Shown piece by piece: positions 1 through 58,656 of a stretch of 58,656 nt of DNA. Position 1 is the first letter of the stretch. Every line of letters begins with the position of its first letter. The translations under genes and the position numbers were made by a program. Source of the DNA: a virus (lineage: Duplodnaviria > Caudoviricetes); the IMG/VR virus record IMGVR_UViG_3300029226_000028, positions 1-58,656 of that record; one strand, given 5' to 3'. The notes under the pieces were generated by a model. That model was given only the letters and a program-made list of their open reading frames with translations. It was not told the DNA's origin and searched no databases.

Positions 1-167
1 TCTGTCCGGTCGTCGTGTTGGAAACAACTGTCCCTGCATTGATCACGTCAGTCTCAAGGACCGACCGATCAGGACCGAACGACACGAAGACCGTCGCACT
101 GGTCCTGATCGGTCGGTCCTTGCGACTGACGTGATCAGGACCAGTGCGACGGTCTTCGTGTCGTTCG
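1..167. repeat. Terminal direct repeat (left copy); assembly overlap indicating a circular or permuted complete genome
   Basis: 1-167 is identical to 58490-58656 except position 54 (T) vs 58543 (G). Confidence 0.95.
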
Positions 168-343
168 GTCCTGATCACGTCAGTCGCACCAACCAGAACA
201 AAACTAAGCTGTGCCATGGTGATGGCTTCAGGGATATAGCGAAGGACGAAGTTGTCAGCAGCAGTCGGGTTTTCAATAACGATGCCAGCAAGTGCAGTGC
301 CACCGCCACCGTCGTTTTGACCATATGCTTCCTGCAGTCCCAT
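1..343 (-). CDS. 5' part of a putative virion structural protein spanning the origin (continues to 58371; ~153 aa joined)
   Basis: ATG at 343 reads MGLQEAYGQNDGGGGTALAGIVIENPT... without a stop to position 1, in frame with ORF 58371..58574 across the terminal repeat. Confidence 0.7.
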   Translation of the reverse strand, partial: MGLQEAYGQNDGGGGTALAGIVIENPTAADNFVLRYIPEAITMAQLSFVLVGATDVIRTERHEDRRTGPDHVSRKDRPIRTSATVFVSFGPDRSVLETDVINAGTVVSNTTTGQ

Positions 344-347
344 GGGT

Positions 348-707
348 TCAAGTCTCGTTAAAGGTTGCCACCATCTGATAGTGTGTCGCCACATCAATGC
401 CAGCTGGTGTTGCACGGACAGTCTGTGTGTTTGCAGCCCAAGACACCGTCATGGGGTCAGCTGCGTCGATGGTTGGTTGGGGCGGGTCTTCAAAGTTGGG
501 GGAATTGTTCACAGTCGCAATTTCAATCGCAACCGTTCCAGCTGTCGGCACTGCAGGGGTCGTGCCACCTGCATCGGCATAGAACCGGATGCCCACAAAG
601 CAATGCGGGTTGATCGTGTTGCCTGTCAGTTCAGATGGATCAGCAATCGGTGTGATCGGACCCATGACCACTGATGTGGTCTTATCTGGACCGCGACGGG
701 CGTTCAT
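348..707 (-). CDS. Hypothetical beta-rich virion protein
   Basis: ATG at 707 overlaps the upstream TGA (ATGA); T/A/P/V-rich; lies in the structural operon. Confidence 0.65.
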   Translation of the reverse strand: MNARRGPDKTTSVVMGPITPIADPSELTGNTINPHCFVGIRFYADAGGTTPAVPTAGTVAIEIATVNNSPNFEDPPQPTIDAADPMTVSWAANTQTVRATPAGIDVATHYQMVATFNET

Positions 708-1339
708 TGTGCAAGGCTTTCGTTCATCTGCTTTGGAAGCTGCTTCCAATAGACGTTCAGGGGCGACACAGTGAAGTCAGACGGTGCTGTGGTGATGTCA
801 GGGGTGCCACGGGACACCATTGCGCCTTCAGCGGCTTCACCAACGGAACCATCGCCTGTGCCGGTCCAACCGTTCGTCATCGCAGCCACACTGTCAGCGC
901 GACCACGAAGCTTGCCGTCGATCCAGAAGCGAAGCTGTCGTTTGCCGGGATTGACGGCAATCACAAGATGAAGAATGGAACCTATCAGCCCAAGCTTGCC
1001 AATCGCGATGTCACTGATGTCAACACCGGCATTGCCAGCTGCATCACCAGCAACGATTGAAAAGGTGTCACTGTCCAAGCAGACCTTGATGCCTGTCACT
1101 GCATCACCGAATTCAAAGACCAGACCGGACGCAGCCAGACCAGTGATTTGGATTTCGGTTTCGAATGTAGCGGGAAGACCTTGAAGACCATGGTCGGTGA
1201 TTTCAGCTGGCACGTCTATGGTGCCAGCGCCAGAAATAAAGGACCGGGATTTGTCAAGATCAATTGCTGGGTTGCGAAAGGAACGTGTCCGTTCCCTTGC
1301 ATGGTAGGATGCAGCTTGTTCCCATTCAGTCAACGCCAT
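704..1339 (-). CDS. Putative virion protein, possibly LamG/concanavalin-like
   Basis: 211 aa ORF; HLVIAV...LRFWIDGKL resembles LamG strands; coupled to its neighbours. Confidence 0.55.
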   Translation of the reverse strand: MALTEWEQAASYHARERTRSFRNPAIDLDKSRSFISGAGTIDVPAEITDHGLQGLPATFETEIQITGLAASGLVFEFGDAVTGIKVCLDSDTFSIVAGDAAGNAGVDISDIAIGKLGLIGSILHLVIAVNPGKRQLRFWIDGKLRGRADSVAAMTNGWTGTGDGSVGEAAEGAMVSRGTPDITTAPSDFTVSPLNVYWKQLPKQMNESLAQ

Positions 1340-2037
1340 CAGGTTGCACCGGGTGCTTTGCCTGCAGCAGAAGCAGCAGCTTTGCCAGCACCAGTCATGT
1401 CACGAACGACACGTTTTGTGCCGTGACCCAGCTTGGGCATTGCAGCTTGGTCAAGGGGTGACTTGGCTGCTTGCATCAGCAAGTCTTTCAGTTGTGCACC
1501 ATTGCTGGCACGTGTAGCGCGACCAGCGATCTGGGATTGGATGTGATGCATGATGCCACGCTGATTGTCTTTGGAAGAACGCTTCAGGGGTGCGTGCATC
1601 GACAACATCTTGTGAAGGTGTTTATTGGCAATCACCAATCGCTTGTCAGCTTCAGTCTTCACTTCGTTCAGCATTTCGATTTCAGCTTGGGCTGCAAGAA
1701 CATCTGGATGATCACGACCAGTGCCGACTTCAGCATCAGGATCGACTTCATCTTCAGGCTTGTCACCATCGCCTTCACCAGCAGCAGCCAGTTCAGCAGC
1801 AGCGGCAATTTCTTCAGGGGAAGTGCCGACGTCAGACTTTTCACCAGCGGTGACGTCTTCGACTTCAAGCACGGGATTTGTCCGGGTGAACAGGGGTGCA
1901 GCTTCAGTGATGTCAGCACGCTTCAGTTCAGGGTTGGCGGTTGCTTCCTGCATGGTGTCCACTTTGGGAAGACCATCTGCAGTCCACTGTTCGTCGTCTG
2001 CCACGTCAAGCGCGGTCAGTGCTTCTTTGATGTTCAT
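1339..2037 (-). CDS. Conserved phage hypothetical protein downstream of the capsid gene
   Basis: 232 aa; N-terminal LDxxDDxxWTxDGLP motif, acidic linker, coiled coil; AAAGGA RBS. Confidence 0.75.
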   Translation of the reverse strand: MNIKEALTALDVADDEQWTADGLPKVDTMQEATANPELKRADITEAAPLFTRTNPVLEVEDVTAGEKSDVGTSPEEIAAAAELAAAGEGDGDKPEDEVDPDAEVGTGRDHPDVLAAQAEIEMLNEVKTEADKRLVIANKHLHKMLSMHAPLKRSSKDNQRGIMHHIQSQIAGRATRASNGAQLKDLLMQAAKSPLDQAAMPKLGHGTKRVVRDMTGAGKAAASAAGKAPGAT

Positions 2038-2061
2038 TGGTTTTTCCTTTTGGGTTCTGGT

Positions 2062-2442
2062 TTAGTTCAACACATAGGCAGTCATAACGCCAGAACCGTC
2101 ATCAGTAAAGGGCACGACGTTTGCGGCTGCAACAGCATCTTCAAGACTGGCGTGCAAGGTGTATTGATCGGCACCACCGTCAGCGGTGAAATACAGAACA
2201 CCCGCAAACAGACCATCAGGAAGATCGTCACCAACCAGCACGACAGGGGTGCCGTCTGCGATGTCGTCTTCACCTGTGATGGTGATTTCATTGTCGGCAT
2301 TGGATGCACTGGCGATCACATAGAAGGTCACACGACCATCTTGGATCAAACCAGATTTCAGGTCATCGGAAAGGTGGTCAAGGCGTTCACGGGTCAGTCC
2401 GTCAAGGTCGCGATGGCGAAGGTGGCGAAGACGTGCAGGCAT
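2062..2442 (-). CDS. Putative head decoration/structural protein
   Basis: 126 aa ORF directly after the major capsid gene, with AAAGGA RBS. Confidence 0.6.
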   Translation of the reverse strand: MPARLRHLRHRDLDGLTRERLDHLSDDLKSGLIQDGRVTFYVIASASNADNEITITGEDDIADGTPVVLVGDDLPDGLFAGVLYFTADGGADQYTLHASLEDAVAAANVVPFTDDGSGVMTAYVLN

Positions 2443-2478
2443 GGGACTATTCCTTTCCGGGGAAATTCGTGGTTGTGG

Positions 2479-2503
2479 AAAGGGGTGACCGTGAAGCCAC
2501 CCC
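2479..2503 (-). terminator. Rho-independent terminator-like hairpin after the major capsid gene
   Basis: Minus strand GGGGTGGC-TTCACG-GTCACCCC followed by TTT. Confidence 0.6.
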
Positions 2504-2515
2504 GATCCTGATTTC

Positions 2516-3556
2516 TTACGCTTCGCGGCTGATCAAACGGGCGATCTTGATCTGCTTGCGTTCCTTGGCGATACGGGACCAAGAACCAGCTGCAGACAGA
2601 ACCGCGTTCGCAGGACCGGCAACCGACAGTGCGCCGGTATACTGGTGACCCTTGGGGTGGAAGCCCCAGCGGATACGGTTCCAAAGAACGTCCTGACCTG
2701 CACCGTTACCAGCACCGGCTTGGCGCTGGACTTCAGTCGGCACATCAGGTGAACCCTGACCGAACAGAATGGCACCAGCACCGAACATCCACGTTTCGTA
2801 AATGTTGGCCGAAGGCGAAGGAACACCGTCATCGACGATCACCATCCGACCCAAGAAAGTCGGGATGTTCACGACACCGTTGGCATCGGGAATGAAGTCG
2901 ATCAGGTTGTTCTTCTGCGCACGGGCATAAACGACCGAATGCATCATGACCATCGTCAGGTCTTCCATGCTGTCACCCATGGTCAGGGTGCTGTCGATGA
3001 AAGCTTCTGCCGAAAAGTCGGTCACACCAGCGGTGTAGGACGCGCCAGTGATGTCCACAGTCATGTCGTTCTGCAAGTGCTGATCGCCACCACCGGGTGC
3101 AGCAGCGTTGTCAGCGAACAGACCGTTCACGACAGCGACAAATGCATCCTGTTGTTTGCGAACCCACCAGTCAGAAACACGGGCAGAAATTGCAGCAAGC
3201 GGGTCATCACCGGAAAGCAATTTGGAAAGCTGCGAAGCCGACCAAGATTTGTTCCGTTCCAGACGGGTGCTGATTTCAGCCAGCGCGTCGATGCCAGCAG
3301 GGGTCGGGTCATCAGAACCACCGGAAATGCCGTGATGGTCAGTTTCCGTTGCAAGGTTTTCGGTTTCAGCGTCGTCCAGATCGTCATAGACGGGCATGTT
3401 GAACGACAGACCGCCACCATTCAGCTGACCGGAAAATTCGCTGTCAACGACAACGGCACCGGATCGGATCAGGCGGGATTTGACTTCGGTTTCACGCAGG
3501 GTGTTACTAGTGAAAATTTCGGGGGTGACCACGTCGGCCAAAAGTGCTGTTGCCAT
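2516..3556 (-). CDS. Major capsid protein
   Basis: 346 aa; LADVVTPEIF, GG..FNMP, MHS.VY, PTFLGRMVIVDDGVP and HPKG motifs; follows the scaffold; strong RBS. Confidence 0.92.
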   Translation of the reverse strand: MATALLADVVTPEIFTSNTLRETEVKSRLIRSGAVVVDSEFSGQLNGGGLSFNMPVYDDLDDAETENLATETDHHGISGGSDDPTPAGIDALAEISTRLERNKSWSASQLSKLLSGDDPLAAISARVSDWWVRKQQDAFVAVVNGLFADNAAAPGGGDQHLQNDMTVDITGASYTAGVTDFSAEAFIDSTLTMGDSMEDLTMVMMHSVVYARAQKNNLIDFIPDANGVVNIPTFLGRMVIVDDGVPSPSANIYETWMFGAGAILFGQGSPDVPTEVQRQAGAGNGAGQDVLWNRIRWGFHPKGHQYTGALSVAGPANAVLSAAGSWSRIAKERKQIKIARLISREA

Positions 3557-3706
3557 GGGATGTTCCTTTCAAGGTGAATGTCACGGCTGTGAATTGGGTG
3601 TTCCAAACGCAGCCCCATGGCCTGTTCGGGTGATCGAAGGCAGATGCCATGCATGCGCCTTTGATCCTGATTTACACGCCTGATTGGTCAAGCGCAAGGA
3701 AAAACT

Positions 3707-4534
3707 TTAGGTGGCTGGTGCAGCGGGTTTGATCCCACTGATAGTTGTGCCTGCAGCTTTCGCCAATTGTTCTGCTTTTGGACGGTCAGAAGTGGTCAAA
3801 TGTCCCTGCTTGGTCAGGTTCCAATGCTTGTGGCTGAATGGGTTTTCACCATTGTTGGCACCGCCAAGATTTCCACCAGCACCACCACCAGCGGAAACAC
3901 CCCACCAATGTGGACGCTTTTCCTTCATGTCGGTGACGAATGCGCCGGGTTCCATGCCGACAGTGAACGGACTGCCTTCTTTGGTGACAATGGCACCAGC
4001 AGCGTCGATTTCAAAACTGCCTTCATACATCAGCAGGTCTTCCATCGCGCCGGGTTCCATCTTCTGTTCAACACCAGCAGCACGCAGCCCATCGCGGATC
4101 GTCCGGGAAAGGTCTTTGGCTGTGAAGGTGGTGTTGGATGCAGTCAGGTCAGCATTGGCAGTTTTCAGTGTTTCGTTTTCACGGGTGATCGGTGCCATTT
4201 CTCGACGAACACGCGCATCCACCAAGTTGTCAATCTTGTCCTGATCAGGACCATCGCCGGTTGCTTTGGCTTCAAGTTCAGGGATGCGATCAAGGTCTTT
4301 GTTGATGTCTTCGACCGTCTTGTCACCGAAGGCGTCGGTGTAAACCTTCAGCTTGGCTTTGGTCGCAGCGTGATCAGTGCGTTCTGTGGTTGCCCCAACC
4401 TGAACCCGTTCAACGTCGGCAAGTGTCTTGATGCCTTCGACTTGGGTCATTTCCCATTGACCGTTTCGTTCGGTGAAAAGGGAAACATATTCGGCTGGGA
4501 TTTCGTCTTTGGTCTTATATATTGACTTCAGCAT
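3707..4534 (-). CDS. Capsid scaffolding protein
   Basis: Coiled-coil protein immediately upstream of MCP; C-terminal GGGAGG...NPF...WNLTKQG; likely start MLKSIY at 4534. Confidence 0.8.
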   Translation of the reverse strand: MLKSIYKTKDEIPAEYVSLFTERNGQWEMTQVEGIKTLADVERVQVGATTERTDHAATKAKLKVYTDAFGDKTVEDINKDLDRIPELEAKATGDGPDQDKIDNLVDARVRREMAPITRENETLKTANADLTASNTTFTAKDLSRTIRDGLRAAGVEQKMEPGAMEDLLMYEGSFEIDAAGAIVTKEGSPFTVGMEPGAFVTDMKEKRPHWWGVSAGGGAGGNLGGANNGENPFSHKHWNLTKQGHLTTSDRPKAEQLAKAAGTTISGIKPAAPAT

Positions 4535-4633
4535 TGAAGCGATCCTTTCGATATTTTGCACCCACATGGGTGATTGTCGCATGACAATTCGCAACTAATG
4601 CAGGGTTTTTCCCTGAAAGGGAAGAAAAAAGAC

Positions 4634-4692
4634 TTGCGTTTTGTCTGGCGATGTGCATAATGGTGGCACAGATATAGAAAAGGATGACCCCA
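4634..4692 (+). promoter_or_regulatory. Early-type sigma70-like promoter and RBS driving the plus-strand island
   Basis: TTGCGTTTTGTCTG...CATAAT followed by AGAAAAGGATGACCCC; same motif as the repeated cassette. Confidence 0.7.
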
Positions 4693-4938
4693 ATGACCAA
4701 GATTTTTGAAGGCGAAACATGGGATGCACCGGAAAGTGCAGACATGTTCACAGGTGGGCACAATGCCCCATTCAAGAAATCCTATGCCTACAAGGCCGGT
4801 GAAGTGACCGTCGATCTTCACACGGATGGAATGGCATTCGTTCAGGATTGCAGAACCGCTGTGAATTTCACATGTCCTGCCAACGATGCCTTCACTTGGG
4901 CACGGGACAAGAACGAAATGCGCAGGTTGTCGGCATGA
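4693..4938 (+). CDS. Hypothetical protein
   Basis: First ORF after the promoter/RBS; second ATG is best spaced from AAAGGA. Confidence 0.7.
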   Translation: MTKIFEGETWDAPESADMFTGGHNAPFKKSYAYKAGEVTVDLHTDGMAFVQDCRTAVNFTCPANDAFTWARDKNEMRRLSA

Positions 4939-5261
4939 CCAAGTTTGCAGAAATCAACGAACCCCGGATTGCCAAGATCATGGCGATACTGGACACCATG
5001 GACACGTCTGCCAAAAGCAACAAGGCTGACGCTGAATTGTTCGCCCTGTTGAACCCAATCAGAACACGGCTTGGTGCTATCGTGCCAACCATGTCTGATG
5101 ACGATGATGGTGGTGATGAAAGCCCAAACACAGCGCAGCAGCCAATATCGCGGGAACGTCTGGATTATTCCATCGCCTGTTCCAAAGCTGACCGTGCAGT
5201 CCGTGCCTGTGAAAAAGTGCTGGCTGAACTGACCGAACTGAAAAACGCAATTCCATCTTAG
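4935..5261 (+). CDS. Hypothetical protein
   Basis: ATGA overlap with the previous gene; MTKFAEINEP... Confidence 0.7.
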   Translation: MTKFAEINEPRIAKIMAILDTMDTSAKSNKADAELFALLNPIRTRLGAIVPTMSDDDDGGDESPNTAQQPISRERLDYSIACSKADRAVRACEKVLAELTELKNAIPS

Positions 5262-5276
5262 AAAAGGATCACGACA

Positions 5277-5642
5277 ATGCAACGTATGGAACCAAAACCA
5301 AAGACCATTGATTCAATCAGAAGCAAGCTGATCGAAGGCGACATGTTCGAACCTTCAAGCAGCGATATCATCTATCAGGAAGGACGCCTTGCTGTCGGCT
5401 TGCCAGTGCCTGAAGGATGGCGCGTCCTGACCGGCAACATGCACGACAGTCAGGTTGTCCGGGTTGTGATGCGCTATGAAATCGACGACGCATTCTTTGT
5501 CGAACGCGACAAGGTGGTGGAATACCACGCTGAAGAAATGATCGCGCTGATCCAAGAACATGAAAACATGCCGGTCAAATCCTTGCAGACACGCATGGAA
5601 GCCGGGGCACGTTCAGCACGAAAGGCGATTGACGATGTCTGA
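5277..5642 (+). CDS. Hypothetical protein
   Basis: GAAAAGGATC RBS; 121 aa. Confidence 0.75.
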   Translation: MQRMEPKPKTIDSIRSKLIEGDMFEPSSSDIIYQEGRLAVGLPVPEGWRVLTGNMHDSQVVRVVMRYEIDDAFFVERDKVVEYHAEEMIALIQEHENMPVKSLQTRMEAGARSARKAIDDV

Positions 5643-5814
5643 TCAATCATATCGCGACCAGCTGGCGCACACACGTGCAGCTGATGCACAGCATCTGATC
5701 CAGATGACCCGGATCGCAGCACGTGGTGGGTTGTCACTTGACGCCTTTCGCAAGATGCCCGAACATCAGAAAGAAGCCTTCATGGCAAAACATAGGGACA
5801 AGGCCAATGGATGA
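5635..5814 (+). CDS. Small hypothetical protein
   Basis: MSDQSYRDQL..., overlapping both neighbours by 8 nt. Confidence 0.6.
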   Translation: MSDQSYRDQLAHTRAADAQHLIQMTRIAARGGLSLDAFRKMPEHQKEAFMAKHRDKANG

Positions 5815-6178
5815 TTTCGAACGGATACTGGATCAGCTGTTCCACAACGTGATGGAAACTGATGACTGGAAGACAGATGGTGATCATGAACTGGAAGTCA
5901 GCCCATTCGTCTTCGACTGCCTTCAGGCAGGTGTGCGGTTCAACCACGATTTCAACCTGAACAGACCGGTCAATGAACAGTTGGCATTTCGGGGCATGTT
6001 CAAGATCAAGTTCGTGATGGAAAGCGTCCCGGATGTGGTGCCTGTCGGTGGACCAGACTTCCCCGGTTCTGCCAAGAACACGATCCCGGAATTCCTGCAC
6101 GTTGCGCTTCGTGTCGAATGCCGCAATGGTCGGTTTTCATATTTCGATTGGGACAAGAACAGGGAAAGCATGAAATGA
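5807..6178 (+). CDS. Hypothetical protein
   Basis: MDDFERILDQ..., tight packing in the operon. Confidence 0.65.
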   Translation: MDDFERILDQLFHNVMETDDWKTDGDHELEVSPFVFDCLQAGVRFNHDFNLNRPVNEQLAFRGMFKIKFVMESVPDVVPVGGPDFPGSAKNTIPEFLHVALRVECRNGRFSYFDWDKNRESMK

Positions 6179-6546
6179 AACGCGATGACAAAACAGTCGG
6201 TGACTTTGGTGTCAGACCAGCTGGACTTCCCGACCGCTGCTTCTATTGCGGTGAACTGATAGGTGGTCAGCACAAAGATGACTGCGTGATCCTTCAGCGA
6301 TCCGTCGTGGTCGAAGTGAAGGTGACCATGGTCCGCATGGTGCCAGCCAGCTGGACACAGGAACAGATCGACTTCCACCTTGGCAACACATGCAGTGACA
6401 ACCTGATCCGTGATGCTGAACAGCTTCGCCTTCGCAATGATGCTGTTGGATGCACCTGTGGCATGGTCGAAGCAACCTATATCCGGGAAGCCACTGCTGA
6501 AGATGAAGATCGCAGCATGCTGTTCGTGCAGGATGAACGACTATGA
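6175..6546 (+). CDS. Cys-rich hypothetical protein (possible Zn binding)
   Basis: ATGA overlap; CFYC..H...C and C...CTC motifs. Confidence 0.7.
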   Translation: MKRDDKTVGDFGVRPAGLPDRCFYCGELIGGQHKDDCVILQRSVVVEVKVTMVRMVPASWTQEQIDFHLGNTCSDNLIRDAEQLRLRNDAVGCTCGMVEATYIREATAEDEDRSMLFVQDERL

Positions 6547-6722
6547 CAGATCGACCATTCAAGGCTGTCGTGATATCCACGCCAACGGTTCGGTCCAACT
6601 GGGTCGAACAGATGTTTCACGCTGCACAGGCGCAACAGCAGCTGGCTGAAAAGCTTCGTGCTGATGGCTGGGTGCAAGGCACTGGTGCTGCACACGACTG
6701 CTGGGAAAAAGGACCAAGCTGA
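6543..6722 (+). CDS. Small hypothetical protein (59 aa, not in the ORF track)
   Basis: MTDRPFKAVVISTP...WEKGPS*; ATGA overlap upstream and TGATG overlap downstream. Confidence 0.6.
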   Translation: MTDRPFKAVVISTPTVRSNWVEQMFHAAQAQQQLAEKLRADGWVQGTGAAHDCWEKGPS

Positions 6723-7012
6723 TGAACACCGCTGTGGCCACGTTGTTGCTACACTTCATCTGCACCGATGTCAGGCAGGTCTATGAAGTGATCGACGTTC
6801 TGGACCGGGGTGATCTGGTCTATGGGGTCACCACCCTGCCTTCCAGCTGTAAATGGACACGGGAATATGAAATGATGGCACGCTTGGGAACCTTGGTCGA
6901 AGTGATCGACTATATGGACCGTGGTGATCTACCTGATGCAGTCATCGGATCGTTCACCATGCCAGCAGTGTCTGGGATCGTCTATTCAGCAGGGATGATG
7001 CACCTTGGATGA
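6722..7012 (+). CDS. Hypothetical protein with an internal duplication
   Basis: 96 aa; EVIDVLDRGDL and EVIDYMDRGDL repeat. Confidence 0.65.
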   Translation: MNTAVATLLLHFICTDVRQVYEVIDVLDRGDLVYGVTTLPSSCKWTREYEMMARLGTLVEVIDYMDRGDLPDAVIGSFTMPAVSGIVYSAGMMHLG

Positions 7013-7174
7013 CAGGTGGTTCAGGTTGCCGGGGCAACAGCGCCACCACATTGGGCTGGTCGATGTCCTGTGGGGCATGTATCAGGGTCAGATGACAGAA
7101 CTTCACTTCAGACCGGGAACGATGAAATTGATCGGTGGAAAGATGTGGTTTCCCCGTGACTGATCCCTGTGATC

Positions 7175-7462
7175 CTATTCGACCGGCTGATCTTTCTGGA
7201 TGGCTTCGACCCGTTCCCACGCTTCAAAGTCCGACAGGGGATAAGTCGTTGACCACTTCGTCGGGTCAATTTCCATCGCAAGGGCAACCTTCTTCGCGAC
7301 AGCCATCGCCTGATCGCGCATGAAGAAGCCGATCCCTTTTGGGTTCATCAGATAGAACCAGCATTCGCTGTCCTTGCCCCATGCTTGAACGACATAGCCT
7401 GTCGCTTCTTCACCGGGGCAGAAGATCGACACACTGCTGAAGCGAACACGTTCCATGGTCAT
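7175..7462 (-). CDS. Hypothetical protein
   Basis: 95 aa, ATGA-coupled to the upstream gene. Confidence 0.6.
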   Translation of the reverse strand: MTMERVRFSSVSIFCPGEEATGYVVQAWGKDSECWFYLMNPKGIGFFMRDQAMAVAKKVALAMEIDPTKWSTTYPLSDFEAWERVEAIQKDQPVE

Positions 7463-7671
7463 CCGAACCGTGCCACCATATATCTGTCATGGGATTTCTT
7501 GCAATGATCCGATTCAACCCAGCACATCAGGAAGTTCAGTGATCTTTCTGTCCGTCGCCAATGGTTGATCCATGCACGCGCTGAAACCGTTTCGTGCGGT
7601 CGACCCTTCATGATCCTGACATTGATGAAGATGCTGACTGGCGCGACTATTGAAAGAACGATCAGTTTCAT
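7459..7671 (-). CDS. Small hypothetical protein
   Basis: 70 aa; ETVSARAW...DHC motif; ATGA-coupled. Confidence 0.6.
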   Translation of the reverse strand: MKLIVLSIVAPVSIFINVRIMKGRPHETVSARAWINHWRRTERSLNFLMCWVESDHCKKSHDRYMVARFG

Positions 7672-8867
7672 AGGAAGTCCTGTGGATCAAGGCCAGCCTG
7701 TGTGAATGCGCTGGCATGTTTTGCTGCCAATTGGGCAAGGGTCAATTCATCACCAATTCTGGTCACAAACTTGTCCAAGGTCAAGCCACCATTGCGAAAC
7801 AGTTTGCCCTTGGTGACGCCAAGGACGTCGTTCTGGAACCCGACCGGCTGGCGTCGAAGAAATGTCCCATAGTTCACATCAGCTGGAACCTGTCCAACCA
7901 GTTCACGGGTGCGTCCACGCGCAAAGATGTCGAACTTGCCACGCGACCCCCTTGGAAGGGCACCACGGCTGGTCACAGTCGGCAACCCATTGGCTGCGCT
8001 ATATTCACGCAGCAGCATCCGTTCAGTGACGGGCTTCATGGGTCGATTGCCCAAAGCAGACGCAGACAGAACTGCAACGCGCAAGGATCGGCAATTGAAG
8101 TGCAGGGGTGGGATCGGACCACGACCGATTTCGAACAACCTGCCATCTATGGACATGCAGATCGCTGTGGTGACCCCATCCAAGGTCGCGACATATTGTT
8201 CCTTGTCGAACAGGTCTGAATTGGATTTGAAGAATTCACGCTTGGCTTGATTGGCGACGTGGTTGACCGCTGTCCGGGTGATCGCTTCAGCGTTGCGTCT
8301 GGTGATCTGGGTGACCCCATCACGACCACGCAACGCAGCTGATCCAACCACACGTCGGGCGATCTGCTGATTGGTTTCGGACTGGACCATCCCAATCTTG
8401 ATCTGGTCGCTGATCCGGCTTATGTCGGTGCGTGCCAACGACCGTGCCCATACTCGCATCACCTTGCCTTGGAAGGGACGTGCCGTCACGATGGATCGCA
8501 GCAATTGAGGGGATGGAAGTTCAGTAACCAAGGTCACCGGGGCAACTGTCTTGGTCATTCCGGCAATGAATGCTGGTTCAGCTTTCGCCAGTTCCAGCAG
8601 TTCGTCGATCCATTCTTTTTCAGCAACCTTCCAGACGTCGACACGCATGGCAGTGATCACCTTGATCAGCCGGTTCATGCGATTGACGTTAGCAGGTGTC
8701 AGACCCTGACCCGATCCTTGTGCAAGACGACGACGGATTTCATTCGCCATGTCCACTTCGGTCGCGTTCAGAAGTTTGATGATCCGCTTCTGCAATCCAC
8801 CTGACAAACGCATCAGGAAGATTTGATGTCGGATCATCGCATCTAGGAATTGATCATTGGCGGTCAT
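7668..8867 (-). CDS. Head morphogenesis protein (SPP1 gp7/Mu F-like)
   Basis: YVATLDGVTTAICMSIDG...PPLHFNCRS signature; follows the portal. Confidence 0.9.
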   Translation of the reverse strand: MTANDQFLDAMIRHQIFLMRLSGGLQKRIIKLLNATEVDMANEIRRRLAQGSGQGLTPANVNRMNRLIKVITAMRVDVWKVAEKEWIDELLELAKAEPAFIAGMTKTVAPVTLVTELPSPQLLRSIVTARPFQGKVMRVWARSLARTDISRISDQIKIGMVQSETNQQIARRVVGSAALRGRDGVTQITRRNAEAITRTAVNHVANQAKREFFKSNSDLFDKEQYVATLDGVTTAICMSIDGRLFEIGRGPIPPLHFNCRSLRVAVLSASALGNRPMKPVTERMLLREYSAANGLPTVTSRGALPRGSRGKFDIFARGRTRELVGQVPADVNYGTFLRRQPVGFQNDVLGVTKGKLFRNGGLTLDKFVTRIGDELTLAQLAAKHASAFTQAGLDPQDFL

Positions 8868-10423
8868 CAGGTTTCATCTGCAGCGGCTGCAGCAGCGGCT
8901 TCTGCTTCAGATGCAGCAGCAGCGGCTTCTTCTTCAGTTTGTCCATCTTCGTTCAGGCCAGCATCAGTGCCAACGACCAATGGAACTTCATCTTCAATTT
9001 CTTCAAGTTCGGCTTCATAATCCAGTTCAGTGATTTCGTGCTTTTTCATCAGCGCATGAATTGTCTTGTTGCTGATCGGTGCGCCAAGGGTCTTGGCAGT
9101 CATCCAGTCGACGACGGCTTTGCCAATCAATTCATCATCAGCGAAGTCAAGATTTGGCACGACCGACACTTCATCAGCATTCAATCCTTGCCATTCAGCA
9201 GCGATCTTCAGGATGCGTTCCATTGCAGCTGCACCAGATAGCGCAACACTGACCAAGGTCGCTGTTTGTGCAGCTATCCGAACCTTCAGCGCATCGCCAC
9301 TTTCCTTAGCACGTGATGTGGTGTCCAGCATCTGACCGGCTTTGTTGGCACCGGCCTTCTTGTCGTTTTCCAACGCCATTCGCATTTCGGGAATGCCTTG
9401 GGAATTGGTGCCGATATATTTCGCATCACCACCCTGTTGGACGTCGATCACCGCACCAGCGCCTGCACGGTTTCCATCTTCTTCATCATCACCGGGGTCC
9501 ATCCATCCAATTCTGACCAAGGTGTCTTGACCCTGCATGAACAAGGCGTGACGATAGTCAGCTTCACCACGATAGATGGTCATGGCAAGATCAGCCAGTC
9601 CAAGCAATGGGGGTTTGTCTGTGTCTGGCAAGTTGTCTTTCGAATTCACGAATACGAATGGGATTTGTTCCAGCGTCTGACCACGAAGCGTCGGTGCGAT
9701 CATATCTGATTGCACGAACCCAGTGCCGTTGCCACCTTCTGTGAACACACCGACGTGATAGGCTTTTGGACCTTTGGTTTCTTTGTCTTCAGTGTCGACA
9801 GTTTCATTGATCGACAGCACCCGATAACTTTCGTTTTCTTCCCAAGAAAAGCTGTCGGTTCTAATCTGTTCGCTTTCATCAAGGACCACCAGCTGGGTTT
9901 CAAAGATGCCATCCTTGTCCCGACGACCTTTGTCCCAGTTGATCACCGCAAGGGCACCATACATGGCGACATAAAGCTGTGGCTTGGAAGGGTCAGGGGT
10001 TTCAGGCATGTCCAGCAGAAGACCAAGACGACCACTGACCAGCTGTCCTTCATTGATGCGACGAAGGAACAATTCGGCTGTTTCACCTTCGTTGCTGAAT
10101 TCTTCCAGCATTGGTTCCAGTGCTTTGGGAACTTCGAACACAGGCGGCTTGCGGTGCATGACACCAACCATGGCGCTGACTGCATCAGATACAAGATCAG
10201 GGAAAACTGCACGCTGCAAATAGGCGTCATAGCGCTTCTTGCCGGGTTTGCCGGTTCCCATGTCATCGTTTTCCATGCCAGACGTGGCAGGAAGATATGT
10301 GGTTTCAGCTGCCTTGACGACGTCTTCACCTTCATAGGCAACATCCATCAGCATCCAGCGTTTGTTCTGCCGGTCCCACTGTGGATGTTTGGATGCAAGA
10401 TCGGATGATTTTGTCTGTGGCAT
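8867..10423 (-). CDS. Portal protein (DUF4055-like)
   Basis: 518 aa; YLP...YDAYLQRAVF, IPFVF, KPPLLGLA...YR..ADY; follows the terminase. Confidence 0.88.
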   Translation of the reverse strand: MPQTKSSDLASKHPQWDRQNKRWMLMDVAYEGEDVVKAAETTYLPATSGMENDDMGTGKPGKKRYDAYLQRAVFPDLVSDAVSAMVGVMHRKPPVFEVPKALEPMLEEFSNEGETAELFLRRINEGQLVSGRLGLLLDMPETPDPSKPQLYVAMYGALAVINWDKGRRDKDGIFETQLVVLDESEQIRTDSFSWEENESYRVLSINETVDTEDKETKGPKAYHVGVFTEGGNGTGFVQSDMIAPTLRGQTLEQIPFVFVNSKDNLPDTDKPPLLGLADLAMTIYRGEADYRHALFMQGQDTLVRIGWMDPGDDEEDGNRAGAGAVIDVQQGGDAKYIGTNSQGIPEMRMALENDKKAGANKAGQMLDTTSRAKESGDALKVRIAAQTATLVSVALSGAAAMERILKIAAEWQGLNADEVSVVPNLDFADDELIGKAVVDWMTAKTLGAPISNKTIHALMKKHEITELDYEAELEEIEDEVPLVVGTDAGLNEDGQTEEEAAAAASEAEAAAAAAADET

Positions 10424-10448
10424 GTCTGATCCCTAAAACGGTTGATCG

Positions 10449-10479
10449 CACTAATAGCCCAAACAGGGGTGAAAGCGCA
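10449..10479 (-). promoter_or_regulatory. Putative sigma70 promoter upstream of the portal gene
   Basis: Minus strand TTGCGC-N16-GCTATTAG in the intergenic gap. Confidence 0.45.
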
Positions 10480-10539
10480 AGTGTCATGTTCTGATCTATC
10501 ATTCTGCTTCAGAACGTCGATCTGATATAGAATGATGGA

Positions 10540-12072
10540 TCAATAATCGCCTGTCGTTCGTCCGATCTTGCCGTGTTTGCCGACTGACCGGACCTTGTAG
10601 CGAACTTCATCAGCGATGTGGTCTTCAGCATCGGTGTCAACATCGTCCATGTCTTTATCATCACGGGGCAACACTGGGATCGTTCGCATGAACTGGGTGC
10701 ATGTGTCAAACACAAACAGACCTGCATGTTCCCTTGGTGTGCCATCGTCATTCGGATGTGCATTGCTGAACCATTCGCGCATGACCTGCCAGCCAGTTTT
10801 TCTGGACCCCGGTGATTTGTCAGCACGCATCCACTGCAGACCTTTGAACTTCTGCCCCTTGATCCGAACCATCTTATACATTGACGCGGCGATGGAATGG
10901 TTGTCTTCCACAGCGAAGATGGCGCTGTCAGCAACACCTGCCTTGACCCGGCTGATGTTCCCATTGCGGAAACCCCAACTGATTTCACGTTCGATGATCC
11001 CTTTGGTGATCATGTCAGCGCCAAGCTTCAGCCCTTTGTTGGGCTTCCCATTCCAGCCATACCATTCAGCGATCCTGAACAGGTCACCCCGGACAGTCGA
11101 TCTGATCGTGCCATCACGAAGGCGAACATCTGATCCATCAGAAGCAGCCCACCAACCAACACTGAATGGTGCCGATGATCCCCAATCGAATGATCTATCA
11201 ATGCGCCATGTCGGTGGGATGTCGAACGGTGCACAAAGGTTGTGGGTTGGTGACCAGACGTCATCGAACATGCCGCCTGCAACGATGTCCCATGATCCAT
11301 GAAGCCATGCCTTCAGTTCTGCATCAGATGAAGCCGATGCACGAATGTTCGTGATGTAGTCAGGGTCAGCATCAAGAAGGATCAGGTTTTCTGCCAGATA
11401 ACCATGGATCGCCACCCTTGCCGGTTCAAGTTTGCCGTCGTCGTCATAGCTGTCCGTGATCACCTGATATCGGGAACCGGGCAACCTGAAGCGGTGCTTC
11501 ACCCAGTTGTGTCCGGGACCATAGGGATTGGTCGTCGATCTGATCCGTTTCGGCACACCCTTGACGGATGTCCGATTGGTAGAAAACATCTTCTTGTAGC
11601 CTTCATCATTCGACCAGTTGCAAAGTTCTTCCCAGCCGATCCACGGATATTCGTGCCCGTGATAATTGTCATAGTCCGACACACGCTTGAACTGCCTGAA
11701 CAGCAGCACTTCACCTGTTGGCCATTTCCAATAATGTTCGGAATGATTGAATCGGGGGTTCTTCCCAGTTTGGGAAAACCACTTGGATGATTTGGTGATG
11801 ACGTCGGTCAGCTGCTTATAGGTCTGACGAAACAGGATGCCTTTCCATGCGGCACCATGCCCGACACAGCAATCCTTTTCGAAGTCCATCAGCAGCGCAT
11901 CGGTCTTGCCGGGTCCACGTGTCCCTTCGAACAGAACTTCAGGGATCGGGCACATCAGGAAATCTTCCTGTGAACCAAGTTGCGGCACCCAGACCGGATC
12001 ATCAGGGATGATCAGTTTGGCCTTCTTGCGCTTCGCTAGATTGTGAACAAGTAGGTCATCACCCTTGCGCAT
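10540..12072 (-). CDS. terL: Terminase large subunit
   Basis: Walker A GTRGPGKT, WEE Walker B, TTNPYGPGH, DWGSSAPF and DHIADEVRY nuclease motifs; start could be 12102. Confidence 0.95.
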   Translation of the reverse strand: MRKGDDLLVHNLAKRKKAKLIIPDDPVWVPQLGSQEDFLMCPIPEVLFEGTRGPGKTDALLMDFEKDCCVGHGAAWKGILFRQTYKQLTDVITKSSKWFSQTGKNPRFNHSEHYWKWPTGEVLLFRQFKRVSDYDNYHGHEYPWIGWEELCNWSNDEGYKKMFSTNRTSVKGVPKRIRSTTNPYGPGHNWVKHRFRLPGSRYQVITDSYDDDGKLEPARVAIHGYLAENLILLDADPDYITNIRASASSDAELKAWLHGSWDIVAGGMFDDVWSPTHNLCAPFDIPPTWRIDRSFDWGSSAPFSVGWWAASDGSDVRLRDGTIRSTVRGDLFRIAEWYGWNGKPNKGLKLGADMITKGIIEREISWGFRNGNISRVKAGVADSAIFAVEDNHSIAASMYKMVRIKGQKFKGLQWMRADKSPGSRKTGWQVMREWFSNAHPNDDGTPREHAGLFVFDTCTQFMRTIPVLPRDDKDMDDVDTDAEDHIADEVRYKVRSVGKHGKIGRTTGDY

Positions 12073-12679
12073 CTTCAGCTTCCTGTTCAGCCTGATGATC
12101 AAGCATTCGTTGACGTGACTTCGCAGCGATCACAGACCATTCTTCCAGCGTGACAGTTGGGGGTGACAGGATCACACCACCACCAGACGTGATGTCCAGT
12201 GCCGACTTGTCGCGGTATTCGGGATCATGTCGTGCCAGCATCTTCACAGCCAGCGCTGTTTCCATTGTGGTCTTGGTTCCGACTTCATCACCGTCCTTGT
12301 TGAAGACCGGGTTGTCATAGCCTTCCATGGCACGCAGTTCGATCTTCTGGATGATGTCCTTGGCATGTTGTGCAATCGTTTCTTCGACCACGTCATTGAA
12401 ATCTTTATCCGCTTCACGGTGCACACCGATGGTGGACAAAGCGATCTTCGCATCCTTCGCAGCCAAATTGATTTTGCCGCTGGACAGAAGCGAAACCAGA
12501 AACACGGATTTCAGATTGTCATCAAACTTCTTGCGCCGATGACGCTTGCGGGTTTCACGCCACAACGTTGGATCGGCTTCAAGGGTCTTGTCCTTCATTC
12601 GGGAAAGGTCTTTGCTGATGCCAGTGAACCGGGGATCAGTGTCGTCGAACGCTGCTGTTTCTTCTGGTTTATCACTCAT
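12059..12679 (-). CDS. terS: Terminase small subunit
   Basis: HTH-like N-half, ELRAMEGY...KMLARHDPEYRD; directly upstream of terL. Confidence 0.75.
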   Translation of the reverse strand: MSDKPEETAAFDDTDPRFTGISKDLSRMKDKTLEADPTLWRETRKRHRRKKFDDNLKSVFLVSLLSSGKINLAAKDAKIALSTIGVHREADKDFNDVVEETIAQHAKDIIQKIELRAMEGYDNPVFNKDGDEVGTKTTMETALAVKMLARHDPEYRDKSALDITSGGGVILSPPTVTLEEWSVIAAKSRQRMLDHQAEQEAEDAQG

Positions 12680-12769
12680 GCGACGAACCCCTTCTTTCAA
12701 ACCGGACACATGTCCTGATCGCCAAGCATATCACGCGCATGCGCGAAGGCTGGAATGACGATTAGTTCT

Positions 12770-12798
12770 GACTAGCATCCTGAAGCCCAAGACGTCAA
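12770..12798 (-). promoter_or_regulatory. Putative sigma70 promoter for the terminase/head operon
   Basis: Minus strand TTGACG-N16-GCTAGTC. Confidence 0.55.
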
Positions 12799-12814
12799 GA
12801 AGGGATAATATGGC

Positions 12815-13060
12815 AAGGTCTATCAGTTAAAAAATGGAATTCCTTTAATTTCAATAAGTTATCCTTTAATTGATATACTTGATAGACTTCAACTAAGTTC
12901 TAAATCTTTTTGAAAGAAAATATATTTCATAAAGCCCCATATGCTCATATGCTGCGCACAAAAGTTTCACCCCTATCACCTATCACATCTATCATTCTTG
13001 GGCTTTTCCAGCAATATCAAGGACATGCGCTGATATACTTTGGGCCAATTGATAGACCTA
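12815..13060. repeat. AT-rich non-coding locus with GATAGAC/CTATCA boxes (cluster 1)
   Basis: aggtctatca, tgatatact, gatagact, ctatca x3 and gatagacct; 28-bp block shared with 38325-38352. Confidence 0.7.
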
Positions 13061-13062
13061 TT

Positions 13063-13293
13063 TCAGTTGATCAGCCCAAATCCAGCCAACCCCACCCTGA
13101 TATAGCCAACACTGGGATGGTCTTTCCGATACGATTTGGACGCCATTTCGGCTGCAACGTTGATGTCATTTCCCCAAATAGCGATCAGTTTTGCATCAGG
13201 ATCGACCAAAAGGTGACCAGAAACCACCGGTCTGATCAGGATTTGCATCCAAACACATCCCTGTGCCGTCTTCTTTTCACCGGGAAGCATCAT
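13063..13293 (-). CDS. Hypothetical protein
   Basis: ATGA-coupled to the protease gene. Confidence 0.55.
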   Translation of the reverse strand: MMLPGEKKTAQGCVWMQILIRPVVSGHLLVDPDAKLIAIWGNDINVAAEMASKSYRKDHPSVGYIRVGLAGFGLIN

Positions 13294-13697
13294 TTCCACA
13301 GCCCACAATAGGTGATCAAGGCTTCCCGGTTTACTGGCACCGGGGTCAGGGACACTTCCATCAGCCCAACAGCCTTCAGGTTTCGATGGTCATTGTTCTG
13401 TTGAATGTGGTCAGCTTCATAGCCAATGGACAGCCCAAGAAGTGCCTTGGTCACCACCCACTGGATGGCTTGTGGATCGGTCACAATACCTTCGACGAAC
13501 AACCCGATCTTGTCTTCCTTCATCGACAACCATGTCCCAAGGATGCGCATCTTGTCATGATTAAACAGCATTGACCGATATGGAAATGCCTTCAGGTCTT
13601 TCTTGAAGCATCCCTTTCTGGTGATGTCACCATGGGTGTCAGTGAAATCAAACACCGACGCATATCCTTGGATGAAGCAACGTTCTTCATCAGCCAT
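13290..13697 (-). CDS. HK97-family prohead protease
   Basis: GYASVF..D..GD...KGCF, MLFNHD, EDKIGLFVEG, GLSIGY and EVSLTPVP motifs with catalytic His/Ser. Confidence 0.88.
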   Translation of the reverse strand: MADEERCFIQGYASVFDFTDTHGDITRKGCFKKDLKAFPYRSMLFNHDKMRILGTWLSMKEDKIGLFVEGIVTDPQAIQWVVTKALLGLSIGYEADHIQQNNDHRNLKAVGLMEVSLTPVPVNREALITYCGLWK

Positions 13698-13926
13698 TTC
13701 GGTCATCCTTCACGGTTTTCACAATCACACCACCGTCGAAATCACGCAGCCCAAGGGCATTGCGAATGGTTCGCTTTGTCCTAAGTTCCACCTTTGTTTC
13801 AATATAGTCAATGACGCCAACAACACGTTCAGCTTCTTCCCGGCTTTCGCATTTGACCAGAATGTCGCCATCAATGACCACGGTGAAAGCACCGATCACT
13901 GGTTCATCTATTCTGGCAATTCTCAT
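13690..13926 (-). CDS. Hypothetical protein
   Basis: ATGA overlap; MRIARIDEP... Confidence 0.6.
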   Translation of the reverse strand: MRIARIDEPVIGAFTVVIDGDILVKCESREEAERVVGVIDYIETKVELRTKRTIRNALGLRDFDGGVIVKTVKDDRNG

Positions 13927-14408
13927 GTCGAACATCCCCCACTGCGATCTTCCCGGTCCTTCCAATCGGCTTCATTGTCACCCAGCCGTTTCATCATATC
14001 GTCACGCGGTTCAGCGATCAGATGCAGTGCCTTGGCCATGCGAACATAGACGTGTGCCCAGAACAGACCAATGCCGGGATCAGGGTGCTGGACACCGACG
14101 ATCTGGAAGGCATGCATGGCGTGTGCGAAGTAGTGCAGCGACATGCTATCACGGGCACGAACGAAGGCGTCTGCAGCGGCTTCAACATCATCCACTGGAC
14201 CTGTGTATGATCCACCACCGGGTGCAGCAGGATTGGTCAACGCCTTCCCTTCGAAGGCAGATATCACCACGCAACGACGATACCAGCGGACAAGGTCTTT
14301 GGCTGGATGACCCTTTTCAATTCCATCTTCATTTCGCATCGCAGAAAGCAGAACGCTTTGCTGCATATATGGTAGGTCCATGACCCAGTCTTGAAGAACG
14401 CTTGGCAT
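13923..14408 (-). CDS. Conserved phage hypothetical protein
   Basis: 161 aa; SVLQDWV..LP.MQQSVLL..R..DG...H..HAF...G..HPD. Confidence 0.75.
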   Translation of the reverse strand: MPSVLQDWVMDLPYMQQSVLLSAMRNEDGIEKGHPAKDLVRWYRRCVVISAFEGKALTNPAAPGGGSYTGPVDDVEAAADAFVRARDSMSLHYFAHAMHAFQIVGVQHPDPGIGLFWAHVYVRMAKALHLIAEPRDDMMKRLGDNEADWKDREDRSGGCST

Positions 14409-14674
14409 CAGATTTCCTTTCCTGCCAGTGCAGCTGCCTGTGAACGTGCAGCTTCGATATCAGTCGCCATGTGCGACTTCCAGTGTTTGCCCCACGGTTC
14501 AGTCAGACCACCTTGGTCCCTGAAGAACGCTGCTTCCTTGACGAACCATGAATGTCCATTGAACATCACATAGAACTGTCGCAACGGTGTATCAGGTGGA
14601 CCCAAGGGTGGCGATGGCACACGTGGTGGGGCGCTATGATAGAAGCCAGACCGGGTCACTGCAAAATTGGTCAT
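14408..14674 (-). CDS. Hypothetical protein
   Basis: 88 aa, TGATG-coupled. Confidence 0.65.
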   Translation of the reverse strand: MTNFAVTRSGFYHSAPPRVPSPPLGPPDTPLRQFYVMFNGHSWFVKEAAFFRDQGGLTEPWGKHWKSHMATDIEAARSQAAALAGKEI

Positions 14675-14868
14675 CAGTCTATCCTTTCGCCACGTCTGGC
14701 CAAGATGCCATGGATGACATTGAAGACCTTGGTTTGAGTTTCACCCAAAGTCTTGAACCCATCGTTCCGTCCCATCTGCCTGATCTTCGCACGAAGCTTG
14801 TCAGACGACTTCCACTGCAGGTGCCGGGACACATTGAACCCCTGTCGCTTTCCCATAAATGCCATCAC
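14674..14868 (-). CDS. Small basic hypothetical protein
   Basis: 64 aa, overlapping stop/start on both sides. Confidence 0.55.
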   Translation of the reverse strand: MMAFMGKRQGFNVSRHLQWKSSDKLRAKIRQMGRNDGFKTLGETQTKVFNVIHGILARRGERID

Positions 14869-15914
14869 AGTTCATCCTTGAATTCGGCACCAACAGCTTC
14901 AAACACAGCATCAGGATCGTTGGACACCTTCATGATTTCATTGCGGTTGAAACGCTGCTGTTCAATGGCTGCATTCCATGCCGTGACTTCGATCAGGCTG
15001 TTCACTTCAGTGGTGATCAGTTCCCCGATCACAGATGGTGTCAGCGCATCCAGTTCCCATGATTGGTCACCATGATCCCTGATATAGTTCGGGGCACGGC
15101 TGTCGGTTTCCTTGGCAGGATTTGGTGGTGGATCGTATTGCAGCACCTGATCCATGTTCAAAGCGATCCGACGAATGTCGATCAGTTCACCACTGAACAG
15201 TTCCAGCCGTTTGTGGTTGTCACGGGTCATGTCGATGCCACTAGGGTCGTGGTCACCAAGGTGGATCAGCACGCAGTCCTTGCCACGTTCCCCGGCTTCC
15301 CTGAAGCGGTTGCCAGCAGCCCAAGCAGCTGATGACGACATGTATCCCTTGCAGGCCATGAAGGGCACCTGAAGCTTGTTGCAGGGACGTTCGATCACCG
15401 ATGACAATGCATCCTTTTCCACTCACACTTCGACATAGGTCTGCTGACCAGCCCACAGGTTTTCAGTGTAATGAAGATGGATGTTGGACAGCACGTCCAT
15501 TGGGTCTGGCTGGATATAGGGTTCATCAATCACCCGACCCCGGTCTTCGATCCGTTCGAAGGACATTAGACCGGCAAGCCGTGCATCAGTGATGATCCCA
15601 CCAAGCCGTTTATAGGACTGAACGGTGTTCGGGAAACCCGGCACGCCTGACACAAACTGATAATACAATTGGCGCAACGTCAGCATGAAGCCTTGCTTTT
15701 CATATTCATCCAGAATGCTGTTCGCATGCATGATGATTTCCATGTGCGCCGGGGTGAATTTCTTGTCAACATAGACCTGATGATTGGCGTCGTTTTCTTG
15801 CCGTTCACCACATAGGTCGCAGAAGACCGTGCCCACTTCATTGTGATTGCCACACCCTTCGGTGCATTCAATCGCGGTTTCATCCACCGATCCGTCTGGA
15901 TTATGCAGGACCAT
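14865..15914 (-). pseudogene. Toprim-domain (Topo VI-A/JetD-like) protein interrupted by one in-frame TGA at 15423-15425
   Basis: ORFs 15423..15914 and 14865..15422 are in the same frame: YVEV*VEKDAL, where the family motif is VEVWVEKDAL; also LTLRQLYY, GDHDPSGIDM and WELDAL. Confidence 0.8.
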
Positions 15915-16189
15915 CAGGCCACCCCACTGACTGCGAACACTTTGTCATTGGCGATGCACCATTTCTGGCGATCTTCGATTGTCTTGCAGCCAGCCAGACG
16001 CTGTGCCTTGCGCACCCATGCCCATTCCATCCCGACCGACTGTTGAAGCCGAACGTTTTCCCGGTGCGTTGCACGGTTCCGAAGCTTGGCACGTCTGCGT
16101 GCAGGGTTGCCAAAGACTTCCTTGACAGCTTTGGGACGCTGGACCTTGGCCACGATGCGTTTGAACAATTTATGCAGTTTCAGTTTCAT
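15914..16189 (-). CDS. Basic hypothetical protein
   Basis: 91 aa, K/R-rich, coupled. Confidence 0.6.
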   Translation of the reverse strand: MKLKLHKLFKRIVAKVQRPKAVKEVFGNPARRRAKLRNRATHRENVRLQQSVGMEWAWVRKAQRLAGCKTIEDRQKWCIANDKVFAVSGVA

Positions 16190-16334
16190 TGGTTTCTTCT
16201 TTCAGTTTTGCGGCAACCAGATCACGAAGTGCGATCATCGACCTTGGGTGGGTAAAAAACCCGGTTGATTTAGCGACCCGATGCAGTGCTTGAAGCTTCC
16301 ACACAGGCCAGTCGTTCAGATAGTCAGGTATCAT
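16170..16334 (-). CDS. Small hypothetical protein
   Basis: MIPDYLNDWP..., fills the gap in the operon. Confidence 0.5.
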   Translation of the reverse strand: MIPDYLNDWPVWKLQALHRVAKSTGFFTHPRSMIALRDLVAAKLKEETNETETA

Positions 16335-16608
16335 TGCAACAGTCCCGGCATGTCCATTCGTCCAAGCCGTGATCGTCGCTTTCTTCTTCACTCATTTCGC
16401 ACCACCAGCCACACTGGGTGCACAGAAATATCTGGGTGTCCAACCATTCACAGAACTTCTGATCGTCGAACAGGTCTTCAAATTCCAAGGCGCTGTCACA
16501 GGTGCCCACCAGCCGGTCAGAAGCTTCCTGCCACTTGGGGTCCACCCCATCCACCGTTCCGTGTTCGATCATGTGGGCTGCGAAGCCGTCGCCAGCTGCT
16601 TCAGTCAT
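16324..16608 (-). CDS. Zn-ribbon hypothetical protein
   Basis: CTQCGWW...CRDC motif. Confidence 0.7.
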   Translation of the reverse strand: MTEAAGDGFAAHMIEHGTVDGVDPKWQEASDRLVGTCDSALEFEDLFDDQKFCEWLDTQIFLCTQCGWWCEMSEEESDDHGLDEWTCRDCCNDT

Positions 16609-16793
16609 TCCGTCACCTTTGTGTATCCACGATAAAATATGTGGTCGCTGATGAAGACCCGCTTGCCCCTGTTCAGGTAGAACAGCAGCCCAATGCCAGT
16701 GCCTTCCTTGTCGCCAGTCCAGATGTTCAGCTTCCTGCCACCCGGTGACTTGAAGCGACCGATCTTCCTGACCCGATTCAATCTGATGGTCAT
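16605..16793 (-). CDS. Small basic hypothetical protein
   Basis: 62 aa, ATGA overlaps. Confidence 0.6.
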   Translation of the reverse strand: MTIRLNRVRKIGRFKSPGGRKLNIWTGDKEGTGIGLLFYLNRGKRVFISDHIFYRGYTKVTE

Positions 16794-17203
16794 CGGATGC
16801 GATCCTTCAGGTTCAACAGGTTGGCAGTGTAGCGCAATGAAAAGCGCAATTCTTCGACCGTCATCTGTGTGTCCGGGACACCCATCATGGTGTATTCGCT
16901 TTTCAGTGCTTCGTGCTGGCTTTCCATGAACATCGCCAGACCATGGTGGTCAGCAGGTTCCTGTTCAGGTGCCGGGTTGGCTTCGTGCCATTTGGCACAG
17001 CCTTCCTTCACGTGGTCCACATACTGTTCGACCGTCATGTCTGTCAGGTGGCAGGAATAGATGCTGGGAACGCTGTCTTCAATGCCCATGGGTGCGCCAT
17101 CTTCAGCACCGAACCACAGATATCCCAGACCCCGGCTGATGTAGATTGGAAGCTTGGCTTCCTTCAGTGCTGCGTTGATGTTGTTGATGGTTGGGCGTGT
17201 CAT
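16790..17203 (-). CDS. Hypothetical protein
   Basis: AAGGATCACACC RBS before MTRPTINN. Confidence 0.7.
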   Translation of the reverse strand: MTRPTINNINAALKEAKLPIYISRGLGYLWFGAEDGAPMGIEDSVPSIYSCHLTDMTVEQYVDHVKEGCAKWHEANPAPEQEPADHHGLAMFMESQHEALKSEYTMMGVPDTQMTVEELRFSLRYTANLLNLKDRIR

Positions 17204-17213
17204 GGTGTGATCC

Positions 17214-17453
17214 TTAGTTGATTGCAGCGGTGCCAGCGTGGGTCGCTGTCGGGATTGGCAGGACATAGAAAGGTTTGCCCATTCCGTCCAGACCACCTTC
17301 GATGATCAGACCCAGCTTCTTGCCGGTGCGGATCGCTGCTGAAACGGTATTGGAACGACCACGAACCGGCTGAAAGAACATTGGGATGATGTCATTGCCA
17401 GCTTTGGCGAAGTCGATCATGTCGGTCAGCATTGTCTGGGTGGCGGTTTTCAT
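17214..17453 (-). CDS. Hypothetical protein (possible winged-helix)
   Basis: First gene after a promoter cassette copy; 79 aa. Confidence 0.7.
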   Translation of the reverse strand: MKTATQTMLTDMIDFAKAGNDIIPMFFQPVRGRSNTVSAAIRTGKKLGLIIEGGLDGMGKPFYVLPIPTATHAGTAAIN

Positions 17454-17458
17454 GGTGT

Positions 17459-17530
17459 GATCCTTTTCTGATGACCCTTTGTCGCATACATCCAGACAGA
17501 ACGCAACAACTGAATTGTGTTCATTTCAAG
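17459..17530 (-). promoter_or_regulatory. Repeated early promoter/RBS cassette
   Basis: TGAAATGAACACAATT..GTTGTTGCGTTCTGTCTG..TATGCGACAAAGGGTCATC-AGAAAAGGAT. Confidence 0.8.
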
Positions 17531-17531
17531 A

Positions 17532-17765
17532 TCACAGCAGCGCCTTCAGATCAGATGCCATGCCATGGTTCCGAAGAAGTTCGGTGGCTTGGCTGATGGT
17601 CAGGGGCGAAGGTTCAGTGCCTTTATGCCCACAGGCAAGATACAGCAGCTTGGCGATCTTCTTGCCACGTTCAGACAGAAGCAGCGCTTCAGTCACATGC
17701 TGTGCTTCGCGTTCAGGCGTCATTCTCATAACGATGCGTCTGACTGGTCCGGTCGATTTGGTCAT
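17532..17765 (-). CDS. Hypothetical protein
   Basis: AAAAGGAT RBS; MTKSTGPV... Confidence 0.65.
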   Translation of the reverse strand: MTKSTGPVRRIVMRMTPEREAQHVTEALLLSERGKKIAKLLYLACGHKGTEPSPLTISQATELLRNHGMASDLKALL

Positions 17766-17971
17766 GGTGCTATCCTTTTCTGTGTGTCCCACGTTGCGTC
17801 GTGGATCAATTCGTTGATGAAGACGATCCCAGCAGCACCGACTTCGTCCGGGATATCAATCAGCCCACCCGATATGATCGCTTTGGTGGGTCCGACGATT
17901 GGGATCGGTGCCTTCGGTTTCGGTTGTTTGAACCCGGCATTCCCAGCCGGGTCCACGAAGATGGTGTTCAT
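17762..17971 (-). CDS. Small hypothetical protein
   Basis: 69 aa, ATGA overlaps. Confidence 0.55.
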   Translation of the reverse strand: MNTIFVDPAGNAGFKQPKPKAPIPIVGPTKAIISGGLIDIPDEVGAAGIVFINELIHDATWDTQKRIAP

Positions 17972-18429
17972 GCCGCGACGAATTCGGTCTTCAGGTCATA
18001 CTTGTAAAGCGTCCGGTTGCAATGACGTGGACCGCGTTCCTTCGGATCGTTGGTCATGATGCAGATCGTTGGCTGAATATAGACCCGTGTGTCAGGGTGG
18101 AAGCCAGCAGGTGACTGCAGTTCGTTGGTGTCGCAGATCACAAAGCGTGTGTCGATGTAAACCAGATCAGCAGCAACCGTCTTGCGATAGTTGATGATGG
18201 TGTGGCGCATGTTCGACAGGGTCACATCCAAGTTCTTGTATTCTTCAGCAGCCTTGGCGCGAAGATCGTCGTCGCCTTCATATATGGACATGTCAGCGAA
18301 GATTGCTGTCAGGCGGATCGCATCAGCATCTGATTGCGCAACTTCTTCTTCAGTCGCGGCTTCGAACGTGGCTTCAAGTTCAGCCAGTTCAGCGATCAGG
18401 GGTGCTTTGTCTACAAAAGTTCGTGCCAT
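17968..18429 (-). CDS. Hypothetical protein
   Basis: First gene after a cassette copy; helical N-half. Confidence 0.7.
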   Translation of the reverse strand: MARTFVDKAPLIAELAELEATFEAATEEEVAQSDADAIRLTAIFADMSIYEGDDDLRAKAAEEYKNLDVTLSNMRHTIINYRKTVAADLVYIDTRFVICDTNELQSPAGFHPDTRVYIQPTICIMTNDPKERGPRHCNRTLYKYDLKTEFVAA

Positions 18430-18430
18430 C

Positions 18431-18510
18431 GGGGTCATCCTTTTCTAAGTTGATGACCCCTTATCGCATAGGTTCAGACAAAACGCAACAACTCAATTGT
18501 GTTCATTTCA
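18431..18510 (-). promoter_or_regulatory. Repeated early promoter plus leader hairpin/RBS cassette
   Basis: TTGCGT-N17-GATAAG, then GGGGTCATC-AACTTAGAAAAG-GATGACCCC. Confidence 0.85.
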
Positions 18511-18600
18511 TGGCGTCACAATAACCTTCATTCAGGTCACTTCGCAGCTGATCACATGACTGCTGAAAGATGCCCAAGATATATCCGATATAATACGCCA

Positions 18601-18894
18601 TCACTTTGCCTTTTCTTCTGGGAACGCTGACAGCAGCGCCCTGATCATCAGTCGCCAAACGTTATATGACAGCCGGGGATAGTCCTTCACTTCCCCTGTT
18701 CGCAGGATCACCTTTGGATTGGCTTCAATGATGGCACGGGACAGAAGATCAGTTGGTGCATTCTTGCGTGCCACCCGGACCTTGTAGTCACCCCGGTCGT
18801 GCGTCCCACCGTCATTGTAGACATAGGTTCGACCAATTTCCTTGGACCGGGTTTCATCACCACCCGGCCACAGTTCGATCTTCAGAACGATCAT
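18601..18894 (-). CDS. Conserved phage hypothetical protein
   Basis: MIVLKIELWPGG...IGR..V.N.GG...GDY...YPR...VW.L. Confidence 0.75.
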   Translation of the reverse strand: MIVLKIELWPGGDETRSKEIGRTYVYNDGGTHDRGDYKVRVARKNAPTDLLSRAIIEANPKVILRTGEVKDYPRLSYNVWRLMIRALLSAFPEEKAK

Positions 18895-19667
18895 GCCACT
18901 TCCTCCAGGAATGGTGGAACTTCAAGACCGTTTTCGATCCAGTATCCCTTGCCTTCGACTGGCGTCTGATACCGCTTGAACTGGACGATCTGTTCACGCC
19001 ATTCCAGCGACTTGTCCGGGTCAATGAAATACCACTTGCCGCTGTCAGCCAAGACCAACGTTTCCGGGTCGCAGGCTATGACCAGCGTGTCCGGTTCACA
19101 GGGTGCATGCTTGCCACCGGCAAAGATGTATTCCTTCCACGGCACGAAGCAGGTGCCATCGTCCCTGATCTTCAGGAAGCCCCAAGCATTGATCTTGGGT
19201 CCGGTGATGATGATGGTCCAAGCGATACCGGGCACCAGCTGCCACTGCTTGCCGGGAAGCCACCCACCGTCGTCCTGTTCGCGCATGATCGCCCGTTCCT
19301 TGCCACGTGCCAACACGCGGTGCAGGTGGGATGATGGTCGATAGTGCCAGCGCCATGCACGGACGATGTTCCGTTTCTTCGCATTGATCACGATGTCATC
19401 GCTGAAGGTTTCTTCTTCGATGTAAGTGGTCAGGGGGAAGGTCCAGAAGTTCCATGGATGATTGTGGGGGTCACGGTCTGCGTCACCCCGGTGGAACATG
19501 TGCAATCGAAGGCTGGCACCATCGGGGGTGCCGAACCTGATCCGGGTCATGTAGGGTGTGTCATGTTCGCTGTCCACGCCATAGATCGTCATGAACATAA
19601 AATAGTGCCACATGATGTGGACCTTGGTCAGCAGTTTGATCATTGTCTTCTTCCTTCCATTTGCCAA
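18891..19667 (-). CDS. Cupin-like putative metal-binding protein
   Basis: LH.FHR.D.DRDPHNHPW.F...YIEE...HRV...WT...TGP...WGF. Confidence 0.65.
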   Translation of the reverse strand: MANGRKKTMIKLLTKVHIMWHYFMFMTIYGVDSEHDTPYMTRIRFGTPDGASLRLHMFHRGDADRDPHNHPWNFWTFPLTTYIEEETFSDDIVINAKKRNIVRAWRWHYRPSSHLHRVLARGKERAIMREQDDGGWLPGKQWQLVPGIAWTIIITGPKINAWGFLKIRDDGTCFVPWKEYIFAGGKHAPCEPDTLVIACDPETLVLADSGKWYFIDPDKSLEWREQIVQFKRYQTPVEGKGYWIENGLEVPPFLEEVA

Positions 19668-19701
19668 TCTATAGGTTGACAGTTTGATTCAGTTTGCCAA
19701 G

Positions 19702-20385
19702 CTATCGGTTGGCAATCATCGCGGTGATCGCGACAGGTGCGACGTCGAAGGCCAGCTTCTGCATCGCTTGGGCATAGACCCGGATTTCGTGTTGGGCATG
19801 ATCGTGATCACGCAGGGTGCAGAACTTCATCAGGTTCAGCAGGTTCGTCTTGGCGAACATGTGGGTGTATGTGCCCACAGGAAGCACGCTTCGCGCCAGT
19901 TCCCTTGGACAGCCATTCTTCAACATGATCCGATAGGTCTTGAAGGCGTCGGCATTCTGACGTTCCAGCAATGTGCGGATCGACCCGGCATGCGGGTTCT
20001 GTGTTGCGGTTCGCATCTGCTTGTTGTCTTTGGACTGGGTCGTGATCTGATCCAGTTCAGGGATATAGAATTCTTCAGGCAGTTCCCGATATCGTGCCGA
20101 CAGTTCGTTATAGGACCACGTCCGGTGTCGGTGCCATTGGCGCACGACGAAGATCGGTGCCTTGACTTCGAATTGGAATTCCACCGCTTCGAACGGGGTG
20201 TTGTGGTGGTTCTTCGCCAAGAAGTTGATCAGCCGGGTGTCAGACCCTGTGTCGTGCCCTGCCAGCCATGCAGCGTCATAGGACACCTTGGCGGCACGGG
20301 TGACCGACAGGTCGTTGCCCATGCTGTCAACCAGACGCACGAAGCCGTGGTCCAGCACATCAATTCGTTCACTTGGTTCGTTCAT
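19702..20385 (-). CDS. thyX: FAD-dependent thymidylate synthase
   Basis: HNTPFE, RQWHRHRTWSYNELSARY, ELARSVLP and HAQHEIR motifs. Confidence 0.97.
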   Translation of the reverse strand: MNEPSERIDVLDHGFVRLVDSMGNDLSVTRAAKVSYDAAWLAGHDTGSDTRLINFLAKNHHNTPFEAVEFQFEVKAPIFVVRQWHRHRTWSYNELSARYRELPEEFYIPELDQITTQSKDNKQMRTATQNPHAGSIRTLLERQNADAFKTYRIMLKNGCPRELARSVLPVGTYTHMFAKTNLLNLMKFCTLRDHDHAQHEIRVYAQAMQKLAFDVAPVAITAMIANR

Positions 20386-20575
20386 GGCGTCTGATCTTCC
20401 TTGGTTTCAGGGACAGGCGCAAGGCACGCTGTTCCAGTTGATTGTTACTTCGGACCTGACCTTCCAGTTCAGCGATCCGCTTTGCCTGCTTGTCCATCGT
20501 TTCAGCCAGCACACCTTCGATGACGCATTGGACCTGATTGAACATGTCTGCACGAATGTTGAATGTGACAGCCAT
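20369..20575 (-). CDS. Small coiled-coil hypothetical protein
   Basis: 68 aa, coupled. Confidence 0.55.
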   Translation of the reverse strand: MAVTFNIRADMFNQVQCVIEGVLAETMDKQAKRIAELEGQVRSNNQLEQRALRLSLKPRKIRRHERTK

Positions 20576-20838
20576 CAGAACGTCAGACTTGTGTCTTCGC
20601 CAAAGGCGGGAAAGGTTCGGATCACCCGTGGATCAATGCCATCATCACTGGACAACACCAGACCATTCTGGAACACAGCCCAACAGGTTTCCTTCAGGGT
20701 TTTGTCAGCGTCGTCGGCACCGGGATGTGGCTTGACGATGTTGAAGATGCAGACGGTCCTGATCCCTCTATAGATCATTTCATGACCACGCCCCATGGTC
20801 TTCAGTTCACGGTGGGTTTCAGGCACCTTGGTCATCAT
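20575..20838 (-). CDS. Hypothetical protein
   Basis: ATGA/TGATG overlaps. Confidence 0.6.
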   Translation of the reverse strand: MMTKVPETHRELKTMGRGHEMIYRGIRTVCIFNIVKPHPGADDADKTLKETCWAVFQNGLVLSSDDGIDPRVIRTFPAFGEDTSLTF

Positions 20839-21044
20839 GCCACCCAGAACAGGATCAGTGAAATGATCCAGCTGACCACCCACAGGCCAAGCCACAGACC
20901 CAGATGGATCAAGACTTCCTTTGTTTCTTCGCGGGATGCTAGTCGATCAAATTTGTTGTCCGGGTTGCCGACATAGGCGACTGCCACAGCCAGAAAGAAG
21001 AACGACATGATCTGCAGGATCACTGCGATTGCGAATTGGATCAT
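20835..21044 (-). CDS. Small membrane protein (2 TM)
   Basis: Two hydrophobic segments; ATGA overlaps. Confidence 0.65.
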   Translation of the reverse strand: MIQFAIAVILQIMSFFFLAVAVAYVGNPDNKFDRLASREETKEVLIHLGLWLGLWVVSWIISLILFWVA

Positions 21045-21220
21045 TTCAGGTCATCCAGTGCTTGCACGATGTTGGTGTCTGCAAAGTCCATCAGGCCAAG
21101 ACCCATGACCGCGACAAACCCAAGGCCAGCAACGATGATCCCATAGGAAAATGCACTGGCAATCCACTTCGATCCGAAGGTGTTCCGAAGTTCTTGGTTT
21201 ACTGCTTGGGCGAAAGTCAT
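21041..21220 (-). CDS. Small membrane protein (1 TM)
   Basis: First gene after a cassette copy; hydrophobic core. Confidence 0.65.
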   Translation of the reverse strand: MTFAQAVNQELRNTFGSKWIASAFSYGIIVAGLGFVAVMGLGLMDFADTNIVQALDDLK

Positions 21221-21221
21221 T

Positions 21222-21303
21222 GGGGTCATCCTTTTCTAAGTTGTTGCACCCTTATCGCATAGCACACGACAGAACGCAACAACTCAATTGTGACCATTTC
21301 AAG
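21222..21303 (-). promoter_or_regulatory. Repeated early promoter/RBS cassette
   Basis: CTTGAAATGGTCACAATTGAGTTGTTGCGTTCTGTC...TATGCGATAAGGG...AACTTAGAAAAGGATGACCCC. Confidence 0.85.
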
Positions 21304-21675
21304 TCAGGCTGCTTCGCCACCCATTTTGCAGCCAAAACTGATGGCCCAATGGGGCAAACCAGTCTGCATGGTCAGTATCCTGTAAAACCGTTCACCCATC
21401 TGAAAGGCACGGGCTTCACATCGTTCCTTGGTTGGATATGGACCCCAAGCGTCACCGATCTTTGTGCACGCTTCATTGCCCATCCAGTCATTAGGTCCAA
21501 CGAACTCTGGACACACGATGATTGGATTGGCGTCCCAGATGCCTTGGTTCACCGGTCCTGTTTCTTGTGCCTTTGCAGGCAGAACCATTGCGGCGAAACA
21601 AAGCACGATGATGACAAACCACATCAGGGTGCTGATGGCAGTATTGATCTTGAAACACGTATATGCAGAAAACAT
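21304..21675 (-). CDS. Exported/periplasmic Cys-containing hypothetical protein
   Basis: Signal-peptide-like segment ending AKA; four spaced Cys in the mature part. Confidence 0.6.
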   Translation of the reverse strand: MFSAYTCFKINTAISTLMWFVIIVLCFAAMVLPAKAQETGPVNQGIWDANPIIVCPEFVGPNDWMGNEACTKIGDAWGPYPTKERCEARAFQMGERFYRILTMQTGLPHWAISFGCKMGGEAA

Positions 21676-21694
21676 TGGTCAGTCCTTCCTTGGG

Positions 21695-24112
21695 TTAAAA
21701 GGGAACATCATCCCCTGTCAATTCGTCTTGAAAGTCGTCGGCTTCATCCCAGTCCGTGTCACCGTAAAGTTCGACCCAGTGGGTGCGACAGGTGGCAAGG
21801 GTGGGCATCAGGTAGCATCGGACACGCTTCTTCATAATGGTGTCTTCATGAAAATGCAAAGTCTTGTCGCCACGCTGGACGACTTCAGGTGTCATCAACT
21901 TGGCGATCAGCTGTGGAACCATCTTGTTCATGTGGATGCCCAAGCTGCTTTCCGATCCGCGACGGCTGCTGTTCAGACGCTGGACGTCTTCAGCAAAGTC
22001 ACCCACCATTTCGTGGATTGGAACCACCTGTTGCCAGCCCATGTGATGATCCAGCATGCAGCCTTCTTGCAGCTTCCTGAACCACCATTCTTCCTGCTGA
22101 CTTAGGCTGTGGATTTTCTGCTTCTTCAGTGCATCCGTTTGGGGCACGTCCGTCACGTCATATCCGGTCAGATCGACGTTCATCAGATGATTCAACAACG
22201 CTGCATATCCACCATCCTTCAGCTGATCTGCAATGCTTTTGAAATAGCCAGAATTCTGCTGGACTTCCTTGCCAACATCCAGAACGAAATAGCGACGTTC
22301 ACCGGCACCAGCCGGGACAACATGGTCGCTGTTGGATGCCATGATCAAGTGGATATAGTTGGCGACGTTTTCCAAGTCGATGCCCTTGGCTTCGATTGGG
22401 ATCGTCCGTTCAGTGATCAGGGTCTTCAGAACGCTTTCGTGTTTCTTGTCACCAGCGAAGAAGGCTTCATCAGCGAACAGCAGCAGGCAGTCACGAAGGT
22501 GGCTGTTGAACTGACCAACCAAGTGCATGCCGTTTGATATGTGCTTGAAGTGACGACCGAACAGTTCACCGAATTGGGTGGCGAAGAATGATTTGCCGGT
22601 GCCCTTGCCGCCTGTCAGGACGACAGCGACCTTGCCCTGTTCAGCTGGGAACTGCACGGTGCGTGCCATCCAGTTGATCAGATATTGGAAGTTCCCTTCA
22701 TGCCCGTCACAGACGTTGTCCCGGATGTGATCCAAGAACAGCTGGCATTCACCCGGCATAGATGGATAAGCGAACCCACGCCAAAGGTTGTAATCTTCAG
22801 CGCCATCATATCCGGGTTCAAAGACGATGCGATTGTATTGCCGACGCTTTGGGTGTTCGAACCACCACTTGCCAAGCTTGACCGGCATGACAGCAGCCTT
22901 GTCCTTCGCCTTCGGATTGGGCACCCATTTTTCACGATTGATGCGACCGTTCTGGAAGTCGATTGGGGTCATCTTGGTCAGGTCGAAGTTGCCGGTTGAC
23001 CGGTTGTAAGTGTCTTCAATGATCCTGCACTTGCCACCCATGTTCTGGATGACGGCGAAGCGTTCATTCAGTTCCAGCAGATCAGGATCATCTGCGTGCT
23101 GCTTTCCCCGGCTGATCTGCCTGATTGCATACTTTTCAGCATTGGGTCCAGCTTCCAGAATGCTTTCACTGATCCCAAAGTCCGGGTCAGTCAGCAGGCT
23201 GAAGATCACATCATCAGGAACTTCACAGCGTGCCAGCTGGCAGGTCACATGGAAGACCCATGCTGACCGGGTGTTGTCGTGTTCCTTGGGATTGTTTTCG
23301 TCCTTGCCTTGGTTGATCGCCACCAGTGTGATGTCGTCCACCCCATAGTCGTCACGAAGGAAGTCAAGCGATCCATATCGTTCGACGTTGCCTGACAGCT
23401 TCACTTCCTGTTCAGCTTTGGTCTTGCCACCACCACCGATCCCATCGACCGCGACAGGTGGTGCTTTCTTGAATGCGCTGATCGGATAAATGTTCTTCGG
23501 TTTCCAATCCATGACAGCAGCCATGGTGGGCACCCGACCATTCTTCTGCTTCTTGGCGTCCGGGATGTTCATCGTCCCGGCAAGGCGCATCAGTCGATCA
23601 ATGTTGTGACAGTTGTCCGCATTGAACACCCGTTCGATCTGCATGTTGTAAAGCTTCGCATCTTCTGCAAGCCCAAGATCACCGTCGATCTTCAGGGGTT
23701 CTTCCAGCTTCCAGAACGCCTGATATCCACCACCGGAATAGACGATCATGGTTGGTTCAGGGATGCCTTTGGGAAGCTTGGTGGTGAACAGTTCAAGGAT
23801 GCGTGCCTGTTCGTCTTTGATCGACATGCCCTTTTCAGGGTCCACGTCCACGTGCAGAAAGTTGACCGACGCGATGTTTTCCCGCTTGGCTTTCTTCTTC
23901 AGAATGCCGTTGACCGGGTTCACGTGGAAATATAGATTGTCAGTCCCAGCGTGCTTGCTGATGAACTTCTTCATCGGTGCCAGCGACTTCGGACTGAAGG
24001 TGTCAGTCTGTGTCGGGTTGGCACGGTTTGTTGAAATCGCAGTCAGACACCATGGGCCTTCTGGATACATCTTTTTCAGGAAATCAACTGCTGTTTTCGT
24101 GGCGTCTGCCAT
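21695..24112 (-). CDS. Primase-helicase (RepB/AEP-like primase plus SF3-type P-loop ATPase)
   Basis: LHVDVD, SGGGYQAFW and RLMRLAGTMN; Walker A GGKGTGKS, Walker B LFADEA. Confidence 0.9.
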   Translation of the reverse strand: MADATKTAVDFLKKMYPEGPWCLTAISTNRANPTQTDTFSPKSLAPMKKFISKHAGTDNLYFHVNPVNGILKKKAKRENIASVNFLHVDVDPEKGMSIKDEQARILELFTTKLPKGIPEPTMIVYSGGGYQAFWKLEEPLKIDGDLGLAEDAKLYNMQIERVFNADNCHNIDRLMRLAGTMNIPDAKKQKNGRVPTMAAVMDWKPKNIYPISAFKKAPPVAVDGIGGGGKTKAEQEVKLSGNVERYGSLDFLRDDYGVDDITLVAINQGKDENNPKEHDNTRSAWVFHVTCQLARCEVPDDVIFSLLTDPDFGISESILEAGPNAEKYAIRQISRGKQHADDPDLLELNERFAVIQNMGGKCRIIEDTYNRSTGNFDLTKMTPIDFQNGRINREKWVPNPKAKDKAAVMPVKLGKWWFEHPKRRQYNRIVFEPGYDGAEDYNLWRGFAYPSMPGECQLFLDHIRDNVCDGHEGNFQYLINWMARTVQFPAEQGKVAVVLTGGKGTGKSFFATQFGELFGRHFKHISNGMHLVGQFNSHLRDCLLLFADEAFFAGDKKHESVLKTLITERTIPIEAKGIDLENVANYIHLIMASNSDHVVPAGAGERRYFVLDVGKEVQQNSGYFKSIADQLKDGGYAALLNHLMNVDLTGYDVTDVPQTDALKKQKIHSLSQQEEWWFRKLQEGCMLDHHMGWQQVVPIHEMVGDFAEDVQRLNSSRRGSESSLGIHMNKMVPQLIAKLMTPEVVQRGDKTLHFHEDTIMKKRVRCYLMPTLATCRTHWVELYGDTDWDEADDFQDELTGDDVPF

Positions 24113-24134
24113 TTTTTATCGTCCTTTTCTGAAC

Positions 24135-24238
24135 AGGTCTATCAATAGGGTCTGACGTTTACGCTTGCACATCAGGGGTGTCAAGCACTTTGATAGATGT
24201 GATAGACCTGATAGACCTAATATCAGTTTGATAGACCT
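24135..24238. promoter_or_regulatory. Primase promoter flanked by GATAGAC boxes (cluster 2)
   Basis: Minus strand TTGACA(24184-24179)-N17-TAAACG; aggtctatca downstream and tgatagatg/tgatagacct x3 upstream. Confidence 0.65.
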
Positions 24239-24561
24239 TCCCAATAATCTTGCAACAGCTTCCAGTCCTGTCTATCAGCTTCCATTTCCCGGACCCAATA
24301 GCTGGACCGATCAATTGCCTTGCCGACTTCATCCTGTGTCTTGCCCGACCGGTGCCGGTGCAGGAACAGGATTTCATTGACAGTGATTTCGTCACCATCC
24401 CACGGGACGAACGGATCGCTGTCCAGTTCCCATTCGATATATTTGACGCGGCTGATCCCCATGTGCCAAGCCATGAACTTCTGGGTTTCGTCCAGTCGTC
24501 TGCGTGTCAATCGACGCCATTCGCCAACCGTGATGCCTTTAAGTTTCCATGTATCAAACAC
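24223..24561 (-). CDS. Tandem XRE-type HTH DNA-binding protein
   Basis: Two similar halves, ITVGEWRR..R..TQ..MA..MGISR..Y.EWE and ITVNE....R...TQ..VG..I.RS..W..EME; GTG start after AAAGGA. Confidence 0.7.
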   Translation of the reverse strand: MFDTWKLKGITVGEWRRLTRRRLDETQKFMAWHMGISRVKYIEWELDSDPFVPWDGDEITVNEILFLHRHRSGKTQDEVGKAIDRSSYWVREMEADRQDWKLLQDYWEGLSN

Positions 24562-24944
24562 TGTCCTAGTTCCTTTCCTTTTAGTCCAAACTGCCAATAG
24601 GCAGTGCAGGTGTCCAGCAGCTGTTCATATGTCAGCGTGCCAACTTCTTGTGCTTCAGGTGCTTCCCAAAGCAGCCATTCCTTGCGACACTGCAGCAGCA
24701 GCCATGCGCCACCCCCACACTGCCATCGCTTGCGCAACCACATCTTCTGACCCTTGGTATAGTGGGGCAGTGCCACCACCGTGTCGTGTCGTTTGGGCCA
24801 TGCACGCAGCCATTTCAATTCGATCCATCCGGGGATGCAATTAACATCAGGCGTTCCCGGACCTACGCTGTTTTCCACCGGCTTGGCGTGAAGCCACTTC
24901 AGGGTCTTGATCACCTTCGGTCGCATCGTTGATGTTTCTGCCAT
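24507..24944 (-). CDS. VRR-NUC/Holliday-junction-resolvase-like PD-(D/E)xK nuclease
   Basis: VEN..GPGTPDV...WIELK...Q..WL..R...GG. Confidence 0.8.
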   Translation of the reverse strand: MAETSTMRPKVIKTLKWLHAKPVENSVGPGTPDVNCIPGWIELKWLRAWPKRHDTVVALPHYTKGQKMWLRKRWQCGGGAWLLLQCRKEWLLWEAPEAQEVGTLTYEQLLDTCTAYWQFGLKGKELGQCLIHGNLKASRLANGVD

Positions 24945-25407
24945 GTTCAATTTCCTTGAATTCGATGTTGCAGTCAGTCAGCAGTTGCAGCGACCGGGCG
25001 ATGTCGAACCGGGTTCTGATGTCGTCGCTGGTGAAGCAGACAACACGGACGATCCCAGCAGCAGCCATATGCTTGGCGCAATCTTTGCAGGGTGGGTGGG
25101 TGATGTAAACCGTGCAACCATGAACGCTTTCCTTGGCTTGCAGGATTGCATTCATTTCAGCATGGATCACCCGGTCATATTTTTCCGGTCGATCTTCCCA
25201 CCATGCCCGTCGATCTTCCATGGTCCGGGGGAACCCATTATATCCGACAGAAGCAATCGACTTGTCAGGTCGCATGATCACAGCACCGACCTTGGTCGAT
25301 GGATCACGGGATCGTTCTGAAATCGCCAGCGCGACACCCAAAGCCCAAACATCAAATCCCGGTCGGGGGAAATGGAACGGCACATCTACATCTGGAAGAT
25401 CGGTCAT
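24847..25407 (-). CDS. dCMP deaminase
   Basis: SRDPSTKVGAVI, GYNGFP, HAEMNA and PCKDC motifs. Confidence 0.93.
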   Translation of the reverse strand: MTDLPDVDVPFHFPRPGFDVWALGVALAISERSRDPSTKVGAVIMRPDKSIASVGYNGFPRTMEDRRAWWEDRPEKYDRVIHAEMNAILQAKESVHGCTVYITHPPCKDCAKHMAAAGIVRVVCFTSDDIRTRFDIARSLQLLTDCNIEFKEIEHGRNINDATEGDQDPEVASRQAGGKQRRSGNA

Positions 25408-25583
25408 TCTGTCACCACGTCGATTGAAAGTTCATTGTGGTCATGGGGGTCGGTGTTCATAACACCATCCTTGCATGTGTCCATTTCAATATCGGTGATG
25501 AAGCCGTTCCATGTGGACACTTTGAATTCCCCACACTTGGGCTGCATCGTCTGCAGTTTTTTGATCAGTTCGTTCAGGGTCAT
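25404..25583 (-). CDS. Small hypothetical protein (59 aa, not in the ORF track)
   Basis: MTLNELIKKLQTM...; ATGA overlaps on both sides. Confidence 0.6.
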   Translation of the reverse strand: MTLNELIKKLQTMQPKCGEFKVSTWNGFITDIEMDTCKDGVMNTDPHDHNELSIDVVTE

Positions 25584-25909
25584 GTTCTTCGCCTTTTCCG
25601 TTGGTTCTGTTTGTGTGTCATGTCTTCAAGATGTATCGGGTTGCAGCACAGCCTATTGGTGCACCTGTGGTCGATCTGTCGCTTCGCTGGCACATAACCA
25701 TGGATCATCGTATAGACGACCCTGTGGACGGCACTGGAACAGCCGTCGATGCTGATCCGACCATATCCCCCACCGCGACCTTCACCGGACGTGGCACCCT
25801 GCCACAGCCAGCATGGGGTGCCTTCGAACCACGGACCACCATTCACTTCATCACTGATCGTGACACCAGCGGTGATCCGTTCCCATATCAGTGCAGCGCG
25901 TTCACTCAT
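25580..25909 (-). CDS. HNH homing-type endonuclease
   Basis: CWLWQG...GYG...HR..Y...IDHRC.NRLCCNP.HL...T..QN. Confidence 0.9.
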   Translation of the reverse strand: MSERAALIWERITAGVTISDEVNGGPWFEGTPCWLWQGATSGEGRGGGYGRISIDGCSSAVHRVVYTMIHGYVPAKRQIDHRCTNRLCCNPIHLEDMTHKQNQRKRRRT

Positions 25910-27900
25910 GCGACTTCCTTTATTTCGCCCCAAGACGGACCCATTTCCACATCCACATTGAATGGGACTTCGGTGTCTGGGATACATGTCTTCATGATTT
26001 CAGCACAGGCTTTCGCATCTGCCACGGTGCCGAACGATCCATCAAATTCATCATGGACCTGCAGCTGAAGATAGTGACCAGCTGCATCGCATTCGACCAT
26101 GGCGGTCTTGGTCTGATCAGCTGACGATCCTTGAATCAATCGGTTCAGTGCTTTGTGGGTGAAATCGTATCCACCACGCCTTCCTTCAGGGAAGTGCAGA
26201 CGACGTCCACAGATTGTGGTGATGAACCCTTTTTCCTTGGCACGTTTTTCAGCAGCCTTTGCCAGCTTCTTCACATACGGTGCCTTGTTGTCGAACTTGT
26301 CAAGGATCGCCTGACCTTCTTTGCCAGCTGCACGCCACATGAAGGTTTCACCCTTCGCTTCCATCCGAACCTGCATGGCTTCGTGTTGGGTTTCCACATA
26401 GGTCACGGTGCGCTTGCGCTGATCGTTGGTTTCTGACACAGCCCAACGGGTTGCCAGTCCCAGTTCATCGCACATGGACGCACCGCCTTTGCCATAGCAC
26501 AATCCAAGATAGATCGCTTTGGCCTGTTTACGGGGCACACCGGTCAATTCAGCCATCATGTCGTGGTTGTCGGTGGTTGGGTCGTCCCGATACTGCTTTG
26601 CAGCCTTTTCAGCCTTCGTCAGACGCATCACAGCGGCGAAGTGGGTCGTCCAGCGTGGTTCCTGCTGGGAATAGTCCAGACAGCCCCACAGCGCCCCGTC
26701 ATCAGGGATATAGATCGACCGCCAGAACGCTGCGAATTCATCCCGGCTTGGCTGCTGCTGCAGGTTGGGCAGGATGCAGGACAGGCGTCCATATCGGGCA
26801 CCCTTCTGATTGCCACTTTCCGTTTCACGCGCCATCTGGTTGAAGGTGCAGTGGATGCGACCGTTGACCATGTGACGTCGGACAGATGCAGCGAATGTGG
26901 TTCTGATTTTGTTGACCTTGCGTGCCCAAGCGATCCGTTCGGACACCGGGTGGTCGATGCTGGACATGAATTCGATGTCGATGTTGGGCTGACCATCAGC
27001 TGTCTTGCCAACCTTGGCACCGATGGCTTCGAATGCGGGTGCCAAGATCAATGGCTTCCAGACTTCACCGACAGGGATCGTCACCCCGGTTTCCACCCGG
27101 ACGAATTCCAGCGCTTCTGTTTCTTCCTTCAAAGCCCAAGCTTCAACTTGCGCCAGTTTGTCTTGGTCGATTTTCACACCGCGTCTTCGCATCTTCACCA
27201 GCACCGGCACCACCCGGCTTTCAAGGTTCCAGATGTTCCAAAGGTCGTCACGTTCCAGAAGCTTTTCCTGAATGCGCAACAGTTCCAGTGGTGACGTCAC
27301 GTCCCGTTCGGCATAGGCACCGACGAAGCGTGCAGGCAGAAGACCGATGTCTTTCTTTGGGTCCACACCATATGCGATGGCTGCTTCCCGGATCAGGGTT
27401 TCATCCTTGGCGACGACACCGTGACGCTTGCCGATGTTCGCCAGTGAAAAGCTGTATTGAAGTTCATCAATCAGGGGTTCAGCGACCTGAACGTCCCGGA
27501 TGAATGAAACGTTTTCGAAGTGCAGATCATTTTCAGCGCAATAGTCCAGATCATAGGCGATGTTTGCACCCACAGCCTGACCATCGAAATGCTTCATCTG
27601 ATATTTCAGATATCGCATGACCTGATCACGGTCCATGTTGTCGCCACCGACATGCCCAAATGGAAGATAGTATTTGTCACCGCCTGTGTGGTTCTTGCCG
27701 TCACCTTCGAAGGCGAATGAAACCCCCACCATCTTGCCGTTCGTGCGAACACCAATCCCAAGCTTCTTCAGATCGGGGTCGATGGTTTCGCAGTCAAGAC
27801 CGACCCGGCCACGCCCCTTCCAATCGGGAAGATCGGAAATGTTGGGCGCGACCCAGTCGCTGTCAGGCAAGAATAGTGGAAGCTGCATAGCCTTTGTCAT
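25906..27900 (-). CDS. polA: DNA polymerase, family A, with 3'-5' exonuclease
   Basis: DCET exonuclease motif, motif A DYSQQEPR, motif B RKQAKAIYLGLCYG, motif C QVHDE. Confidence 0.96.
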   Translation of the reverse strand: MTKAMQLPLFLPDSDWVAPNISDLPDWKGRGRVGLDCETIDPDLKKLGIGVRTNGKMVGVSFAFEGDGKNHTGGDKYYLPFGHVGGDNMDRDQVMRYLKYQMKHFDGQAVGANIAYDLDYCAENDLHFENVSFIRDVQVAEPLIDELQYSFSLANIGKRHGVVAKDETLIREAAIAYGVDPKKDIGLLPARFVGAYAERDVTSPLELLRIQEKLLERDDLWNIWNLESRVVPVLVKMRRRGVKIDQDKLAQVEAWALKEETEALEFVRVETGVTIPVGEVWKPLILAPAFEAIGAKVGKTADGQPNIDIEFMSSIDHPVSERIAWARKVNKIRTTFAASVRRHMVNGRIHCTFNQMARETESGNQKGARYGRLSCILPNLQQQPSRDEFAAFWRSIYIPDDGALWGCLDYSQQEPRWTTHFAAVMRLTKAEKAAKQYRDDPTTDNHDMMAELTGVPRKQAKAIYLGLCYGKGGASMCDELGLATRWAVSETNDQRKRTVTYVETQHEAMQVRMEAKGETFMWRAAGKEGQAILDKFDNKAPYVKKLAKAAEKRAKEKGFITTICGRRLHFPEGRRGGYDFTHKALNRLIQGSSADQTKTAMVECDAAGHYLQLQVHDEFDGSFGTVADAKACAEIMKTCIPDTEVPFNVDVEMGPSWGEIKEVA

Positions 27901-29075
27901 CAGTCGTCGTCCTGCACCATGTAAAAGTTTTCGATGTTGATGATGGTGGTGACGCCTTCAGCTTCAGTTTCCACCACTTCCAGTTCACCGACCTTCGTCC
28001 GGGTCGATTTGAACGACGGCATGGCACCGAAAAGTTCTTTGCCATAGTCCGTCAAGCCACTTTCAGGCAGTTCATCAGCTTCTTCATCTTCAGGTAACAC
28101 GAAGCAGTTCGTCGCCTTCAGATCGACAGGGTCACCGCTTGCACGAATGATCCGGTCGATCATGTCTTCATCCAGAATGAATTCAGGACCATGATGGAAG
28201 TCAACCGGCGTGTCGAAGAAGATTTCAACAGTTCCACCAACGCTGAACGCAGCGGCAAGCAGATCGTCCAATGTCGTGGTGATCAGTTCAGCGAAGATGT
28301 CGCCAGCATCTTTGGGATCGGGATCATCAGCTGGTCTGCTGCTTTGCGGTGTCCAAATCCCGGACCCTTTGACCTGATTCAAACAAAGTTGCTGCATGAC
28401 GTCAGCCACCATCATGAACAGGTCTTCTTCAGGACCATTGTTGTCGATCCAGAAATCAGCATTGGCATTTTCTGCAGTGATGTCCATGGAACCGGTTTCC
28501 GGGGGATGTCGTTTCGATGCATCAACCCAGATGATGTGGTCGAAGATGCCAGCTTGCTTGCACGCTTCCAGTTCATCCAGACGACGCATGCCGACATATA
28601 GATCAAAGCCACGTTCGATCATTGTTGCAGCGGTCTTGGATTTGTCCGGGGTGTTATAGGCGGAAATCATTTCCATCCACAGAACCCGGTGGTTCGACCG
28701 GTCTTCATACATGGCTTCAAAGTCAGGATATTTGGCGACACCCCAATTGTCCCACAGACATTCCTGTCCGACGAACATGGATGACGAAGTGAATTTGAAG
28801 CCATAATTGTCGCGCAAGATTTCACCAACGGTGTCCTTGCCATGCCGTGCATATCCCAGCACCAAGATTTTCGGTTTTGTCATTTTACGTCCTTTGCGTG
28901 TTTCAAGTGCGATGTCATCCAGCAGGGTGTTGATTTCGTCCCTGACCGGATCGTCCTTGATGGTCAGGATCACGCGACGACAGACCGCCACGAACCAGTC
29001 ACGTGCCTTGGCTTCTTCAGCCTGCAGCACTTTCTGTTTGCCTTCATAGGTGGGTTTGAATTCGTCCATGATCAT
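27900..29075 (-). CDS. Deoxynucleoside monophosphate kinase-like protein with N- and C-terminal extensions (internal start likely at 28883)
   Basis: P-loop GYARHGKDT, GMR..E and IDNNG; acidic tail. Confidence 0.75.
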   Translation of the reverse strand: MIMDEFKPTYEGKQKVLQAEEAKARDWFVAVCRRVILTIKDDPVRDEINTLLDDIALETRKGRKMTKPKILVLGYARHGKDTVGEILRDNYGFKFTSSSMFVGQECLWDNWGVAKYPDFEAMYEDRSNHRVLWMEMISAYNTPDKSKTAATMIERGFDLYVGMRRLDELEACKQAGIFDHIIWVDASKRHPPETGSMDITAENANADFWIDNNGPEEDLFMMVADVMQQLCLNQVKGSGIWTPQSSRPADDPDPKDAGDIFAELITTTLDDLLAAAFSVGGTVEIFFDTPVDFHHGPEFILDEDMIDRIIRASGDPVDLKATNCFVLPEDEEADELPESGLTDYGKELFGAMPSFKSTRTKVGELEVVETEAEGVTTIINIENFYMVQDDD

Positions 29076-29269
29076 GCCGCCTTCTTCATCATTTTCTTTG
29101 CACCAGTTTCGGCACGTGCCATCGTGGTGTAGTGACGGGCAGGGATACCATGCAAGCAGCGACCAGCGCGTGTGACGATCACCAGCCAGTCAGTGCCACC
29201 ATAGCCATTCATGCTGATGTTTGCTTCGACGCGGCCATCTGTCAGGGTTTTGCGGGTTGCGGTTGTCAT
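29072..29269 (-). CDS. Small hypothetical protein
   Basis: First gene after a cassette copy. Confidence 0.65.
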   Translation of the reverse strand: MTTATRKTLTDGRVEANISMNGYGGTDWLVIVTRAGRCLHGIPARHYTTMARAETGAKKMMKKAA

Positions 29270-29270
29270 C

Positions 29271-29352
29271 GGGGTCATCCTTTTCTAAGTTGATGACCCC
29301 TTGTCGCATACATCCAGACAGAACGCAACCCTTCAATTGTGACCATTTCAAG
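29271..29352 (-). promoter_or_regulatory. Repeated early promoter plus leader hairpin/RBS cassette
   Basis: Near-identical to 18431-18510, with the promoter spacer of 17459-17530. Confidence 0.85.
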
Positions 29353-29644
29353 TCGCGGCTTGTTGATACCTGATGGCTTCCTGAAAGTTGTCGAAGATGT
29401 GCGTCGGTGGTTGCAAATCTTTCCCATGCGATCTGATCCAGCGATCCAGTCGCTTCGCAGCGCGACGACGGTGGATGTCACCTGTCGGTCCATCAGGATA
29501 CCGCGCCACCGTCGTTGAAGGGATGATCTTCTTGGGCTGCAGACCATGCCAGCCAATGCGACCCATCTTGGGTGCTTCAGGCATGGCTTGCTGAACCATC
29601 CCCATCAACGATTGGGCGAACCCACCAAACATTTTGTTAAACAT
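29348..29644 (-). CDS. Hypothetical protein
   Basis: 98 aa ORF in the operon. Confidence 0.6.
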   Translation of the reverse strand: MFNKMFGGFAQSLMGMVQQAMPEAPKMGRIGWHGLQPKKIIPSTTVARYPDGPTGDIHRRRAAKRLDRWIRSHGKDLQPPTHIFDNFQEAIRYQQAAT

Positions 29645-30161
29645 GACGTGAAAATCCTTCTGTGTTTGTGTCCCATGTCCGGGACTTGTTAATTGTCATT
29701 TTGTGGTCGATTGCTTCCAGCAATTCACGGAACGACACACCTGAAGATCGGGCTGCTTGAACAAGGTTCCAGAAGCATTGATATCCCAAGATGGTGGTGT
29801 CGTCTTTGGGTTCTTCATACCCTTCACGGAATTCCTTCTGCAGTTCAATCGTCTGCCATTGGACAATCGTATCACAAACCGTTGCCACTGCAATTTCAGT
29901 GGTTGGGATTGGTGTCGATCCTGTCAGGTTCTGGTTCATGACTTTTTGAACACCTTCATTGGTGCACCCAACTGCAACCGCTGGTCCGGTCAATGTGATC
30001 CAGATGTCAGCAAGTTCACCCACAAACAATCGTGGGGAAGATTGGACTGCAATCGCTTCAGCAACTTCCAACATCGACCGATGCAGCTTCAAGCACTGAT
30101 GTGCATGTCCAAATGTGTCACGCTGCCAGAAGGCAATCGCTTCTATATTTCCGTTTGTCAT
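29637..30161 (-). CDS. MazG-like/DUF550-type nucleotide pyrophosphohydrolase
   Basis: WQRDTFG...E..E...ELADIWI...AIDHKMTINKSRTW. Confidence 0.65.
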   Translation of the reverse strand: MTNGNIEAIAFWQRDTFGHAHQCLKLHRSMLEVAEAIAVQSSPRLFVGELADIWITLTGPAVAVGCTNEGVQKVMNQNLTGSTPIPTTEIAVATVCDTIVQWQTIELQKEFREGYEEPKDDTTILGYQCFWNLVQAARSSGVSFRELLEAIDHKMTINKSRTWDTNTEGFSRHV

Positions 30162-30340
30162 TTCATTCGCTTTCTGATTGGTGTGATAATGAAGACCAAG
30201 ATGCCCAAAGGCAACCAGCCCAAGATGACCATGGTGGCTGGACCCCAACCCCATGACTTGTCGCGACCGACCTTGGTGTTGGTGGCGCATCCCAGCGCCA
30301 ATCCAAGACCAATGATGATATAGAATTCAACCCAGATCAT
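30158..30340 (-). CDS. Small membrane protein (2 TM)
   Basis: Two hydrophobic segments; ATGA overlaps. Confidence 0.6.
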   Translation of the reverse strand: MIWVEFYIIIGLGLALGCATNTKVGRDKSWGWGPATMVILGWLPLGILVFIITPIRKRMK

Positions 30341-30774
30341 GGAAATGTCCAATACCCATAAACGCACCGGGTGCCTTCACGGCTGCAGTCGTGGGTGTCG
30401 TTGATGACCCCGTCGATGACTGCGACAAGATGCTTGGATACAGATGCAATGATGTTCCCCTTGGGCAATTCATCAGATTTCAGGTGAACTGTGCACCCTG
30501 ATCCAATGAACATGGTCGGGGTCCAGATCGCGCCAAGTTCCAGCAGATAGTCCTTGAACCATTTGCGGCTGGTGTAAACGCCATCACGTGCTGATGCAGA
30601 TCGCTTCTGACCCTTCATCACACGCTGTTCACGCGCACCATCTGACAGACGGTCATAGACTTCCTGATATGGTCGACCGGATGCGATTGCCACGGCACGG
30701 GTGACGCAGTCGCCAGTGGTGCCATGAAAACCTGCAGCGGATCGACCGCCATCATTTCTGTTGAAATTTGTCAT
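30337..30774 (-). CDS. Conserved phage protein with possible papain-like Cys-His-Asp triad
   Basis: GDCVTRAVAIA...Y..VY, HLVAVIDG...D.HD and VYGYW. Confidence 0.7.
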   Translation of the reverse strand: MTNFNRNDGGRSAAGFHGTTGDCVTRAVAIASGRPYQEVYDRLSDGAREQRVMKGQKRSASARDGVYTSRKWFKDYLLELGAIWTPTMFIGSGCTVHLKSDELPKGNIIASVSKHLVAVIDGVINDTHDCSREGTRCVYGYWTFP

Positions 30775-31046
30775 GCGTCACCTTCCAGTGTTTTGATCAC
30801 ATTACGAAGCATCAGGCTTTCATCAGTCAGCTGTTGGCTGCGATGATACAAGGTGTCATTGAACCGGGACTGTGCAGCCAGCATGTCTTGGAAGGCTGTG
30901 GTCATGGCGCTATCTGCAGCACGTTCAGTGAAGATTTGGGTCTTCGCATTTTCAGTGCCATCAAAAATGTGTTTCATCGCATCCTTGATTGACTGGTTTC
31001 CTTCCTGTTCTCTGCGAACAGAAGCCAGCTTGATTTCTGGTGTCAT
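30771..31046 (-). CDS. Helical hypothetical protein
   Basis: AAAAGGAT RBS; MTPEIKL... Confidence 0.65.
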   Translation of the reverse strand: MTPEIKLASVRREQEGNQSIKDAMKHIFDGTENAKTQIFTERAADSAMTTAFQDMLAAQSRFNDTLYHRSQQLTDESLMLRNVIKTLEGDA

Positions 31047-31081
31047 GATAAATCCTTTTCTGTGGGTTGCCACACCATCGC

Positions 31082-31318
31082 CTATATGGCGATGGCTTTG
31101 GCAAGATGTTTGAAGAAGTGAACGATGTCGCCATTGGCGAAGTCGATCTTCACAAGGATGGTTTTGATTGATGCTTGTTCGGCTGGTGAAGCGGCTTTGA
31201 TCGCGTCCACGATGACCTGCAAAGGCATAAAGTTCATTCCCAGTTCACCCATCGCTTCGATGGTTTGATCAAGGTCGGTGCCTTTTTCTGCAAGGAAAGT
31301 GTCCAGCCATTTATTCAT
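31082..31318 (-). CDS. Conserved phage hypothetical protein
   Basis: WLDTFLAEKG...LVKIDF.NGD..HFFKHLA; first gene after a cassette copy. Confidence 0.75.
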   Translation of the reverse strand: MNKWLDTFLAEKGTDLDQTIEAMGELGMNFMPLQVIVDAIKAASPAEQASIKTILVKIDFANGDIVHFFKHLAKAIAI

Positions 31319-31322
31319 TTTG

Positions 31323-31412
31323 TGATCCTTTTCTACGTTGTTTCTTGTTTCGATAACCACTTATCGCACAAGGTCAGACAAAACGCAACAAATGAATTGT
31401 GACCATTTCAAG
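31323..31412 (-). promoter_or_regulatory. Repeated early promoter cassette (variant leader)
   Basis: CTTGAAATGGTCACAATT...GTTGCGTTTTGTCTGA...TGCGATAAG...AGAAAAGGATCA. Confidence 0.8.
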
Positions 31413-31465
31413 GCAGTTATGACTTGCAGATCATAAAACAGAAATATAATCTGCAAGTCATATTT

Positions 31466-33289
31466 TCATTCACAATTGGAACGACCGGTTGACCAGTCGA
31501 TTTCACAGGTGCCACCAGCGGTGATCTGTTCTTCAGCTGGTTCCTTGGGTGTGAAGATGCCAATCCGCTTTCCACCAGCATTGAATGTCGTGCATCCTTT
31601 GCAACCCTGTTCCCATGCGCTGATATAAAGCTGGCTGAATTCATCACGGGGCATAGTTGGTGACACGTTGCAGGTCTTGCTGACAGCGCTGTCCACCCAC
31701 TTGGTTGCCATCGCTAACACAGCGACATGCTGTTGGGCTGTGACGTCGTCTGCCAGCGTTCCCTTCACACCAAAGACTTGCCACCCATAGTCGTTCACTT
31801 CGACGATGACTTCACCTTCATCCATGATCATCTTGCGGGTGCCTTCATACATGATGACTGGTTCACAACCTGAACTGATGTTGTCAGCTGCATAGGAAAT
31901 CGTGCCGGTCGGTGCAACGGACAGAAGGTGACTGTTGCGAATGCCGTGGGTTCGAATGCGATCCTGAATAGTCAATGCTATTGACTGTTTGATGAATTCA
32001 CTGTCCAGATACTGATCAGCATCGAACATCGGGAACGGACCTTTTTCAATCGCCAGATCAACAGACGCATCATAGGAACCATTGGCGATGGTCCGCATGA
32101 CTTCTTCTTGGAACTGCAAGAATTCCGGGGTGCCATACATGAACCCTTGGGCTTCAGCAGCATTTGCCAGACCTGTGATCCCGATGCCCATCCGTCGCTT
32201 CGACTTGGCTTCAGCTTCTTGTTCAGGCAGTGGATACGTCGCCATGTCAATGACATTGTCCATGGCGCGAATTACAGGCGCGATGTCGCGTGTCAATTGA
32301 TCAAAATCAAAATACCATTCCAGAACCTGATCATCCCATAGCATATATTTGGTCAGGTTGAATGAACCCAAAAGGCAAGCACCATATGGGGGCAACGGCT
32401 GTTCGCCGCATGGATTACTTGCAGCGATAAGTTCGCAATATTTCAAGTTGTTCATGCGGTTGATTGTGTCAATGAACAGAACACCGGGTTCAGCCCAATG
32501 CCATGTGCTGTCCATGACTTCGTCCCACAGGATCGCGGGATCAATAGTGTCATAGACCTTGCCACCCCATACCAGATCGAACATCCGTCCTTCCAGCAGG
32601 CAGTGCATGAATTCATCAGTCACAGCGATGGATAGATTGAACCCTTTCAACTTCAAGGTTTCCTGCAATGCTGTCGCTAGATCGGCACGCATTGGATCAT
32701 CACCGGGCATGGCTTCGACCATGTCCCACAGCTTCTGCATATTGGCACCGGGCTGCTTCGCATTTAGGAACTTGCGAATGTCTGGGTGGTCGATCCGCAA
32801 GACACCCATCTGTGCCCCACGACGGTTCCCAGCAGACGATGTGGCTTCACAGACAGCGTCGTTGATAGGCATGAAGGCAATTGGACCATCAGTGTTCGCC
32901 TGAACCCCCACGATCAGGTCGTTGGATGGTCGCAGCGGTGACCAGTCATATCCAATGCCGCCACCCATTCGCATGGTCGTTGCAGCTTCAGTCGCTGTGC
33001 CCATGATGGAATTCTTGCCCATGTTGTCCCAGCCATGGACGAAGCTGTCGTGGATCGTGCCTGCAACGAAGCAGTTGTATGGGGTGATATTTTTGGATGA
33101 ACCGACAGCTGCCTGAATGCGACCGGCTGGCATGAAGCGAAGCGCTGATCCGATTTCTATCAAGACCTGAAGGTGTGCTTCGTTGTCTGCCAGACCAGTT
33201 GCCCAACGGACCACGGATGCATGGTGGTCTTCACCTTCATCCCGGTATTTTTGTGCATGGGTGAAATCGGAATGCGGATTTTGAATCAT
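31466..33289 (-). CDS. nrdJ: Ribonucleotide reductase, class II (adenosylcobalamin-dependent) type
   Basis: PAGR, NCFV, GGGIG, RRGAQM, NPCGEQPLPPYGACLLGS, APTGTIS and C-terminal Cys pair; no beta subunit gene seen. Confidence 0.9.
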   Translation of the reverse strand: MIQNPHSDFTHAQKYRDEGEDHHASVVRWATGLADNEAHLQVLIEIGSALRFMPAGRIQAAVGSSKNITPYNCFVAGTIHDSFVHGWDNMGKNSIMGTATEAATTMRMGGGIGYDWSPLRPSNDLIVGVQANTDGPIAFMPINDAVCEATSSAGNRRGAQMGVLRIDHPDIRKFLNAKQPGANMQKLWDMVEAMPGDDPMRADLATALQETLKLKGFNLSIAVTDEFMHCLLEGRMFDLVWGGKVYDTIDPAILWDEVMDSTWHWAEPGVLFIDTINRMNNLKYCELIAASNPCGEQPLPPYGACLLGSFNLTKYMLWDDQVLEWYFDFDQLTRDIAPVIRAMDNVIDMATYPLPEQEAEAKSKRRMGIGITGLANAAEAQGFMYGTPEFLQFQEEVMRTIANGSYDASVDLAIEKGPFPMFDADQYLDSEFIKQSIALTIQDRIRTHGIRNSHLLSVAPTGTISYAADNISSGCEPVIMYEGTRKMIMDEGEVIVEVNDYGWQVFGVKGTLADDVTAQQHVAVLAMATKWVDSAVSKTCNVSPTMPRDEFSQLYISAWEQGCKGCTTFNAGGKRIGIFTPKEPAEEQITAGGTCEIDWSTGRSNCE

Positions 33290-33321
33290 GGAATTGCCCC
33301 TTTGGCGTTTCTTGGTTTTAA

Positions 33322-34527
33322 TTATTCACGGACAATCGTCAGACGTTCCGCAGCACGTGTGATGGCGGTATAAAGCCACCGATGACGATGTTCACGGAAC
33401 GCGCTGCTTTCGTCAAACAACAGCACATCGTCCCACTGCGATCCTTGGGCAGTGTGGCATGTCACAGTGTATCCAAAATGGAATTCCTGTGCTTCCTTGG
33501 CTTCCCACCAATCGACCTTGTCACCCATGAACGGTGGGATATGGGAAGTCACTTCGATAGGTCTTCCTTCTACATCAGGACGGATGATCATGGCAACCTT
33601 ATCTTGCGTCGATCCGGTAATTTCTTCGACCATCCACATGGCACCGTTCAGCAGACCGACTTCGTGATCATTGCGACGACAGACCACACGGTCACCGGGC
33701 ATCGGCAAGGGGTCTGTGAAGTCCAGCAGCTTGCGCATGCGCCTGTTCCATGCGTGCCGGGTGGCATTGCGCCCCACGATGATCTGATCAGGTTCCAGCG
33801 CGTCTGCCTTGACCATGTCCCGTGTGGATATGATCCTGCAATTGCCATAGATGCCAAGGTCGATGCTTTGCCGGTTCCTGACCATGGTTGCCAGCTTCAG
33901 GATCGGACTGTCTTGGGCTTGCCGGTGCACTTCATCCAACAGGAAGTCAGGCTTGGCTTCAGTGAAGAACCCTGACCCCTTGACCGGGGGAAGCTGTGCT
34001 GGATCGCCCAACACAAGAATAGGGATGCCAAACGACAGCAGGTCTTCACCCATGAAGGTGTCCACCATGGAACATTCGTCGATGACGATCAGTGCTGCAT
34101 GTCGGATGTCGCTTTCACGGTTCAGGTCGAAGATCGGACTGGCTACGTTCTTGCGTTCACGGTTCAGTTCAAACCGGATGTCCTTGATCTTCTTCAATTC
34201 GAATGTGTCTGGTTTGTCGATCAACAGCAGCTTCGCCAGATCGGCTTCCATTTCCAAGACGCCAGCCTTCGACCGGTCACGTGGCTTGTAAATTAGTTTG
34301 TGAATTGTGGTTGCATTCGGACAACCTTTCTGATGCAGAACATGGGCTGCTTTGCCGGTGTAAGCTGCGAACATCACCTGACCTGTGACACCTTCAGCGA
34401 AGTGCTTGGCCAGCGTGGTCTTGCCCGATCCAGCGAAGCCAAACAGTCTGAAGATTGGCTGGTCTTTATTTCGAAGCCATGCCGCGACTGCGTCCAAGGC
34501 GTCATTCTGTTGGGCTGACCACTGCAT
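33322..34527 (-). CDS. RecD/Dda-like SF1B helicase
   Basis: GFAGSGKT, IDECSMV, GDPAQLPPV, HRQA, T.H.AQGSQW and YTAITRA. Confidence 0.92.
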   Translation of the reverse strand: MQWSAQQNDALDAVAAWLRNKDQPIFRLFGFAGSGKTTLAKHFAEGVTGQVMFAAYTGKAAHVLHQKGCPNATTIHKLIYKPRDRSKAGVLEMEADLAKLLLIDKPDTFELKKIKDIRFELNRERKNVASPIFDLNRESDIRHAALIVIDECSMVDTFMGEDLLSFGIPILVLGDPAQLPPVKGSGFFTEAKPDFLLDEVHRQAQDSPILKLATMVRNRQSIDLGIYGNCRIISTRDMVKADALEPDQIIVGRNATRHAWNRRMRKLLDFTDPLPMPGDRVVCRRNDHEVGLLNGAMWMVEEITGSTQDKVAMIIRPDVEGRPIEVTSHIPPFMGDKVDWWEAKEAQEFHFGYTVTCHTAQGSQWDDVLLFDESSAFREHRHRWLYTAITRAAERLTIVRE

Positions 34528-34563
34528 GATCTGGTGATCCTTTTCTGTTTTATCGTGTGTGGT

Positions 34564-34600
34564 AAAAACCCGCCAAAGCGATCAAACGATGGCGGGTTTT
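34564..34600. terminator. Bidirectional-looking Rho-independent terminator
   Basis: AAAACCCGCCA...TGGCGGGTTTT. Confidence 0.75.
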
Positions 34601-34617
34601 ATCTTACATGGTAAAGA

Positions 34618-35490
34618 CTAGAACGGAACTTCGTCGTCGTCGTCCTTGCCACCACCCTTGCCACCGGCTTTGCCGCGACCAGAACCGGATGCATCTGCTT
34701 GACCCGCTTTTTCTTCAGATGCGAAATCAGCTTTCGCTTCATCGGATCGGATCATGTTGTGCAGATTGATACCAGCCTGAAGAAGTTCAGCTTCGTCAGC
34801 AGGGTTGATCATCGTTTCCATCCAATTGGACCCGGTCAGTGGCGACACCTTCAGGCGATACCACGTGCCCTGATCATTGGATTTCTTTTCGGATGACAAT
34901 TTCGCACGGAACGCGAAATATGGCGGTTTGCCTTTCACCATCTGCATGGCGGTTCGGAAACCTTTCACCGGTTGCAAAGATGTTGACTTGACCGGGAAGA
35001 CACCGAACCCGATCACTTCCTTGCCGTCGTCAGACAGAAGGTTGCAATACAGATAGACGGTTTCAATCAGATCGTTGTCGCCATTCTTCAGCCCAACCAT
35101 AGAATTGCCATTCTCTTTTCGCGCTTTGCGAATAGCTGGGTCGGTCATTTCATGACGACCGGCAATCCCGCCACCGTTTTCGCGTGGTATCCATTCCACG
35201 ACCAACGTTTGGAAAAGCACCGGCTGAACGACAAGACCGTCCTTTGCCGCTACCAGTTCCCCGGTGACGCTGTTGTAATAGTTGCCAGCTTTCAGAAGTG
35301 GCTGGCTGTCATCGTCATCATCTTTTTCAAGGATGATTGGTGACATAGGCTGCAGGATAGACAGGAACGGGATCAGAAGATCGTCGGCACCTGCATTGTC
35401 CTGATAGTCACTGTATTCGCCATAATCGTGCACGGCGACTGCAGTGTTCTTCTTGCCGGTCTTTGCGACCGCTGTTGATGGTTTCGTCAT
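34618..35490 (-). CDS. Putative ssDNA-binding/annealing protein
   Basis: Gly-rich, acidic C-terminus DDDDEVPF; in the replication module; strong RBS. Confidence 0.65.
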   Translation of the reverse strand: MTKPSTAVAKTGKKNTAVAVHDYGEYSDYQDNAGADDLLIPFLSILQPMSPIILEKDDDDDSQPLLKAGNYYNSVTGELVAAKDGLVVQPVLFQTLVVEWIPRENGGGIAGRHEMTDPAIRKARKENGNSMVGLKNGDNDLIETVYLYCNLLSDDGKEVIGFGVFPVKSTSLQPVKGFRTAMQMVKGKPPYFAFRAKLSSEKKSNDQGTWYRLKVSPLTGSNWMETMINPADEAELLQAGINLHNMIRSDEAKADFASEEKAGQADASGSGRGKAGGKGGGKDDDDEVPF

Positions 35491-35565
35491 GGTAGTTTCC
35501 TTTCAAAATGTGGGACACACTTTAACGCCCTGTCGCACATGGGGCGATGCCGGGTTTCCCCGGAA

Positions 35566-36165
35566 TTACTTGACCTTGACGGTCGAAAAACGTTGACGGA
35601 ATGCGCCGAACAGTTCCATCGGAACATCGACACCATCAGCCAGCATTGTGGTGATGGTCTTGGCAAGGGTCTGTGGATGCACGGACGACTTGCGCTTGCA
35701 TGGCAATGCCTTCTTGCGCTGTGCCATGTCACGTTCGAATTTGTCTGCCCACTGGTTGTCATCGCGACCGAATTCGATTGTGAACTGGCGTTTGATGATG
35801 CCATTTTCGTTGTTGTCAATCAACCAGTCCAGCGCATCCTTCTGCGTCTTGGCAGGGATGGTGGCACGGATGCGTTCACTGACGGTGACGACGATGCCTT
35901 CCTTGGTGGTGAACGATGTCATTTCAGCGGTGTCCATCAGATCGGGCAATATCTTTTCACCCAAGTGAACGACGTTGGCTTTGGCTTCCTTCATCTGTTC
36001 TTCCAGCGCTGCGACCAGCGCCTGTGCATCCTTCAGATCGACAGCTGTTGCACTGATCTGTTTGATGATGTTGTCACCAACTTCTGGCTTGAACGCTGCA
36101 TAGGCGTCAGCGCCCGTGTCGGAACCAGTTGAATTTGCGTCGGGCTTTTTGGCTGATTGTTTCAT
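35566..36165 (-). CDS. Conserved replication-module protein
   Basis: Coiled coil, LPDLM, ALDWL....IIK and VHPQTL motifs. Confidence 0.75.
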   Translation of the reverse strand: MKQSAKKPDANSTGSDTGADAYAAFKPEVGDNIIKQISATAVDLKDAQALVAALEEQMKEAKANVVHLGEKILPDLMDTAEMTSFTTKEGIVVTVSERIRATIPAKTQKDALDWLIDNNENGIIKRQFTIEFGRDDNQWADKFERDMAQRKKALPCKRKSSVHPQTLAKTITTMLADGVDVPMELFGAFRQRFSTVKVK

Positions 36166-36433
36166 CTATTTTATACCTTTTCTTCAGTTGTTTTATATAC
36201 AGGTCCAGCACTTGTTCTTCGCGCAGTGGACCCATTGATCCCACGGCTGATCGGGACGGGAAGTCCAGTTCAACCATGGCTTCGAAAGTCACCATCATAG
36301 GTGAATTCAGATAGGGTGACAAGTCAAGAATTTCTTCCCGACCGTTAACATATGTTGCCACATGTTCGATCTTCCTGCAGTCATCATCGGAATGATCATC
36401 GTTCCAAGAATATGTCCAACCGCGATGTCTCAT
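36107..36433 (-). CDS. Hypothetical protein
   Basis: 108 aa, ATGA-coupled. Confidence 0.6.
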   Translation of the reverse strand: MRHRGWTYSWNDDHSDDDCRKIEHVATYVNGREEILDLSPYLNSPMMVTFEAMVELDFPSRSAVGSMGPLREEQVLDLYIKQLKKRYKIDETISQKARRKFNWFRHGR

Positions 36434-36771
36434 TCGTCAAAGACTTGTGCGCTGATCGGGATATATCCCTTTTCACCCATGTTCCATTGCAGGGTGTTGA
36501 CCCGGTCGATCTTGTCGCCAAGCAGCATGCCGATCCACAGGATGAAGTTCGGGTTGCCGATCAGCAGCAGGTGATCTTCTTCGGTGAAGTCTTCAAGCCC
36601 AACACGAAGCTGTTCAAGGATGTGTTCAGGTTCGAAGGGACGGGCACTGGACCCAAGCAGGAATTTGAATTCCCCATACTTCGCAGCAGACGAAATGTCG
36701 AAACGACTTTTCAGTTCACCTGTCCGGGGGCCGCGGGATTGTTGGTCTTGTATGACGTAAACTATTGACAT
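36430..36771 (-). CDS. Conserved hypothetical protein (Rossmann-like)
   Basis: VYVIQ...D.S.A.KYGE...F...D.LLLIG.P...LQW. Confidence 0.7.
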   Translation of the reverse strand: MSIVYVIQDQQSRGPRTGELKSRFDISSAAKYGEFKFLLGSSARPFEPEHILEQLRVGLEDFTEEDHLLLIGNPNFILWIGMLLGDKIDRVNTLQWNMGEKGYIPISAQVFDE

Positions 36772-36772
36772 T

Positions 36773-38233
36773 CTATATCCATTCTTTGACACGGTCACCA
36801 GTGATCTGGGTCGCGATGTCGAATTTGCTTCTTAGCGCACGGACGATGTGTTCGTCAATCGTATCAGGCGCAACCAAGTCTATATATGAAACCGGGTGTT
36901 CCTGTCCAATTCTATGTGCACGGTCTTCAGATTGCAAGCGATCCACCATCTTGAAGCTGTTGCTGTAATAGATCACGGTGCGTGCTGCAGTCAGTGTCAG
37001 GCCGGTGGCACCCGCTGCAGGGTTGGCGACGAAGAACTGTGCATCCCCCTTCTGGAAGTCTTCCTTCGCTTGGGCACGATCCAGTTCATCGACCTTGCCA
37101 TCATATCGAACAGCCTTGTCACCCAGCGCTTCCATGATCAGGTCAATGTCTTTCCTGAACCGACCCCAAATGATTGCCTTGTGACCCAGACCTTCAGTGA
37201 TTTCCAGCAGTTCATCCAGACGTGGGTTCTTGCCGGGGATCATTTCGATTGGTTCATCAGCTTCAGCTGCGACATATCCACAGATGACCTGTTGAAGACG
37301 CAGCAACCGAACGATTGCCAGCGGTGCTTCGACGATGGAACCTGATTCAAGTTCGGCTTCGAACGTGTTCACCAGATCGTCATAGATGCGCTGTTGTTCG
37401 GTGGTCAATGTGATGTAGCGCTTGGAATACAATTTCGGTGGCAGGTCCAGAACTTCGTCCTTGGTCTTGCGTGATCCGACCCAGCGAAGCAGGTCATGCA
37501 GATCGTCGATGTTCTTGTATTCCAGCAGCTGGTCGAAGCCGGGATCATAGCCATCTTCACGCATGACTTCTTCAGCCGTGCGCCAAACACCATATCGACG
37601 CTTGAAGTGATGGAACTTGAACAGACCACGGTCAGCCCAAAAGGAAGGCTTCACCCAGCGTGCCTGTGAATAGATATCGAACGGACCTTGGGCAATTGGT
37701 GTCCCTGTCATCAGGCGACGGAATGGCGCATGCTTCCCAGCTGCGATGATGGACATGGTGCGCTTGGCACCGGGGGTCTTGATGTTGTGCGCTTCGTCCA
37801 GCGCGAACAGGCACCGACGCTTCTTCAGGAATGCCCACACAGCCTTCTTCCCGGCTTTGGTCATGAACCCTTCATATCCGATGGCAAGCACTGCCAGACC
37901 TTTGTGGTTGATGATGTCCTTGACTGCCTTGGCATGCCAGTTTGTGCTGGCACGTTTCGATTGCCAGATGTGGGTGCGAACATCAGAACGCAGCCGGTCA
38001 GGCATGTGGGCAGGGATTTCATCCGTGATCCAGTTCCGGTGCACCCCATTGGGCGCAACGATCAGAAGACCATTCACTTCGTCGGCTTCATAGAGATAGG
38101 CGACGTTGTCAATCACTGGCTTGGTCTTGCCAGTTCCCTGTTCCCAGAACAGCGCGAACGAAGCACGATCCTTGTGCTTGTCAAAGATTTCCTGCTGATG
38201 CGCGAAGGGCTTGGTCTTGAATTCGTATGTCAT
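36773..38233 (-). CDS. SNF2-like SF2 helicase
   Basis: EQGTGKT, DEAH, MTGTP, GLTLTAA and QSEDRAHRIGQ. Confidence 0.93.
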   Translation of the reverse strand: MTYEFKTKPFAHQQEIFDKHKDRASFALFWEQGTGKTKPVIDNVAYLYEADEVNGLLIVAPNGVHRNWITDEIPAHMPDRLRSDVRTHIWQSKRASTNWHAKAVKDIINHKGLAVLAIGYEGFMTKAGKKAVWAFLKKRRCLFALDEAHNIKTPGAKRTMSIIAAGKHAPFRRLMTGTPIAQGPFDIYSQARWVKPSFWADRGLFKFHHFKRRYGVWRTAEEVMREDGYDPGFDQLLEYKNIDDLHDLLRWVGSRKTKDEVLDLPPKLYSKRYITLTTEQQRIYDDLVNTFEAELESGSIVEAPLAIVRLLRLQQVICGYVAAEADEPIEMIPGKNPRLDELLEITEGLGHKAIIWGRFRKDIDLIMEALGDKAVRYDGKVDELDRAQAKEDFQKGDAQFFVANPAAGATGLTLTAARTVIYYSNSFKMVDRLQSEDRAHRIGQEHPVSYIDLVAPDTIDEHIVRALRSKFDIATQITGDRVKEWI

Positions 38234-38254
38234 ATTTTATCCATTTCTGATTTC

Positions 38255-38286
38255 AGGTTTTACGCGATGCCTAGACAAAACGCAAG
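38255..38286 (-). promoter_or_regulatory. Promoter for the helicase/replication operon (shares the TTGCGTTTTGTCT core)
   Basis: Minus strand TTGCGTTTTGTCTAGGCATCGCGTAAAAC. Confidence 0.6.
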
Positions 38287-38295
38287 GGTTTTATT

Positions 38296-38471
38296 TTGAT
38301 AGACTTGATAGACCTTTTCTTTGATCTAAATCTTTTTGAAAGAAAATATATTATAGGGCTGTATGTTTTCCTGTGGGCAAACTTTGTGTATAGTATATCT
38401 ATCAAGTCTATCAACAAAAACGGCAACCCCTTGTTTTCATTAGGGATTGCCGCAAATCACTGATAGACCTT
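38296..38471. repeat. AT-rich non-coding locus with GATAGAC boxes (cluster 3)
   Basis: tgatagacttgatagacct, inverted tctatcaagtctatca and tgatagacct; 28-bp block shared with 12899-12926. Confidence 0.75.
38416..38452 (-). terminator. Terminator after the endolysin
   Basis: Minus strand CGGCAATCCCT...AGGGGTTGCCG-TTTTT. Confidence 0.65.
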
Positions 38472-38480
38472 GATCAGCCG

Positions 38481-38945
38481 TTATTGGATTTCATAGTGGG
38501 GTCCGTCGATGAAGTCGGGACCGGCATGTCGAACGCAATAGTCAGCGACCGCCTTTTTCATGGTGCCGGGTTGGTGCCCAAAGTCATTGAAATCGACGTC
38601 CCAGACGCCACCCCAACGCAAGACCAGACCGACTTCCTTGGCTGCACGGTTCACTGCCAGCGCCACAGGATAGATCAAAGGCCATTCCCAGCGTGGTCCA
38701 CCGTTGGCATAAGGGACAAGGTCAACCGCGTGACCGAACCCATCCTTCTGCACAAGGTGCATGCTGTTCATGGTCTTGGATGCGCCGATCCTGACCAGTT
38801 CCTTTTGTTCAGTCCGGGTTCGAACACCCGACGTCACGCTGAAGTCTTGGGTGGTGTAAAGGATCGCCTTCTTGACCACCTTGACCAGTTCAGGGTGAAC
38901 ACCTTTCAGGCGACGTTTCGATGCGGTTCCTAGTTGATAACTCAT
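38481..38945 (-). CDS. Endolysin, M15 family (L-Ala-D-Glu peptidase-like)
   Basis: L.GVHPEL, G.RT..Q, SKTMNS.H, GHAVD, RWGG.W and DGPHYE. Confidence 0.92.
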   Translation of the reverse strand: MSYQLGTASKRRLKGVHPELVKVVKKAILYTTQDFSVTSGVRTRTEQKELVRIGASKTMNSMHLVQKDGFGHAVDLVPYANGGPRWEWPLIYPVALAVNRAAKEVGLVLRWGGVWDVDFNDFGHQPGTMKKAVADYCVRHAGPDFIDGPHYEIQ

Positions 38946-40555
38946 AGTTCAGCCCTCCATTGGCCATGTTTCATGGTGATGATTGCACGCTTCCCATTCT
39001 CATAAGTGACGATATGGGAATGTGACCAAGACGAAGGTCCAGTGTTGAATTCCATATCCAACTTGGAACTTGTCCCTGCCACATATTGTCCATCGACGAT
39101 TGCAGCTGAATGGGTGTGTGCACTGTTACCCTTCAAGCCCATCTTGGACAAATTCATTGGTGTTCCACGGGCACCGTTTGGCCCAAGGTCACCATGCATT
39201 CCGTGTTCGATCCCAAGGTGCACCCAGCTTTCGTCTTCACGAAGATAGGTGACGCCATCAGGTGCCTTGGCACGATGCATCGCCCATTCCGTGGTCAGCC
39301 AGTTGCTGTCCCGTGCCTTGATGGCGTTGTATGCTGCCAGCTGCGCTTCAAGGAAATAGATCGCATTGGTTGGGTCGGATTTATAGTCAGCTTCACGCAG
39401 CCATCGCAGAAAGGCATTGTCATGATTGCTGTTGACGACAATGGTTTGACACCAGTCGCGGTCTGCATAATGTAGGAAGTCAGAAGCGTCCTGCATTTCA
39501 TCTTCGACATTGAACATGCCAGTGATGAAGCGCTTGAACATTCGATGTGGATTGCCACGGTCATGGTGGTTGCGTGCCCTGAAGTCTACCAGATCGTGGA
39601 TGGTCTGATATCTGGGACGAAGGGTGTCCAACATGCCACCGGGTTCCCACGAAGCGTCCTTGATGTTTTCGTCGATCATCAGTGCATGGATGTCACCCCA
39701 TGTGATCACCCCAACCGGCACACCGTTGATCACGCGACCCCCTGCGATCTTCATGTCAAGATCATAGATGGTTCCATCTTCCCCACCGTTCAGCTGTCGG
39801 CACCACCAGTCGCCATCGCTGTTCACTTCGACCAGAAGGGCACCATAGACGTGGTGATGCTCTGCAAGCAGCCCTGCACGCTTCTGGATGTAGTTCCGGG
39901 TTGTGACGGTGCCTGTGGTGTAAAGGAACTTGCAGTGGTCCTTGTGGGACGTTGGAACGCTTTGCATCGCCATCTTGGCGTGTGGATAGATCGCTGAATT
40001 GGCACCCGTGTGACCTTCAAGGCCGGTCAGGGGTCGTGCAGCGGTTGGAAGGGTGTTGTGTTCCCCACACCAGATCAGGCCGGGTGCCAGCTGGATGCGT
40101 TCGTCCGACTGGTCAAAGTATGGTTCGACCCGGTGGTCATACCACAGACTTCTGTCAGGATCGAAGCCATAACGCTTGGGGGTGTGGGTTCCACGCTTCA
40201 CAGCTTTCTTGCCATAGGCGTGGATGTTGTAGGAATATGATGCGACATACATCGTCGCGTCCAGATGTTCAGACATTGCTGTCAGATTTTCCCAGAAGGG
40301 TTCGAACAGGTGCGTGTTGGATTGGGCTGATGTCAGGATGTAGCGTGCAATTTCGTCACCCTTGGGCAACTTGTTGACGATCATTTCCCGGCTGTTTATT
40401 GATCCAGCCACCAAAGGCTTTTCGATCAACAACTTCTTCATATGAAATCGAACTGTCCCACGGGCAAGGCCAGTTTCACGTTGAATTGCTGCGACGTTGT
40501 CACCGCCAAGTTTGATATAGGCGGCTTCCACCACTTCATATGTTGATGCAGGCAT
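38942..40555 (-). CDS. T5 A1-like metallophosphoesterase/nuclease with N-terminal HTH
   Basis: TSAQ.NT, GDIH, HDL.DF..RNHH, SNHD, HGD.GPNG.RG, HTHS and GPSSWS.SH.V.Y.NGKR. Confidence 0.75.
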   Translation of the reverse strand: MPASTYEVVEAAYIKLGGDNVAAIQRETGLARGTVRFHMKKLLIEKPLVAGSINSREMIVNKLPKGDEIARYILTSAQSNTHLFEPFWENLTAMSEHLDATMYVASYSYNIHAYGKKAVKRGTHTPKRYGFDPDRSLWYDHRVEPYFDQSDERIQLAPGLIWCGEHNTLPTAARPLTGLEGHTGANSAIYPHAKMAMQSVPTSHKDHCKFLYTTGTVTTRNYIQKRAGLLAEHHHVYGALLVEVNSDGDWWCRQLNGGEDGTIYDLDMKIAGGRVINGVPVGVITWGDIHALMIDENIKDASWEPGGMLDTLRPRYQTIHDLVDFRARNHHDRGNPHRMFKRFITGMFNVEDEMQDASDFLHYADRDWCQTIVVNSNHDNAFLRWLREADYKSDPTNAIYFLEAQLAAYNAIKARDSNWLTTEWAMHRAKAPDGVTYLREDESWVHLGIEHGMHGDLGPNGARGTPMNLSKMGLKGNSAHTHSAAIVDGQYVAGTSSKLDMEFNTGPSSWSHSHIVTYENGKRAIITMKHGQWRAEL

Positions 40556-40566
40556 GTGTTATCCTT

Positions 40567-40848
40567 TTATGGACGGTCAAGCCGATCCAGTATTCTGTCG
40601 ATGCGTTTTGTCAGGTTTTCCATTGAATCGTGAAAGCGTTGTTCACGCAAGGCACCCTGCTTTTCCATTTCGGTCAGCTGGATTGAATTCACATATTCTT
40701 TCGCGACCACCAGTTTGTAGTCAGACAGGTCGCGTCCATTCTGGATCACACGCTGCCACAGTTTCCAGACGATCCCGGCCACGAAGGAAATGATACCAAG
40801 GACCAAGCCCAAGATCGTCAAAAGTTGTGTCAGTGTGATGCCATCCAT
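40567..40848 (-). CDS. Membrane-anchored coiled-coil protein (lysis-associated?)
   Basis: N-terminal TM plus coiled coil ending IDRILD. Confidence 0.65.
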   Translation of the reverse strand: MDGITLTQLLTILGLVLGIISFVAGIVWKLWQRVIQNGRDLSDYKLVVAKEYVNSIQLTEMEKQGALREQRFHDSMENLTKRIDRILDRLDRP

Positions 40849-40857
40849 GGTGATTTC

Positions 40858-41238
40858 CTATTCCTGTTGCGCTTTAGCCAGATCAATTCGCCGCTTGGCT
40901 TCTGTGATCCACCGAAGAAGTTCAGCTTGGTTCTGTGATAGCCTTTCATAGTCGGCTGGCGCAAGTCCAAAAAGCACCCATTCATCCATAGATGGCAAAC
41001 GGTCGGGGGTCACAACCACCCAAGTGACGGGCAACATGACCACCGGGGGTGGCGCATCAGGCAGGATGACGTCGGGTGGTCGATCAAGATCAATTGGGGC
41101 AGTCGAGATTTCCAACGGCACCGCTTGCGGTTTCGAGCATGCAACCAATCCTAGCAGTGCCAGAATTAAGACGGCTTTCGATAAGACCCGGCTTGGCACC
41201 GGCCAGTTCATTAAGGTCGTGTTCTGCAAATAGGCCAT
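40858..41238 (-). CDS. Outer-membrane spanin (Rz1-like lipoprotein)
   Basis: Lipobox LVAC, Pro-rich, overlaps the i-spanin 3' end; exact start uncertain. Confidence 0.75.
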   Translation of the reverse strand: MAYLQNTTLMNWPVPSRVLSKAVLILALLGLVACSKPQAVPLEISTAPIDLDRPPDVILPDAPPPVVMLPVTWVVVTPDRLPSMDEWVLFGLAPADYERLSQNQAELLRWITEAKRRIDLAKAQQE

Positions 41239-41527
41239 TCAATCTTTCCTGTTCTGCTTGGGCTTCGACCGCGATCTGTCGAACCACTTCAGCTTGGGCT
41301 TCTAATGCAGCATAAGCATCTTTCCAGTCGGTCGCGTTCTGTTGGGCTGCAACAATCGTTTCAGTTTGAACATCAATGGCTAGTTCCAGCTTGGCTTCAT
41401 TAGCTATTGACACTGCCAAATCAGACACAATTCCCTTATAGTGGCTATACCCCAAGGTGATCGTTGTGACAATGGCAAGCCCAACGAAACCATAGATCGC
41501 CATTTTTATTCCTGATAATCCAAGCAT
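41090..41527 (-). CDS. Inner-membrane spanin (Rz-like)
   Basis: N-terminal TM plus long coiled coil; C-terminal cysteines. Confidence 0.75.
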   Translation of the reverse strand: MLGLSGIKMAIYGFVGLAIVTTITLGYSHYKGIVSDLAVSIANEAKLELAIDVQTETIVAAQQNATDWKDAYAALEAQAEVVRQIAVEAQAEQERLNGLFAEHDLNELAGAKPGLIESRLNSGTARIGCMLETASGAVGNLDCPN

Positions 41528-41815
41528 TTAACTGTTCCTTATTGATATTTCATCGGTCTGGTTTTTTGTTTCACGTGTTTGTGTGAAAGTGCTTGCACCA
41601 AAATAGGCCAATATCACTGAAGCCCAAACACCAAACACAGTGCCCAAGACAAACGACATGGCCTGAACGCGATCCGCCACGCCCGTGAAGGTCATACCAG
41701 CAACCACAAGGACCATGGCACCCACTGACAGGAACCAGAAGGACAGCCACGCCATCTTGCGACGGTTCTTGAACTGATCTTTCTGTTGGTTATTGGTCAG
41801 GTTTGTTTGTGTCAT
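41528..41815 (-). CDS. Putative holin (2 TM)
   Basis: RRKMAW, two TM helices, AYFG; heads the lysis cassette. Confidence 0.65.
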   Translation of the reverse strand: MTQTNLTNNQQKDQFKNRRKMAWLSFWFLSVGAMVLVVAGMTFTGVADRVQAMSFVLGTVFGVWASVILAYFGASTFTQTRETKNQTDEISIRNS

Positions 41816-44778
41816 GCGATTGATCCCGCGATTGTGTCAATATATCCATCACTGTTGCCACCTGCAACCCTGTTGAATTCAAGGGTGATCCGAACTGTTC
41901 TTGTGTCTACTGGGACAGATACACCACTGATTTGACGAAGGTTCCACTGTGCAGATGATGATGCAACCAAGCCGGGTCCAGCATTTGTGCCCAAGCTGGT
42001 CATGACGTTGTCGAAGAATTCCAATTTGATGTTTGCTTCGTCGCTGCCTGCAAATGATGTCTGATACCATTCCAAATAGATCAGTGCTGTTCCAGCGTCG
42101 ATGTTGGTTTCTTCACCAACTGGAACAGCCACATCCTGATATGATTCAGTTGTTGCGAATGCACCTGCATAGAAATACCAGCTTCCAGCATGTGGGTTTG
42201 GTGTTGTTGCCCTGACCGTCATGGTTCCAACAGATGATGTCCAACCAGTGACGTCACCTGTTTCAGCATCAGCATTTGTGATTGATAGTGCTGTTCCGGG
42301 AAGGAACTGGCTTAGTTCAAATGGATAGATACCATATCCGAGTGACACCAATGACCCTGCAGATGTTCTTGCGAACACCCTTGCTTGAACATCAGCTTCA
42401 TTGATGCTGGTCAAGTTGAAGGGAATTGAATAGGTCAAGACACTATCAGCAACAGTTCCAGATAATGTGGCATTCAACACCCCACCAACATAAACGTCGA
42501 TCAGATAGTTTTCGACTTCATCAGGGGTTTCAGCTGCATCACCATCAAAGGCTGCAGCCAGCACTTCAGCTTGCCGTGGTGACCATGTGATATTTCTGGC
42601 AACTTGGTCACCAACAATATGGTTCAAGGCGCGTGTGCCGTCCAGCTGCAGGTCAGTTGGATGGACTGGCAATTCATTCAGGTTGTCGGTGAACGTTGTC
42701 AGGACAGCTGCACCTTCATCATTGGCCTGTCTTGATCCACCAGCTGTGTCCAGAAGTCGTGTGGTGAACTGGACGTTCTTTGCCAGCGTGCTAAGATTGC
42801 CAAACCCAAAGGCTTCGACAGGTATTGTGTAAAGACGGGTTGAAACTGCATGGGTTTCAATGGTGGTTCCAAACAATCCACGTTGGATATTGGTCAAGGT
42901 CCAGTTGCCACTGCCATTGTCAGTCGCAGTTCCATAGGCCATCCATTCATCGCCCATGATGATGATCCCAGAATATTCATCATGGATTTCAGGATCGGTC
43001 AAAGATGTGGCAAATAGTTCATCACCAAGGACGTTGTTCAATACGATCCCAACTGTGGTATCCTTGCCGGTCAGCCATCCAGTGAATTGATCATATTCAG
43101 TGGTCAATAAACCACTGGCTTCATAGGGCACGAATTCTGGTTCACGCAACGCATCATCAACTGTGTCACCAGCACCATTGTTGAAGATCAAGGCATCATA
43201 GAAGTTTGACGCTGTTCCCGGCTGTGCTGCTAATGGAACGAAGCCAAGGTTGGTGGCAGGAATAGGGAATTCAAGTTTGCTTATGAAGAAGCGTGGCATC
43301 TGCACGATCCGACTGGCAACAATATCTGTTGGCAGAACTTCAACATTGACCCAGCTGCTTGGTGGTTGATTAGCAAATACTGTGTCCGACACTGCGAAGC
43401 TGTCTTGGATCGCTTCAACCACAATCCTTCCATCAACCAGTTCGCCAAGATCGAAACGTTGAACACGCATGATCAGGCTGTTAATATTGTATTCAGGCCA
43501 ACTGAATTTGAAAACTGAACCGGGTCGCAAAGTGTTGGCACTTCTGTTCATTTGGATAGTGGCACGGAATAGGGGCACAGACACCTGTGACCGTTCCCTT
43601 GATGCCAAATTTGTTGCCAATTCGGTGTCATAGCAAAATGGAAATGACATTGTGTTGGTCAGCAACTTGCCGATGGTTGCAACAACAGCCATGTCTTGTG
43701 AAATCGCCACCCGGTCACTGTCGCGGTCACGCTGTGGATACATCACTTTCACTTGGGCACGAACTTCATCCCATGTGGTTTTGGTGAATGATTTCACTGC
43801 TACAATTCCACCTTCATCATAGATTGGAAGATCATCAATAACATAATCATCCCGGATCAATTTAATTTTGATCTTTCCAGTTGCCGGGTCTTGATACATC
43901 ATCCCATCAATCTGACGAAGGATTTCATTGATCACCTTCTTGCCATCAGCTTCAGATGTCACGATCACCGACACACCATTTCCTTCAGCATGCAGAGTGG
44001 CACCAGCTGTGGCGAAATCAGTCAAATCAATATCAGCTGTACTGATCCCAAGACCACGCCAATCATCTGTCATTATCTGATAAAGTGCTTCCATTGGGTT
44101 CATATCCAACCCACCATTTACAGTGCCACTGTCGGGAAGGGTTAATGCATTGGTGAAACTTTCCAGAACGAAGGCAAATGGGCGAAGATTGTTCTGTTCC
44201 CCAATGTTGGCTTTTTCGAAAACGATATGTGACATGCCATTATAGGCAGGCACATTCCCGGCACCAACTTGACCTTCCATATAGGTATCAACATTTTGTG
44301 TGAAATTTCCATTGTAGAATTTGCCAGTTGAAACCCAACCACCACCTTCTTTATATCCACCAAACAAACTTCCTTTGTTGATGTTGATCACAGTTTCAGC
44401 AGCACCAGCAGTGTCACCAGTCCAGACCAGTTCATCATCTAAATAGATTTCAATCAGTTCAACAGCAGGTCCAAGACATAGCCCAAGATGAACCCCAACG
44501 AAGTAGGTGTGACCAATGACCACCTGTGATGAACTGAACAACCCTGTCTTCACTTTTTGTGTGATTGGCTTCGCTTCATAGTCACCATACCATAGGGTGT
44601 TCGGACCCTTCAGTCGAACACGACCAAGGATCAATGGGATAGGTGCGTTTTCAGTTGCAGTTGGAAACTGGACGTCTTGCAATGCACCTGCACGTGCATT
44701 TTCGAATTCAGGTTTTGGTGCCAACAAAGCTGTCAGCAAGAATGAAACAATAAATAGTGCGAGTTGAAACCAGATCAT
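41812..44778 (-). CDS. Tail tip/central hub protein (GTA g15-like) with C-terminal carbohydrate-binding-like domain
   Basis: 988 aa; PIP.I.G...GPN.LWYGD, NP...YQI.T..WRGLG, LRPG.VF and RGLFGT. Confidence 0.85.
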   Translation of the reverse strand: MIWFQLALFIVSFLLTALLAPKPEFENARAGALQDVQFPTATENAPIPLILGRVRLKGPNTLWYGDYEAKPITQKVKTGLFSSSQVVIGHTYFVGVHLGLCLGPAVELIEIYLDDELVWTGDTAGAAETVININKGSLFGGYKEGGGWVSTGKFYNGNFTQNVDTYMEGQVGAGNVPAYNGMSHIVFEKANIGEQNNLRPFAFVLESFTNALTLPDSGTVNGGLDMNPMEALYQIMTDDWRGLGISTADIDLTDFATAGATLHAEGNGVSVIVTSEADGKKVINEILRQIDGMMYQDPATGKIKIKLIRDDYVIDDLPIYDEGGIVAVKSFTKTTWDEVRAQVKVMYPQRDRDSDRVAISQDMAVVATIGKLLTNTMSFPFCYDTELATNLASRERSQVSVPLFRATIQMNRSANTLRPGSVFKFSWPEYNINSLIMRVQRFDLGELVDGRIVVEAIQDSFAVSDTVFANQPPSSWVNVEVLPTDIVASRIVQMPRFFISKLEFPIPATNLGFVPLAAQPGTASNFYDALIFNNGAGDTVDDALREPEFVPYEASGLLTTEYDQFTGWLTGKDTTVGIVLNNVLGDELFATSLTDPEIHDEYSGIIIMGDEWMAYGTATDNGSGNWTLTNIQRGLFGTTIETHAVSTRLYTIPVEAFGFGNLSTLAKNVQFTTRLLDTAGGSRQANDEGAAVLTTFTDNLNELPVHPTDLQLDGTRALNHIVGDQVARNITWSPRQAEVLAAAFDGDAAETPDEVENYLIDVYVGGVLNATLSGTVADSVLTYSIPFNLTSINEADVQARVFARTSAGSLVSLGYGIYPFELSQFLPGTALSITNADAETGDVTGWTSSVGTMTVRATTPNPHAGSWYFYAGAFATTESYQDVAVPVGEETNIDAGTALIYLEWYQTSFAGSDEANIKLEFFDNVMTSLGTNAGPGLVASSSAQWNLRQISGVSVPVDTRTVRITLEFNRVAGGNSDGYIDTIAGSIA

Positions 44779-44788
44779 GCTTTATCTT

Positions 44789-45592
44789 TCAAATCTTGCT
44801 TGTGAATGGGTTGCGTGCAGGAACCAGTGGGCAACCCCCGTATTGTGGACCATTGGTGAATTTCGACTTGCATGTTGCAAAGCTGTGATCACATCCCTGA
44901 ACTAAATCAACAGTCAGTCCAGTGTCAATGCTGCTGAAGGGATAGGTGACCGTGATATCCAGACCAATGATGCTTGTGATCATTCGCGCTTCACCCGTTG
45001 TCGTAATGCGAAGCATACCAGCTGACAGGTCTGCAGGAACCTGTGTGATCGCCGCCACGGTGATGATGTTGTTCAGGAAGGATGTGATGGTCGTGGTTTC
45101 CTTGAAGGACGCTTCAAGGACGCCACAGCGGCTGTCATATAGGATATGGTTGCAAGGTGCCTGATAACGTGGTGAAGGGGTCGTGCCAGTTAGGATATAG
45201 CCAAAGATGGCTGGCACCCGAACCTTAGCAATCCGGCCTTCCACTGTGAAGGATGTGACACGTCCTTTCCACAAGGTGACAGTGTCGTTCAGATCATTGG
45301 CATGGGCACGAATTATTTCCAATGTCAAGCTTGGTGGTGACTGATCATAACCATAATCTTGAACCATTGGATCAGCAAATGGAAGGCTGACTTCCAAAGC
45401 CAGCTGACTTTCTTCTTGTGTCCCAACCTTCAAAACTGATCTGGTGATGGCAATGGGTGTATATACATCACCATTGACAGTCACTGTTTCCGAATAGGAT
45501 GTGTAACGATAAGTCTTATATGTCCCAACAAAACGATAAACTTCAATCGGGGCACCACCTTGGACACTGCCTTCATTATCTTGATATGCCAT
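44789..45592 (-). CDS. Baseplate hub protein (DUF2163/BR0599, GTA g13-like)
   Basis: YQ..C.H.LYD..CG and GCDHSFATCKSKF.N...YGG.P.VP. Confidence 0.88.
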   Translation of the reverse strand: MAYQDNEGSVQGGAPIEVYRFVGTYKTYRYTSYSETVTVNGDVYTPIAITRSVLKVGTQEESQLALEVSLPFADPMVQDYGYDQSPPSLTLEIIRAHANDLNDTVTLWKGRVTSFTVEGRIAKVRVPAIFGYILTGTTPSPRYQAPCNHILYDSRCGVLEASFKETTTITSFLNNIITVAAITQVPADLSAGMLRITTTGEARMITSIIGLDITVTYPFSSIDTGLTVDLVQGCDHSFATCKSKFTNGPQYGGCPLVPARNPFTSKI

Positions 45593-47275
45593 TTAGTCGT
45601 CCACCGTTTTAATTGCCCAAGTGTAAAAAGTTTCACGGGCAAGGTGTTGCCTGCGAATGGTGTCATGTCCACGCACCTTGTGCATGAAGCAGATTTTGGT
45701 GATATTAGCAACTTCTGCATCATCTGCCAAGACCGGGTTCAAGGTCAAAATGGTTTCAGTTCCAGCACCATTCACCACTGCAGACGACAGGGTGTGATAA
45801 GATGGTGGAAGATTTTCATAGTCGACCCTGATCTGTTTCCATGTGTTATATATGAAGAATAGTGTAGGGAAATCCACTTCAGCAACATTGATCACACCAG
45901 ACAGGTTCGTCGCGCCAGACAGATAGGTCAGGTCAGGGAAGAAGGTTGGCATTAACCAAGCCTTGTGTGCGCCCTTCTGGTTGTCAATAAACTGTCTCAT
46001 ATAGTCTTCTTCATCCGGGTTGTCATACCGGCTGACACGCCATCGACGTGTCCCACTGATAGTCGAATGTGGATCAGCTTTCCGTTTGATATCTTTGACA
46101 CCAACTTCGAAGTCGATGACGTCAGTTCGAAAGCTGAACTTTTCATCAGCGCTGATCAATGGTCGCATTTCCATGATGTCAATACCGCCAAGCTGTGCGA
46201 TGGTTGGTGTTGCATTTGGACGGGGCAAGGCTGGTGTGCTGAAGCCTTCAGTCTTCATATTCAACTTGCCACTTACTTGCTGCATATTCAATCCAGAACC
46301 ATTTCTGATGATCATGGCGTGGGCTGGATACACATACCAAGTCGGGTCAAGGTCAACCCCTGAAGAACTGGTGCCAGTTGCACCGTCAACATCAACTGTC
46401 AGAATTTGTGTGATTTGGGCTTCTTCGGTTTGTGGATTGATCACCACCAAATATTCCCCGACACGCATCTGGGTCACTGTTGGATCGAATAGATATTTGG
46501 ACCCACCAATCGGTGTGATCCCGGTCAGGTTTGTGGCGTGATGATAAGCCGGAATGATTGCCTGCAGACCCATGTTCTTGAAGATCAGCTGATACTGTTC
46601 CCGACGATCTGCCAGATCAAGAATGTCAACATCGAAATCCATGGTCCGACGTGGATTGGGACGCAATGCGATCCGCTGTTCAGCACCATCGAAGGTGGTG
46701 ATGATGTCAGTCAGATATTGCCAAGTTTCACGCACCGGCACATCAGGGACAAGGTTGAAGGTTTCCGACACGGTCGCGATGATCGCCAGCATCACTGTTT
46801 CATCAGTCCATTCAAAACTGGCAACAGCGTCGATGTTTGGTTCACCGGCACCGATGGTCACATCAGTGGTCAAAAGGATGCTGTCACGCACTATGTCGGT
46901 CGGTGAAAGCCCAAAGGTCAGGACGTTGGACCCAACCACGGACAGGCTGATCAGGGTCTGTGGTTGGCGATGCGTGTTCCACATCGTGAAGGAAATTGGC
47001 ACATCAATGGTCGGGTTCGACAGGCGAAGTTCGACTGGGATCATATAGAACCTGAAGTGGAAGTCCCGATGCATGCTGGCCATTTCATATGCCTGACCAA
47101 CGAACGGTTTGGCGGGTGCAGCAGCGATGTCAGTGTCATTGAAATTGAACGCTTCAGGAACAATTGACAGACCTTCTGTTCCCTGAACATAGTTGTCAGC
47201 ATTGATTGCATAGTGGTTGGTTCCAGCAACTGGTGCATCTGTGGCTGCAGGTCCAAAGGTGATAAAGAATGCCAT
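45593..47275 (-). CDS. Tail structural (distal-tail-like) protein
   Basis: 560 aa; V.E.W.YLTDI....G.EQRIALR..PRR; position in the tail module. Confidence 0.75.
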   Translation of the reverse strand: MAFFITFGPAATDAPVAGTNHYAINADNYVQGTEGLSIVPEAFNFNDTDIAAAPAKPFVGQAYEMASMHRDFHFRFYMIPVELRLSNPTIDVPISFTMWNTHRQPQTLISLSVVGSNVLTFGLSPTDIVRDSILLTTDVTIGAGEPNIDAVASFEWTDETVMLAIIATVSETFNLVPDVPVRETWQYLTDIITTFDGAEQRIALRPNPRRTMDFDVDILDLADRREQYQLIFKNMGLQAIIPAYHHATNLTGITPIGGSKYLFDPTVTQMRVGEYLVVINPQTEEAQITQILTVDVDGATGTSSSGVDLDPTWYVYPAHAMIIRNGSGLNMQQVSGKLNMKTEGFSTPALPRPNATPTIAQLGGIDIMEMRPLISADEKFSFRTDVIDFEVGVKDIKRKADPHSTISGTRRWRVSRYDNPDEEDYMRQFIDNQKGAHKAWLMPTFFPDLTYLSGATNLSGVINVAEVDFPTLFFIYNTWKQIRVDYENLPPSYHTLSSAVVNGAGTETILTLNPVLADDAEVANITKICFMHKVRGHDTIRRQHLARETFYTWAIKTVDD

Positions 47276-48325
47276 TTACAGGACTTTCTTATATGCAAAG
47301 CCAGCTGTGCCAGATGCCACTATGCTTGCATCATTCAACACAGAATTGTCAGTCTTCTTCAACCATGGAAACAGCTTCCACGTTTCACCGGCAAAGGTGA
47401 TTTCATCACCCGGATTGTGACCTGTCATGCTGCAATATCGAACGTTGGGGAATTGCCCACACCATGTTCCAAAGTTGCCGGTGCCACCACCATTGGTGAT
47501 CACGAAAGGCAAAGGCATAAGCGACACCGAACCAGCGAACGGCATGGGCTGTGGTATCAAAGCGCACCAAGCAAGTTTCCAGCTTGCAGCCAAAGAAGTG
47601 GAAGCCGGGTTTTCTAAAACACCACCCATTCTGATGCAATCCCAGACATTGTTGCCACTGACTTGAAGGATGTCCACAGCAGGATATGATGCGCCAGCAT
47701 CGACAGGGGTTGGGCCATTGATCATCCAACGAAGTTCGGTCAGACCATTATCTTTTTCACCAACGTTTCCAGCGAAATGGAAGCTGCTTCTGTTCAAGCT
47801 ATTCCAATCCGCTGCAGCTGTGCCAGAATTGCTGTTCAAAGCATATCCACGGGAATATCTGCTGGACGCATATGCGATCCCACCATGGGTCATCCCTTGC
47901 GCGTCGATTTCACCAAAACTGAAATGCTGAAAAAGATCGCTGTCAACACCATTCCCGAACTGAAATGCCACGTGGATATAGTCGCACAATGTGGTGTCAG
48001 AAAAGATGTGCCAAGCAGTGATCGTGAAACTCATATTTGGGACAAGACAATCTGCAGATGCTGCATCTGTCGTCGCCAGTGCCGGGGTGGTGCCGATCCC
48101 AAGACGCATATATCGCGCCGTGAATGGGCTTCCCCCACCATAGCCAGCGGTCACGTTCTGGTCGGACTGGGTGAAGGTTGTAAAGTCCACACCCCTGTTG
48201 ACACCCTTGGAAATCGGGAACCCTGATCCACCGCCACCATCTTCGACCCAGCCATCAGCGACGGCATGGACCGCGACAGCGTCCATCATCTGCGTGTAGG
48301 TTCCTGAACCAGTTGAATATGCCAT
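47276..48325 (-). CDS. Virion structural protein (tail)
   Basis: MAYSTG start; PGDEIT...ETWKLFP...GFAYKK end. Confidence 0.75.
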   Translation of the reverse strand: MAYSTGSGTYTQMMDAVAVHAVADGWVEDGGGGSGFPISKGVNRGVDFTTFTQSDQNVTAGYGGGSPFTARYMRLGIGTTPALATTDAASADCLVPNMSFTITAWHIFSDTTLCDYIHVAFQFGNGVDSDLFQHFSFGEIDAQGMTHGGIAYASSRYSRGYALNSNSGTAAADWNSLNRSSFHFAGNVGEKDNGLTELRWMINGPTPVDAGASYPAVDILQVSGNNVWDCIRMGGVLENPASTSLAASWKLAWCALIPQPMPFAGSVSLMPLPFVITNGGGTGNFGTWCGQFPNVRYCSMTGHNPGDEITFAGETWKLFPWLKKTDNSVLNDASIVASGTAGFAYKKVL

Positions 48326-48327
48326 TT

Positions 48328-49809
48328 TCAGTCTTCCCTTATCAAGAAAAAGTTTTGCCCGTCACGGTCTTCCCGTGAAGCGAACACCCGATAGTCCTGT
48401 GCAGCGATGGTGATGACCTGTTCAACAGTCACAATCCCACCACCCGGCACCGCATAGACGCCATCAAGGACACCCATTGCACCATAGGTTCTGTTCCAGA
48501 TCGTTGCTGGTATGATTGGCAAGTCACCTTGTTCGGTCGGTTGCATCTTGTCCAACCAGTGGGTGTTGAAGGTGTCGTTGTCACCGACTGTGGTTCTTGG
48601 CCACGTGCCGTCGCCATTGATCCCGACATGCCAAGGAAAGACCCAATTCAGGGGGGTCGCTTCATAAAGCAATGTCGCTGTGCCATTTCTGTTCGTGATG
48701 GTGGACCAGACATTGTTCCAATCCAACCAACGGGCTTGTCCAAATTCACCGGGATCGCAGAATGAACTAAGATATGCTTCAGTTGATGTGATGTTGGAAC
48801 GGGTGTCAGCCGTCGCCATGATCGCAAGTGGTTGTGCCCAATCAGCAGGAAGGGCGAAGGCTGCTGTGAACCCAGCATAGGCGCTGGTGTAGTCGTCCAA
48901 GCCATTGCGAATGACGATGATGATCCGAATGCTGTTCACATAAATCCAATAGGTGAAGCCAGATGAAGACAGCAACAGGAATTGACTTTCACCTGTGTCG
49001 GCATTTTCATTCAAGTCCCAGTCCAAAAGGTTGGTGTCATAGTCAGTGAACCCTTTTATCTGCAGCCATTCAGTTCCAACTGAAATGTCAAAGAAGGATC
49101 GCATGCCGATAAAGACACGACGATTGGCATCATATCCCGGACCCTGCCAGACAAAGGTTCCATCTTCCTGATCCTTGTCCAAGACACTGGCATTTTGCAA
49201 GACAGTCAATGGATTGCCACGACGCCTGCAGATGGTCGAAGAAAAGTGCCGACCTTCAAGGAATGCATCATCAAACGTGAAGATTTTGGTTTCATCATCG
49301 ACCCAAGCCAAGTTGACTGATTGGTGGAACATGGTGGTCCACGTGACGTCATCATTGGACCACTGGATGACAAAGTTCCGTGGGGCACGGGCGTCATTGC
49401 TGCACCGGAACAGAAGTTCCCGGATGATGGTTGCTGATCCAAAATCATATTTGATCCAGAACAACTGGTCGTCAATGTCCGGTGTCTGGAATGGGGTTCC
49501 ACTGTCGTCAATGATGTTCTGGAAGGAACCAGATGCTGGTCCAGATGAAGCAGAATAGCTTGTGTCAGTTGTTGCAATGTCAGCACCAGAAACAGCGGTT
49601 CGCCATTCCATAGCGCGAATTTGCCTGAAGTCTCCACCCGTGCTTTCTTCTTCAAACCACAGCATGCGCCAGTATCGCGCAGCCTTGGGTGAAGCACATG
49701 CCATGTCCGTTTCCCCACGCAGCTTTGTCCAGCTGTTGGCGGTCACCAAGGTGTTGATGATGGTCTGCAGTTCGACTGCTGTGTCTGCTGTTCCGGTGGC
49801 AAAGGGCAT
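48328..49809 (-). CDS. Virion structural protein (tail) with inserted discoidin/F5-8-like domain
   Basis: MPFATGTA start; ARYWR, WIKYDFG and AP.NF.IQWSND..TW; G.LDGVY near the end. Confidence 0.75.
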   Translation of the reverse strand: MPFATGTADTAVELQTIINTLVTANSWTKLRGETDMACASPKAARYWRMLWFEEESTGGDFRQIRAMEWRTAVSGADIATTDTSYSASSGPASGSFQNIIDDSGTPFQTPDIDDQLFWIKYDFGSATIIRELLFRCSNDARAPRNFVIQWSNDDVTWTTMFHQSVNLAWVDDETKIFTFDDAFLEGRHFSSTICRRRGNPLTVLQNASVLDKDQEDGTFVWQGPGYDANRRVFIGMRSFFDISVGTEWLQIKGFTDYDTNLLDWDLNENADTGESQFLLLSSSGFTYWIYVNSIRIIIVIRNGLDDYTSAYAGFTAAFALPADWAQPLAIMATADTRSNITSTEAYLSSFCDPGEFGQARWLDWNNVWSTITNRNGTATLLYEATPLNWVFPWHVGINGDGTWPRTTVGDNDTFNTHWLDKMQPTEQGDLPIIPATIWNRTYGAMGVLDGVYAVPGGGIVTVEQVITIAAQDYRVFASREDRDGQNFFLIRED

Positions 49810-49810
49810 A

Positions 49811-52603
49811 TTATGATCCTGACACGATTTGTTGGACGGTTGAAGCGTTGCGTTGTAGCATATTGATCATCACGGTTTCGCCTTCTGGATTATCGAATGC
49901 ACCGACGATGTCGGCAGGTGAAAGCACAGCAGCCACATTGACAGGTGGTGATTGGACCACGGTCGTTCCACCGCCACCGCCACCATTGGCTTGCTGACCG
50001 GGTGTTTCCACAGATACCTTTTCGCCTTTTGTGGCGCGGAAAGCAACCAGCTGACTGTCAGTCGCGGAATTATCACCACCGACCGTGAATTCCCCACCAG
50101 TAGCGAAGCCGGGAATTCCACCACCGAACAGGCTGGACAGAAGACCGCCACCCCCACCGCCAAGCAGTCCACCCAGCAGCTGGCTGAACAGTTGGTTGGC
50201 TGCAAGCTTCAGCAGCTGTGCGAACAGGTCTTGGAAGAACTGTCGGACATTGAATTCGCCTGTCTTGGCAAACTGGACGATGGCGTCGGTCGCGCTGTTG
50301 AAGGCGTCAACGACGAAGTTGGACATTTGTTCGCCAATGTTGTTGGCTTCCTGTGCGATACGGGCAAGACCGTTCAGCAGTCCACCACCGATGGTGTTGT
50401 CCAGTGCAGTCATTTCCACGTTCAGGTCGCGCATTGCAGCGCTGAATTCTTCGGAACTGATCTTGCCAGCGTCCAGCAAGTTCTTCAGTGCCAGCTTCTG
50501 GATGTTCAAATCTTCCAGCGGTGCACGCATCCCTTCAAGGATTTCCTTTTGGGCTTTCAGCAACATGTTTTCTTTGGTCAGTGCTTCAGAATTGGCGTTC
50601 GATGTCGCAGCTGTCCCACCACCTGTGGTGCCACCGGGTGCACCGGGGATCGTTGCCCCTTCAGAACCGGGCACACTGGCTGTGACAGACGCCAGCGCAA
50701 TCAGACGGGCATCAGCTGCACGGTTCTGTGCACGTGCTTCAGCTTCATCAAACACACTGTCAACCGCATTGGTCACCAGTTCGGCTGATGCAGTGATTGC
50801 AGCACCAGCTTCACCAAGGAAATCACGACCGAAGTTTTCGCCCACAGTCCTTGCTGTTTCTTCAGCAGACGCTGTCGCTGCACTGAAGTCGAATGTGCGA
50901 CCGTCGAAGGCACCTTCAAAGGCACGTCCAGCGTTCTTGAAATCCAGATTGATTGCAGCCTGAAGCCCAAGCCCAACAAGTTGCGCTGATCGGGCGATCC
51001 CAGACAGAATTCCGATTGCCACATCACGCAAGGTTCTGAAGTTGCCGATGGTCACATCAATGAACGATTTGAAGACAGCGATCATGAAGTTCGCGACCTT
51101 CTTCGCAATGTTTGCCATTCCTTCGAAGTCAAGGTTGACCTTGGAAAGCAATCCACCAAAGAACGATGATGCATTTTCCACGAAACCCCGTGCACCTGCA
51201 GTCATTCCATCCCAGATTTTGCCACTTAGTTCAGCGATGAATTTAAGACCGACAACAATCTTGTCCCAGACAACAGCAGCCACATCACCAAGGGTGGCAA
51301 GACCGCTGGAACCGAAGCGAAGGGTGTCAGCAAATTTGATCATCAGACTGATGGCGATGCCCAAAGCAACGACGATGATCCCGATGGGATTTGCTGCCAT
51401 GGCAAGGGTCAAGAGTCGGACGGCTGAAACTGCCTTCAGGATGCCTGCCACAATGGATGGTGCAGCAAGCAGCAGCATCGCAGCTGCAGCGCCTTTGGCG
51501 ACTGCGACGATGGTCCCAAGGTTGTCAGCAAGGAAGCGTGCAGCAGCCGTCACAGCAGGCAACACGACGTTGCCAAGCTTGATCAGTTCGACCTGTGCAG
51601 CAGCTGCAAGACGTCCCAGCTGGAAGCCGGGGGAATTGGCGATCTTTTCGAAGGCTTCTTCTGTGGCACCAGCCTTGTTGGTCATGTCTTCAAGGATTTG
51701 TGCGAAGTCTTCACCAGCAGCGCCAGCCAGTGCAAGGATCGGCACCAGTGCTTCCACACCACCGAACAATTGCGCCATCTGTGCAGTCGATCCACCGGTC
51801 TTCGTGATGACTTCTTCAAGGAAGCCAGCGAAGCCTTTGCTTTTCAGACCAGCTGCTGTGAATTCAATTCCCAATTCTTTGGACAGTTTAGCAGCTTCAC
51901 TGGTCGGTTTCACGATTGCAGCAAGGATCGCACGGACCCCGGTGACGCTTTCACGTGTGGAAATACCACCCTTGGTCAATGCAGAAACAGATGCCAGCAG
52001 TTCATCGAAGCCAACGCCAGCCTGTGCAGCCAGTGGGGCAACCTTACCGATTGCGGCTGACAGTTCACCAATGGTGGTCTTACCAGCCTTCATGGCGACG
52101 AACAGCGCGTCTGACACGGCTGTGGCACCATCCACCCCGTCGCCATAGGCGTTCAGGACGGTCGTCAGGCCATCAGCAGCGGTTGCAACGTCTGTGACAC
52201 CACCCACGGCAAGCTTGTTGGATGCACGAAGGATGTCGGTCGCTTCAGCAGCGTCTGCTGCACCAGCGGAAATGATTTGATAAAAGCCTGCAGCCTGTTC
52301 GGTTGGCAGTGATCCAAATTCGACGGCAAGGCTGTGGGTTTGGGCTTCCAGTTCTGCCAATTCCTGTGGCACATCACCCAACAGGGTGCTGACTTCAGCC
52401 AGCGCATCTGCCAGTTCGATTGCAGCACGTGCACCAGCAGCGAACGCAACGATGACACCAGCGGCAATCACGCCAGCCAGTGCAGCTTTCAAGAATTTGA
52501 CATTGTCACCAGCACCCTTGGCACCTTTGCCAAGTTCAGCCATTCTGCGCTTGACAACACGGGTGCCTTTTTCTTCAACAAGGATCGTCAAGCGTTCGGT
52601 CAT
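49811..52603 (-). CDS. Tape measure protein (TP901-type core)
   Basis: 930 aa, Ala/Gly-rich helical; YQIISAG, GKTT..EL and GFATGG. Confidence 0.93.
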   Translation of the reverse strand: MTERLTILVEEKGTRVVKRRMAELGKGAKGAGDNVKFLKAALAGVIAAGVIVAFAAGARAAIELADALAEVSTLLGDVPQELAELEAQTHSLAVEFGSLPTEQAAGFYQIISAGAADAAEATDILRASNKLAVGGVTDVATAADGLTTVLNAYGDGVDGATAVSDALFVAMKAGKTTIGELSAAIGKVAPLAAQAGVGFDELLASVSALTKGGISTRESVTGVRAILAAIVKPTSEAAKLSKELGIEFTAAGLKSKGFAGFLEEVITKTGGSTAQMAQLFGGVEALVPILALAGAAGEDFAQILEDMTNKAGATEEAFEKIANSPGFQLGRLAAAAQVELIKLGNVVLPAVTAAARFLADNLGTIVAVAKGAAAAMLLLAAPSIVAGILKAVSAVRLLTLAMAANPIGIIVVALGIAISLMIKFADTLRFGSSGLATLGDVAAVVWDKIVVGLKFIAELSGKIWDGMTAGARGFVENASSFFGGLLSKVNLDFEGMANIAKKVANFMIAVFKSFIDVTIGNFRTLRDVAIGILSGIARSAQLVGLGLQAAINLDFKNAGRAFEGAFDGRTFDFSAATASAEETARTVGENFGRDFLGEAGAAITASAELVTNAVDSVFDEAEARAQNRAADARLIALASVTASVPGSEGATIPGAPGGTTGGGTAATSNANSEALTKENMLLKAQKEILEGMRAPLEDLNIQKLALKNLLDAGKISSEEFSAAMRDLNVEMTALDNTIGGGLLNGLARIAQEANNIGEQMSNFVVDAFNSATDAIVQFAKTGEFNVRQFFQDLFAQLLKLAANQLFSQLLGGLLGGGGGGLLSSLFGGGIPGFATGGEFTVGGDNSATDSQLVAFRATKGEKVSVETPGQQANGGGGGGTTVVQSPPVNVAAVLSPADIVGAFDNPEGETVMINMLQRNASTVQQIVSGS

Positions 52604-52604
52604 G

Positions 52605-53042
52605 TCAACGAATTCCCTTCAGAAGTTTTTGTGCCTTGGCGAATTCCCTGCCAGCCAGTGCTGCTTGATCGACCATCCCAGCTGGTGCTTGGCCAGAAGA
52701 CCCGTCTTCTAAGGCTTGGATATAGGGCAATCCATTGCTGATGTAAATGCCGGGTTGACCCGACCGATAGCCTTCTATCACACGTCGTCCTTGGGACAAT
52801 GCTTCAGCGGTTCCGGCTTCGGCACTGACTGGTTCAGAAGATGGCACGGTATTGGGTTCAACCCCAATAGCGACGTCCCAACCACTCCTAGCACGGCCAG
52901 ACTTAACAGGTGTTCCCGTAATGACCACTTGATCGACCACCAAAGCCGTTTTCCGAAGGATGTCAGTTGATCGTTTGTCAATTATGACTCCGATCTTCGT
53001 CAACTTCTTCCCAAGCGATCCAAATGTTTTGTGCAGTGCCAT
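52605..53042 (-). CDS. Neck/tail-completion protein (HK97 gp10-like)
   Basis: TPV.SGRARSGW and ISN.LPYI..LE.G.S.QAPAGMV. Confidence 0.85.
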   Translation of the reverse strand: MALHKTFGSLGKKLTKIGVIIDKRSTDILRKTALVVDQVVITGTPVKSGRARSGWDVAIGVEPNTVPSSEPVSAEAGTAEALSQGRRVIEGYRSGQPGIYISNGLPYIQALEDGSSGQAPAGMVDQAALAGREFAKAQKLLKGIR

Positions 53043-53072
53043 GGTTCTTCATACCGCGAACCCCTGTTTTCA

Positions 53073-53408
53073 TCAAGATTTGTTTTTCTTGGCACGATGC
53101 TTCAGGAATGTCACGTCCAGATGTCGCACGAAGAAATATAGGTCATCGAATTCTTCTTCATCACAGCCCAATTCACGGGCATAGTTCAGGATCGCGTGCC
53201 GGGGGATTGGACCAAGATCAAGCCCAACCACACGTTCGCTTTCCAGTTCATAGAATGCGTTCAGATAGAACTGAAGACCGAAATCAAGTTCCGGTGCTTC
53301 AGCAATTTTCTTGGGAATAGGCAACCCTGCACGGATCGCCTGCTTTATGATGTTCTGTTCAGTCGGACCCTGTTCAATCATATAGATCAGGACCGCTGTC
53401 AGTTTCCC
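53073..53408 (-). CDS. Tail assembly chaperone, -1 frameshift extension (gpT-like)
   Basis: The -1 frame from GGGAAAC is open into MIEQGPT...; AF.EL..ER...GPIP...I..YA. Confidence 0.8.
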   Translation of the reverse strand, partial: GKLTAVLIYMIEQGPTEQNIIKQAIRAGLPIPKKIAEAPELDFGLQFYLNAFYELESERVVGLDLGPIPRHAILNYARELGCDEEEFDDLYFFVRHLDVTFLKHRAKKNKS

Positions 53409-53884
53409 GCTTCTTCTTCCCGGACAGTGGCAAGATAGATGTCGTCAGCCATCGCGTCCAGCTTGATCATGCCAAAGACTGCAGGCAGATTGGTCAGCAC
53501 TGCGACGACATTTTCCTTGGTGAACTTGCCCAAAGAACCATCCGGTTGTTCGATGCCGTCCTTCCAGATGCCGCCTTCGTCCAGCTGTGCCTTGGTGCCT
53601 TTGCCGTCGTGGTCATCTTCGAATGCTTGGAAGACCTGCCAGCCATAGACGATGGTTTCGCTGAAGACTTTGATCATGATTGGCTTGGCACGTTCTTCGG
53701 TCAAGCTGCCAGCAGCCATCGCACGACGAACCGGCTTGGTTTCACGTTCGATCATCTGCAGGTATTTGCGGTTCGCACCACCAGCCTTTGCGACCAGCAC
53801 ACGAAATCCACCGTAGTCAACCCAGACGCCTTTGCGTTCGAACTGTGTGTCCGTGGCGTGGTTCTGATACATTGTTGAAGACAT
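53399..53884 (-). CDS. Tail assembly chaperone (gpG-like)
   Basis: Follows the tube gene; ends EEEAGN* on a slippery heptamer. Confidence 0.85.
   Translation of the reverse strand: MSSTMYQNHATDTQFERKGVWVDYGGFRVLVAKAGGANRKYLQMIERETKPVRRAMAAGSLTEERAKPIMIKVFSETIVYGWQVFQAFEDDHDGKGTKAQLDEGGIWKDGIEQPDGSLGKFTKENVVAVLTNLPAVFGMIKLDAMADDIYLATVREEEAGN
53402..53408 (-). other. Programmed -1 ribosomal frameshift site G GGA AAC
   Basis: XXXYYYZ heptamer immediately before the stop; -1 frame open. Confidence 0.8.
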
Positions 53885-53953
53885 TGGTTTTCCTTTTCTA
53901 AGGGTTCTGCGTTTTGTCGGCCCTATGTGGCCTATTGGGGTGTTATACGAAGA

Positions 53954-53977
53954 CAACCGGCCAATCAAGGCCGGTTG
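53954..53977. terminator. Stem-loop after the major tail gene (terminator or stabiliser)
   Basis: CAACCGGCC-AATCAA-GGCCGGTTG; weak U-tract. Confidence 0.45.
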
Positions 53978-54000
53978 CCATCTTTATTTCATTGCAGGGA

Positions 54001-55533
54001 TTAACTGTCTGCAGCGTCGGGCAGGTAATCGAAGAAGGAAATCAGCATGGTGTAATCCAGTGTCGCGTCGATCTTGGCTGCAGTTGCAGCGTCCATCGTC
54101 AGCGGCAAAGTGATTGGCTGATCCTGTTCCACGTTCGCACGACCATCACCCAAGGCGATCAGTGGGATGTCAATGACCATCCCGGCATTCGCTTTGGAAA
54201 TGGCGATGTCGAAGGTGATGTCATTGTTCCCACGCACGGCTGCAACAGCTGCGATGTCGGACAGATAGACAGTCAGTTCACCGGACACCGCAAAGGTGCC
54301 TGCAGTGACTTCGAACGCGCCAAGAACACCAATCGCCTTGTTGGGCGAAACGTTGTTGGCAATCGTCATGGTCAGTTCCGTTGCGAAACCAAACAGTGGG
54401 GTGGGTGCAGCATCACCGGGCACGACCTGTGCCAGTTTGATCCGACTGAAATCGGAACTGGTGTTGATCGCATCACTTTCGACCAGCACCGCACGGGTGC
54501 CTGTCTTGGGTGCTTCAGCTGCAGTCCGCTGTTCATTGTCCGTCGCCACGAACGACAGATCAGCAGTGATCTTGTCAGCCTGTGGGACGTTGATGACCAG
54601 TTCGTTGGGCACGGCACCGACCAGATATTCAGTTTGGTCAGCAACATCAGCTGTGTCAGCGCGACCCAGAGAACGTTCCAGATTGTAGGTCCGACGAACG
54701 ATGGAACCACCAGTTTCGTTTTTGATCGTCCGTGGGATAAACACTTGGATCGTTTCCGAACTGACCAGCGTTTCAGCGATCATGGTCAGGTCAGATTTGT
54801 CAATCGTCATCAACGTGGCAGTCACGGAACGAACCCGCTTCCAGCCGTTGTTCGCAGCGTTGACAAACTGGTCAGACACAGCATCGCCACCCATGAAAAT
54901 CCATTCGCCGGGGATAAGCCCAAGGTCAGTGAAATCGAACAGGGTGGAAGTGTATGCTGGCAATGTCCCAGACACGTCCACGCCAAGATCATCAGCAGCG
55001 GCAATCGCGCCGACTTTGACAAGCTTGGCAAGGGCACCGGGGGTTTCATCGACAAGGTTGGTTGCCACCGTCAGTGCAGCAGCAGCAGCGACTGTCACCT
55101 GATGAAGACCATTGTTGTCCGTGAAGCCAGATGCAAAGACCAGATCGTCAGCGGCAAAGGCGTCAAGGCCGGATGCAGCTTGGAAATCGTCGGTCGCAGT
55201 GACAACACCTGTGATTTCACCACCGCCACCGAATTCAGTCTTGGCACGAAGATCGGCAAAGAAGAAACCTTGCAGCAAGTCCTGCATGTTGGTCAGGGTC
55301 AGGTCAGTTGAAAATCCACCCGATGCGTCCAGATCGGTGACAACACCTTTCTTTCGCTGACGGGATGGGTTGATGGGGTTTCGGGCAACTGTGGTCAGTT
55401 GTCCACCGAAATCGTTGTATTCATTCGGTTCCAGCGGTATCCAGACGGGTGTGCCGGGAAGAACGCCAATAGTCAGTTCTTCTGCATAGGCAAGACCGGT
55501 CAGGTTGCTGTCAATCTTCTGGATGGCGACCAT
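54001..55533 (-). CDS. Major tail tube protein
   Basis: 510 aa; DSN.TGL.YAEE and R.PINPSRQRKKG..TDLDASGG; strong RBS. Confidence 0.88.
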   Translation of the reverse strand: MVAIQKIDSNLTGLAYAEELTIGVLPGTPVWIPLEPNEYNDFGGQLTTVARNPINPSRQRKKGVVTDLDASGGFSTDLTLTNMQDLLQGFFFADLRAKTEFGGGGEITGVVTATDDFQAASGLDAFAADDLVFASGFTDNNGLHQVTVAAAAALTVATNLVDETPGALAKLVKVGAIAAADDLGVDVSGTLPAYTSTLFDFTDLGLIPGEWIFMGGDAVSDQFVNAANNGWKRVRSVTATLMTIDKSDLTMIAETLVSSETIQVFIPRTIKNETGGSIVRRTYNLERSLGRADTADVADQTEYLVGAVPNELVINVPQADKITADLSFVATDNEQRTAAEAPKTGTRAVLVESDAINTSSDFSRIKLAQVVPGDAAPTPLFGFATELTMTIANNVSPNKAIGVLGAFEVTAGTFAVSGELTVYLSDIAAVAAVRGNNDITFDIAISKANAGMVIDIPLIALGDGRANVEQDQPITLPLTMDAATAAKIDATLDYTMLISFFDYLPDAADS

Positions 55534-55561
55534 GGTTTTGTTCCTTTCAAGGGTTCATAGG

Positions 55562-55993
55562 TTAGTGCACTTCATCATAACTGAAATCGGCAACGATATT
55601 GAACTGGGTCCAATCACCGCTTTGGCCTACTTCATTCAGCCGAACGTTGCGATACCAGACACCATGGCCGGGGTCCGCAGGCTTTTCATACGCTGTCATG
55701 ATCAGTTTGGCAAGCACATCCAGTTCGGTAAGTCCATCCTGATTTGCCTTGGCAAACAGTTGGGCTGTCATCACACCGACACGACGCCACCTTTTGACGC
55801 CAGCGACGTTGCCAAGGGACGCAGCACCCCCACCAACGTGGACCACTTGGACACGTGCCCATGGGTCGGACTGGTTGGGTGCGTCACCGAATGATCCTGC
55901 ATATTGGGCTTCAGGATAGCCTGTGGTTGCCCATGCCACCTGAAAGATGCTTAGGATCGCGTCACGACCTTCTGTGATGGTGTATGTGGTCAT
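55562..55993 (-). CDS. Tail terminator-like protein
   Basis: PWARV...G....QLF...W.QFN..A.F.YDE; directly upstream of the tube gene. Confidence 0.75.
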   Translation of the reverse strand: MTTYTITEGRDAILSIFQVAWATTGYPEAQYAGSFGDAPNQSDPWARVQVVHVGGGAASLGNVAGVKRWRRVGVMTAQLFAKANQDGLTELDVLAKLIMTAYEKPADPGHGVWYRNVRLNEVGQSGDWTQFNIVADFSYDEVH

Positions 55994-56379
55994 GGTTTCA
56001 TCCCTATGATGTAAAGCAGGATTGAATCACCCGGCTGAAGTTTCTTCACCCCGGAAAAGCGCCATTCGCGACCGTTCGCTTCAATCACTTGGTGATATTC
56101 GGTCAGGTCATAAACGGCACCCAGTTCAGGGGCAACGATGGCGATCTGTTCAGCATCCCGGAACAGGTCCACGTCATTGGCTTCGAAGCCCAAACCAGCA
56201 CCGTCCGGGACGAAGACAGCGTTCAGGGTCTGGACGTCGTCAACGGCTGCAGTGGTGCGCCATGGCTTCGCTGGATCGGGGGTCGTGTGCACGTCTTTCG
56301 TAAACATGACAGATCGACCATTTCGTTCAATCAGCCGGTTGGCCAATTCAATCACTGATGTCCAGTCGCGTTGTGCCAT
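55990..56379 (-). CDS. Head closure/head-tail joining protein
   Basis: A.RLI...GR...D..KPW...L.PG...LLY; position. Confidence 0.7.
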   Translation of the reverse strand: MAQRDWTSVIELANRLIERNGRSVMFTKDVHTTPDPAKPWRTTAAVDDVQTLNAVFVPDGAGLGFEANDVDLFRDAEQIAIVAPELGAVYDLTEYHQVIEANGREWRFSGVKKLQPGDSILLYIIGMKP

Positions 56380-56380
56380 G

Positions 56381-56902
56381 TCAGTTCCTGATCAGTTGGT
56401 TGGAAGTGCTGATGCCAAGGAAACGTTTGATCAGCAAATCAGCATCCGGCACCTTCTGAAAGGTTCCACCAGATGTGGCACGTGCTGTGTCATATTCGGT
56501 CTTTTCTTCAATCGGACCCACCTTGCTTTCCAGCACCTTGACCGGTCCAGTTTCCAGCTGGGTCGAATAGAAGGAATTGGTCAGCACCGCGATATATTCT
56601 GCATAAAGGACGATGGCATTCAGGAAGACCAGTGTTGCACGTTCCCCTGCATCAATCGGACAGAAGGCAGAAGGCAGGGACAATCCCTGTGTTTCTGACA
56701 CAGGTGCACCCAAGACTGACAACCGACCGGTCAGCCATTTGGCTTCGACAAAGTCAGTCGCGCTGACAATCGCAGCTTCTATTGGGACGGTCGTGATGAT
56801 TGGTGTTCGTCCACGATCTGTCAGGTATGCAATGAAATAGGCTTCATCAATATAGCCATTCGCATTGTCAATGCCTGTGCCGTCTTCAACAATCAGTGCC
56901 AT
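56381..56902 (-). CDS. Head-tail adaptor
   Basis: MALIVEDGTG..NAN.Y...Y..RG...A...ATD...KVGPI...Y. Confidence 0.8.
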   Translation of the reverse strand: MALIVEDGTGIDNANGYIDEAYFIAYLTDRGRTPIITTVPIEAAIVSATDFVEAKWLTGRLSVLGAPVSETQGLSLPSAFCPIDAGERATLVFLNAIVLYAEYIAVLTNSFYSTQLETGPVKVLESKVGPIEEKTEYDTARATSGGTFQKVPDADLLIKRFLGISTSNQLIRN

Positions 56903-56945
56903 CAGTTAGTCCTTTCGATTGGGTCGCATAGTAGCGGGTTCATTC

Positions 56946-57203
56946 TCAATTGGCAATTTCGAATTGGCTGTCTGTCTGGTGCAGCAGTTCGTCCGGGTCG
57001 TCTGTCAGCGGGATCGAATAAAATTCCTGCACGATTAAAAGCATCGCGGCAAGATCACCTTCCACCCCACGTTCATGTGACACTGTATGGGTCCAGATAA
57101 GAACGACCAAAACCTGTTCGTCTGGAACCCCATAGTCAAAAGCCACCTTGGTCGCATAGATAAGCAACGTCATGGCGTCGTCGTTTGAAAGTTCATCTGC
57201 CAT
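56946..57203 (-). CDS. Small acidic hypothetical protein
   Basis: 85 aa; AAAGGGG RBS. Confidence 0.6.
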   Translation of the reverse strand: MADELSNDDAMTLLIYATKVAFDYGVPDEQVLVVLIWTHTVSHERGVEGDLAAMLLIVQEFYSIPLTDDPDELLHQTDSQFEIAN

Positions 57204-57216
57204 GCCCGTTCCCCTT

Positions 57217-58362
57217 TCATGTCACCATAACCCGTCTTCCACCGTAGGTCACTATCAACCTTGGACGATCCACCAATGCGAAGGCTGCTGACTTCCAATT
57301 GCGGTTGGCCAACCCGCTTTGCGGTGCCTGTTGACCGGTGATGATCCCGCTGTCAATTGTATACCATGGCGCGTTGACCTGTGCCTGAACAATCGCGGAT
57401 ATGTCGGGGGTTTTGTAGGTGACGTTCGCGATGAACTGTGGCACCACCCAATCGACGGTGGCTAACAATGGAATTCCAGAATTAAGACCTAACGAACCAC
57501 GAAGCCAGTCATATGGTCCGGGATAGTTCTGCCAGCCACCTGCTGTGTCTTCGCCTTTATGATACAACCTGCCATTGTTTAAGAACGCATTGTGGTGGCG
57601 CACCGATACATAATCAGCATTGTTGGCGGTATAGTCCACTTCAATGATGAAGAAATAATCCGTCAGCGCCACCAGTGTTGGGTTGACTGCGAATGTGAAC
57701 CCAATGGTGCTGATGGTTGGTGCAAGTGCTATGGTGGAAAGCAGCACATCGTTGGACACCGCGATGTCCACACCATCAGGAATGTCCCGTCCTTTATGCT
57801 GTGTCACACCTTGAATTCGAACCCTTGCGCTTCCAGCTGGATTGCCGTTGCGAAGCATTTCATAGAAGACGAAATCGACTTCCATGTTGCCAGTGCGCGT
57901 TGTGACCTGTTGTGCCATTTGTTCGCGCCAAGTTCCAATCTGTTTCATGATCCAGCTGGCATTGGCTGCACGGGTTGCCCCACTGCCAATCGCGGTGAAC
58001 GTCGTCGATAGGACACCCATGCTTTGATTGGACCAGCGGTCTTGTCGCCAATTGTTGAACGTGGAATATGGTGCGATCAATGGTTCACCATCAAACGTGT
58101 CGCGGTCGTGGGCTGTGATCGGAATTGTGATCGACCCAGCAGCGCTGGTGTCGCGTGCTTCGACCGTCATCACGGCTGATTCAATGATTGATCCGGGTGG
58201 AATTTGCGCATCGAATATGTGGGCACTGTATGCTTGCAGACCCATGAAAAAGTTTCCTGCCCTGATGCGCGTATCAAATAGCCATTGGACATTGGCACCT
58301 TGGAAGACATGACCCCAATGACCATATAAACCGTTCAAAATTCGTGTGTCTGATGTCGGCAT
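57217..58362 (-). CDS. Putative capsid-associated adhesin/fibre (beta-sandwich domains)
   Basis: 381 aa; IPPGS.I.SA...TPDIS.IVQ..VN...RPRL.VTY framing an inserted beta-rich domain. Confidence 0.6.
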   Translation of the reverse strand: MPTSDTRILNGLYGHWGHVFQGANVQWLFDTRIRAGNFFMGLQAYSAHIFDAQIPPGSIIESAVMTVEARDTSAAGSITIPITAHDRDTFDGEPLIAPYSTFNNWRQDRWSNQSMGVLSTTFTAIGSGATRAANASWIMKQIGTWREQMAQQVTTRTGNMEVDFVFYEMLRNGNPAGSARVRIQGVTQHKGRDIPDGVDIAVSNDVLLSTIALAPTISTIGFTFAVNPTLVALTDYFFIIEVDYTANNADYVSVRHHNAFLNNGRLYHKGEDTAGGWQNYPGPYDWLRGSLGLNSGIPLLATVDWVVPQFIANVTYKTPDISAIVQAQVNAPWYTIDSGIITGQQAPQSGLANRNWKSAAFALVDRPRLIVTYGGRRVMVT

Positions 58363-58370
58363 GGTTTCAC

Positions 58371-58489
58371 CTAATCATAGTTGAAGGCTGCACTGACATG
58401 CAGTTGGGTGGGTGTTCCGACAAGTGCCGTGACCCTGACCGCAAGCCAGCTGCCAGCTGGGATGGAAGCATTGTCGAAGGAAGTGATGA
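58371..58489 (-). CDS. 3' part of the origin-spanning structural protein (starts at 343)
   Basis: In frame with 343..1 via the terminal overlap. Confidence 0.7.
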
Positions 58490-58656
58490 TCTGTCCGGTC
58501 GTCGTGTTGGAAACAACTGTCCCTGCATTGATCACGTCAGTCGCAAGGACCGACCGATCAGGACCGAACGACACGAAGACCGTCGCACTGGTCCTGATCG
58601 GTCGGTCCTTGCGACTGACGTGATCAGGACCAGTGCGACGGTCTTCGTGTCGTTCG
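58490..58656. repeat. Terminal direct repeat (right copy)
   Basis: Matches 1-167 with one mismatch. Confidence 0.95.

What the first reader, a model, noticed from the sequence alone, without database searches (positions are those of the whole stretch)
1..58656. Near-complete genome-wide loss of the trinucleotide GAG/CTC on both strands
Seen: reading the capsid gene (2516-3556) base by base I find no GAG and no CTC. Across the genome I noticed only a few dozen by eye, whereas about 1 per 32 bp (roughly 1,800) is expected at near-even composition. Glu is almost always GAA and Leu CTC is essentially unused, and the gap also covers codon junctions, so it is not simple codon bias. Both orientations are missing although nearly all genes are on one strand, which points to DNA-level rather than mRNA-level selection. 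Several survivors sit at constrained spots: ATGAG starts (12675, 13922, 25905, 38941) and GGAGG RBSs (18902, 38953). Two more coincide with suspected recent errors or mutations (54, 15422). Established: phages usually avoid 4-6-bp restriction sites. Inference: erasing a 3-mer in all flanking contexts suggests an undescribed nuclease, nickase or DNA-modifying toxin with a GAG core target, either host-encoded or encoded by the phage itself.
Basis: partly seen in the sequence, partly recalled or inferred. Interest (0 to 1): 0.88.

Follow-up and report, generated by a model that had tools for sequence, protein, structure and literature searches.

The report
Marine phage purged of GAG/CTC
A 58.6-kb marine phage and its closest relatives have removed almost every copy of the three-letter DNA word GAG/CTC from both strands, which points to an unidentified factor that reads a 3-base DNA site.

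Summary
The window has 39 GAG/CTC sites against about 1,660 expected. Five complete relatives of the same phage family carry 1,615-2,866 each.

The loss is not codon bias. With amino acids and codon usage held fixed, codon junctions should carry 626 sites and carry 19. Non-coding DNA has 5 against 114-129 expected. All eight NGAG/GAGN contexts are at or below 0.04.

Proteins are conserved and recoded synonymously. Ribosome-binding sites use AAGGA, not GGAGG.

Two diverged relatives, L004 and L292 (34-77% protein identity), share the purge. The next-nearest relatives do not. A distant lineage, L157, shows a partial purge. The phage occurs in seawater runs of several studies. None of 40 listed strain variants creates a site; 4.5 were expected.

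No nuclease or methyltransferase was recognised in the phage, and the host is unknown. The best reading is DNA-level selection by an undescribed factor that reads GAG, more likely host- than phage-encoded. The agent is inferred, not shown.

The parts
1..58656 (.). Whole phage genome nearly free of GAG/CTC: 39 sites, spread evenly at 4-9 per 10 kb
   Evidence: O/E is 0.024. Five complete relatives carry 1,615-2,866 sites each.
2516..3556 (-). Major capsid gene with no GAG and no CTC
   Evidence: No survivor lies in this range. The protein is 49-67% identical to the capsids of non-depleted relatives.
10540..12102 (-). Large terminase gene, used to show synonymous recoding
   Evidence: At 20 alignment columns where Glu is conserved, relatives use GAG 410: GAA 323. 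The window has GAA in 16 of the 20. At conserved Leu columns relatives use CTC in 206 cells and the window in none.
3557..3581 (-). Example of a remodelled ribosome-binding site (GAAAGGAA) upstream of the capsid gene. It pairs with the anti-SD without containing GAG.
   Evidence: AAGG occurs upstream of 28 of 86 ORFs and AGGA upstream of 24. Only 2 ORFs have GGAGG.
18903..18905 (-). Surviving site inside a GGAGG ribosome-binding site (upstream of 18601-18894). It is also a Glu GAG codon of 18891-19667.
38941..38957 (-). Two surviving sites: the ATG|AGT start overlapping a TGA stop (38941), and the GGAGG ribosome-binding site of 38481-38945 (38955)
18492..18494 (-). Surviving site inside the 92-nt intergenic repeat D1 (5 copies). 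The same site survives at 21283-21285. The other three copies read CTG, TTC and ATG at this place.
15422..15424 (-). Surviving site created by an in-frame TGA that replaces an invariant Trp codon of a Topo VI-A/Spo11-like gene (14865-15914)
1..167 (.). Terminal direct repeat (second copy at 58490-58656). The only mismatch (54 T against 58543 G) makes CTC in one copy and CGC in the other.

Best explanation
The phage clade made of the window, L004 and L292 is under strong, continuing selection against the 3-base word GAG on either DNA strand. Any mutation that removes a site without harming a protein or a signal has been fixed. Glu is written GAA, Leu avoids CTC, neighbouring codons are chosen so that no GAG or CTC forms across a junction, and ribosome-binding sites are shortened to AAGGA.

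The most likely selective agent is a DNA-targeting factor of the host that reads only G-A-G. The host is still unknown, is marine and is probably an alphaproteobacterium. The factor could act on duplex DNA, or on either strand while it is single-stranded. It could be a frequent-cutting nickase or endonuclease, or a DNA-modifying defence enzyme.

Its effect per site must be small and additive. That fits nicks that are mostly repaired, or rare hits on exposed single strands. Fitness then rises smoothly as sites are lost, and about 40 residual sites can be tolerated.

Shown: the depletion; that it acts at the DNA level; that recoding is synonymous; its distribution among relatives; and signs of continuing purifying selection.

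Inferred: that a protein reads GAG; that it belongs to the host; and what it does to the DNA.
For: 1. Size and specificity.
- 39 sites against about 1,660 expected.
- All one-base flanking contexts are at or below 0.04.
- One-letter neighbours are not depleted: AAG/CTT 1.54, GAA/TTC 1.36, CAG/CTG 1.37, GTG/CAC 0.92.

2. The level is DNA.
- Both orientations are depleted.
- Junction frames carry 19 sites against 626 expected under a null that keeps codon usage.
- Intergenic DNA carries 5 against 114-129.

3. It is selection, not a single type of base change.
- In frame 2 (xGA|Gxx and xCT|Cxx) only the middle base can change synonymously. Those frames are as depleted as the others: 6 against 142 and 4 against 166.
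- Glu and Leu are kept at conserved TerL columns.

4. The purge is maintained over deep divergence.
- L004 has 27 sites against 392-471 expected. Its proteins are 34-77% identical to the window's.
- L292 has 4 against 247. Its proteins are 44-76% identical.
- The next-nearest tail-hub relatives have O/E 0.93-1.31 (16 loci).
- The five complete relatives have O/E 0.73-1.35.

5. The purge has arisen more than once.
- L157 (TerL 54% identical) has O/E 0.19. The contig whose TerL is 76% identical to L157's (L207) is not depleted.

6. Selection is still acting.
- 0 of the 40 strain variants listed create a site, against 4.5 expected. Only 40 of the 564 differences were printed.

7. Site avoidance is this clade's general habit.
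- CCWGG, GANTC, GTAC, CGATCG, CCCGGG, GGATCC, ATCGAT and GCCGGC are absent or nearly absent in the window, and mostly in L004 and L292 too.
- No methyltransferase gene was found.

8. Survivors sit where escape is hard: 7 ATG|AGx, 1 TGG|AGG, 6 TGA|G, 2 ribosome-binding sites and 2 in a repeated intergenic element.
Against: - No host is known. No cognate enzyme, methylation mark or host genome could be examined.
- To my recollection, no prokaryotic restriction or defence enzyme with a plain GAG specificity is described. No tool here holds REBASE.
- The main texts of two marine methylome papers do not contain the words GAG or CTC. Their supplements could not be read.
- A classical double-strand-cutting enzyme with about 1,700 sites would give an ancestor no gradual path to adapt. 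It would still kill a phage with 39 sites. The agent therefore has to be weak per site, which is an added assumption.
- About 45 window ORFs have no match in the five non-depleted relatives and have no known function. A phage-encoded agent therefore cannot be excluded.
- The 40-variant test is small, with P about 0.01.
Confidence: 0.45

Rival explanations
1. The agent is encoded by the phage. An unrecognised early protein nicks or cuts GAG or CTC and shreds host DNA (about one site per 30 bp) for nucleotide salvage. The phage tells self from host simply by lacking the word, not by modifying its DNA.
For: - The phage carries a full salvage and synthesis set: RNR, ThyX, dCMP deaminase, a dNMP-kinase-like protein and a MazG-like dATP/dGTP pyrophosphohydrolase.
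- No methyltransferase or base-modification pathway was recognised.
- About 45 ORFs are absent from the five non-depleted relatives, and most have no family.
- The clade-specific pattern, plus a second partial lineage, would fit gain of a gene.
- L157 encodes an HNH endonuclease beside its terminase.
- Virus-encoded 3-nt nickases exist: Nt.CviPII CCD and Nt.CviQII RAG (PMC3017599, passages).
- A phage HNH nickase with a GAG-containing site exists: N.phiSal2, GAG^CA (PMC3592412, passages).
Against: - No HNH, GIY-YIG, PD-(D/E)xK or other nuclease family was found in the window at E <= 0.01. The only hit is a weak Hjc-like match (E 0.004) in a gene that 67 fetched loci share.
- The one DNA-cleavage-like gene, Topo VI-A-like, is broken by a stop. 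It also occurs at 74% identity in L291, which is not depleted.
- None of the five window genes that L004 shares and the five relatives lack looks like a nuclease.
- 39 residual self sites would still be hit.
- Known viral frequent cutters protect self DNA by methylation, not by avoidance.
Confidence: 0.15
2. PAM erosion. GAG/CTC is the protospacer-adjacent motif of the host's CRISPR-Cas system. Repeated escape by PAM mutation has worn the motif away on both strands.
For: - PAMs are the best-known 2-3-bp words read by a defence protein, and they count in both orientations.
- GAG (written CTC on the target strand) is one of the PAMs studied for E. coli type I-E (PMC3764190, search listing only: 6 occurrences of 'CTC PAM'). 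That it is functional there is my recollection.
Against: - Each PAM matters only when a matching spacer exists. Selection per site is therefore weak. To my recollection, published PAM depletion in phages is modest.
- In the I-E set the main PAM is AAG, by my recollection. AAG/CTT is the most over-represented 3-mer here (1.54).
- No system that reads GAG alone is known to me.
- The 39 remaining sites still offer targets.
Confidence: 0.07
3. Another DNA-level constraint with no enzymatic attack. Examples: a host silencing or nucleoid protein, or a replication, packaging or transcription factor, that binds GAG tracts and harms the phage in proportion to the number of sites.
For: The evidence shows only that the word is harmful on either strand and in every context. 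It does not show what happens at a site.
Against: - Binding proteins with a strict 3-bp specificity and no tolerance for one-letter neighbours are not known to me.
- The company of many classical restriction-type palindromes among the avoided words points to nucleases.
Confidence: 0.15
4. Mutational bias. A context-specific deaminase or other mutator converts CTC/GAG faster than it is regenerated.
For: CTT/AAG and TTC/GAA, the C-to-T products of CTC, are over-represented at 1.54 and 1.36. The phage encodes a deaminase-fold protein that matches the dCMP deaminase family.
Against: - Frames where only the middle A or T can change synonymously are just as depleted: 6 against 142 and 4 against 166.
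- CTG/CAG, a transversion product, is equally enriched at 1.37.
- Amino acids are conserved.
- A 40-fold depletion is far beyond known mutational depletions.
- Strain variants show a mixed substitution spectrum.
Confidence: 0.04
5. A translation-level cause (tRNA supply, anticodon nucleases, avoidance of internal Shine-Dalgarno sites) or an assembly or sequencing artefact.
For: GAG and CTC codons are nearly unused. GAG is the core of the Shine-Dalgarno sequence.
Against: - Junction frames, the antisense orientation and intergenic DNA are equally depleted.
- The genome is covered by contigs of runs from at least two further studies, at depths up to about 280.
- Contigs L004 and L292, which carry other IMG/VR record prefixes, show the same purge.
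- The proteins align with their relatives with Glu and Leu retained.
Confidence: 0.01

Closest known systems
Restriction-site avoidance in phages (4-6-bp, mostly palindromic sites of host R-M systems)
   Same: A DNA word is removed from both strands by synonymous and non-coding changes. The pattern is lineage-specific and tracks the host. The same genome also avoids CCWGG, GANTC, GTAC, CGATCG, GGATCC, CCCGGG and others.
   Different: The word is only 3 bp and is not a palindrome. About 1,700 sites had to go, not tens. Ribosome-binding sites had to be rebuilt. No enzyme with this specificity is known to me (recalled, not tested).
AGCT absence in pandoravirus genomes (Poirot et al., bioRxiv 10.1101/712018; abstract read)
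   Same: A very short word is eliminated almost completely from a whole viral genome. The pattern follows clades. No known host-virus mechanism explains it.
   Different: That case is a 4-mer palindrome in giant viruses of amoebae. Here it is an asymmetric 3-mer in a 58-kb phage, and it comes together with classical restriction-site avoidance.
Frequent-cutting nickases of chloroviruses: Nt.CviPII (^CCD) and Nt.CviQII (R^AG) with cognate methyltransferases (PMC3017599, passages)
   Same: Natural enzymes that read about 3 bases and nick one strand. They show that such short specificities exist.
   Different: They are virus-encoded, and self DNA is protected by methylation. RAG includes AAG, which is enriched here. 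No homologue was found in the window.
DarT-type ssDNA ADP-ribosyltransferases (PMC11543638, passages)
   Same: An anti-phage defence that marks bases in short ssDNA motifs. DarT2 reads TNTC. DarT1 favours two G one base apart. A motif read on single strands would be selected against in both orientations.
   Different: The reported motifs are 4 bases long or relaxed. None is GAG or CTC. No link to this phage or to its host was tested.
GANTC depletion in pelagiphages and in marine Alphaproteobacteria (PMC9516812 and PMC8919816, passages)
   Same: Marine phages split into clades with and without a short motif tied to a host DNA-methylation system. The window also avoids GANTC (GAATC/GATTC: 14 against 111).
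   Different: GANTC is a 5-bp motif with a known methyltransferase (CcrM family). GAG has no known counterpart.
ACA under-representation in RNA phages exposed to MazF (bioRxiv 10.1101/2023.02.01.526697 and PMC12151602; search listing and start of the abstracts only)
   Same: Avoidance of a trinucleotide driven by a nuclease with 3-nt specificity. That the motif is ACA is my recollection.
   Different: It acts on RNA and on one strand only. Here both orientations and non-coding DNA are affected.

Membership tests
Restriction/defence-driven site avoidance | The word is far below a null that preserves codon usage and composition | tested here: met
   Junction frames: 19 sites against 626 expected. 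Total 39 against 1,658. 30 against 1,731 with relatives' codon usage.
Restriction/defence-driven site avoidance | Both orientations and non-coding DNA are affected | tested here: met
   Coding-strand GAG 29 and CTC 10. Intergenic 5 against 114-129.
Restriction/defence-driven site avoidance | The pattern is lineage-specific: close relatives share it and more distant ones do not | tested here: met
   L004 0.06 and L292 0.02. 16 loci at 0.93-1.31. Five complete relatives at 0.73-1.35. Background of 282 loci, some overlapping: median 1.03.
Restriction/defence-driven site avoidance | The host encodes an enzyme with that specificity, and the host DNA is protected | not testable with these tools
   The host is unknown. 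There is no close match in genome contigs (best 62%, mis-binned phage contigs) and no tRNA gene.
Restriction/defence-driven site avoidance | The word matches a described enzyme specificity | not tested
   No REBASE tool was available. From memory no plain GAG enzyme exists. Paper searches found none.
Codon bias or tRNA-level avoidance | Depletion is confined to in-frame codons of the coding strand | tested here: not met
   Frames 2 and 3, and the antisense word, are equally depleted.
Context-specific cytosine-deaminase hypermutation | Loss occurs only through C>T/G>A at the outer positions, so sites that can escape only through the middle base persist | tested here: not met
   Frame-2 sites: 6 against 142 and 4 against 166. 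CTG/CAG is enriched as much as the transition products.
CRISPR PAM depletion | The word equals the PAM of the host's CRISPR-Cas system, and spacers target the phage | not testable with these tools
   The host is unknown. AAG, the main type I-E PAM by my recollection, is enriched at 1.54.
Assembly or sequencing artefact | Seen in one assembly only, and predicted proteins are damaged at the affected codons | tested here: not met
   Contigs of 4 runs from 3 studies were laid on 20 kb of the window. L004 and L292 carry other IMG/VR record prefixes. Glu is retained as GAA in 16 of 20 conserved columns.
Virus-encoded frequent cutter with self-protection (chlorovirus-type R-M, T4 EndoIV-type) | A nuclease gene, plus a methyltransferase or base-modification gene, in the viral genome | tested here: not met
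   No such family was found among 86 ORFs at E <= 0.01. Many ORFs have no family, so absence is not proven.

The most novel reading that the evidence does not exclude
Self/non-self discrimination by absence of a word. The clade encodes an unrecognised nickase or nuclease with a bare GAG specificity that destroys host DNA at about one site per 30 bp. The phage is immune only because it has written GAG out of its own genome. This would be a new way for a virus to protect itself from its own host-shredding enzyme, without any DNA modification.
Probability: 0.15. Interest if true: 0.95.

Novelty: new variant of a known kind. Interest (0 to 1): 0.85.

Why it matters
Motif avoidance is the footprint that a DNA-targeting system leaves in the genomes it attacks. 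A 40-fold loss of a 3-base word is the strongest footprint of this kind that I know of in a phage. It is held across a diverged clade and is strong enough to rewrite ribosome-binding sites.

It implies a factor that reads just three bases. That is shorter than any prokaryotic restriction or defence specificity I can recall.

Finding the factor would add a new kind of defence enzyme, or a new kind of phage weapon. It could also yield a useful very frequent nickase or DNA-modifying tool.

The case also shows that scanning viral metagenomes for 3-mer outliers can uncover unknown phage-host conflicts. The distribution found here (one clade, one partial second lineage, non-depleted sister genomes) gives a concrete comparative handle for finding the gene.

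Tried and rejected
**Identifying the phage**
- Megablast against isolate phages gave only short, weak hits.
- tblastn with TerL found 661 records, all under 60% identical.

**Closer relatives**
- The TerL scan of metagenome contigs reached at most 64% identity. The scan of genome contigs reached at most 62%, in mis-binned MAG contigs of many phyla.
- The PolA scan found 10 loci at 55% or less, none depleted.
- A contig (L291) that carries the 74%-identical Topo VI-A-like gene is otherwise unrelated and is not depleted (O/E 0.74).

**Host**
- The window has no tRNA genes and no named close homologues.
- GTA-like tail families and GANTC avoidance hint at Alphaproteobacteria. That is all.
- I did not try CRISPR-spacer matching, because a sample of 400 genomes would rarely include the host.

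**A phage-encoded agent**
- Pfam, PHROGs and NCBIfam scans of all 86 ORFs found no nuclease or methyltransferase.
- Atlas look-ups named a dNMP-kinase-like protein and a cupin-like protein.
- The Topo VI-A/Spo11-like gene is broken and is also present in a non-depleted contig. I rejected it as the cause.
- The Hjc-like hit in 1339-2037 is weak, and 67 fetched loci share the gene.

**An extended motif**
- The flanks of residual sites differ between the window, L004 and L157. No consistent fourth base emerges.
- Opposite-strand survivor pairs: from the positions the closest pair is 54 bp apart, close to what I reckoned by hand for chance. No script was run, so this is uninformative.

**Literature**
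- No report of GAG/CTC avoidance turned up. These were searches of an open-access library and are no proof of absence.
- The supplementary motif tables of PMC9516812 and PMC8919816 could not be read. They might list a GAG/CTC methylation motif.

Full report
**What the window is.** It is a complete or nearly complete viral metagenome record of 58,656 bp (CheckV 93%). A 167-bp direct repeat sits at both ends. GC content is 51.8%. About 86 ORFs, all on the minus strand, cover 93% of it.

Recognised genes:
- terminase subunits, portal, a MuF-like protein and the major capsid;
- tail tube, tail chaperone and tape measure;
- GTA-like baseplate and tail genes (BR0599, phiJL001 gp84, Rcc01698-like);
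- an M15 peptidase and an Rz-like spanin;
- primase-helicase, family A DNA polymerase, SNF2 and UvrD-like helicases;
- ribonucleotide reductase, ThyX, dCMP deaminase, a dNMP-kinase-like protein and a MazG-like dATP/dGTP pyrophosphohydrolase.

The phage belongs to a large family of about 60-kb siphophages. Its TerL is 52-57% identical to those of Roseobacter, Rhodobacter and Pseudomonas phages. Five complete metagenomic relatives of 62.7-64 kb share its core genes at 30-67% identity.

Contigs of four seawater runs of one study hold its sequence, as does a subsurface run of a second study. A marine run of a third study holds a small share. Contigs of four of these runs, from the three studies, were laid on 20 kb of the window; they carry strain variants and reach depths of about 280.

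**The observation.** The + strand has 10 GAG and 29 CTC, against 831 and 821 expected. Pooled, that is 39 against 1,658.5, O/E 0.024, z -39.8. The next most depleted 3-mers are GTA/TAC at 0.53 and TAA/TTA at 0.60.

- One-letter neighbours of GAG are normal or enriched: AAG/CTT 1.54, GAA/TTC 1.36, CAG/CTG 1.37.
- All eight NGAG and GAGN contexts are at 0.01-0.04. No one or two longer restriction or BREX-type motifs can therefore explain the loss.
- The five complete relatives carry 1,615, 1,977, 2,003, 2,531 and 2,866 sites.
- Recoding the window's own proteins with the codon usage of 25 relatives gives 1,731 +/- 33 sites in coding DNA. Observed: 30.

**It is not codon bias, and it is not an RNA-level effect.** Glu is GAA 996: GAG 5, and Leu CTC is 6 of 1,353. 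When synonymous codons are permuted, amino-acid sequence and codon usage stay exactly as they are. The junction frames should then hold GAG 142 and 114, and CTC 166 and 204. They hold 6, 9, 4 and 0. The 4,215 non-coding bases hold 5 sites against 114-129 expected. Both orientations are lost, although transcription runs one way.

In frame 2 only the middle base of the word can change without changing a protein. In frames 1 and 3 only an outer base can. All frames are emptied alike. The loss is therefore not tied to one kind of base change, as a cytosine deaminase would require. It looks like selection against the word itself.

**Proteins are intact.** TerL has 20 columns where at least 70% of 40 relatives have Glu. 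In those columns the relatives write GAG 410 times and GAA 323 times. The window has GAA in 16 columns, Asp in 3 and Lys in 1. L004 has GAA in 15. At conserved Leu columns the relatives use CTC in 206 cells. The window, L004 and L157 never do.

**Consequences.** GGAG contains the word, so the usual Shine-Dalgarno core is forbidden. Upstream regions instead carry AAAGGA(A): AAGG before 28 of 86 ORFs and AGGA before 24. Only two genes keep GGAGG.

Survivors sit where escape is difficult:
- seven ATG|AGx junctions and one TGG|AGG junction, where Met and Trp have one codon and Ser AGY cannot reach TCN in one step;
- six TGA stops followed by G;
- the two GGAGG ribosome-binding sites;
- two copies of a five-copy 92-nt intergenic repeat.

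One more survivor is a polymorphism between the two end copies of the terminal repeat. Another was made by a nonsense mutation. Survivors are spread evenly, at 4-9 per 10 kb.

**Who shares it.** I computed O/E on every locus fetched.
- L003 is the same phage.
- L004 (14.4 kb, head module; proteins 34-77% identical to the window's) has 27 sites against 392-471 expected.
- L292 (7.2 kb, tail module; 44-76% identical) has 4 against 247.
- At that divergence synonymous sites are saturated. The purge must therefore be actively maintained in each lineage.
- Both relatives also lack CCWGG and nearly lack GANTC and GTAC. L004 further lacks CGATCG, CCCGGG, GGATCC, GCCGGC and GTCGAC. This suggests the same kind of host.
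- The next tier of relatives is normal. Sixteen tail-hub loci, for which one search gives 55-58% identity where it was measured, sit at 0.93-1.31. The five complete genomes sit at 0.73-1.35.
- Across 282 fetched loci of 3 kb or more the median is 1.03 and the 5th percentile 0.60. Some loci overlap or duplicate one another, so these are not independent.
- The one other outlier is L157, an 8.8-kb metagenome contig with TerL 54% identical. It has 59 sites against 307 (0.19). It uses GAA 12: GAG 1 at conserved Glu columns. It shows neither the TA depletion nor the palindrome avoidance.
- L207, whose TerL is 76% identical to L157's, is not depleted. The trait has therefore arisen at least twice and can be gained quickly.

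**Selection now.** Contigs of four runs from three studies were laid on 20 kb of the window. Of the 40 best-supported strain differences that were printed (of 564), none creates GAG or CTC. Given their substitution types, 4.5 would be expected. This is a small test, with P about 0.01.

**What does it.** Nothing in the phage explains it. No methyltransferase, HNH, GIY-YIG, PD-(D/E)xK or base-modification pathway was recognised in 86 ORFs.

The one protein with a DNA-cleavage fold is the gene at 14865-15914. Its model has pLDDT 74. Foldseek matches it to archaeal topoisomerase VI-A at E 1e-5 and also lists Spo11 and the MksG nuclease. It is cut by a TGA at an invariant Trp. It belongs to a family of at least 8,000 proteins. 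A 74%-identical copy sits in L291, which is not depleted. I therefore reject it as the cause.

About 45 ORFs have no counterpart in the five normal relatives, and most have no family. A phage-encoded agent stays possible.

The host is unknown. GTA-like tail genes and GANTC avoidance suggest a marine alphaproteobacterium (context from PMC8919816 and PMC9516812).

**My reading.** The word is read by a protein that damages or marks DNA at GAG, either on duplex DNA or on either strand when it is single-stranded. The effect per site must be small and additive. Otherwise an ancestor with about 1,700 sites could not have adapted step by step, and 39 sites would still be lethal.

This fits a frequent nickase whose nicks are mostly repaired. 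It also fits an enzyme that hits exposed single strands, such as a DarT-like ADP-ribosyltransferase. Enzymes with 3-nt reach exist: Nt.CviPII and Nt.CviQII and phage HNH nickases. DarT1 prefers two G one base apart. None of these is shown to act here.

The clade's wholesale avoidance of classical restriction sites, and its lack of any methyltransferase, make a host defence the more economical source (0.45). A phage-encoded host-shredding enzyme with self-immunity by avoidance is the boldest alternative (0.15). Other rivals:
- some non-enzymatic DNA-level constraint (0.15);
- PAM erosion (0.07);
- mutational bias (0.04);
- translation or artefact (0.01).

**Novelty.** Searches of the held library found no description of GAG/CTC avoidance. 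The nearest parallels are listed here:
- classical restriction-site avoidance;
- the unexplained loss of AGCT in pandoraviruses;
- GANTC-poor pelagiphages;
- ACA-poor RNA phages under MazF (listing only).

This is a new and extreme variant of motif avoidance. The agent behind it may be new in kind.

Noticed in passing
window 1-58656; also L004 and L292: Broad avoidance of restriction-type palindromes. CCAGG/CCTGG 1 against 137. GAATC/GATTC 14 against 111. GGCC 124 against 385. GTAC 2 against 36. CTAG 28 against 91. Zero CGATCG (72 expected), CCCGGG (54), ATCGAT (49), GGATCC (44), AGATCC (31), AGATCT (22), GCCGGC (24) and CTTCCG (23). GTCGAC 12 against 64. L004 shares most of these but not GGCC (1.1). 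L292 has no CCWGG, GANTC or GTAC.
   Followed up: partly
window 1-58656: The TA dinucleotide has O/E 0.30. The TA that remain are mostly Tyr TAT codons (TAT 340 against TAC 88, although C-ending codons are otherwise preferred) and stop codons. GTA/TAC is depleted beyond the TA effect (0.53). TA at 0.22-0.5 is common in this phage family.
   Followed up: partly
window 14865-15914 (-): A Topo VI-A/Spo11-like gene: zinc ribbon, RQLYYQF tyrosine motif and a DHDPSG Toprim motif. Foldseek E 1e-5 to M. mazei Top6A. It is interrupted by an in-frame TGA (15423-15425) at a Trp invariant in all 12 aligned sequences, so it is probably a fresh nonsense mutation or a variant. At least 8,000 homologues of 300-350 aa exist, some in alphaproteobacterial genomes.
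   Followed up: yes
window 17442-17533, 18424-18515, 21215-21306, 29264-29355, 31324-31415: Five copies of a 92-nt intergenic element (67-100% identical). Three of them are followed by near-identical small ORF starts (ATG ACC CC.). This is probably a phage promoter or operator set for early genes.
   Followed up: no
window 12870-12926 and 38296-38352: Two copies (86% identical) of an AT-rich 57-nt element. They lie in the two larger non-coding gaps and are unusually rich in TA for this genome. They could be origins or regulatory sites.
   Followed up: no
L157:1949-2347 (+): The partly GAG-depleted contig L157 encodes a 132-aa HNH endonuclease (HNH_5, E 1e-6) upstream of its terminase genes. 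The window and the held part of L004 have none.
   Followed up: partly
L035 (10.8 kb), L077 (21.5 kb), L140: Other extreme word losses occur in relatives. L035 has TAA/TTA at 0.03 of the zero-order expectation (6 copies). L077 has GGCC 2 against 84 and GATC 2 against 79. L140 has TAA at 0.28. GTAC is absent from many loci.
   Followed up: no
window 41812-45592 (-): The tail module carries GTA-like families (Rcc01698_C, Phage_BR0599, phiJL001 gp84 N). The hub protein is 49% identical to the 'GTA-like baseplate hub protein' of Pseudanabaena phage Pan1. Three genes match Pfam families defined on cyanophage Pam3. The host clue is therefore ambiguous between Alphaproteobacteria and other Gram-negative hosts.
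   Followed up: partly
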